Shown here: positions 1-64,000 of the stretch, piece after piece
Position numbering within the stretch: the stretch's first letter is position 1
How the letters are laid out: each line of letters opens with the position of its first letter
Origin: Raja brachyura
Taxonomy: Eukaryota
DNA: 64,000 nucleotides
Assembly (NCBI GenBank): GCA_963514005.1
Contig: OY740804.1
Location: forward strand, 18,476,001-18,540,000
Reading direction: 5' to 3'
Position numbers and translations under genes: made by a program
The notes under the pieces: generated by a model
What the model was told of the DNA's origin: nothing
The model's input: the letters and a program-made list of their open reading frames with translations, nothing else
Database searches by the model: none

Positions 1-149
1 CGGCTATTCGTCATCAGTCATTCAAGATGGAAAGTGTTGCAACAAATGTCATTCCAAGCCAATGATGCGGATACGCAAATGAATAGAAAAATATTTCTAA
101 AACAATTGGATTTAAACGTCATGAAGGTTTAACCGGGCAACAATAAAAA

Positions 150-237
150 GTGTTTAAGAAGGAACTGTAGATGCTGGATAATCGAAGGTGGACAAAAAAT
201 GCTGGAGAAACTCAGCGGTTGCAGCAGCATCTAAGAG
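150..237. mobile_element. Short Penelope-like-element terminal fragment
   Basis: tgtttaagaaggaactgtagatgctgg...gctggagaaactcagcgg is shared with the end of the element at about 14025 and, inverted, with 12330-12408. Confidence 0.6.
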
Positions 238-1039
238 GTTGGGCAAGATATCACCCCGACTATTCTGATTGTTACATAAAAAAGTGCGTAAAACAATGGG
301 TGTGCGCGTTGTGAGAAAGCGAGAAGATTGAGAAATGTCGACAGTGCAATGGAGATGTGAAATAAGTTTGCAAAGAAAAAAAATCATGTGCGCTGCCTTT
401 TTCTGTAATTGTTAGTTTATCATGCCGAGTGATTTTCAATAAAATAATTATCGAAAGGTTTCTCGCAACATGTCAGTGTAATCACTGTTGTCATCGCAAA
501 GCTATTTGAATGTTCGATATAAATCATCCAGTGGTATTGCATTGAAATTTGTCAGTGTAATAAATTAAAAATCGCAATGGAATACGACGGATTATCAAAT
601 ACAGCATTATGTGCGGAACTAATGGGCATGCAATAATTGGAAACCACCATGGCACGTCTCCCGGGCAAAATAGTGCAAGAAGTAGGAACATAACGAAAGA
701 TGAATGTATTCTATTCGGGTGTTCATCCTCGTGCGATTGTTTTAGTTAAGGTTCCATTCGATTATATATTATTGACTCAAATGTGATATGAAACATGCAG
801 TATATGCCCCTGGGGAAACATTCTGCCGCTTCTACAAATTCGTACGTTGTTACATTTCATCCGGATTGACAAAGTTCGTGTGCGGGTTTTGATGTCAGTG
901 GCTAAACTGTTCGGCATCACTCCTTTTTCAGCTGCATGCATAATCTGTGCCGCAAGGTAATAATTCGTAGCTGAGTAAATAATTGTAAATCCGAGTGAAC
1001 AATTGCGGAAATTTTGACTAGTAAATTTAGCTCACAGTT

Positions 1040-1885
1040 TAAGTTTATAATTGTCACGTACAGTTTACGGTGAAAACCTCCGCATTGACTGCTATCTAAT
1101 CACATAATATAATACAGTACATGGAAACATTCAAGAAAAAATAAAATGTATTTGGTAGAGTTTCAGAAACAAGGTGCAGTCCGCAATGAGAAATATTGAA
1201 TTGGACAGTATCCCAACATATGGTAGGGCCGTTTAAAAGACCGAACGCAGACAGGAAGAAGCTTTTCCTGAGTCTGGTTTTGTGCGCTTTCACTCTTCTG
1301 TATCTCCTGTCGGACCGTGACGGAGATAAAAAGGGAAAGATTGTGGTGGGGTGAGTATTGATAATGTTGTCTACTTTCCCAATGTAGCGGGATTTGTAGA
1401 TGGAGTGCATGGTGAGGAGTCCGGTCCTGGGTTGACTAGGCTACACCCACAGCTCTTTCTAATTACTTGCGGTCTTGGGCAGAACTATTTCCAAAACAAT
1501 TTGTGAGGCAACATGTACGGTTTACTTGATGTGCCTGAAGTAGTTTAGAGAAGACATGCCTAAATTCTTCAGTCTCCTGAGAAAGTAAAGGCATTTGACC
1601 ACGCCATATCGTTGGCAATAATTAGGTCAAGGGATATGAAGCTCTGAAATATGTCCACTTTCTAAATATTGATATTGATTGTAGCATGCACTCCGCCACG
1701 CTTTCTGTACTTGAACCTTTGAACCATTGAACCTTTGAACCTTGTACTTGAGAACGAGCTCCTTTTTTGCTAACGTTGAGAGAGAGGCTGTTGTCCATTC
1801 ACCAACTTACTATATTCTCAATCTCATCTCGTAATATTTTGTGCTCCAGGCCCACCATAGTGGTGACATGTGCAAAATTTGGTCG
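1040..1885 (-). mobile_element. Degenerate Rex1/Babar-type LINE 3' fragment
   Basis: Minus-strand ORFs give RDEIENIVSW and RRYRRVKAHKTRLRKSFF, matching the C-terminus of the ORF at 4607..5281. Boundaries approximate. Confidence 0.7.
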
Positions 1886-2024
1886 TGAATCGTCAGTATA
1901 TATGGCGCATTGTAATGTCTGAGAACGCATCCTTGAGTGTGTGGATTTGTGCGCGCGCATGCCTGTGTGTGTGTGTGTGTGTGCGTTTGTTTTACGACTT
2001 GGCACGGCATATCTTCGGAGTTAC

Positions 2025-2060
2025 CTGCATTCTTTAGAGCCACCCTCATCTTTTTCATTT
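2025..2060 (-). CDS. Micro-exon, 36 nt ([12 protein letters not shown])
   Basis: gcacgtttcag|AAATGAAA...AAGAATGCAG|gtaact. Confidence 0.85.
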
Positions 2061-5000
2061 CTGAAACGTGCATAATAATGAATATTTACGTTGCATTTCT
2101 CAGTTTAATATAACCTGAGGTGTAAGTACTGCAAGGTAGTATAATAGTTTGCTTATTATTCGACCAATCTTTTGTTTCCATGTTCGCCTCATAATGGGCT
2201 AGTTTGATATTGAACGTACAAACGGTTAAACAGCAAAATGGCTACCTGGATGAAGCAGGATCCCCTTAAGATTGTTAGTAATCTAATATCCTGTTCTCAC
2301 TTAACTCCCCGGAGGCATCTATGAACGTTTCGCACAACTGGCTCACAGGACATTTTTAGGGCGAATTATTGCTTCGCAAACCATTAGTTGTGACTTCGGG
2401 CATTTTTTGTTCTGAGTTACCAAACAGCATTTTGAGTTTGATAAAAATCAATGGATATGTAGAATTACATTTAAGCACAGACAATTTGTCATCAATCAAT
2501 TGACAAGAAACGTACAACTTTCTTGTCATTTAAACTCGCATGAAATTGCACAATAAAATTGTGTTTTCTAAATAAACAGTCATTTGTTAAGTTGTTCTAC
2601 ACGTACTCATGGTTTGCATTTCAATGTCGATGATGATATGATTATTCTTGTCAGCGGAACTTTCCCGAAATGTGTTTCCTTCACATCCACGACACTCTCA
2701 GTGTTTTATTTTTATTTTTCTGGACCCCGAAACCATGAGACTCCGTTGATTTCCCATTGGTCAAGCTGAAATTGCGCAGAACTGTTATAATTTCCAGATA
2801 TATATGTCAAATATGTTTCTGCCATAATGACCACAAAGTGTGGTGCCAAACCTTGATCTGTTGTTATTCCGTGTTGACTAATATATTCAAAACCCATACA
2901 CGCACAACGCACAATTCTTACGCGTCTTTCATATATACGGCATCTGAACAATGTCTGAACGCTGAGTCAGAAGAAGAAATTAAGATGTATTCGCCTTGCT
3001 CTGACTTACCTTCCCGGCAATGTTTTAAAAGTTCTCCTGTAAACAGGTTTTCAAAGAAAATGACACAGGATGAAAATCACGACACTTATTAGGAATGTGA
3101 GCTTGCGTATTGCTACCCGTGGTACTATGATCCTTCACGAAGCAAAATAAGTTTACAATGGGGTAGGAATTATCACATTGTGACTCAAATGTTTATGTTA
3201 TCGCGGGCTCCCCTTATTTGGTGATCGGAATGTAAACCAACTGACCACATCGTATATATCCACTCTGTCTCAAACAGCTTTTGTTAAATTGGACATTTTA
3301 CATCACAACTAAAGAATTACGTCGAAAGCGACGTGTACGTACACTGTCGAGACTGGGCAACATTATCGCGCGTTGCTGTTAAAATGTCCCCACACATTCA
3401 AATTAATGCTGCCATTAGATCGTGGGTAATTAGAAGAAGCGGCAGAAACCGCAGTTATGTCGCGTAAGTTCACAGGTGATATTACAGAAGCTGTACGTTT
3501 TTTGAAATAGCTCCAACGATAGATGGATTATTTCATCGAATTCTAACAATATCCGTTAGCTTTATCTCGTTTAATCTCCGTGCCAATACGTATATGTCGT
3601 AGTTGAGGACACGGAAATATTCAATCGGGCAAATCGCTCTCATCCCCACCTGCTTTTTTTAAAGCATGGGTCAGTTCTTCAATGTCTATGACGAAAAAAA
3701 CAATGAACAGCTGAATATCCCAATAACAACATGTTTTAAGTTGGCAGGAGCAGAAACAGAAGCAACATCGGTTACAGTTTGTTCTAATGGCGTACGTTTG
3801 AAATACAATTGGAGAATGAACAGATAACTGCCAATGATCAGTCCATGTGCAGGAAAGTACTCAAGATGCTGGTATAAGCCGAACACAAAAAGCTGGAGTA
3901 ACTCAGCTGGACAAGCAGTGTCTGTGGAGGAACGAATGGGTTACGTTTCCAGTCGAGACAAAGAAGGGTCTCGACACGAAACGTCACCCATTCATTCTCT
4001 CCAGAGATGCTGCTTGTCCCGCTGAGTTACTCGAGCTTTTTGTGCCTATCCATAAGTTCATCATTCACAATCACCGTGGTACACGACGCCTAGATTTCAC
4101 TCCGTTTCTGTTCGCACATAACAACCAGAGGTAAGCGTATTATGATACCGCTTTTGACTAAATACCGCTTTTCAGGGTGCATCCAAGAATTGTTTAAGAA
4201 CTCCAAACGGAAATAATTTTGCAGATTCCTAAACCGCTGGCCAAAAGGTAGCATGTATGAACTGTGCAAATTAGAAACGAACATACATAACCCTAACCTG
4301 GTAAGTGACCAGCCCCCAGCAAAATAAATATGATTTTGGCACTTGAGCCGGTTGTAACAGCTGCTGGTCACCAACTCACAACGAGATTATATTCCACGAG
4401 TCAAAGTCCACAGATCATATGCATGTACTTCGCCCTATTTAATGTTTAATCGGATCGGTCAAACCATTCAACGTTCGATGAAAATGAATCAATTTCTAGT
4501 TAATTTTCCGATAATCATATACTTATTAAAACTCTCGTGTTCGAACGTTCGTTCACATTCTAATTATCGATTATTCGTTTAAGGCGTTTGTGGATCTCCT
4601 CATCAGGTGGGCCTCATCAGGGACGACAATGAGCTGGCTTACAGGGAGGAGGTGAAACAACTGGTGGACTGGTGCAATGCGAACAACCTGATCCTGAATG
4701 TCGAAAAAACAAAGGAGGTTATCGTCGACTTCAGGAAAACCCGGCACAGTCCCATACCACTTCACATCAATGACATCGATGTGGAGGTGGTCAGTAGCAC
4801 AAAGTTCCTGGGGGTGCAGATCACGAACAGTCTGACCTGGTCGAATAACATCTCATCAACAGTTAAGAGAGCGCAGCAGCAGTTGCACTTTCTGCGCCGG
4901 ATGACAAGTGTTCACCTCCCCAATCCCATCCTCACTACTTTCTACAGGGGCACCATAGAGAGTATTCTGACCAGCTGTATCTCTGTCTGGTTTGGGGACT

Positions 5001-8000
5001 GTATCTCTGTCTGGTTTGGAGCCTCCGACTGGAAGTCTGTGCAGAGAGTGGTGAGGACAGCGCAAAAAATCATCGGGACCTCTCTCCCCTCAATCGGGGA
5101 TATTGCGACCAAACGCTGCGTGTCTAAGGCCAGCAGTATTATAAAAGACCCCACACATCTCCATCACGGACTGTTCACTCTGCTGCCCTCGGGAAAAAGA
5201 TATCGCAGCATAAGGAGCAGAACATCAAGGTTCTACAACAGCTGCTTCCCACGAGCCATCAGACTCCCGAATGCCATGTAATGGGCTGCCACCATTGTCT
5301 ATTTATCCTTTTATCCTTTTTATCCATTTTATCCATGTCTATCCTTCTGTTAATTTATCGTGTTGCACAGGGAACCAAATGCAAAGTAATTTCGTTTGGA
5401 ACTGCAAATATCAATGTATTTCTAAATGACAATAAAGTTTGTTTGACTTTGACTTGACTCCTCCAGAATTTGCTGTAACGGAGTATTTTTTACATATTCC
5501 TGTAGAGTTTTTCTCAAGACCGTGCTTTGAACATTTGAAAATTCGGTTAGTCATTTCCACGCTTTTTTCCTAAAAAACATTTAATACAATTTTAATCAAA
5601 CTGCGGCATGAGTCAGAGACACATCTCACAGATGTCCAATCACAATGGATCTCATTTACATATGACATCACAATGGGACAGGGGTGGGGGATTGCAACCT
5701 TCACGTTCAGGGGTGGGAGATTGCAACCTGCACGAATCTCCTCCCTCTCCTCCCTTCCTCGCTCACTCCATCTCTCCCTTCCGCTCTCCCTCTCCCTCTC
5801 TCCCTCTCTCCATCTCCCTCTCCCCTCTCTCTCACACCTCTCTCCTCCATCTCTCCACCCTCTCTCTCACCCTCTCTCTCCCCCTCTCTCCCCCTCTCTC
5901 CCCTCTCTCTCTCTCCCTATCTCCCCTTTCTCCCCCTCTCTCGCCCCCTCCCTCCCCTTCACTCTCCTCATCCCTCTCCCCCACCCTCTCCCTCTCTCCC
6001 CCTGTCCCTCTCTGCCCCTCTCCCTCTCCCCCCATTTCTCTCTCTCTCACGCTCTCCATCTTCCCCTCGCTCTCCCCCCTGTCTCTCTCTCCACCAGTGT
6101 CTTTCCCCCCGTGCCACTCTCCCCTCTCTCTCTCCCTCTTTCTCCACTCTCCCCCCTCTCTCTCTCTCCCTCCCATCTCTCTCCCCTCCCCCTCTCCCCC
6201 TCTCTCACCCCCCGCTCTATCTCACCCCCCACCCCCCCCCCCCCCACCCCCTCTCTCTCACCACCTCTCTCCCCCCCTCTCTCTCTCCTCTCTCTCTCTC
6301 TCCCCTCTCCCTCTCACTCTCTCTCTCCCCTCTCTCCCCTCTCTCTCCCTCTCTCCCATTTTCTCCCTCTCTCTCCACATCTCTCTCCCCCTCTACCTCT
6401 CTATCCCCCTCTCCCACACCTAGGCGTCCCCCCCTTCCCTCTCCCCTCTCCCCTCCCCCTATCCATCCCCCTCTCTTTCCCTTCCCCCTCTCCTCTCCCT
6501 CCCCAATCTCTCCCCATCTCCCCTTCCCTCTCGCCCCTTCCTCCTCTCTCCCCACCCCGTTTCTCTCTACCCCCTCTCGCCCCCTCTCTACCGCCCGCCC
6601 CATGCGTGGGTGGTGGTTAGTGTGCGTGTGAAGTCCCCTCCCCCCTGTAACGGCGTGTTGGGGGAACAGACCCAGCGGGTCTGCACTTGGTCTATTAATA
6701 ACTTAAAAATGTACCTGCTGATGTTTCAAGAATCTGACTTTCTGCCAATGGAGCGATTAAATAGACGATTAAATAGAATAAAACATTGAAATTATATACC
6801 GTCACTGAAGCATAACGTAAATATGTATTTATCTTCATATTTGTGGAATGGTTTTGTCTGCCACACGGCAATGATACAGTCGCTAAAGTAAAGATAATGC
6901 ATAAACTGCCATTAACCACCGCGAGGATGACTTTACAATAGTCGCAATCAAAATCCACGCGATATGTTCGGAGGGATATTTGCCAAACTCGGGCAGGTGG
7001 GACTGCCCAGAGTAGGCGAATGGATGACCAAAGGACATACGTTTCAGGTGAAGGAGAAAAGATTGAATAGGAATCTGGGGGGGGGGTGGGGGGGGGGGGG
7101 GGGGGTAACATCTTTAGACAAAGTGCGGTGGGTTTATGAAACAAACTGCCAGAGGAGGTAGTTGAGGCAGTGACTCTCTCAACATTTAAGAAGCAGTTAG
7201 ACAGTTACATGAATAGGCCAGATTTGGAGGAATATGGACCAAATCCTAGCAGGTGGAACTAGTGTAGCAGGAATATATTGGCCGGTGTGGGCAAGTTAGA
7301 CCGAAGGGCCTGTTTCCACACTGTATCACTCCATCCATCTGTGACTCTGTGATTTACTTATCACTTGATGATATGTTTACTTGAATATATGCTTGTTTCT
7401 TATATAATAGTGTAGCGTTTACATGATGTTGAAATAAATGGCACAATTAGTTAACTACAATACTCTAGCACGAGAGCAGTATATGTTATGGATTTAATAC
7501 TGGCTTGCAACACTTCCAGAACTGTCCCATTGTTCCTTGGTCTGAAGGCAGGTAAATCGTATGTTATAATCTATCGATCCACAGTTGGAATAGGAACTCA
7601 ATAGGAAAGAAGCAGAATAATTTGTTTGGACCGGTGGTGCTTGCATAATTTCATAGCGGAGAACGCATTCACCCACATTCACCCATTATTAGACTGGGGG
7701 ATGGGTCTCCACCAGCTAGACGGAGACCCATCCCCCAGTCTAATAATGTGTAATCCTGAAGCACATTCTCTCACACATAACAAAAAACATCGATCATTCT
7801 GCAAGGTCCTACGCTAAGGCATAATCTAAAGTTAGTTTCTGTCCCCAGTGGATTAGTGTAATAGATCAATTTATATGAAAATAAATATAGTTCGGACGCC
7901 AATCTAATTCAATCTAACATGGAAGAAAGGTCTCCAAATTGTCATTAAAATTTGATATAATAGGCAATCGTACTGGTTTAATCGATTCGGCAGTTTCCGT

Positions 8001-11000
8001 TCCATATCCACTCCCCAGGACAGCTCCACTGTCTCCCCTGCAGAAACATACAAGCGTTTACCGACCCGCCCTTCCCAAGCAAGTACGCTGCACTTCGTTG
8101 CGAAACACTCCACTTTGAAACAAAATAAGTATATCACCAATGTGTGTTCACACTGACATCCTATTTTATCCTCACCTTCGTCTTTGCAAATTCCTTTCTG
8201 TTCTAAATAAATAGGTTATAGTAACGTGAGTAATTAACGTTTACAATATTGGTATATTTTAATGCGATATGTTTAAATTCAGTTCGGTAACACGATTTTC
8301 TTACGTTAATGTCTGCTTTACTCTCGTCTACGAGTTGTTCATTGTATGTTTCTAAAACTATTCGGCTCAACATTACCAATAAATAGCATCTGCAAGCACA
8401 CACACATATACACACGTACGNNNNNNNNNNNNNNNNNNNNNNNNNNNNNNNNNNNNNNNNNNNNNNNNNNNNNNNNNNNNNNNNNNNNNNNNNNNNNNNN
8501 NNNNNNNNNNNNNNNNNNNNNNNNNNNNNNNNNNNNNNNNNNNNNNNNNNNNNNNNNNNNNNNNNNNNNNNNNNNNNNNNGATATATTAAAGACAGCGGG
8601 AGACATAGTATATTCTGTCGTATACCTGAGCTTGGTACGGATCAGTCAATACTACTAGTTTACCTATTGTTGGTGAATTTTCGCACAGTGTGGCACAGTG
8701 GTGCTAAAATTCTTCACGGTTACTTAATTGGCATGTTTCGGTTTTCTTGGGTGAAGTGGTGTTATTTTGTGATATATGCCGCTAACCATTCCTCGTTAAG
8801 ATGTTAATACTCACAATGTGGACATGATTAGATACTATGTCCTGATATGCTAAACGAGAGGCTGTCCCACCCGGCACGCGTTCTCATCCAGTCTTCGAAG
8901 TTGCCTCATTATAGCTTAGGGGACTTGATACGTTCAATATTAATTTAGCATCTTCACTGCTATGAACTCAAATCAACACATTTCTCCAAATGCCATTCAA
9001 TAATTAATTGTGCCACATACCTGCATCCTTAAGATAATTTCTTAGTTGTTCCACTTCTTTAAAAAAAATAATTTAATTAACATTGAATGACTTGATTCTT
9101 TTAATACTTATTGTTTTCGGCATTTGTACTGACTTCTCCCTTTTCTCCCATCGGCCGATCACAGCAACAGTCAATACCCCCACGATTCAGTGTCCATCTT
9201 TTTTGGCAACAAAGCACTTTTAATGCTAATAATCTCGACGATGGAATTGATCGCTTCGTGGCCATGTTTGTGGATTCTACAAAGACACGTGAAGAGGAGG
9301 ATAATTTTAAAGAAGCTGGTAGTTTGCAAAGGGAATTGGACAGGTTGGGAGCACGGGTAAAGAAGTGGCAAATTGAATACAGCGTTGTAAAGAGTACGGT
9401 CATATAGTTTGTTAAGAAGAAATAAAGACCATAAGACCATATGACCATGAGACCATATGACCAAAAGACCATGAAGCGCAATTAGGCTCCTTTTATTCCG
9501 AGTCCTCGTGCCCTAGAATCTCCTACTAATGAAAACATCATATTTACTCTTCCTGGGCCTTTCATTCTGCAGTACAAATCCTCAGCACCACCTGCCCTTC
9601 CACGTATCTTCGGTACGAAAAATTTAGAACACATCTCGACACTCTGAGAAAAGGATGTACTGAAGTTCGAGAGCGTCCAGAGGAGGTTTACATGAATGAT
9701 CTCTAGAGATGATTGGGTTGACGTATGAGGTGCGTTTGATTACGTTGATCCTGTGCTACGTGGCGGTTGAAAGGACATGGGGGGGATTTCAATTGACACC
9801 TATTATAAAAGGTCTGTAAAGAGTGGATGTGCAAGGGGTGCTCCTATCAGTGGTATAGTATAGGACCAGCAGAGCACGTTCACAGAATATTAGAGCGTGC
9901 CTTCATAATAGAGATGAAGTACATTTTATTTAGCTAGAGGGAGGTAAATCTGTGCAATTAATTATCACCTCCGGCTGTTGAGGTCATGTCATTTGGAGTT
10001 TTTTTCAAGTGATGTTTAACAACTTCTGGATTCGTATTTTAGTGTCAGGGCTTGTTATAAAAGTAACTAAACTATTATTATTTTCAATATTTATTTCAAC
10101 AGACATTTGATTACGAGCGCCCAGCACTGCTAGACATTATTGCTCATGGTTTATTTCCTGTAGCTAAATTTGTAGTGAATTCGCTTAGCAGTATTATGCG
10201 AAAGTATAAAACGTAAAATGCTCAATTAAAAATGGGACATAAACGAATATTCGTGGAAATATCCGAGTTGCTGATTTTCGACATAATTTCGCACTCTTAA
10301 CATCAATGTTTAAGACTGAACAAAATCAGCTAAAATTTGCGTCATATATCCATACAGGACGGAAGCAGGCTCTTCAGCCGACCAAAATTGTCCAAATAAG
10401 CTAGTCCCGTTTTCCCACGCTTGGGACAGATTCATCTAAACTTCCATTATCCGCTTACATGTCCAAGTAGCTTTAAAATAACGTGTCCCAACTACCATCT
10501 CTGGCATTTTGTTGCACATACCCGACACCCTCTCAGTGAAATGGATACCCCTTATTTTCCTATTGAATCCTCTTGCACCTCTTGTCCCACCTCAAACCTG
10601 TTAGTGATTACCATACCCTGGACGAAAAGTCAATCTGCATTCACCTTATGTATTGCCTTCATGATATTATACACAGCTATAACATCACCCCCTCAGCTCC
10701 TGACCTCAATTGAAGAAAACCCAAGTCAATCCAAATTGTCCCTATTGCTCAAGCTCGAGTCCTGGCAATATCCTCTCTCTAGATTAATCGGAACTACTAG
10801 ATATCGAGAAAAACATTATTTTTATGGATCTCCACATAATAAAAAACATTTTTTTATGGATCTCCACATATTGTATTTGGTATATTTCGCCGGAATATGT
10901 GAAAGTACATTGATAGTAATTTGAGGAATATATATGTCATATGTTACCTATCTTTTTCGCAAATAGTTCGGCATCTGCGTATTAAAAAAAACAAAGTCGT

Positions 11001-14000
11001 TCTTTCGTCTCATCTGTTTCCTCGTGTCATGTTATTGACAAACTTTGTAGTAATCTAAGTAAATTTGGATACATATAAGGCTGGCGTTTCCCCTGTCTCC
11101 ATCATGGGATATCGGTGACGCTGCGGGTGGAATTTCTGCCACTGGTGAATAGGTAGAACGTCGAAGTCGTCAATGCTTCTTTAGGCATCCACTGGATAAA
11201 TAGCCCCAGCGTGAAAACTAATTTAAGAATATATGTAATTGATTGGATAGCGAAGACAAATATTTGGGGATATTGGAGGGACGGGATCATTGTAAAACAG
11301 GTTTTTGATTGACATGCAATTTGGTGGCCGAATGTATGGATTATATACTGCTATTTTTTTGAAAAATCGCTTTCAGAAAATACTCATATCCCTGTCAGAC
11401 GAATAAATAATTTGCGTGTCGCTGGGGAAATGATGTAAACGTTTTACAGCATAACCAATTAGGCAGCTTTGAGAGACTTGTGCTTTACTGTGGTACCAGT
11501 GAATATTGTAACGACATACATGATTTGTCGTGCAGCACTTAACTGTAGCTTCCAACAGGGCAATAATACTATCGCTTCCAACATCAATTTTAAAAATATA
11601 TTTTCCAACTGTTCTATTCTGGAAAATAACGTGCTTGTTTGCGGTGACATTTAATCATTTCATATTTTTCACTTCTGAGTTTGTACACTTCACATATGTT
11701 TGTATCTGTCTGATATAATTACCCAATCAGGAACCATGATTACACATTTTGAATGTGAATTACTATTTATCGCTCTGAATTGTCTTAATGTTCTTTATGT
11801 TCAGTGGTATTGAGGAAAGTGTACAAAACTGAGCAAATAACTTTCGATTCGACGAAGCGTGAGTGATGCAGATAACCTGCTTGGTGGATCGTATGATGGT
11901 AAAGCGAAATTAAACGTCCAAAATACGTTACAGATTTATTCGTAAATGGAAAAGTGACCGTGCTGCATGATGATCATCAATAGTACAATGGTAGTAACTG
12001 AACTCCCTTTTCCAAGGGAATCCTATGCGTTACATATAACTGCACTCCTTCGTACATATCAGATTGATGTGAGGGTGGTGTGGGCGGGAAGAAGAAAGGA
12101 AGAGGCGGAGGCAGTGGGCTGTGGGAGAGCTGGGAAGGGGAGGGGAAAGAGGGAGAAAGCTTTCTCCCTCTTTCCCCTCCCTCTGTCTCCCTCTTTCCCC
12201 TTCACTTCCCAACTCTCCTACAGGCCACTGTCTCCGCCTCTTCCTTTCTTCTTCTCGCCCACACCACCCCCACATCAGTCTGAAAAAATGACTCGACAGA
12301 AACGTCACCTATTACTTCGTTGCATAGATGCTGCCTCACCCGCTGAGTTTCTCCAGCATGTTTATCTACCTTCGATTTTTCCAGCATCTTCAGTTCCTTC
12401 TTAAACATTCTATGTAACATTGTCTGTATGTATTATGTCTGTACCGTTAAGAGACTGAATAAATATAGCTGCTCGTTTCCATGTCATCCGTTTCCATAAG
12501 TGTATATCCAATAGTGTGATATCTCCCGAATAAATAAATTGGGCACACATTTGGTATGCAAATCGACTATAACAGAATAAATGAACAAAGAGTATTAATT
12601 TTCTGGCACGTTACATAGACTGAAACGATATATGTTCAGCATTGTCCATTGGTCAATAAACCTATGAATAAAATATATCTCAAGACGCACACTAAAGGTT
12701 TGGAAAAGTCAGTTAAATGCATGACAATGTAATTGCCGTGCATTTGAAGAGCACGGATGAATTATAGTAGTTGTTTGCTCTGTTTTAACTCGAATGTAGA
12801 ATATGAAATACGTTAGGGATAGTATAAGGTGCGAAGATCACAAAACAGAAGAAGATAATCAGCCTCAGAAGTACATAAACAATACACATTAAATAATAAG
12901 CAGGGGTACGTCAAATTTGAGCGTAAGTTAAAGAGAGGAGGTTGAAGGCTTCTAAAGATTTGTGTGTATAATAGCAAAAGGGAAATCAAATGTTATCACG
13001 AAGAGTCCGTAGCAGGGGAAATTATAATGAGGAAATAAAACAGTAGCAGACAAATTAAATCACGCAATGTTTCATAATGCACTAATTCGCATAAATAAGT
13101 AGTCCCTACTAGTGAATAAATGTTTAGTCAGGCATGGGGAGAACTGAAACTACTATTGGTTTGGAGATGGTGTTAGTTAAATTCGCAGGGTGGAAAGACG
13201 GTAAATCTCAGCAAATCGAAGAAAACACACATAATTAAATTTCAAATTTCAATAGCCAAATATGAAACGGGCAAGCAAACGATTCTGGGGTCTCTGTAAT
13301 TGGGGTTCAAATTTTAAAAATGGTTTACAATCGCTTCCTTGTGAATGTCAAAATGCAAATATTAGGCTGCCTTCGGAACGGTATTCTGATTAGATGTCGG
13401 TGATTACCATTGCGACGAAGCTGTTCTTCAAGTCCTATTAACATAAGCAGCGAAGTGTTAAACGTTCACGGCAAAAACATATAGGTTCAAAAACAAAGCA
13501 CAGAAAAAAGTCACAACCTACCTTCTTTACATAGTTGGAACTTCATCTCTGATGGAAATAACAGTGATCATATCAAGATCAATCGAAGATATTTATACTG
13601 CAATCGTTGCATTTCCGTAACTGTATCACATTGCATTAATTATACATATTTTAATCAATCATCCGGGATGTGTTATGGCGTTGCAAACATTACCACTTAT
13701 TGATCAATCGCATTTGTCGAATACATCGCCGTGAGAAACATTTTGAAACGCTGGAGAATTAATAGTAACCCTGCTTCTTCGCAGTACACTCGTGATGAAG
13801 TCTCGCAACTGCGCACTTTTCTACGTGCTTTGGAGATGGTCTTATCAGCAGACATATTTCACTGGATAGTATAAGGTGCGAAGATCACAAAACAGAAGAA
13901 GATAATCAGCCTCAGAAGTACATAAACAATACACATTAAATAATAAGCAGGGGTACGTCAAATTTGAGCGTAAGTTAAAGAGAGGAGGTTGAAGGCTTTA

Positions 14001-17000
14001 ACGTCAGCGATTCTGGATTAAAGATGTTTAAGAAAGAAATACAGATGCTGGAGAAATCGAAGGTAGACAAAAAAGCTGGAGACACTCAGCGGGTGAGACA
14101 ACGAATATGGAGCGAAGGAATAGGCGAAGTTTCAGGTCGAGACACTTCTTCAGACTGATGTCGGGAGGGGGGGGGGACTAAAGGAGAGGCGGAGACAGTA
14201 GGCTGTGGGAGAGCTGGGAAGGGGAGGGGAAAGGTGGGGAAATCAAGGCCTACCTGAAATTGGATGTTAATGTTCAAACCACTGGGGTGTAAACTACCCA
14301 AGCTAAATATGAGGTGCTGTTCCTCTTATTTGCGGAGGGCCCCACTCTGGCCATGGAGGAGGCCCAGGCCAGAAAGGTCGGATTCGGAATCGGAGGGGAA
14401 GTTAAAATACTGAGCCACCGGGAGATCGGGTTGGTTGTTGCTAACTGAGCGGAGGTGTTGGACGAAGCTGCTCACCGATGTAGAGCAGTTGACACCTGGA
14501 ACAGCGGATGCAGTGAATGAGGTTGGAGGAGGTGCAGGTGAACCTCTGCCTCACCTGGAAAGTCTGCTCGGGTCATTGGATGGAGTCGATGGGCGAATTA
14601 AAGCAAATTGCCGGGGGGGGTGATTTCGTTTGGAAGGAATGAATTGACCAGGGAGTTACGGAGGGAACGGTATCTGCGGAAAGCAGAAAGGGGAGGAGAC
14701 GGGAAGAAGTGGCCAGTGGTGGGATCCCGTTGGAGCTAGCGAGATTGTCGGAGGATTGTATGTTGTATGCGTCCCCTGGTATGGTGGAAGGTGAGAACAA
14801 GGGGAACTATGTCCTTGTTGCGAGTAGGGGGATGGGAAGTGAGAGCGAAGCTACGGGATATAGAGGAGACCCTCGTGAGTGCCTCGTCTATATTAGAATA
14901 CAGGAACCCCCGCTCGCTAGAAAATGAGGACATCTCCGATGCCCTGGTTTTGAACACCTCATCGTGGGTGCAGATGCGGTCGGTAGTCTGTTACCTGCGA
15001 TGGAGGAAAAGTTGTTGCGGGCAAGGACCCGCTCCGCTAGGCGGAGAAGAGAACTAGTAGACGGGGATTGCTCGATTCTGCGGTCGAGGAAGAAATGGAG
15101 GGCTTTCAGACCCTCCTGGTGGGAATGGATACGTATGGTGACTGGACATCCATAGTGAAGATGAGGGAGTGGGGCCTGGAAAACGAAAGTCGTGAAGGAG
15201 ACGAAGAGCGTGTGAGGTGTCTTGAACATAGGTAGGGAATGATTTGACCAGGGAGGATAGGATGGAGTCGATGTAATTGGAAATAAGTTCGGTGAGATAA
15301 GAACAAGCAGTAACAATGGGTCTGCCAGGACATTTTGTGGATTTTGGGGTGAAGATAAAATCGGGCCGTGCGGGGCTGGGGAAAGATGAGGTTGGAGGCT
15401 TGGGAGGGCATGGATACATAATATAAGTACAATAAGGCGAAAAGGGTAATCGCAGAATTCCTCATGAATCAAAGCGGCCATCACTGTGTGGAGCCACAAG
15501 AGATGGGAAATTCTTCATTTAGTATGTCTCCTCTATATTTACTGTGATGACAGACATGAGAACCGGGGAAACTTGAGGCAGTCAATTGAAGCGTATTGTG
15601 GACAGTTTGTATTACGGTAGACGAGGTTCTAAAGTCCTAATGCGCATGAAGAAAGACACATATCCCGGGCCCAACCAGATATATCTAAGCTGGTAAGCTA
15701 AAGGAGAAATTGCAGGTTCTCTGGCTGATGTATATGGTTCATCATTAACCACGGGTTAGAAAACGGAAGACCGGAGACTGGCAAATGTTGTGTCTCTATC
15801 TATGAAGTGCTGCAGCGAAACATAGAAACATAGAAACATAGAAAATAGGTGCAGGAGTAGGCCATTCGGCCCTTCGAGCCTGCACCGCCATTCAATGTGA
15901 TCATGGCTGATCATCCAACTCAGTATCCCGTACCTGCCTTCTCTCCATACCCCCTGATCCCTTTAGCCACAAGTGCCACATCTAATGCCCTCTTAAATAT
16001 AGCCAATGAACTGGCCTCAACTACCTTCTGTGGCAGAGAATTCCAGAGACTCACCACTCTCTGTGTAAAGAATGTTTTCCTCATTTCGGTCCTAAAGGAA
16101 TTCCCCCTTATCCTTAGACTGTGACCCCTTGTTCTGGACTCCCCCAACATCGGGAACAATCTTCCAGCATCTAGCTTGTCCAACCCCTTAAGAATTTTGT
16201 AGGTTTCTATAAGATCCCCCCTCAATCTTCTAAATTCCATCGAGTACAAACCGAGTCTATCCAATCTTTCCTCATATGAAAGTCCTGACATCCCAGGAAT
16301 CAGTCTGGTGAATCTTCTCTGTACCCCCTCTATGGCAAGGATGTCTTTCCTCAGATTTGGAGACCAAAACTGTACGCAGTACTCCAGGTGTGGCCTCACC
16401 AAAACCCTGTACAACTGGGGGAGCCTTGGGGGAAAATGGCTAATGAGTTTAACATCTAAGGGATCAGATGTTCATGCTGTTTAGTGAGACACCTACTGAG
16501 TAGCAATAGCCAGCACAGTTCTGCTTGTGGGAAATCGTGCCTCGCGAATCTGATGAGATTTTTGATGATGTGACCAAAAATAGAGATCGGGGTCAGAACT
16601 GTAGACGTTATACCTATTAATTTTAGTAAGGCATTTGACAAGGTTCCACAGGGTAGTGTCTCCGGGAGGATAGATCGCATGGAATCCAAGGAGAGCTAAT
16701 CAACAGGATAGAAACGTGGCTTCGCTGAATAAAGCAGCGTGTGATAGTGGAAGGTTCTTCGGACTTGAGGCATGTGGCTAGTGCTGTGGCTCAGGTGTCG
16801 GTGCTTGGCGTATCGCTGCGGGTCACCTGTATCAAGGATTTGGATGAGAACGTATCAGGCTTGATTTGTAAGCTCGCAGATGACATTAAAGTGGGTGGTG
16901 TTTAGATACCGAAAATGGTTTTCAAAAATTGATGGAGAACGTCGATTGGTTGGGTGGGTGTGCAAATGAATGGTTAACATAGTTTAATAAAGAAAAGTGT

Positions 17001-20000
17001 GACGTGCTTCATTTGAGGAAGTCTAACAAGGGCAAGACCTACACATCTAATGTAGACCACTGTAGAGTGTTGAGGCGCAGGAGTGAATGTACGTACTTCC
17101 TTGATACTGGCGCCAACTGTAGAAGTGATAGTCATTGAGGATTTCGGCTCACTGGCTGTACCTACTCAAAGTGTTGAGTATAGAGGTTGGGGGGTTATAT
17201 TACAGTTATATAAGACGTTGTTGATGCCGCTTTTGATGTGATGTGCACAGTACACTATTTTTGTAACCGCACAGTACATGCACCACACGCAGCTATGGGT
17301 CGTGTTGCCTCAGGTGGGATTGGGCTGTTACACATTGCCATAGGGCGCAGGTTTTGGTAGTTGTGAAATAATATAAACAAAATGTAATGGAATACACAGC
17401 AAGTGATAATGTTCTGGCTCTCGTTCGGTACACGTTGCAAACAATATCATATGTGTCAAGCTTATATTAGTTTTGCTTACTTATCAATCGCACACATTAC
17501 GATAGTTTACCTGGTTCATTTCGCTACTCACTTTGGCTGCCTATCTATATTACTACCTATCTGTCAGGCTTGCTGCAAAGGTGCACACTAGCCTGCTTAC
17601 GTGTAGGTTCGTCTATCTCTGCCTGTCCGTCTCTCCTTTTGTTCTCTCCCTCTCTCCCTATCCGATCAGAACTTCAGAATGCTATCAGAACATTTGTACA
17701 TGCGCAATGATAGTTTAAGCATACAGGGAACGTGGGGGGAAAGACAGGCAGGTGGGGCAAGTGTAGATAGGTTATGTTGGTCGGCGTGGGGAAGTTGGGT
17801 CGAACGGCCTGTTGTCATGCAGTATGACACTATGACTCTATTACTCGCTCAGTTTATGGCAACATCCACTACACCCGGTTCACACTTCTCCTCTAACAAG
17901 GTTGACATTACCAGCTCTAATATTTCCACATGAAGCTGGACATAATATTATAGTTCTGTTTGCGTGCAGTGTTGATTTTTCAGAGTTCCATACTTTAAAT
18001 AACATTTTTTTTCAGAAGATGGGCTTTTATTTTCAAACTATCTACTATACTTGCCTATGTCCTGAAACGCCTTCAAATATTACGCTAAAGCGGCAGTCGT
18101 CAGGAAACCAATGGGTATTTGTCACTGGAGTTCCACGCTCCAAATACATGTTGCGTGAAGGGCGTCAAGTCTTGCCCATACACGCAGCTGCAGTCAACAT
18201 CTTTGAGCGCAAGATTATCTCCTAGGTCGGAAGCTGGTGAGGGCATAATGTGTTGAATGGTATAATTGTAAACAGAATGAATTCGAACGCCCATCCCTCC
18301 TGCACTTCTGTAAGACCATCATAGCACCCAGGTCTATTTGCGTTACTAATACCTCAGCGAGATAACAACACATTACGAAGTTTGTCGGAGATCAATGGTG
18401 AAATGTCCTCGCTCATTTTTGCTTTGATTTATTGGTGAAGCCTGGTCCATGTGGCAGAATTCGTCCAATATTTCTGCCTTTCTCAGAACTCCAGCAAAAT
18501 CATCTATATAATGTCTTTTCGTTTGCGAACTATATTATTATTTTTTTGAAACACAAATACCGCCCTGTGATAATTGCCTCAGATACAATCTGTTTACTTC
18601 TCACTTGCGCACCCTACATAAAAAGATCTAGACTTCGACATTTAGCCTCACTAATTTCATCGATAAATAGGCCGTGGTCACATGATTATTTAACACATTG
18701 ACGAGAACTACACACAACTCCCTCGGCATTTCAACAATATCTCTGCACGAACTTCAGTTTCACTTTCTCGAGCATAGAATATCCCGACCATAGAAAATAA
18801 ACGTATGTACATGTATTTGGTTGTTATGTCATTATAAGCAGTGCGAATATGTTTCAATGAATGTCACATGCATAACCACATGTGGCACATTGCACTTTCC
18901 TTTAATTATAAAATATTGCAATATTATCCTCTGTACAGACTTTCCTTTTTGTTGGATGACGGTGCAACGTAAATTCAACTCCATTTGAGACGAAGGAATG
19001 TTGGTTTAATACTCACCTGAATCTTGAAGAGTATGTTTTACATTAACCAAATCTAAAAATAGAGTTGGATGTTAGGTTTGTTTCTGACGTGCAAGGCTTG
19101 TTGTTATATTGCCGATTCTTGTTACCGTCGGCATTTTACGGGTTAGTGCCATAGTATGCAATATAACGCCTCTTGGAATCAAATAACCAGGCATGGGATT
19201 ATAAGGGAAATTGGTTGAAGAGTACATTTGGTGCACGCTTTAAATCCCGAGATTCTTGGCAGTTTCCAGGTCTTGGTCTGGCTGAGGTCCTCCTGGTGTA
19301 TAAATTTGTGGGTAATAGCTATGGTGATTGTATTTCTTCCAAGCTGAACTTCAAAGGAAGGCAACGAGGGTGAACAGGGTTGGCCATTTCCCTGTGTGAT
19401 TTCGAGAATGTAATCTACCAGATTGTCGCATAATGGAAAAACACGCATCAGCGCATGACGGTGATGCTCACCATATAATTATCAACAAAATCTTCTTAAC
19501 TGGTTGATTTTCCACCAAGGGGAATGCAATTGTTGAACAATAAATTTGCCAAGATACCAGAAAGGAATCTCAGCGTTATTAACTACATATATAAATTAGA
19601 ACTTAAATCCGGGTGTGCGCATATGACGGTTGAAGCCGAACACGTGCACCAGCACCAACAGAATGGTTTAATATAATAATAAATTCTAACCACTGTTTTC
19701 CTGTGATGCGTGCAACACGCCAATTGCTGATGTGAGTATGTTTTTCAATCGATTTGAAAAATAAACAGATTTTGAATATATATTTGGTGGTATTGAACAA
19801 CGGGAGAAAACGAGTTGGTCCTCTATCACCCGGCAACTCTTCATAATATGCACTATTGCCCAATAATTTTTGGATATAATGTCAAAGATTCATGCAACAC
19901 TGTACCAGGGCCGTTGGCTTGACTTGTCCATGCCGAACAAATGTCTCCAGAAGCTCGTCTTTTTATCACACAAGTCGATCGAAATCGTTCCTATCCGTGC

Positions 20001-23000
20001 GCCTATTATGTTTCTAATTATGGTACTTGCTCTAACCAGTTTAGCTGGAGGCTTTTTCCATATAAATATCACACTCCTAATGATAAACGAGTCGCTCATG
20101 ATACAATAAAAAAAAGTCATCTCAACATAAAAGGTTGCTTGCTAACCACTGGGAAAAAAAGATAGTGAGCCTTCACCACAAATATATCAGTCCTGACTTT
20201 ATAAACCTAGGTAGGTTCACTAATCACTCTTCTCCGCTGAAAGGAAGGCAGTCTTAGTCTGCCCAACATCTCACTATAATACACCCCCAGGTTGTGGCAA
20301 TATACTGGTGGGGTTTTTTCAGCACACTTTCGAGCATCTTGGCACCGTTCATACGTGGATAATCAATTCAAAATACCACATTCCATGAGCAGCCTCCAGA
20401 TGGTCTTGTACAACTGCCTCGCAACAGTGCAACTTATATATTCGATGCGTTTACTTATAAAGCTCAGCATGCGAAAATATTATTCACAACACCATCGTAC
20501 TCTGCGGCCACTACCAGGGAACCCTGTACCTCTATTCCGACATAACTGTGTTTCAAAGCACTTCACAGGGCAACGCTATTCACAGTGTAAGTCTGAGAAA
20601 CATAGGAACACACAAATTGGTACATGACTTCGCCTTTCAGCCCTTCGAGCCAACTCCGCCATTTAATATGATAATGGCTCATTATACAAAATCAGTACCG
20701 CGTTCCTGCTTTCTCCTCATATCCCTTGATTCTGTTAGCGCTGAGCTATAGCTAACCCTCTCTTGAATACACACACATGTCCTGTCTTGCTACCCAAAAC
20801 GAAACTCGTTGCGCTTTTTGCATTAAAATTCGATGTTCTATCAATCGACTCCATTACTCAGCTGATGAATATCCCATCAGTAGAAAATTGGAAACGTCGA
20901 AAATAGGTGCAGGATTAGGCAATTCGACCCTTCGAGCCAGCACATCCATTCAATATGATCATGGCTGATAATTCAAAATTACTACCCCGTTTCGGCTTCT
21001 CCCCCATATTCCTTGTTTCCATTAGCCCTTAGAGCTAAATCTAACTCTCTCTTGAAAATATCCAGTGAATTGGCCTCCACTGCATTCAGTGGCAAAGAAT
21101 TCCACAGATTCACGACGCTCTGCGTGAAAACATGTTTTCCTCATCTCAGTCCTATTCTTGATCTATGGCCCCTGGTTCTGGACTCCCCGAACGTCGGGAA
21201 CATGTTTTCCTGCATCTACCCTGTCCAATCCTCTAAGAATTTTACATGTGTCTATAAGATCCCATTTCATTCTTCAAAATTCCTGCGAATACAAGCCCAG
21301 CGACGAATTCTTGCATCATACCCGTCGTCCCGGGAATTAACCTGGCGAACCTACGATGCACTCCCACATTAGCAAGAATGTCCTACCTCAAATTAGGCGT
21401 CAAACATTATGCACAATACACCAGGTGCGGTCTCACGAGGGCACAGGACAGCTGCAGTAGGGCGGCCTTGATCCGAAATTCAAATCCTCCCGAAATGAGG
21501 GCCAAAATGCCATTGGTTGACTTCACTGCCTGCTGTACCTGCATGCTTATTTCAGTGACTGATGCACAAGCACGCCCAGGTCAGTTGCACCTCCCCTTCT
21601 CCCAATCTGACACCATTCAGATAATAATCTGTCTTCCTGTTCTTGCCACCAAAGTGGATAACCTCACATTTATCCACACGATAGTGCCTCTGCCAAGGTT
21701 CTCATCACTCACCCAACCTACCCAAGTCATCATGCAGCTTCATAGCATCCTCCTCGCAGCTCACACTGCCACTCAGCTTTGTCCGTCAACTTGCAGATGT
21801 TACTTTTAATTCCCTCGTCTAAACCGTTATTAAATATTGTAAACAACTGGGGTTCCAGCACCGAGACTTGCGGCACAACATTAGTCTGCCATTCTGAAAG
21901 GGATCCTTAAATCATACTCGTTGCATCCTCTCTGCCAACCAGTTATCTATTCATGGCAATACCCCACCCGCAATACCATGTGCTTTAATTTTGCCCATTA
22001 ATCTCTTGTGCGGCATTTTGTCAAAGGGTTTTCTAAGTCCAGATAAAGTACACCACATCCACAGGCTGTCCCTCATCTAGTCTACTTTTTACATCTTCAG
22101 TTAGAGATTGGTACATATGACATTATGGGGATTACAGATACATGGGTGAAAGACGATCGGGACTGGGAACTGATTATTCAGAGATATACGTCCCATAGTA
22201 AGGACAGCGGCAGGGCAGAGGAGGTGGGTTAGCTCTGTTGGTGAGGGATGAAATTCAGTCCATTGCGATGGGTGAAATGGGGACTAACGATGTAGAGTCG
22301 CTGTGGATAAAATTGAGGAAGTATAAAGGTAAGAAGACACTAATGGAAGTTGCCCACAGGCCCCCAAACAGTAGCCTGGATATAGGGTGCAAATTGCAGC
22401 AGAGTTAAAATTAGCATGTAACAAAGGTAATGCAACTGTGGTTGTGGGAAATTTCAATATGCAGCTGACTGGGAAAATCAGGTTGGTTCTCGACCCCAAA
22501 AAAGGGAGTTTGTAGAGTGTCTCCGAGATGGATTCTTAAAGCAGCTTGTACTGGAGCCTACCAGATAGAAGGCAATTCTGTATTTATTGCCAAATTAACC
22601 ACATTTAATAAGGAAACAAGGTTAAAAAAAATCGCGAGGAGGTGGTGCCATAATATGACACGTTTTAATCTGCAATTTGAGAGGGAGAAGGTTAAATCAG
22701 AAGTGTTGCAGTTAAACAAAGGGAACTATGAAGGCATGAGAGAGGAGCTAGCCACGGTCGACTGGAAAATGATGCTAGCAGCAATGAAGGTGGAACATCA
22801 CTGGCAGGGATTTCTGGGCATATTCCAGAAGATGCTTGATTCCAAAGAGGACGAAAGATTCTAAGAGAAATAAGAGGCAATCGTGGCTGACAAGGGAAGT
22901 TAGGGATGGAATATAACTAAAGAAAGGGGGTAGCGGGACGCTAGAGGATTGGAACAATTTCAAAGGGCAACAGAGGGTAACAAAAAGGGCAATATGGGCT

Positions 23001-26000
23001 GAAAAGATTAAGTGCGAGGGTAAGATGGCCAAGGATACGAGAAGGATAGTAAAAGCTTATTTAGGTATGTAAAGAGAAAAATATTAATAAAGCCAAATGT
23101 GGGTCCCTTGAAGGCAGAACCAGGTGAAATTATTATAGGGAACAAGGAAATGGCAGAAGAGTTGAACAGGTTCTTTGGCTCTGTCTTCACTAAGGAAAGC
23201 ACAAACAATCTCCCAGATCTACTAGAGGACAGAAGATCTAGGGAGACAGAGGAACTGAAAGAAATTTGCATTGGGCGAGAAATAGTATTGAGTGGACTGA
23301 TGAGACTGAAGGCTGCTTAATCCCCATTATCCACCATAGGGTCTATTGGTGTGTATCCCTGGGTACCCAAGGAGGTGGCTCGAAATATCGCAGGCGCATC
23401 GATGACTATTTTCCAATGTTCTACACATTCAGGATCAGGTCCTGTGGATTGGAGGGTAGATAATGTTAACCCACTTTTCAAGAAAGGAGAGATAGAGAAA
23501 ACGGGGTATTATAGACCAATTAACCGGACCTCGGTGGTGGGGAAGATGCTGGAGTCAATAATTAAAGAAGTAATAACGGCGATTTGGATTGCAGTAAAAG
23601 GATTGGTCCAACTCAGCGTGGATTTATGAAGGGGAAATCCTGCTTGACTAGTCTTCTGGAATTTATTGAGGATATGACAAGTATGATGGATGAAGGAGAG
23701 CCATTGGATGTCGTGTATCTGGACTTTCAGAAAACCTTTGATAAGGTCCGACACTGGAGATTAGTGGGTACAATTAGAGCACATGATATTGGGGGTAGTC
23801 CATTGACATGGATAGAAAATTGGTTGGCAGACAGGAAACAAACAGTAGGAATAAACGGGTCCCTGTCAGAACGGCAGGCACTGGCGAGTGAAGTGCCGCA
23901 AGGTCGCTGCTGAGGCCGCAACTATTTACAATATGTATTAACGATTTTGATGATGGGATTAAAAGTAACACCAGCAAATTTGCAGATGACACGAAGCTGG
24001 GTCGCAGTGTGAACTGCGAAGAGGATGCTAGGAGGTTGCAGGGTGACATGGACAGGTTGAGCGATTGGGCAGATGCATAGCAGATGCAGTGTAATATAGA
24101 TAAATGTGAAGTTATCCACTTTGGCGGCAAGAACAAGGAGGCAGATTATTATCTCAATGGTGGCAGATTAGGAAAAAGGTAAGTACAACGGGACCTGGGT
24201 GTCCTTGTACACCAGTCACTGAACGTAAACATGCAGGTAGAGTAGGCAGTGAAGGAAGGTTGTGGCATATTGGCCTTCATGCCGATAGGATTTGAGTATA
24301 GGAGTAAAGAGGTCCTTTTGTAGTAGTACAGGACCCTGGTGAGTTCACATCTGGAGTATTGTGTGCAGTTTTGGTCTCCTAATTTGAGGAAGGACATCCA
24401 TGTTGTGGAGGCAGTGCAGCGTCGGTTGACGAAGTTAATCCACGGGATGGCGAGACTATCATATGAGGAAAGATTGGAAAGACTGGGCTTGTATTCACTG
24501 GGATTTAGAAGAGTGTGATGGGATTTATACAATTATACAACGTATACAATTATAAAAAGATTGGACAAGCTATATGCAGGAAAAATGTTCCCAATTTTGG
24601 GAGAGTCCACAACCAGGGACCCCCGCCTCAGAATATAGGGGAGACCATTTAAAAGTGAGATGAGAAAAAAAGTTGTCACCCAGAGAGTTGTGAATTTGTG
24701 GAATTCTCTGCACAGGAGGTAGTAGAGACCAATTCACTGGATGAAATTAAAAGAAAGTTAGAAAGAGCTCTGGTGGGCGAGCGGAATCAAGGGATATGGG
24801 GAGAAGGCAGGCACGAGTTACTGATTGTGAATGATCAGCTATGATCGCAATGAATGACGGTGCAGGCTCAAAGGGCCGAAATGGCGACCTCATGCATCTA
24901 TTTTTCTATGTTTCTAAGTAAGTAAATAATTAAGTTTATTGGCCAAGTATTCACATACAAGGAATTTGCCTTGGTGCTCTGCCCACAAGTAACAACATGA
25001 CATACAGTGACAGTTACGAATGACTCAGAAAACACTAAACATTAATAATAATAAAACATAAATGACAATAAACCATTGATCAAGCATGTAAACCAACAAA
25101 ATACCAGATCAAGGGGAGGCTACTGTTTTTCGGCTGTTGAGTAGAGCAACTACTCAGTTCTCGCGTTCTCGCGTGGATAACATCTGTTTTTATGTCTGGC
25201 TGTGGCAGCTTTGACAATCCGGAGTCGCCTTCCAGAGGGAAGTCATTCAAAGAGTTTGTGGCCAGGGTGATAGGGCTCGGAGATGACCTTGCCCGCTCAC
25301 ATCCTGGCCCTTGCAGTGTACAGTTCGTCAATGGAGGGAAGGATGCAGCCAATAATCTTCTCTGCTGATCGGACGATTCCCTGCAGCCTCCAGGTGGCGT
25401 GCTTGGTGGCTGAGCTGAACCAGACCATGATGGAGAACGTGAGAACTGACTCTACTATGGCCGTGTAAAATTGGACCATCATTGCCTGTGCAGATTGTGC
25501 TTCCTCAGCTGCCGTAGGAAGTACATCTTCTGTTGTGCCTTTTTGATTTGTGGAGTCGATGGTAGCCCCCCACTTGAGGTCCTTGGAGATGATAGTTGCA
25601 AGGAACTTACAAGACTGCACAGATGTGACTGTGGTGTTGTTGATGGTGAGTGCGGTGAGGAGGAGCTCTCCTAAAGTTAACAATCAATTCCACTGCCTTA
25701 AGTGCTTTGAGCTCTAGGTTGTTGCTATGGCACCTGGACGCCAGCTGTGACACTTCCTATCTGAAAGCAGATTCCTCCCAGATTCCTCTGGATCAGTCCA
25801 ATCAGGGTTGATTCGTCCGCAAACTTGAGAAGCTTGACAGAGGTGGCTGTGGAGGTGCAGTCGTTGGTGTAGAGAAAGTAGAGAAGAGGAGAGAGTGCAC
25901 AGCCTTGCGGTGCTCCTATGTTGAGCGTTTGCGGGTCCGAGATGTGCTTTCCCACCCTCACATGCTGCTTCCTATCTGTCAGGAAGGTGGTTATCCACTG

Positions 26001-29000
26001 ACAGAGGGGTTCAGGCACAGACAACTCGGAAAGTATGGAGTGTAGTAGCTCTGGCACAATGGTGTTGAATGCAGAGCTAAAATCAACAAACAGGATCCTC
26101 GCATAGGTGCCCTGGCGGTCTAGGTGCTATAGGACGAAGTGCAGGCCCACATTGACTGCATCATTCACAGATCTATATGCAAACTGCAGAGGGTCCAGCA
26201 GGGAGTTTGTGATGTTTTTCAGTTTGGCCGGCAGAAGCCTTTCGAGTGTCTTCATGACTACATAGGTCAGTGCGACAGGCCACTAGTCATTAAGACAAGT
26301 AATCGTTGCCTTTTTGGGTACAGGACAATAGTGGTGACTTTGAAGCAGGTTACAAAATGTCTGTATATACCGGTGCCAGCTGTTTGGCACAGAGTTGAAG
26401 AGTAGAGGGGGAAACATTGCCAGATCCTGGAGTTTTCTGGCTCTTTTGTCCTCTGAAAAGCCTCTCCACCTCTAATTTAATTGTTGATATTGGATCAGTT
26501 ATGTTGTGCAGCACAGATGGTGTGGGTGATCGGGATTGGAGGGGGTGGGTGTAGAAAGGCCCAGTCTTTGCAGACTAAGGTCAGGCTGTGAATGGGGTGA
26601 ACTGTTGGTTGTGGTGGGAAATGGTCCAATCTTTGCATACTGGAGTCTTGCCTTAAGTGAAGCGTTGAATGGGAAGGAGAGGGTTCAGTGTCCATTCTTT
26701 GTAGACTGGGGTCTGTCTGTGTTGGTTGGGGGTGGGGGGGGGGGGTACCAGGGTTACGTTTCTGATTTTCAAACCTGCAGTAAACCTCATTCAGGTCGTT
26801 GGTCAGCTAACTATTGTCCAAAGAGCGGGGGGCATTCCACTTGTAGCTGGTAATTTCATGCAAGCCCTTCCAAACTGAAGAAGAGTCACTAGCTGAGAAC
26901 TTGCTCCTCAAGTTCTCAGAGTGCCTTTCTTTGGCAGCTCTGATTTTCTCTTTCTTTCATGCTCCCCCCCCCCCCCACCCCCAATTTATTTAACCCCTGT
27001 GCCCTCCTCTGTTGAGTTCTAAATTGCCCCCACGCTTCTGGTTTGACGATTCATCTGGCCAATTTATATGCCTCTTCCTTGGTTTTAACACTATCCTTGA
27101 CTTTCCTCGACAGCCACGGTTGAGCCATCTTACCAGATTTATTTTTTCTCCATACAGGGTTGAACAATTTCTGGAGTTCATCCATGCGGTCTTTAAATCT
27201 TTGCCATTGCATCTTCGCTGTCAACCCTTTAAGTATAATCTGCCAGACTATGCAAGTCAATTCCAGTTTCATAACTTCAAAGTCTCCTTTATTCAAGTTC
27301 AGGTCCCTAGTCTCTGTATTAACCGTGTCACTCTCCATCCGAATGCGAAATTCCACCATATTATGATCACTGTTGCCCATGAGGCCTTGTATAACAACCC
27401 AAGGGGCTTGCACAACAGTAATTATTAATTCACTTCATACGATACGATACGATACGATAAGATACGATAATACTTTATTCATCCTCGGGGGGAAATTGGT
27501 CTTCCGACAGCCATAAAACACAAGCTACACAAAAACATGAAATTAAAAGTGAACACAAAAATAAAAGAGAAGAGAATGTTGGCTGACTGCCGTGCGCAAA
27601 ATGCCTTCACCGGAACAAACGAACACAAGTAAACACAGACTTATCCCCTCGGCAGATCATTCTAAACTAGAGCGTAGATACATAATCGCCTTACTTCATC
27701 CCGATTGCACAAACCGTCATAACCGTTCACCGATGTTGCTCATCAGTCACCACGCAATCTGTTTCCTCTAATATGTTATTTTAATACCAAAACTTACGGT
27801 CGCCTGACAGCAATATGGATTTAACTTCCCTAACTAGGCTGGTAGCAAGCATGGATCGTCGCGAACGTGATGAAATTATCCGCAGTTCCATCAGTTTTGG
27901 TTAGGGCAGTAATGAGAACAACAGGAGAATGAACTACACTGCAGGACTGTGTCGCATTACTGGTGTAACAAAGTGTTTGCATTAATTCCATGTGGCGTGT
28001 ATGATTATGTTTCACTCTTATTTGGATCGTTGAGTGAAAATTAGATTGTGTTTATAGTGGATGAATAAGCTGTGAGATTCAACATAGAGCATGCGCGTTG
28101 GCAAATTATGAGTATTTTGAATTTATTGAAAATAATTAAACGCAAAAGTATACTTGTTTGTTGAATGGATTCTTTACATTGTAAACTTTAGAGAAATAGC
28201 GCGAAAACACGCCAATCAATCAATAATCAATCAAGCCAATCAATCTATAAAACCGTACATTTTGCATTGTGGGTAAAATTGGGGGCACCCCGTTAACACC
28301 TACGTGGTCATAGGGAGAAAGTATAGACTCTGAACAGGCACTACCCCAAGTCAGGATCGAACGCGTGGCCCTGGCGCTGCGAGGGAGCAGGAACGCCATT
28401 GTGCCGCCATCTGCTGGTTCCCGGAGAATGTTGAATTAATAACAGGTGGAACTGTATGATACTGAACGAATCTGCTCATTTACAGGAAATATGCTCGCTA
28501 TTTCACTTGCGTCTTATGAGACAGTATCATTTCAGAAGTTGTGTCAGTTATGTGAGGGTGCCCGACACATTCCTGTTTTGTTCTTTGAACAATGTGTTAG
28601 AAGTGGAAATTTACTGCCTGATCTTCCTTTCTTTAGTTACGTTAATTACTAACTATGCTCTCTATATTGTTCAATCACGACTGTGTGGACAAACTGTGAT
28701 GGTCGCACTGTGATGGACTGGATCCGGACGAGGGGAAGTATTGAAATGATATAGAGAAGTTACCAACTTGGTGTTTGACAGCAAACTGCCCCTCGACCCC
28801 AAGCCAAATGAGCTGGTTACCGACTTCAGGAACCGTAGCGTAGTACATGCCCAAGCCAGCATCACGGTTGCCGAAGTCGAAATGCTTGAGAGCTTCACAT
28901 TCCTCGGCATTAAGATTACCAGCGAATTGCCGTGGATATATTTTACTTATTTTATCAACGCGCCGCCATTCCGTTCCATACACAGTATTCAATTGTTTGG

Positions 29001-32000
29001 TACTTAGAGAGCGCGGGATATGTAATATTAGAACATTTTTGTGTGCTCATGTGCAGATACAGTGTCAGAAGGATTTAGGAATTAGTATTATGCATGAACA
29101 AATTATTGTTTGACAGTAGCATAAGGTAGTTTTAAGGAGTAAATTGAATACAAATCGATGTCAGAGACTGCCGCGAGGAGCAACTGCAATAAATGTTATC
29201 TCATATATTTTGGCCGAAGAATACGAACTAATTTTTCATACTTGCCTTCGTCACATTGTCCTTGTTGCCTTTCTGAGAAGCATTAAAGAAAACCAAATCG
29301 TTGCACAACTGAAATGTACACTTGCATCAAAGTACTGGTTTACACGCAATTCACTAACTTTCGACGTCATTGCATGGGTTTAGTCCCATGCAACGACCGT
29401 TAATAATTTTGAAATGTTTCATTGGAAGTTCAAATTTTGTTGTTCTGAAAAGCCCCAAAAAGCTAAAACGACGTACATGTCTGCATTGAAAACCTGCCCC
29501 CTCACACATGTATGCTCTCCATTCGAGAGTACATATTTGAAGCACCCTTACTTGCAATATCAAGATCTATTTTCAGTGTATCGATTTCTGCAAAAGAAAC
29601 AATAATCCTTTGTTGATATTTGTTGCTTAAAATATACCTGCAAAATACATAGACTGTAGTACAGTTCATCTACTTCACAGATAGAAGGTCCGCACTTTTC
29701 TGCATATCCATGAACAGATACACAAAGCAGGGCGGAAACGGCTTCAAATATTTCCTTGGTTGTACAGGTGGTTAAAATGAGAGAGCTAACCATAATTTTT
29801 CTAAGTTCTCAGTGGCATACTCAGCTACAGCAAAGCAAAATAATATCATGGCTGTTAAACAGATTACGTGTAAAATACCATAATGCGAATACCAAGGGGA
29901 TGAAGAAGTGATAGAGAACAATGGGAAGCGGACAGATTATTTCTGGAAATGTTTTTACTTAAAACTGAATGGATATGTAATAGTGCAGGTAGAAATCGCA
30001 TGATGATTACCAGTGTAATTAAGTAGGAAAATATAATATACATCATCTTAGTCAGACCACGAAGAATAATCGAATGGCTATTGCTGTGGCACCTCACAGT
30101 TCCACTCTGTTCGCTCGTTCTTCGGCGTACAGTGGTAAGGGTGGCGATAAAGGAGAGAGCATAATTTATGATTCCACGGGGGAAAAGGTTTAACGTACAC
30201 CGGAGGCAGATTTTTGCTTCGAAGTGATTTGGTGTGCTATGTTGGAATAGCTATGGAGATACCTATGGCATTTCCGACAGGATAGTTGATTTGGAGAATA
30301 ACAGACTATGGAAACTGCTGCAACCGATAAACTGCTGTAAGATCTAAGCAGAGCAAGCAGCACCTGTGGAGGAAAAGCCAGTTCAACAAAAGGGAAAAAG
30401 TAAACTAAACGTGCACGTTCTCATACTTATGTTTGCTATTTATATATGGTTGATAAATGCTCTTTTGATCAGCAAGGAATCGGGCATCAAGTATCAAAGA
30501 TATTCCCCGAAATTACAGTAGGGATAAAGATACATAGAAGCCTACGTACATTAACAAATTAAACAACTCTCGCAATTAGAACATTTCTTCGAAGAAAGAA
30601 TGAGCTGCATAAAATGGAAACTTTTCAACAATCTGGCATTACTTGTCAAGAAATCGAGTTATCCAGCCAATCAATCAAATTTATCTAAGATATGGTTTGA
30701 AATTACAATTTATTAACTCCAATAGAAAACTGAATGATTAACATGGAACGGAGAAGTGGAACACGGACATTTCATTTCAGCTTAGCAAAATGGAACAGGT
30801 GGAATGCCACGAACATCTGTGTCGTAGCGTTGTCGTTCGATAGTTCATTGTAATGTTCTGAATATGGGCAGCGGAAATTCGTTCGATATTTTCTTCACGT
30901 CAAAAACGTAGCTAGAAAACACAATTAGCGAACGACGCTCAAGTGAGATAGATTGGCAATGGATATTGAATTGGATGAAATTTAAAAAGTTATTGCCACA
31001 TGTGACAAGACACAGTGAAATTCTTTGCTTGCATACCCAAGGTATGCAAATAGTTGCCACGTAAAAGGCGTCAAGAAAGTATCTCGCGCCACAAAGTATC
31101 CTTTGTTCTATCCCTACCCCCCCCCCCCCCCTCACGACCTCCTTCGCCCCCCCCCCCCCCCCCCCGCCGTACCCACTCGCCTGGTTCTCCCCCCTCATGT
31201 CGGTTCCACGCCGGGACCTACTTTGTTCTCCTTCCTCTTCCTCCCCTCACGGCGAACCCCCGTCGCCGGGTCGCATGCCCCTTCACGGCGGCCCCGTCAC
31301 GCCGGATCCTCCTAACTTATATGACTAGGATCGTTTATATGACTAGGTAAAGAGTACATTCGCGCAGACTATTCTGCAAATCTGTCGATTCCAGGCAAGG
31401 AAAGAAGAACACGAAATTGATTTCTATTTTAACTGTTTGCTACGCCCTCTGGTGCCGAAGATTATCCTTGTCCCAGTAGATAATTCACAACATTTATGTA
31501 TTCGACCAATGTAATTGACGAGAAACCATAACAGGATGTCATAAGTAGACGAATTTAATATAAAAGCGGAGAGAAACACGTCATTTACAACGGCCCGTGT
31601 TGCCTCCACACCAGGAACTTTTGTGTACTATATAGTGGTCCTTACTTAAGGAAAGATGCAACCTCAAAGTCAGAGGTTCCAAGAGAAGCTGTCCAGGAAT
31701 AACACGTTGAATTTGGGAGATTTCTTGTGGAGAAAGTTATGGTAGGCTATATCGTTTTTATACAACGTATTGTGTTAAATTATAGAAAATACTGAGTCAA
31801 TGTGGGATTACTGGTGCACGTTTCCCAAAAGGTTGCAGGTTGAATAAGTGGTGAGGAAGACAAATGCAATAGTATATTTTATCTCGAGAAGAATATAAAA
31901 ACAGAGATGTAATGCTGAGGTTTTATGTCACTATTCAGACCTCATTTGGGCCCCATATCCGAGGAGGGATGTGCTGGCATTGGAGAGGGTCTAGACCAGG

Positions 32001-35000
32001 TTTACGATAATGATCCTGGGGGTTGTCGGTTTACCGTATGATTAGCGTTTGACGGCTCTGGGTCTGTACTCGCTGGAGAATAGACTGAGGGGTGACTTCA
32101 TGTAAATTTGAATAGCCTGTGAGCAATGGCAGAGCCTCGGAATAAAGAACGTACCACGAAAAAGGAGATAAGGAGGAATTTCTTTAGTCAGTTGGAGGTA
32201 AGGCTATGGAATTCATTGCCACAGATCGCTGAGAAGATCAACTCATTGATTATTTTAAAGCGGAAATTGACAGGTGATTGGTTAGTAAGGGAATCAAAGG
32301 TTATAGGGAGACGACATGAGAATGTATTTGAGAGGCAAATATATATATATCAGCCATGATTGAAATGCGGAGTGGATTCGATGGATCGAAATGCCCAATT
32401 CTGTGAATTATGAACCTATCAATTTTCATGATGTGGATATATTTTTTTCGTTATGGGGCGATATAGATATACGTATCAATATTTAACCATGAACATTTTG
32501 AGGCAGTAATGGGAGGATGAGGCTTGGCTGTATAACATTCTCGTTAAAAGACACTGGAAGCAGTAGCTTTTGAGGTTTTCCTGCAGGGAAGTTTGTGATT
32601 GCACGTTGCCGCAGTTATAAACAAATACGCAGATAAGACAACAATTAGAACGGTAATCCAGGTGGAAGATTGAACTTCTGGTGCAACTGGGCTATTTGTC
32701 ATGTTAGCTAGCATATTTATATATTCTTGGGCGATTTACTGTGGAGTTAGAATCAATTTATTGCACATATTTTCTCTTTTGGCTGCCAATCAACAGCAGC
32801 AACGTAGCTCACGGTGCGAATGAGCAGAATCGCAAATCGGTGCGAATGAGCAGAATCGCAAATCGTTAGCAAATATGACATATGAATTATGACATCTCCA
32901 ATTTCTTTATATGTTCAGTATAAAATGGCTGACAACGAATTAACGGAGCGCTAAAATCCCGATCAGAATGGGAAATTTCAATGAATGACAAGTATTTGAA
33001 ATGAGACCTATACTCAGACACAGGAAATTAATACTCTTGTCATTAAAGACCCTTTTGGGTACATGGTCTATCCCGCATTTGTGGTTGTTCATCTCGGAAA
33101 TGGGACATGGGAATGAAGAGACATTTCATCGCTTAGAACTTCTCACAGTTTTGAATATTGCTGAGGTCCCAGCCAACCCGGATCAATGATACCGCACACA
33201 CAGCCGTGTATCTTGCACGCATGCACAGAAGATGCAGAGCGGTTGACCAGTGGAATTTGACTTTATAAAGGCTTCAATGTAAAAAAAAAAACACACATGT
33301 ACCATGTAATATGAACGAGGGCAGACGAAATATAATATGCAAGATGTGAAGTCAGGTAACCTGTCGGGAAGTACATGGAAAGCAATATTATTTATCCTTA
33401 CAAGTTGAAAAAATCAATATGCATGATTTCTATAATGACGGGACTTTCAGACTGTCCCCATTCAAATGCAGGCTGTATACGGTATGGTACTTTTTTTTTT
33501 CCAAGGTCAGTACAGGAGTTGCGACGTTCGTTTTAATCCTATAAGTCCGGTTGATTTCACGGCTGGAAACGGAGTGCTAACCAATAACGAAAAAATGCCA
33601 AATTGAATATGAACACTACGTTCAGCAGATTAGTTTCTGGGATAATGCGGGCCATGCACTGCAGATAGGGTTCAGTGTAGTGGCCATTTGGCTTGTTTTG
33701 TGTGTTATTGATTATGGCATGTGTCTTTAAATTTTAGATTGCCAGTTATTATGTGGGTGGGTTTTATGACATATTCTAGGGCGTGTTTCGAGCTACGTTT
33801 CTTGCGCAGAAGCTTAATCTTTAGTTTAGTTTTGGTCCAGCATGAGGAAGGTATACCCTTTGACCATGTGAAGTGTAAGGGAGACACGGTAAGTTTTCTA
33901 ACCTTTAAAGCGATACGCTGGAGTTTGACGAAGATTATAGTGTAAAAGTCGGAAAAAGATCAGATGTGTACCTTATTGTTTTTCATCAACAATAAAGAAT
34001 GTATTAATCAATAGACAGTGTTATGAAGATTTATCTGTGAAGAAGCTCAAGGTCTCTGAATAAAAACTCACGTGCGTATAGCGACATTCTCCTAATCATG
34101 TAGTCCACTTAGTGGCCAGCGGGAATAATCTCTTGAACGGCATAAAAATCTGCCGCTACAGTCAGTTACCGCCATGTGAAACTCAACCCAGTCTGCTTCC
34201 ATACTGACAATGCAATTAATGTATTTGAAAACGTATATCAAGAAAGAATACTATATTTATTTTCAGCATATTGAATATGCACAAGCACCTCAACACATCG
34301 ACATTATTTAAGAGAACGATGGCACAACAAGAAACGACCACCTTCGTTAACCCTTTGACGCCCATGGACGATTCATTCAGAGGAACGCAATAGCGACAGA
34401 TTAGCTAGCAAACCGATGCTCTAATTCAGAGAGACAAACTGTACCACATCCAATTATGTTCAGAGACAAAGCGAAGCGAAGGGAAGGGCGGTGGTTTGTA
34501 TTTGTATTGTGCACCACAGTGCGCTAGCGCAACCGTCCTTAAAATAAAACGTCAGCCACACCTGTTACATGTATATGATTCAGCGTAGATTTCGTATGAT
34601 CTAGTACATTGTTATCAATCAGGTTTCTGTGATTATTCCACAATTTTCAACATGATTCCATTGCCAAAACGTTTACCTAAGTTGTTTTCAAGAAGTATTT
34701 GATCTGTATCATGATTTAAAAAAAAGCAGAATAGCAATTGGACAACCATGAGTGGTAAGTAATGGAGCCACGCAACCATTTATTCCTTCTGGTACTGACG
34801 AACAATGATTACGTCTTCAAGCTAACTACCGTTAATGCACTGCTTTCTCTGGAAGCGTGTTCCGAATTTAAGAACTCCAGCACCAAGAAATGACAATAGA
34901 TTACTTGCTCTGGGAACAAAAACATCGATGTTTCTGCAGTTCACAAGTTAGATTCACTTGTAAGCCAACTGCTTTTATCTGTCATCGTTAAATGAATAGC

Positions 35001-38000
35001 GTTCATGTCGGGCGAGCTTTGATGACCAGACAACTCTTTCACATACTGCCAGAATTGAAAAGATTTCACACAAATACTGAGGGGAGACATTGACTACATG
35101 TTACCTACCAAGTTTGTATCCAATAATAGAGGATGCATATAAAGAAATCCCGGAAACTGGCATACCCATCACGTATTTGTGCCATGCACCCGACAATAAG
35201 ATTTCTAATAGATAATCTACCGAACGTATGTTCATACTGTGTATAATTATATTACGTGCGGAAGTGGATATTTGTCGGATCCAGCTGAGCAGTGTTTGAG
35301 AAAGACATGAACAACAAGGATGTTCCCCTTTAACGAAATGTCTTCGTAAGTTATAAGATACAGGTGCATAATGTCGTAATTGTTTTCTGAAGTGTAAATA
35401 GATCATGGGGTGGACATTCGCAGAAGGTGAAAGAAACATATTCACGGTTACATTTACGGATACTTCAGGCTATGATAAAAAGGAAGAACATGGTTATGTA
35501 TGGGGTAGTTGCGTCCAGGAGTTCAATCTGTGTACGTGTGGTGACAAAAGAGAGCACCATTGTGATCAATACAAATTAAACGGTCAGCCATAGTTTAGGT
35601 GAATGCGTGAACTGGAATTGCCAACATAGTTAAAACAAGCCTCTCTCTTAGACGGTTTCGACTCAACCATTTATCATTCTGCACAGTCAAACTATGGATT
35701 CGTTATATCCAAACAATTCTTAACAATCCTGACCTTTTTGTTGCAGTTCGTTTTTCATTTTCTGTATATCTGTGAAGCAAATAACATACATAAGCAATTT
35801 ACGAATAATCAATGCATGATAAATGTATTTAATGTATTTGGAATTAGCAAAGACTCCCATTCATTAACGGATGCTGATGTAGTTAATTTAAATCAAGTTT
35901 ATCTTTCTGATAATAAGTTTACTACATGCACGGCAATAGTTTACGTGTAAAAAGGAGTTGGTCAGAATAAAGTGAACCCTGACCGTGAAGCGATATAAAT
36001 GTGCCTTGATTGAGAACCGTCAGTTTGTTAACACACTATTCCAATTTATTGCCTGGGATCTAAGGTTTGGGCGGAGATCACAATAACATTCCGCGGTGTA
36101 TGTTAAAAACTAACGTGGCATTAGCCGCTGGTATCTCCAAAAACAACATACATTAACATGTTTTCGTATTCAGTTAAAAATGACGTATATGCATTGTTTT
36201 CTGTTTTTGTGCTCATTAACCACTTCTATTGAACGTTGGTGAAATGTGGGCGGGAGAGGGGCAGAGGGCAGAGAGCAGCCAAGTTATATGTGTCAGATTT
36301 TCTGTCGGTGCATAAAGTAAATAATTATTTGCAACCTTACCTCCCAATTGATCAACCAGCATTCTTACTGCAATAAGTAGATGAATATATTCATTTTATT
36401 CGTAAATTGTGCATGCTATAGCAACAAGTTTAGCCCAAGTTTGCTGTTATCCAGTGTTTATATTCGTATTCGTTTTATAAGCCTGAGATCATTTGGCAGA
36501 CGCTTCACATCCAGCAGACGAGGGGGATCTGTTGGGTCATGTCTTAGGCTGAGGGAAAAGATCGACCCCGTGCCCTATGGTGCATTACACCAGGTCTACG
36601 AAGAATATTGTATGCCGTTTCTTGCACTCAATCACTGCCCTTTGATTGATAAACATGGAGAGCATCCGGAGGAATGGACATGGACGAAAAGAAGGACTCG
36701 CAGTTATCTTTGTTCGCATTACTTTAACGGCTCTCAACTCAGCAAACCATGTCGTTCGTTTTGACAGTAGGGAAGGGACAAAAAACTTCGGTTCAATGTA
36801 CCTGATACCCGAGACGACGGATAATGGAGAGATAAGTGCACTGCCCGTGTGATTACCATGAGGAATTAAATGGCTTATTAACCATGAATTAGCTCACAGG
36901 AATGCTAACATTTCCCAAGCGGGTTCCCATATCACAGTCAGAACATGCAGCTGTAATTGCAATAATTCGAAAAGCACCTAACATGTAACAACAAAAAACG
37001 TTTTTCCTGTTGCCAACAGATGCTCACTATAAAGTACACTAACGCACTGACAGAAATAACGTTAAATTGCTCAAAATCTGTGGTGGGAATGAACAGAAAC
37101 CGTTTCTGGTCAAAATATTTCTTCATTCTGATTGTAAAAGGGGCGGGGTGTGGGCATGACGATATCTGGCAAGACATAGATCGATGCAGATGACTGTGGT
37201 GTCATTGGGTGGCAGATGGGCGGAATGAGCGATGAAGGCTAGATACGAAAGGGTAACACATTCGCGAGAGAAGATAAATAAAATGTAAAGCCAGAGGTAG
37301 GGATGTAAATGGATGGGGACAGGGGGAGGAAAACTAGGAGAGGTGAAGGGCACCAGTGTTGCAGAAAGTCGCAAAGGGAACAGAGAGGCGTTTGGGGGTA
37401 TAATATGTTGTTGAACAATTAAATTATCATTTTGGAGGAACTACACTTATGCTGACTGGTGCGCTAACAACTTAACGGATGGACATTGGATTCACTTATT
37501 GCAACTAATACACCTCACCCTTTCTCTCTTTCTTATGCCCAACCATTCTGTTGAGTACCCATCTCTCCCTCTAAATTCACAGTGCTCATTTCCCCACCAT
37601 CTTGCACTCATCTCGAATTCCCGATATTTATTTCCCTTTTGCCTCCCATCCCTTTCATTCTCCATGTCCCCTTGTGCCCATAATCATCCATGTTGCTCTA
37701 AATGTGACTTCACATCTCACCTTACCTAACACATGCGTGCTCCTCTCTTTCATCTACAGACTTTGTAAGTAACTCCACCATCTGCCAAGCAAACACCCTC
37801 AGCTATTTCCTGTCATAAATTACAGGGCTTTGTCTTGCTCCTCTTCCTTGTTCTAACCCTCACGATTCTACATTCAGTCTGCGTCCAGGTACAGTCCCGA
37901 AAGGCGGTCTGTCCATACCCTTCGCAGTCGTGGCCTGCTACGCGCAAGTACTCCAAAACTTTGCGATTTGCTCAAGTTACTCGTATCTGCATTTCCTCGT

Positions 38001-41000
38001 ATCTCAATAATCGACATGCCACTCGTCAATATGTTATTCATTCCTCGGGATGTAAGCAATTGTCTGAAAGCCCTGAGTACGGAAAAGGCAATTAGCCGAC
38101 GAATGTCCCTCGGTTGATCTGGGCAACATTTCCCCCCTGAAAGAGATATGCTTCCCATAAATTGCAGGGATTTACACTTGAATACAGCACCAATGCATCC
38201 TCGCCAAAAACTGCAACAATTAAATATATTCATACAGTACAAGTCCGTCCATTCTTAATAAAGAATTCAATGATTGCGAATTGCCCTTGAACCTAGAAAT
38301 GAATTGCATTTCATCGCCAATAACCCTCCTGATATTGTAGGTATTATAGTCTTAGAAATCTGGATTTTCCGCCGCCCACACGGTGAAATAACTGATTACC
38401 AGAAATGACACGTGGAATGCTAATCTAAGGATTTATTATATGGTTGAACAAGAATTACATTAAAATAATTTATTGCAATTAAATTATATGTCAATCCCAG
38501 TGACTGTCTTTATGGCGTTATAAAGGAGGTGCACAGCCCTCCGTCGTGGCCACACCAGATAGGCAAGCTTATGTTCACAAGAAATTTCCCGTGATTCAAG
38601 AAATAGCATGTACTGCTTTGAGTACAGGTAACGTCAGCTTCATGTGAGACAATGGCCAACATATTAACGTTCTAAACTAACGACCAATAAAGCGATAATA
38701 ACTGTTCGATCCAGTTAATCAACTGATCTCACACACATGCTATTGAGATATTCAATGTTCCAAGACCATTCTGCGCAAAGACTAAACTGTATTACATAAC
38801 GCTATAAATGTATCTTGGAATTTGACACTGAAGTGCTCAAATACAGATGAAATATAGCTTTTATTAATGTTGTAGGTTATCATGTAACGTAAACTAAATG
38901 AAATGTTGAAGGAAATCATTAGCAGAGGAACATTTCCTGCAAAACAAAGTCTTTGCATAATTGATCACATTTGATAAAGATAATTTTATTTTTCTTCGTG
39001 ATTTTTGTTTTCAGCAATGATCCCCAACATTGGTGCCGAATTTTATTCTCTGCATAACATCTTTCAAATGTTCTAGATTTTCACAAGATTAATCTTTGGT
39101 TGAAATCTTGCGTCAATAATTGTATGCAATTTCCTGCCCGGGAGCTTTGCATTTTTCTTTTTGCATTCCCCATCAGCAAATCAATGTATTTCAAAGGCAT
39201 TTGGGCATGGTATCGTCTACTGTTTATCTATTTTTGACCAAACAAAGAATGAACGGTTTGCTCCCTCGCCTCATAGAATGAAGGAGCTGTGCAGAAGCAG
39301 GTTCTTCGGCACACCATATTTCCCACGGCAGCGTAGCCAGTCGTGACCAAGCATATTTAACACAAACTACGACAGTATTTTACTATTTTGCCTATTTAAA
39401 TATCTGTACGAAAAGGTCCTAAACATAGCAATTGTATCAATTTCCGCCACTTCCTCTGACCGAACATTCCGGATTTCACAGACATTATAAGTAATATCAA
39501 ATGTTACCCCGCAACTCTAACACTGACGTTAGTTCTTTCCATTTTGTTTCAAATCCACAATCCTAAACATAGACACATAGAAAATAGGTGCAGAAGTAGG
39601 CCTTTCGGCCCGTCGAGCCTGCATCGCCATTCAATATGATCATGGCTGATCATCCAACTCGGTATCCTGTAACTGCCTTCTCTCCATACCCCCTGATCCC
39701 TTTAGCCACAAGGGCCACATCTAACTCCTTCTTAAATATAGCCAATGAACTGGCCTCATTCTGTGGCAATGAATTCCACAGATTCACAACCCTCTGTGTG
39801 AAAAATGATTTTCTCACCTCGGTCCTAAAAGACTTCACACTTATCCTTAAACTGTGACCCTTTGTTCTGGACTTCCCCAACATCGGGAACAATCGTCCTG
39901 CATCTAGCCTATCCAAACCCTAAGAATTTTGTAAGTCTCTATAAGATCCCCCCTCAATCTTCTAAATTTCAATAAGTACAAGCCGAGTCTATCCAGTCTT
40001 TATTCATATGGAATACCTGCTATCCCAGGAATCAGTCTGGTGAGCCTTCTCTGTACTCCCTCTCTGACAAGAATGTCTTTCCTTAGATGAGGGGACTAAA
40101 GCTAGAAAGCTACGTATATATATACCCTCTGTTAATCTTATACACTTACATAAGGTTACCCCAGCCACTTTGGCTATAGAAAGCGCAAACCAACCAATCT
40201 AATATTCACCCATAAGCGAAGTGTTCTAATGTAGATACCATCCCGGTGTTTTCAAGGGCATGCGATCAAGGGGAAACACGCGTCCTACCGTGTGCCGACT
40301 AGAACAGCAAAGAATACTCGAAGTGCAGCCTACACCGAGTTTAGTAAATTTAAAAAATAACGTCCGAACACTTGTTATTTTCTGCCTAGCCGAACGAAGG
40401 TATGCGATCGGGATGCTTTGCCAACATAGTCTACATTCGTGTTGCTACTTCGGGGCAACTGTGAACTTAAATGTCTCTCTCACCGGGTTCATAACATTCC
40501 ATTATTCTGCACGCCATGCGCATGTTTCACTACTCAACATACATTACCTTGCATTTGTCGGGACTAAGTTCCATCTGCCAACGTTCCAGACAACGTTGCG
40601 GTCGATCTATATTCTACTGTACACTGACATAATCTTTTCTATCCAGAAAACCAGCCATTGTCCGCTTGTGTGCAGACGTGGTTATCATACCTAATACATT
40701 ATCATGCAACTCGCTGATATATGTCACAAACAGGAAAGGCCCAGGTCTAATCTCTGTGCTGCACTACTAGTCGCAAATTGTAAATCACAAAAAAGCATTC
40801 TTCCACAACCATTCTCCGCCCCATATAAGCAATCAAATAATTAATGAGAATGACATTGTCGGCCGCAAATCTATACTGCGTTTGCATATTATTGGTGAAA
40901 TTTAAATATGACTTTGTTAACCAAAAGCTCGGTTTAGCTTACCGTCCGGTTGGCACTGGCCGAAAAGCTCTGAAGCAGTGGGCGTGGGTAAAAAAAAATA

Positions 41001-44000
41001 GGGTAAAAAATACATCAATATATATTAAAAGAATTACATCGAAATTCAAAGTTGCAATTTTTTGATTTAATAATTGTGTGTTAACTCATTCCCGGCTTTA
41101 CCGAATTGTGTTTCCTTCAGCTTCCTCTCTGTCAAGAAACATGAAAAAAATGCTGTTTCGCAAAAGCAACTTTTATAAATTCTTCAACCAATACGTCTTT
41201 CTTTCTGGTCATGTACTCAATCTAATTATAAATTCCGCAACTCCAGATTGCCGTAACTATAATGAACAAAACACGTGTTTTACTGATTTCATTTGGCCTA
41301 CGACAAGACAGTGAAGCTATCTGCTTAGTAGTCATTAATCGTTTCCTGGATATCTCGGGACAGAATTATGCTTTGGATGTGTTTGCGAATAGGCCTTATA
41401 GTATGCACCACTTTTAGTGTCTACCAGCTGATTGTATATAGTTTATAGTTATATAGTTTATAGTTTTTTTATTGTCATTGTAACATGAACCATGTACAAC
41501 GAAATTTAAAAATGTCAACCAGTCAGTGCACCATTCAAACCATAAAAGCTAACGATACATACAAGGTAAAATATTAAAAAAGATAAACAACTAAAATAAA
41601 TATGAAATAGGAAAATAGCACGCATAAACACCCAACCCTACATCCTTCTGTCGATTTCACCAACCACAGCCCCTTAGTCCCCTCGTTCCTTGGCGGCTAC
41701 ATTTAGTGCCTTTATAGCAGTGGGGTAAAAACTGTTTTAAAGTCTGTTTGTCTTTGTCCTTGTAGATCTGTACCGTCTGCCTGACGGCAACAGTTCAAAC
41801 AGGGAGTGTCCGGGGTGGGAAATGTCCTCTATAATATTCTGGGATTTTTTGATGCAGCAGGAACTGTGTAAGTCCTCCAAGGTAAGGAGAGGGCAGCCGA
41901 CAATCCTCTGGTCGTTGTCAATGGCCCTCTGGAGCGCTTTCCTCTGAGCCGCTGTGCAGCTGGTATACCACACGCATACACAGTACGTTTGGATGCTCTC
42001 AATGGAGCACCGATAAAAGGACAGCAGCAGTCTCTGTGTGATGTTATTCTTCCTGAGCACCCTCAGGAAGTGCAGTCTCTGCTGGACCTTTATTCAGCAG
42101 CGCAGAGGTGTTCACGCTCCACGTCAGGTCCTCCTCAATATGGATTCCCAGGAAGCGGAAATCCGCAACCCTCTCCACACAGTCCCCTCTGATGATTTCC
42201 GTTTTGTTCTGGTACCATTTCCGTTTTGTTCTTCCTGAAGTCTATTATTATCTCTTTGGTCTTTAAGGCGTTCAGGAGCAGGTTATTTTCTCCACACCAC
42301 ACTGTCAGCTGAACCACCTCATCCCGATATGCGTACTCGTCCCCCCCCCCATGTTGCAATTCTGATTGACATCCAATGAACACATTTTGGTTTTGAAGGA
42401 TCTCGAATTGTTCGATGCGGACCACCTGATTACTTTGCATATGGGTTGGTAGATTTCGTACTCCATGTTCAAGTAAAATTAATTTCTGATAGTCTAACCT
42501 GTATCACTCAATTGTTCGCCCAAAGCATCGAGATCTGAAATGCAACGACAAATTCTGCACTGCATAACTTTCCTTTGCAACTAATAGACATACGAATACA
42601 TAATCAAAATAAACGAATGTATTGCGTTTGGTCATAGTGTCACTGTAACATGTGATCCAATGGCCTAATAAATGCGTAGAGGATCGTGGCACCCACCTAA
42701 TAAATACATATTCACCTGGAGCATGGCGACATGCTGCACATCAGAGCATGTGCTTGCTGAAGTGAGTGTAAGGGACAAATATTGCAGAAAGGATTGCTGT
42801 TCCCATCCAATGATCACATTGGCAGGATGGCAGATAGTTAGATCATCACGTTGTACTAAACATTGCCACGTCAGGTAGCACAAAATAGGAGTGAGATATT
42901 ATGGGCGAATATATATAGCTGAAATTTGTGTCGCGAATGTAGCTATGGACAATTTCGTACTTTTCACAAATGCTGCAATATCGTAGCAATCGTATTTTAA
43001 ACGACATCAATGTGCCATCATCGTAAACGTGACAGTTCATGGTATTAAATATCAAATTGGAAAAAATCCCATTCTAATTATATCCAATCTTTTGAGTGCT
43101 ATAGATTTAAACTTAATCAGATCATGTATAACGAGGATCACCATGTAGAATGTTCAAGGTTGTGGCAGAGTTTTGTAAATCTCCTCTTTATTTAGTTAAA
43201 TAAATTCGTTGATTTAATCGACGGTACCATTAACTTCCATCCTGCCCGGAAATTTAATTGAACAATCTACGACGCCGCTCACAGCATTCAGGGTCTCTCT
43301 GTCTCCATAATGGAGTTCGACATTAGTAGTAGACGTCAGACATTCGACTGACGTCTACTATAACTAACTGATTCGCAAGGTTAACTTGACCACCTCAGAC
43401 CCTGTCCCTTGCAACAGCGCTGCCCCTTGCTCTCTTCGTTTGTGTCTCTTGCGCGTCAATTCATCAGACGTGGCTTCCCACTGTAGACATCTGAGATGTC
43501 CTCTTTCTCCAGAAGACACAGTTCCCCCCACCCACTGCTTGTCCGAGACGGAGCTCTCATCGGCATCTCCTCTGAGTCCCGCATACTTCCCATGTGGTGG
43601 CGCCAGTAATAGCTGCCTCGCCAAAAGTCTCTGTCCTTTCCTTCTTTGTGTTTTAATTGTATGTGTTAAATGTATGTTTTTTTAGTGTCCTTTAGCTTGT
43701 TTTATATGGGGGGTGGGGGAAGGGTTGGGGGAAACTTTTTCGAATCTCTTACCTCGACCGAGATGCGTTTTTTCGTAACGTATCACCGTTCGCACTGCGG
43801 CCTAACATCGAGGAGGCCTTTGCTGGGGACCGATGTTGAGAGCTCCACCGCGGTCACCTGCGGACTTTCAATCGCGGAGCTCGCAATCCCTTTGCCAGGG
43901 GGTCGACCTCGGACTCCAACTGTCGGTGTTTGCGGACTTAACATCACCGAGCCCATGGTCTCTGGTCAGTGACCGACTTCGGGCACTCCAAGCCGCGGAG

Positions 44001-47000
44001 ATTTCGACCGCCCCGACGTGGGCGTTTCGATCGCCCCAACGCGGGAACTTCGATCGCTCAGATGCGGGGGCTTCGACCGCCAGCTGCGGGGGCTTCGATC
44101 GCCCCGACGGATGGTTCGACTGCGCCGACCCCAGGAAAATAAAGAGGAAGAAGATTGTACTTTTTTGCCTTCCATCACAGTTAGGAATGTGGGGAATACG
44201 CTGTGGTGGATGTTTATGTTTACTTTTATGTAGTTGGGTGTCTTGTTGCTTTTTTCGCATGGCTGTGCGGTAATACCCATATCACTGTACCTGTGACAAT
44301 AAATGACCATTGAAATCTTTGACAGTTTTGAACCATGCACGTTCTATCAAATTAACGAGTCTAAAATCCCTCATTAGATCCATTTTGGGGCATGGAATTG
44401 GCCGGAACTGACACCATAGATGGACAATAGACAATAGGTGCAGGAGTAGGCCATTCGGCAGTTGGAGCCAGCATCGCCATTCAATGTGATCATGGCTGAT
44501 CATCCGCAGTCAGTACCCGGTTCCTGCCTTCTCCCCATATCCGCTGACTCCGTTATCATTAAAAGCCCTATCTATCTGGAAAGTATCCAGATGGTTATTA
44601 AAAAAACACGGATCACGAAATTAACAGTGTCAACTATTTTATAAAAAAGATAGAACTACAAGGCAAAAGATCCTCGTGGATCTTAGTTAATGACTCTAGC
44701 TCAGCTGACATTCAACCATGTTCACGTCTAGATAACACAAACCGCAAATCTGTTAACATATCAAAGGTGTTTCAGAAAAGTCAAGTAACTCCGTTTATAA
44801 AATAATTGTTGCAGACTCACCCAAGATTAAAATGCACGCGATCCATCAAATTTTGGATATTTCTGTTCAGAACTATCTTCTCCATAGAAGCACAAGGATT
44901 GCAGTGGCAGTGTGTTATTTTTGCCGAGGTCTATGAAAGGCAGATGGAGATGGAGCCGAGCAAGTGAGCGCTGTTGCACTTATAGAAATGTAATGTATGG
45001 AGAAAATGTATACTTAATGGACTTCAACGCACTGATGTACAGAGGGACGTTGGGGATCACGACCATAATTCCTTGAAAGTGACAACGCAAATAAATAGTT
45101 GTAAATACCGCATATCGCAAATCTGAATTCAAGCATATCGTATGTTTGAATCATTGGTCGGCACATTGCGTATCATAATCAGGATGTCATGTTGCAGCTT
45201 TTCCACCGTTCTATATTCTATATTAGTAGCACTGACTATATATGCTGCATTGTGAAAAGGATATACAAGCATTTTGAATATTATGTTCACCTTTATCTTT
45301 ATTTGATTTTTCTGCTTCTAAATTAAAGGGGGGAAATGAAATCGTTTCAAACAAGTGATTACACAGCCAAACACGATTTTTTTATAGTGGCATTTCAAAG
45401 GCACATTTCAACGTGAAATATGGTTTGTAGGCGAGTTCATCGGTTTCGTCGGAGCTTTGCTAATCATAGGTCCAATATGACATCATAACATCACGTTGGA
45501 TGACATCAAAGTAAAAAATAGTTGTCCAAAATGCTGTATGTTATAGGCTGCATGGATATCCTTTGCATTTGCAAACCGAAGCGGAATGGATTCACACAGC
45601 TATCGTAGTGAAGAATGTCATATTTCCATTAATTATGAGTTTGGCTCTTTAAGTATCCCATCTAGAGATTGGGACTTTAGCACAAGAAGGTGCCCTGCAT
45701 CTATTTTCAACTCTAGCTATCGGGATATTTCAATGTGTATATATGATATGTTTTAATTAATGAAAAACAAACTATTCGTGTTCCAACCTCATGTAAAGAA
45801 AATGTTCTGATCTTCATCTAAAGCAGGCGAGTACTGAGCCATTATTGTTTACAGTAATGTTTCACACCTTACCCTTCCTTATCTCTATGTCTCCCTCGCC
45901 CCTGACTCTCAGTATGAAGAAACATCTCCCGAAACGTCAACCATTCCTTCTCTCAAGAGATGATGCCTGTCCGGCTCGGTAACTACAGCATTTTGTGCCT
46001 TCGGTGTAAACCAACATTCGCAGTTCCTTCCCACACGAGGATATGATCATTCTCGTCAGCCTGCCTCCAGTCCATGCCTACTCTCTGCATATCCAAGTGT
46101 CGATCCAACTGCTCCTTAAAAGCCACTATCCTATCCTCGTCCACCACAACACCTAGCAGCCTGAAGCAGGCAATCATTATCGTCTGTGTTAAAAGTGTGC
46201 CCCACAAATGTTTTCTAATCTTTGCCTCTCTCACCTTAAATTTCCACATTACGTCAATATTAACTATAACATTAAACACCGTTCAATGGAAAGATTGAAG
46301 TATATCCCACCAATCCCTCACCGGCATTTTTAATTTGTTCCATGGCGTTTCCCAATTCTGAAATAGAATAACAAGAGAGTAAACATTTCTTCAGTTGTAT
46401 GTGGAGTAATTGGTCAGATTGTCTCCAGCGCCACGTATTGTGACGTTGCGTATAGGAAGATAGTGGCCAAGTGAATCTTTAGATGAGGAGATGGTATTGG
46501 CGTCAGAGATTCAGCATTTATTTTTACCATTGGGATTTATTCTGGGGTAAGGGCGATTTGCAGAAAATGGACACATTGTACCTGAATTGGAACGAGCCAA
46601 ATTCCTGTCGGGTCTGTTAACTCGAGCTACTTCGGAGAGCTAAAACTTGTAAAAGAGGGTTGAGAGCAAATACAGTAGTCAGTCAGTAGGAAGGCCAGAT
46701 ATCAGTTTCAGCGAGTCAGTCGACAGGATATGCGGAGGCCCGGCAGGGACTGAAGAATGATAGTTTGATGATTTATTTCAATGTTAGAGGTCTGACAAAT
46801 ATGGTGATGAACCCGGGCCTCGATAGAAACGTACGACTGAGATTTGCGGTTAGAAGAAGCTGGCTAAACTGGAATTGAACTGACATATCAAATTCTCATG
46901 GGAGAGCATCTACTTACGAGATGGGGGTGTGGGTAAAATCGAAAGGGAATTGTATTATTATTTAAGGAGATTTTCACGGCAATAGTTCGAGATGACATGA

Positions 47001-50000
47001 CTGTGGGTTCATACAGTACGGTCGACGAATAAAAAGGGATTGTCATCTTGTTGTAATTACATTATAGGCCACCGAATAGTCAACGGGAAATTGAGAAAGA
47101 TTACATAGAACTGCAATAGGTTGGCATATTATGGATTTTTATTTGTCCCAATATAGATTGTGACTATCGGTGTGTGACAGCCAAAGACATTTGTTAAGCG
47201 CGTCCAATAAGGTTGACCCAAACAATATGTAGTGGGCGTTACAGAGGAAGCGAAATGTTTGAACAATAAGGGAAGTGGGCAGGGGAAGTTACTGAAAATT
47301 CTACGGGCCTGCCTTATTGGACCTGCAGGCACAGGCCTGTTTCAAATCGATGCGAAGTCAAATGTAATGGTACTCGATAGCAACTTGCTACATAGATTAG
47401 TGTAGGTTGTTTCCGGCCAATGGAACGTCCCAATGTTGGATATCAATAAAAGTCTAATGATGAGTGTACAAATAATACGTGTTCCAGTTAGACTGACGGA
47501 AAATGTACGTCGGATTCGGTAACCCTGGATGCCGAGAGAAATGAAGGCTTTCGTCAGGATAAGACAGTCGGGTTCACGTGAATGGCTGGTTGGATATAGG
47601 GGATAGGGGAGCAGACGAAAGTGAATTAAGTGGGCTTGAGCCTGGAATCGAGTAGGCAAAAGCTGGGAATGGTCTATTGGCAGAATCAATGAAGGCACAA
47701 TGGCTTGCGTTGTAGGAAGAGGTCGGGCAGGCTTGCACACAAGGCTAGCGTGTGACCTAATATCTGTGTTGTAATTCATGAGGTGAATCGATATGTTAAA
47801 GACAGCGAGTCTTTATCACGGGTTTGGGGAATCAAAAACTATAGACGCATGTTTAATATTGAGAGAGGCTAGATTTAATAGGATACTTGGGAATATGTAA
47901 TTGAAAAATGGACAAGTGCATCGATAGGAATCTTTTCAGTGAACTGGTCCGAACGCGGCAATTGTGGGGGGGGTCTATATTGGGATCTAGGTCGGCATAG
48001 GCGAATCATGCCGAAAGTCATCTTTCCTTCATGCACGATTCTGTGACGCTATGATTAATGGCACCCACTGATCGGTTGTTTCAACTTCAAATAATAAATT
48101 GATCTCGCTTTGCGGTCCTGAAAATTGTTATTTGGGATGTTTCGTCTGTCCCTGTTCTTTGATGTGCCTGTTGTTATTAATCTCAGTCTACGGGTCGCTG
48201 GAATAATTCCTCACCAACTGCATTCCTGAACTTGGGCATTTTTCAATTATTTGTTTTCCAATGTCAACGTAATTCTGCTCATAGGAACACAACCCATGCG
48301 GACGGCCGTAAGGCACTGTGCACGTATATTAATCGCACCTGCGAAAACTGGGCATTTCCAAAACATGGAAACAAATTCGATTTATATTTTTGCTTTTGTT
48401 AAAGGCCGCATGTGTCTTCCGCGTTGTTACCGAGACGGCAAAAAAAAACATTTGCTGAATCATAGAGTTAGGGGAATTTCCATAAAGCGCAGTTGAGATG
48501 TAAGAGATGTATCAATTACTGTTTCAGATGGTCCCAGTCACCTTTTCGATCCTTTGAAGGCGACGTAATTTCTTCTCTCCCTATTCGGATGACCTTTCCG
48601 TCGTTGTATTTTATTTGGGTTGAGCGTCTCGAGTATTAGCCAAGTCGCATAATCAGCAGAGTCGTAAAATCAGAGATGCATTAGGTTCTTAGAGGCATAG
48701 AGTTACATAATACCGAAACAAGACCTTCGGCCTAACTCGTTCAAGCCGCGCAAGGCGCCAATCAGGACTAGTCCCATGTGTACGCATATGTTCCATATCG
48801 CTCATGGAACCCACCTCCGGGAACAAGACTAGGTATGAATCCATCTGTGCGCTTCGTGATATTATACACACAGAAAGATCACCCCTCAGCAACCTACTCT
48901 GGCCTGTCCAACCTCTTTCCATGGCTCTGGTACTCGAGTACCGGCAACATCCTCATAAATATTCCATACAATATTTCTAACTTAATGCATATTTCACATG
49001 GCTTGCTTCTAAACAGTGACCTCGTCATTTTGAAGGACAAATGCAACCTCATGCCCTAACTGCGAAATCCGATGGCCGTACTGTTGAGGCATGGGTAACA
49101 CCGTCTTCGCCATCTTGTGAACATGCGACGCCTCTTTCAATAAACTATGTATTCCTGCGTCCCTCTATTCGAGAGTACTCCATGTACTCCTGGGTCCCTC
49201 TATTCGACAGCACTCACCAGGTATCTGCCCAAAACTGTGGAAGCTTTGATTACCCTCTCCACTGTTCCACTCTTTCCGACACTACGCATTGTTGCGCCCT
49301 CCGAAAACAAACTAACCGCTCTTTTCATGTAAAAAAGCGGAAATAGATGATACTCACAATGGGCCCAGCACTGACCCCTCAAGCGCACCACTGTTCATGA
49401 GGCTCAGGTGCGAAAAACCCTTCACCCTATATTTCCTGCCACTGAGTCAAGTATGTGTCTAATTATGTTGTTCGCTCTGGATTCCGTGTGATCTATATTT
49501 CCTGTGTAAGTTACAATGTCCAATCTTTTCAATAGTTTTGCTGGAATCATGCGTCAATCGTCCTCATCAGATTTGTCGGCCACGTCAACATTACAAGATA
49601 ACATTCGTGAAAAACTAGCTGCAAGGAGCTGTGCTGCCGACTCCAAATATACCTATGCGTTTCAATATTCATTTGTCCCTTTCTCTTCAAGTCCCATCCA
49701 ATAACGTACCGAGCACAATTGTCAGGCTTAATGCTCTGTAGTTTCGATTGGTTTTCTTTACAGCACCTCTTAAATAGAGGCATAACATTATCTACCCTGC
49801 AGTCTTCAGAAATTGCACCAGTACTACGCAGTGATGTACAGCCAGGGGCCCCCATGGTATGATATACCTTGCCAGGTCTCCGAGATTGAGCAGTCATTTT
49901 AAGCTGTCCAGTACTTCGAGCACAATTCGATATACTCCGACGACATCAATAGTAGCATCCCCCAAGTGTCCTTGTCTTCCTGTTTGAAGACGTATGGACA

Positions 50001-53000
50001 TTCCAAACAGAGCCGGAATTTTCATTGCTAATCTCCCGCGGCTCTAAAAGTATATATCAACATTCGTCTTTGAGGGGTCCTATTCTATCCCTCGTCATCA
50101 TTTTCTTTAATATACTTTTGAAACCTTGGACTTTCCTGAACCTTGTTGCCAAGAATCTTTCATGTCCCCTATTTCTTTCGGAATATGTCCCATCCTTTCA
50201 CACCTGCTATAATTCACTTGACCCCTCCTGCTTTTAATTAATCCATGTCTCCTTCTTTTCTCTAACCAATGAGATATCTTGACATCCAAGCTTCCTTCTA
50301 CTACCGATCTATCCCTTAGCTCGAACAGAAAGAATGTAGATTGTGAACCTTCGCTATCTCACTTTTAAAATCCTCCCACGGTGGACCGCCGTTCGCCCGC
50401 AAACAACTTTAAAAATGTAACCCTATCCACTTTTGCAAACACCTTTCTAAGTCCATCCACATTTCCCTTGCGCTCCTCCAATGCCCATTGATGCTGATGC
50501 GATGTCCGCAATCCCTACCAGGTGACCATCCCATTATCATGTCTCATGTCTGTCCACAAGTTCTCACTGGATGATCCCTCGGTAACATCATCTCGGAACA
50601 CAGCCGTGATGTTGGAAAAAACATGTACTCTCGCTTCATCGCTATTTCGTCTATCGCACGTGTACCATGAACAGTTTTGGTATGAATCCTGTCCCTCCTT
50701 CATCCATGCTTGCATAATATCTATAATATTCCGTGCTATGAACCTATCCATGCCACAATTTCACACGCCTCCACTGGATGACACATTGCATTGATAAAAG
50801 ATGCTATTAAATACAACGGCCCTTTCTGAGTCACTTCCTGCTCCGTTCAGCTTGTTTATAATCCCAGACCCCGCCAATCTATTTTAAAACATCCTTTGTA
50901 ACTCTGTCACATCTACAGGATATTGGTCAACCTCCTGTTCGGAAGCAACCGATCCTTCTTGTGCAGGTCACATCTGCCTAAAATGAAATACCAGTGGACC
51001 AGAAATATGAATCCTTGCCGACCGCACGAACAGTTCAGCCACGTAACCATTTGTTCCGTACGACTCTTCCAGCCGTCACAACCACGTGATTCTGATAATA
51101 ATCCTTAACTACCAAAAGGTCCTGGTTTTCACATTTTTGCCTTACTCTCAATATTCACATAATTTACCCTTTTCTACATATGTAATTTGTGCCAATGTGC
51201 AGGTCATCTCTGGCTGCTCAACCAGCCCTAGGGGAATATCCTGCGTACCTGGAATCAGGAAACAAATACGCATCTCGCTATTCCGTTTGTGACCACAGAT
51301 CTCTTCTTTGCAACCCGAATTATCGAATCACCTGTCACTATGTATCTGTCTGTCTCTACCAGTTCCCGCTGTGCCTTTGCGCCGGCGTTGCTGCCGCGGG
51401 TGCAGCTGCAGCTGGTTGATCCGAAACTGCGATCAGTATCAACAACGACATACATGATTTTATGGGGAATGGCCACAAAGGAATTCCTGCCTATTCCTTT
51501 AGCTTGTGGTAACTCGGCTATTATTGCCTGGACCATAGACGTGATCGCCTCGCCATAATTCCGGCCTCTAATGCTACTGCGTGCGTTCATCTCCAGATGC
51601 AGTACCGTCATCCCTTCAGTGAGAAGATACACCTAGTAATACTTCTCGTATGAGTAGTCATTGCGGACATTGAAAGATTCAGATGGCGCACGTTCATGAG
51701 ATTTAACTTCCCAATGCGTCGTTGCACTAAGCAGTACCTCTAATAGCACTATAGAATTGTAAAAAGGATTGTCAACAAACAAATCTCGACAATAATCATT
51801 ACACATATCTAAGTAATTAATTTACCCGCAGTTTTCTTCGCCAATTCGCATTCTGTTTAGGAAAGTTAATAACCAGAAATATTTCAGTTACTGTTCAACT
51901 TGCTATGGGATATATAAAATTATTTAAATCGCTTTCGAAAATAAAATCGGCATTTCAAAGTGATGCTCGTGCATGCAGTTTTATGTATTAGTTTGTTTGA
52001 GAGCTGCATTGAAAGTATTGAAAATAGAGTGCGAGAGAAAAAAGTGTCAAAAATTCCGATTCAAATTGCATGAATGAATTTGTTGTTATCTGCCGTGGGC
52101 GTTATTTGGGACAAGTTTGGACACTTCACAGATTTATGATCCAGGTGATGTTGATCTCCTTCCTCCATACACACGACGTTTAATGAAGTTGTGCTTGTTT
52201 ATACCATTGAACCACAATAAAAGTAAGCATAACTGTGTTACCGTTTACAAAGTNNNNNNNNNNNNNNNNNNNNNNNNNNNNNNNNNNNNNNNNNNNNNNN
52301 NNNNNNNNNNNNNNNNNNNNNNNNNNNNNNNNNNNNNNNNNNNNNNNNNNNNNNNNNNNNNNNNNNNNNNNNNNNNNNNNNNNNNNNNNNNNNNNNTGTG
52401 TGTGTGGCTGCGTGCGTGGAGGGGCGTCAATGGAATGTATCTTCCGCCCGTCTTAAAAGTGGATCTTTAAAAAAGACTTCAGTGGCTATCAAGAATATGC
52501 ATATTCCACACAACCAGTTTGTTTGTTTTAAGACCTTGTGCCAAATAACGCCCACAGCAGATAACAACAAATTCATTCGGGAGAAATATATTCCCCCTCG
52601 CTAGTTAACTATGAAAGCTTTCTAGGTTAAATCGAACATTCGGAAAATCTAATGGCGTTAAAGCTGAGGTACGATCTTCGGCAATATTTTTCCTTTCTTC
52701 CACTTTCAATATTGGAATTTGACATCGTTTATTGTCTCGCTGATTCACTCTTCCTCCTCACCCAATATTTACTTATTTTGTGCGGCAGTCTCGTATCCCT
52801 CGTTGTCAGGCAACTGAACCATCGAACCAACAACTAGAGGCGGCCCTGAACTATTATCTACCTCATTGGAGACCCTCGGATTAATTCTAAACGGACTTTA
52901 CTGGCTTTATCAAGCACTAAACGTTGTTCGCGGCTCTCTCTTTATCATGTAACTGTACACGATGCATGGCTTGACTGTAATCATGCATTGTCTTCCCGCT

Positions 53001-61753: not shown

Positions 61754-62249
61754 CTGAAACAAAAATAGAAATTAAGTAATTTAAATTCCTGGTGACATAT
61801 TAGCTAAAGCGTGTTCGTATCCAAATGTCAATGTGTTTTCTTGCAAGAAGTGAGTTTCTAAAAAGTATTTTCATAACATCCATAAGAGCTACTTGTTCAA
61901 AGCTGTAGAGGCGAATGGGATAGCAGGGAGACTTGTAACTCCTGTCCAAACATATTTCTGAAACTGGTGGCAAGTATAATTGACGGATGTTTACATGACC
62001 AGAAGTATGTTCAAATTGAGTTCAAAGAAAGTCAGTTGTCCATTATTTTGTGATGTACTGTTGTTATTCGTTTAACGTAATTGTATGCAACGTGATAAAG
62101 AACTGTACAGAAGCGATAGACAAATCATTGGTTTGGCGCTACAAAAACAATTTGGAAATTCACAGCACTCATATTGTCGGGTTAGCTGGGCAGAAAGCAA
62201 CAGCGACGAAAATTTAATGAACAAATTGACGTCATAACATATTAAGATC

Positions 62250-63150
62250 ACGCCGAAAGACATCTTAATACAGTGTAAATGGGAAATATCTAGGACAGTG
62301 GAGAAGCAATAGTAGACCGGAATACATAGCCAGAGATTGTAAAAGACAATCAAATAGACCTAAAAGACATTTTGGACCACCTGTTGATTATTACATAAAG
62401 TTCTCGTCGCCACAATTTCAGTAAAATAAATTTACAAATGTGCTCCTACGTTCGTTGAAGTTGATTAAATGGGCTAGGTTAGTGGTCTACGAAGACAATA
62501 GACGATATGGAGACTGAAATAAGGTGCATAAAGTGATGACGGGCCTTGGCATATTACATATCAAGTAGTGATTCTCTTAGATAAGTGACGAAATCTGGAT
62601 GACATACATGACTGTCTCAGGTAGATTGGGCGGGCAAAAAGGCTTTGAAAACTTTGGCTTTCAACAGTCAAACAGTATTGAGTACAAAGGTTGTGGATCA
62701 TGTTGCAGTTATATAAGACCTTGGTGCGACCACATTTAGTGTAATGCGTTCACTTCTGGGAACTAAGGTACAGAAAATATGTTATTCTTTGGAGCGCAGG
62801 AAGATGAGGGGTTGTCGTATATAAATCTACACAATCGTGAGGGGAACAGATCGGATGAACGCACATAACCTCTTGCCCGCGGGAGGGGAATTGGGGACCA
62901 GAAGATATTCGTTTAAGGTAGGGGGGTGCGTTTTATAACACAGAGTGTGGTGGATATGTGGACCGCGCTGCCGGAGAAAATAGTTGCGGCAAGTATTACC
63001 GCAAGTTTCCGAACCATTTTGACAGGTATATGGATAGAGCAGGTTTACGGGGATATGAGCCAAACATGGGGCATGTGGGACTGGTGTAGATGGGATATGT
63101 TTTTCGTTCTGGGCGAATTGGACAGATGGGCCTTTTTCCACACTGTATGA
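62250..63150 (+). mobile_element. Old CR1 RT and 3' fragment
   Basis: FITQSVVDMWTALPEKIV and ttatataagaccttggtgcgaccacattta (LYKTLVRPHL). Confidence 0.75.
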
Positions 63151-64000
63151 ATCTATTCAGGTTTAGGGTTAGGTGTGGTTTAGTCATATTGACCGAGGAA
63201 CAGTGAAGAAAGCATTGTTTTGCTCGCTATCCGAACAGATCTTCTATACCATATATACATACAGCATGTTCAAACTCAGGCACGCTAGATAAAGCAAAAG
63301 GTGAGATACAGAATGAAGAATATCCTTCTCAGCATTGTAGCGCATCGGTTCTATAGGCCGATATTGGCAATCGGGTAGCGGTGAATGGAACATCGTACAA
63401 AAGTATGTGATAATATGTTGATAAGTTGATGAAACAGCCTTTTCCGAAATATCAGTGTCGAAAAATCTCAACTGGTGAAGTGTTGGAGACAGAAACCCCT
63501 ATCGTGTTTAACTTTGAAAGTGCCCGGGTGCGAATCAGAGAGCCTTGAACGGCAAAGGAGCGTCAGTGATGAAAAATTAATTAGATAGAGTTTCAGGCTG
63601 CCGGCTGCCGTGGGCCAGCGAAACGGAGCACTCCCCGCCGGCGATCCCCTAGCGAGGGCTCGCCCGCTCCACGCCGAGAGTCTACGCTGCGTCCGCCCCT
63701 GAAGCCCCGGGCGCGACTCCGGGAAAGGCCGCCCGATCCTTGCTGTTAGGCCACTGGGGAGACGACCTGGATGGACCTATGGACCTATGTTATCGATGGA
63801 GCCACTGGGCGTGCCCGCAAGAAATAATAAAATGCCAATTTGTTTGTTGTCATTAGAACGTTGCGAAATATGGAAAGACTAATGCTCTACGAGTGTTGCT
63901 CATCGTAATGAAATTACAATCAACGCAACCTTTGCTGAATGGTATAATTAAATGGTCGGAATTGTACCCCAACTTGTCACTACGTCATATTCCATGTCTC

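What the first reader, a model, noticed from the sequence alone, without database searches (positions are those of the whole stretch)
2025..61753. Hidden 60-kb micro-exon array that builds a coiled coil from 9- and 12-residue exon modules
Seen in the sequence: at least 25 minus-strand exons, almost all exactly 27 or 36 nt, all phase 1-1, with plausible splice sites and no stops. They make up about 1.3% of the span and the ORF track misses them. The 36-nt exons share (E/D)-h-x-x-h-x-x-x-(L/I)-x-x-(A/S/T), and most 27-nt exons have a hydrophobic residue at position 4. A 36+27 pair therefore puts core residues at 2,5,9,12,16,19 of 21 aa, a continuous 3-4 heptad. Established knowledge: heptad-coding small exons occur in chicken BG and butyrophilin tails and in TSBP1/C6orf10 (21-nt exons), and the CD23 stalk uses 63-nt exons. 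I do not know of a vertebrate gene built from a 36+27 split. Inference: a lineage-specific modular coiled-coil gene that automated annotation would likely miss.
Basis: partly seen in the sequence, partly recalled or inferred. Interest (0 to 1): 0.92.

Follow-up and report, generated by a model that had tools for sequence, protein, structure and literature searches.

The report
Megabase micro-exon coiled-coil B30.2 gene
The tiny 27- and 36-base exons are real and lie inside a 930,000-base array of more than 150 such exons in a skate genome that ends at a B30.2 binding-domain exon, likely one giant gene for a long rod-shaped cytoplasmic protein of a shark-and-ray family that databases hold only as short, misnamed pieces.

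Summary
Observation confirmed. The window has 21 stop-free 27/36-nt minus-strand exon candidates, against 3 on the plus strand and 1.9 in shuffles. It covers 7% of a 930-kb array: 154 catalogued phase-1 micro-exons (4 in the plus-strand control) ending at one B30.2/SPRY exon 766 kb downstream. A RefSeq little-skate model joins the last 11 exons to that domain. Exon order preserves 3.5-residue periodicity, but core position 19 is mostly K/R, not hydrophobic. Four paralogues share the design. The one traced to its start begins directly in the coil, with no signal, Ig, transmembrane or RING exon. Their B30.2 domains form one clade with shark, ray and chimaera proteins. Best reading: a soluble rod of at least 1,600 residues with a B30.2 head, like a free butyrophilin/BG tail, grown by 36+27 duplication. 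Not shown: expression, this gene's 5' end, and that the window's exons splice to that B30.2 (about 65%). This scan already found the design in two shark genomes. Ten paper searches listed no description. New variant of a known kind.

The parts
1..64000 (-). the whole window lies inside the array. Outside it: the 5' part up to about G000:C24:18,640,100 (start codon not located); the 3' part down to C24:17,725,855 (124 catalogued exons plus at least 4 more); and the terminal B30.2 exon at C24:17,709,235-17,709,755 (phase-1 acceptor, 172 codons plus stop, AATAAA downstream)
   Evidence: (PF00622, E 5.4e-17)
61712..61753 (-). 42-nt phase 1-1 exon
   Evidence: splice scores 5.4/5.3
60481..60504 (-). 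24-nt phase 1-1 exon, weak candidate
   Evidence: scores 3.5/1.0
59800..59829 (-). 30-nt phase 1-1 exon
   Evidence: scores 3.1/1.9
58241..58267 (-). 27-nt exon (a second acceptor would give 21 nt)
54037..54066 (-). probable 36-nt-type exon; acceptor and 30 nt visible, the rest lies in N
51826..51852 (-). 27-nt exon
46322..46357 (-). 36-nt exon
45291..45317 (-). 27-nt exon
42499..42534 (-). 36-nt exon
41102..41128 (-). 27-nt exon, first of a pair with a 132-nt intron
40943..40969 (-). 27-nt exon, second of that pair
36341..36367 (-). 27-nt exon
35734..35769 (-). 36-nt exon
34677..34703 (-). 27-nt exon
29552..29587 (-). 36-nt exon
29242..29268 (-). 27-nt exon, weak candidate
   Evidence: scores 0.1/1.6
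19017..19052 (-). 36-nt exon
13522..13548 (-). 27-nt exon with Cys at position 7, first of a pair with an 87-nt intron
13408..13434 (-). 27-nt exon, second of that pair
10948..10974 (-). 27-nt exon
9021..9056 (-). 36-nt exon
8176..8202 (-). 27-nt exon
6715..6741 (-). 27-nt exon
3650..3685 (-). 36-nt exon
3010..3036 (-). 27-nt exon
2025..2060 (-). 36-nt exon

Best explanation
The window is a middle section of a 930-kb array of phase-1 micro-exons in a skate that are likely spliced into one transcript ending in the B30.2 exon, predicted to encode a soluble cytoplasmic coiled-coil rod of at least 1,600 residues with a ligand-binding B30.2 head. Shown: the exons, their phase, their 36/27 alternation, the 3.5-residue periodicity, the single family B30.2 exon at the end of the array, and four paralogous arrays. 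In paralogue g5, an ATG exon leads straight into the coil, and recent tandem copies of a 36+27 unit of about 820 bp sit there with their introns. Inferred: a 36+27 pair gives three heptads, with a positions (2, 9, 16) L/I/V/M, d positions L (5), mixed (12) and K/R (19). Two chains would wind as a parallel coil of about 235 nm or more (0.148 nm per residue, recalled), loosened at every third d layer. The rod would hold two B30.2 heads at a distance from whatever it binds, as a scaffold or tether on cytoskeleton or membranes, in the way the free BG tail (zipper protein) acts on actin-myosin. Because every exon is a multiple of 3 nt and phase 1-1, skipping or duplicating any of them keeps the frame, so rod length would be tuned by splicing and by tandem duplication.
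For: Excess of 27/36-nt exons in nearly every 20-kb bin from +164 kb to -750 kb on minus only. 77 and 65 strong candidates against 7 and 7 on plus. Largest gap between catalogued exons is 27 kb. tblastn with 162 B30.2 proteins finds one minus-strand B30.2 in 1.26 Mb, at the array's end. Little-skate XP_055510696 matches the last 11 exons in order at 75-100% identity and continues into the B30.2. Power at period 3.5 is 0.47, against 0.26 +/- 0.03 (max 0.33) in 30 exon-order shuffles. Highest 19-residue hydropathy of the catalogued exons is 0.5, and N-glycosylation motifs number 12 against 8.3 shuffled, p = 0.13. g5 start: ATG with in-frame upstream stops, then exons matching the N-terminus of Narcine XP_069775384. 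Catshark XP_038671249 is a 945-aa model with about 770 aa of coil and SPRY as its only Pfam domain. g5 duplicates are 80% identical over 1.8 kb. RefSeq isoforms of relatives differ by short in-frame blocks, 4 of 13 exactly 9 aa.
Against: No model joins the window's exons to the B30.2. The little-skate model covers only the last 67 kb and starts in intron sequence. On C25 a similar same-strand array carries two separate Narcine models in tandem. The start of this gene was not found, and one hydrophobic 76-nt exon candidate at +166.7 kb remains. Of the coding changes in the B30.2 exon, 2 of 2 in run X3 and 5 of 8 in run X5 alter the residue, so constraint is modest.
Confidence: 0.55

Rival explanations
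1. The 930-kb array is two or more tandem same-strand genes. The window's exons belong to a coil-only gene that is not joined to the B30.2 exon.
For: On C25 the plus-strand array (29.81-31.33 Mb) has one family B30.2, yet Narcine golgin-like and A33-like models map on it one after the other. The catshark homologue of the first has its own B30.2, for which the skate shows no counterpart. Exon character changes in blocks along the array, for example Cys at position 7 in 8 of 24 27-nt exons between +60 and -130 kb.
Against: No gap over 27 kb, no second B30.2 inside, and uniform phase. Block structure also follows from segmental duplication inside one gene. The Narcine models may be fragments.
Confidence: 0.25
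2. It is a membrane-anchored butyrophilin/BG-like receptor, or a type II membrane protein, whose 5' exons were missed.
For: The nearest solved B30.2 is BTN3A1 (E 3.7e-33, ahead of TRIM58 at 3.9e-26). Small heptad repeats before a B30.2 are the butyrophilin tail design (PMC4046983, passages). A hydrophobic 76-nt phase 0-1 candidate lies at +166,763 to +166,688. Two paralogues lie on the contig that carries MHC class I-like genes.
Against: Only 28 kb lie between the stop of the upstream NLR gene and the first micro-exon. No Ig hit there or anywhere in 1.26 Mb from 19 proteins bearing an IgV-like motif or from motif and ORF scans. The 76-nt candidate's donor lies at the edge of a LINE fragment (LINE recognised from recall). 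g5 starts directly in the coil. Seven RefSeq models of relatives have no Ig domain.
Confidence: 0.08
3. It is a RING-less TRIM derivative acting as an innate sensor, or as a decoy that pairs with TRIM proteins.
For: Coil plus B30.2 is the C-terminal half of a TRIM. C25 holds most of the 150 listed SPRY exons. The B30.2 changes fairly fast: 91% identity to the P0004 domain, whose 90% cluster holds the little-skate model, and mostly residue-changing differences. The family clade sits in an unresolved fork among mostly RING-bearing proteins.
Against: TRIM coils are short, antiparallel and mix 7- and 11-residue repeats on a few larger exons (recalled). Here the period is 3.5 over at least 1,600 residues on micro-exons. 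No RING or B-box exon from 51 RING-bearing queries.
Confidence: 0.1
4. The array is a decaying, silent relic or a set of chance pseudo-exons.
For: Introns carry many LINE fragments, and most coding differences in the B30.2 exon alter the residue.
Against: 138 of 142 strong candidates are open in one frame, although 36-nt exons share only 43% and 27-nt exons 41% of bases on average. The B30.2 exon has no indel in two other runs while 5 indel rows fall in its flanks, and 2 differences in 521 nt against 21 in 680 in X3, p = 0.0004 (X5: 8 against 22, p = 0.065).
Confidence: 0.02

Closest known systems
Butyrophilins (BTN/BTNL; human BTN3A1)
   Same: Heptad repeats followed by a terminal B30.2 domain. 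BTN3A1 is the best match among solved structures, by sequence.
   Different: BTNs have Ig domains, a transmembrane segment and only a few heptads (PMC4046983, PMC5938342, passages). Here no Ig or transmembrane exon was found, there are more than 150 exons, and the array spans about 0.9 Mb.
Chicken BG proteins and the soluble zipper protein
   Same: A long coiled coil written in many small exons whose number varies. The soluble tail regulates actin-myosin (PMC4046983, passages).
   Different: BG uses 13-36 exons of 21 (sometimes 24) nt, one heptad each, behind IgV and a transmembrane segment, and its tail is contrasted with the B30.2-ended BTN tail. Here the unit is 36+27 nt (three heptads) and a B30.2 ends the array.
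Guinea-pig enterophilins
   Same: Soluble long leucine zipper plus B30.2 (recalled; the paper was not held). Enterophilin-1 binds sorting nexin 1 (PMC13749957, table row and reference).
   Different: Up to about 45 heptads (recalled) against more than 200 here. Homology and exon layout were not tested, and independent origin is likely.
Class IV TRIM proteins (TRIM21, TRIM39, TRIM58, TRIM69, A33)
   Same: Coiled coil plus B30.2. RefSeq names the relatives after them.
   Different: No RING or B-box, a far longer coil, a micro-exon layout, and a separate B30.2 clade.
RefSeq chondrichthyan models XP_055510696, XP_038671249, XP_069775384, XP_042191566, XP_078422387
   Same: Same B30.2 clade (XP_055510696, XP_069775384 and XP_042191566 were represented by cluster or isoform partners). 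The little-skate model is the orthologue's 3' end.
   Different: 175-945 aa automatic models under unrelated names; none shows the megabase array.

Membership tests
Butyrophilin (BTN/BTNL) | Signal peptide plus IgV (and IgC) ectodomain | tested here: not met
   No tblastn hit from 19 IgV-motif proteins in 1.26 Mb or in 60-70 kb beside each of three other paralogue B30.2 exons; none around the g5 start; g5 begins in the coil; no Ig Pfam hit in 7 models.
Butyrophilin (BTN/BTNL) | Single transmembrane segment before the heptads | tested here: inconclusive
   Absent from catalogued exons (max hydropathy 0.5), from g5 and from nine family models (max 1.5). One doubtful hydrophobic exon candidate upstream of this gene.
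Butyrophilin (BTN/BTNL) | Heptad repeats followed by B30.2 | tested here: met
   the number of heptads far exceeds BTN.
Chicken BG | IgV, transmembrane segment, 21-nt one-heptad exons | tested here: not met
   21-nt candidates are at background (5 on minus, 10 on plus); no IgV.
TRIM (RBCC-B30.2) | RING and B-box before the coil | tested here: not met
   No RING or B-box hit from 51 RING-bearing proteins; none in RefSeq models.
TRIM (RBCC-B30.2) | Coiled coil plus B30.2 | tested here: met
Enterophilin | Soluble leucine zipper plus B30.2 (recalled) | tested here: met
   Architecture met for g5, inferred for this gene.
Enterophilin | Sequence orthology and enterocyte expression | not tested
   No enterophilin sequence or primary paper was obtained.
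Fish NLR-B30.2 | NACHT-LRR fused to B30.2 | tested here: not met
   The upstream NLR's last LRR-cap exon has its own stop at about +193.4 kb.
CD23/CLEC4-type lectin receptors | Neck ending in a C-type lectin domain | tested here: not met
   0 of 42 Lectin_C matches on C24 (150 of 204 candidates scored); the array ends at a SPRY exon.
Any of the above | Dimer formation, ligand, tissue | not testable with these tools

The most novel reading that the evidence does not exclude
Cartilaginous fishes carry an undescribed, ancient family of megabase genes, each spelling a rod of up to 2,000 or more residues in 200 or more freely skippable and duplicable 9- and 12-residue exons and capping it with a B30.2 head. 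It would be a splice-adjustable molecular ruler, and a surviving free form of the module that became the butyrophilin/BG cytoplasmic tail.
Probability: 0.35. Interest if true: 0.85.

Novelty: new variant of a known kind. Interest (0 to 1): 0.66.

Why it matters
The five arrays cover roughly 4 Mb of this skate genome and are nearly invisible to annotation. They would rank among the most exon-rich vertebrate genes and give a natural test of how hundreds of 27-36-nt exons are recognised across multi-kilobase introns. They also test whether a coiled coil grows by whole three-heptad units. The family appears in a chimaera, sharks and rays, and two members lie on the contig with MHC class I-like genes and the TRIM cluster, so it bears on where the butyrophilin/BG tail came from. 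The parts (heptad micro-exons, B30.2) are known; the scale, the 36+27 unit and the apparent lack of a membrane anchor are new.

Tried and rejected
RNA: no RNA holder listed for window 1-10000, which says nothing on expression. Laying three DNA runs on window 1-14000 was swamped by repeats and gave no per-exon conservation. No database search could be made with the window's own exons, each being shorter than the search minimum, so annotated orthologues of this middle part remain unsearched. Fusion to the upstream NLR: rejected, it has its own stop. C-type lectin end: rejected. The hydrophobic N-terminus of the little-skate model is not a signal peptide; it is read from the intron before an exon. 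Start exon of this gene: 30 candidate rows, none convincing. A DNA search with the g5 start region found only itself and repeats. 27-nt exons are not simple truncations of 36-nt exons (29-35% identity at four offsets). A 27-nt pseudo-exon at the 3' end of a LINE recurs and was removed by repeat masking. Papers: 0 hits; two listings each, unrelated by title and abstract start; one search listed 3 passing mentions of enterophilin; one search listed 6 BG papers. The library lacks most subscription journals, and supplements were not opened.

Full report
1. The observation. The window is G000:C24:18,476,001-18,540,000 of a 2.7-Gb genome. A splice-site scan over lengths 12-120 gave 16 candidates of 27 nt and 9 of 36 nt on the minus strand, 2 and 2 on the plus strand, and about 2 for other lengths. 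Stop-free 27/36-nt candidates number 21 on minus, 3 on plus and 1.9 +/- 1.7 (max 9) in 100 local dinucleotide shuffles. A curated set of 25 exons covers 762 nt (1.28%) and reads 253 aa without a stop; two are weak. The splice matrices were my own approximations from recall, applied alike to both strands.

2. The array is far larger than the window. The excess continues upstream to about +164 kb and downstream to -750 kb (window coordinates). Over 936 kb, repeat-masked candidates with strong sites number 77 (27 nt) and 65 (36 nt) on minus, 7 and 7 on plus, and about 5 for other lengths. 138 of the 142 are open in the phase-1 frame, against 53 and 63 in the others. A model trained with each 100-kb block left out kept 135 minus and 1 plus candidate. 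The relaxed catalogue holds 154 exons (83 of 27 nt, 66 of 36 nt, 5 others; about 1,586 codons) against 4 on plus, with a median gap of 4.4 kb and a largest gap of 27 kb. Read straight through, it has one stop, at a junction codon, which points to a false or missing exon. The catalogue is incomplete: it holds 7 of the 11 exons shown by the little-skate model and 18 of my 25 window exons, so 210-240 exons is a fair estimate (inference).

3. The 3' end. Sixteen kb after the last micro-exon lies a phase-1 terminal exon of 172 codons with downstream AATAAA (C24:17,709,235-17,709,755). It is a SPRY/B30.2 domain (PF00622, E 5.4e-17) and the only minus-strand B30.2 in 1.26 Mb. A protein 91% identical to it clusters with Leucoraja erinacea XP_055510696, named TRIM69-like, so the genome is a skate (inference). 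That 295-aa model matches the last 11 micro-exons in order at 75-100% identity and runs on into the B30.2. Its first 17 residues come from intron sequence, so it is cut short at the 5' end. I could not see whether it rests on RNA, though kilobase-spaced 24-36-nt exons are hard to predict without it (inference). In two other DNA runs the exon has no indel while 5 indel rows fall in the flanks. Differences are 2 in 521 against 21 in 680 (X3, p = 0.0004) and 8 against 22 (X5, p = 0.065). Flank counts are totals minus listed coding rows, and one row was not shown. However, 2 of 2 and 5 of 8 coding changes alter the residue.

4. The 5' end. Upstream on the same strand is an NLR gene (NACHT; phase-2 LRR exons) with its own stop, so it is separate. 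In the 28 kb before the first micro-exon and in the whole region, 162 B30.2-bearing proteins (19 with an IgV-like motif, 51 with a RING motif, labels by regular expression) hit only B30.2 exons, one micro-exon and mobile-element pieces. One hydrophobic 76-nt exon candidate at +166.7 kb has its donor at the edge of a LINE fragment. The start of this gene is unresolved.

5. A family. Four more B30.2 exons stand well above the TRIM background, and each ends an array of 27/36-nt exons. Sampling 10-kb stretches every 60-90 kb puts g3 (C24, minus) at 1.0 Mb or more, g2 (C24, plus, tail to tail with this gene) at 0.56 Mb or more, and the C25 plus-strand array at about 1.5 Mb. g5 (C25, minus) spans 134 kb and was read in full: 43 catalogued micro-exons, preceded by a 27-nt exon and an exon whose ATG has in-frame stops just upstream. 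These first exons match the N-terminus of Narcine XP_069775384, so g5 has no signal, Ig, transmembrane or RING part. g5 also shows the growth step: a unit of about 820 bp with one 36-nt and one 27-nt exon, tandemly copied at 80% identity. In the window's gene the copies are old (mean 41-43% identity; one pair alike beyond that). Relatives are annotated in Narcine, two catsharks, basking shark and Callorhinchus as TRIM39/58-like, A33-like, golgin-like or uncharacterised. The 13 family B30.2 rows form one branch (SH-aLRT 100) among 81 rows. The tree is a quick one with a midpoint root; unlabelled proteins and isoform duplicates were left out, and the sister group is unresolved. An ESM Atlas search with the catshark protein lists chordate clusters of 1,277-1,802 aa with PRY/SPRY and no Ig or RING family shown, under unrelated names; this is a lead that long forms sit unrecognised in databases. 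MHC class I-like exons lie on C25 at 18-24 Mb.

6. The coil. 36 and 27 alternate in 101 of 148 steps (shuffled mean 73.5; none of 10,000 shuffles as high). Counting the split codon as position 1, L/I/V/M/F fill position 2 in 92%, 5 in 76% (plus 11% Cys), 9 in 86% and 12 in 35% of 66 exons. They fill position 16 in 70% and 19 in 7% (59% K/R) of 83 exons. The a layer is thus hydrophobic throughout, and every third d layer is charged. Power at period 3.5 is 0.47, against 0.26 +/- 0.03 when exon order is shuffled 30 times, so order matters. In the window's part a larger unit recurs: seven pairs of 27-nt exons with 87-146-nt introns between +41 and -99 kb, in a block where Cys is the commonest residue at position 7 (8 of 24). 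RefSeq isoforms of relatives differ by in-frame blocks of 6-16 aa, 4 of 13 exactly 9 aa (some longer indels were split by the aligner).

7. How it likely works. Shown: exons, phase, order, periodicity, the terminal domain and a paralogue's bare N-terminus. Inferred: one transcript (about 65%), a soluble dimeric rod of 235 nm or more, paired B30.2 heads as the binding end, and length set by exon skipping and duplication. I favour a cytoplasmic scaffold or tether, by analogy with the soluble BG tail that regulates actin-myosin (PMC4046983 and PMC5938342, passages only) and with enterophilin-1, a sorting-nexin partner (PMC13749957, table row and reference; its architecture is recalled). The chief rival is that the array is several tandem genes: on C25 two Narcine models map one behind the other on a same-strand array with one B30.2.

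8. What is known. It works like a detached butyrophilin/BG tail but fails membership of BTN, BG, TRIM, NLR-B30.2 and lectin receptors on tested features. Ten searches of the open library listed no paper on this family; subscription journals and supplements were not seen. After my reading was formed, the scan's index showed two reports of the same design in shark genomes; these are unchecked AI notes and not independent support.

9. Verdict. A real feature, much larger than reported. New variant of a known kind; interest 0.66.

Noticed in passing
L015:851-5730 and L014:9430-9517 (window +193 to +200 kb, minus): Intact-looking NLR gene (NACHT, NOD2_WH, HD2, six phase-2 LRR exons, terminal exon with stop), one of 95 NACHT matches listed for this genome.
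   Followed up: partly
G000:C25:29.61-31.33 Mb and C24:15.71-17.67 Mb: The four paralogues sit as two head-to-head pairs on different contigs; the window's gene is tail to tail with g2, 38 kb apart.
   Followed up: partly
G000:C25:30.98-31.15 Mb: Coil exons matching catshark XP_038671249 and Narcine golgin-like models, but no skate counterpart of the catshark protein's B30.2; possible loss of the head in batoids.
   Followed up: partly
G000:C25:18-42 Mb: Very large SPRY/TRIM cluster with MHC class I-like, NLR and single-exon C-type lectin genes.
   Followed up: no
window 4583-5281 (+), 15920-16471 (-), 55161-56768 (+): Broken LINE reverse-transcriptase fragments in introns (recognised from recall). 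One LINE end yields a recurring false 27-nt exon, for example at 15960-15934.
   Followed up: partly
window +136,260 to +138,317 (-) and -174 kb, -580 kb: DIRS-like retroelement reading frames inside the array's introns, up to 686 aa (class recalled).
   Followed up: no
L122-L123, C24:15,723,272 and 15,720,329: Two identical copies of a 27-nt exon 2.9 kb apart in g3: a very recent duplication or an assembly duplicate.
   Followed up: no
whole window: CpG is only mildly depleted: 42-90 per 2 kb at 42% G+C, roughly three quarters of expectation.
   Followed up: no
window 5740-6560: About 800-bp CT-rich microsatellite tract.
   Followed up: no
window +245,776 to +245,926 (-): Fragment resembling the last helix of a GPCR (resemblance recalled).
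   Followed up: no
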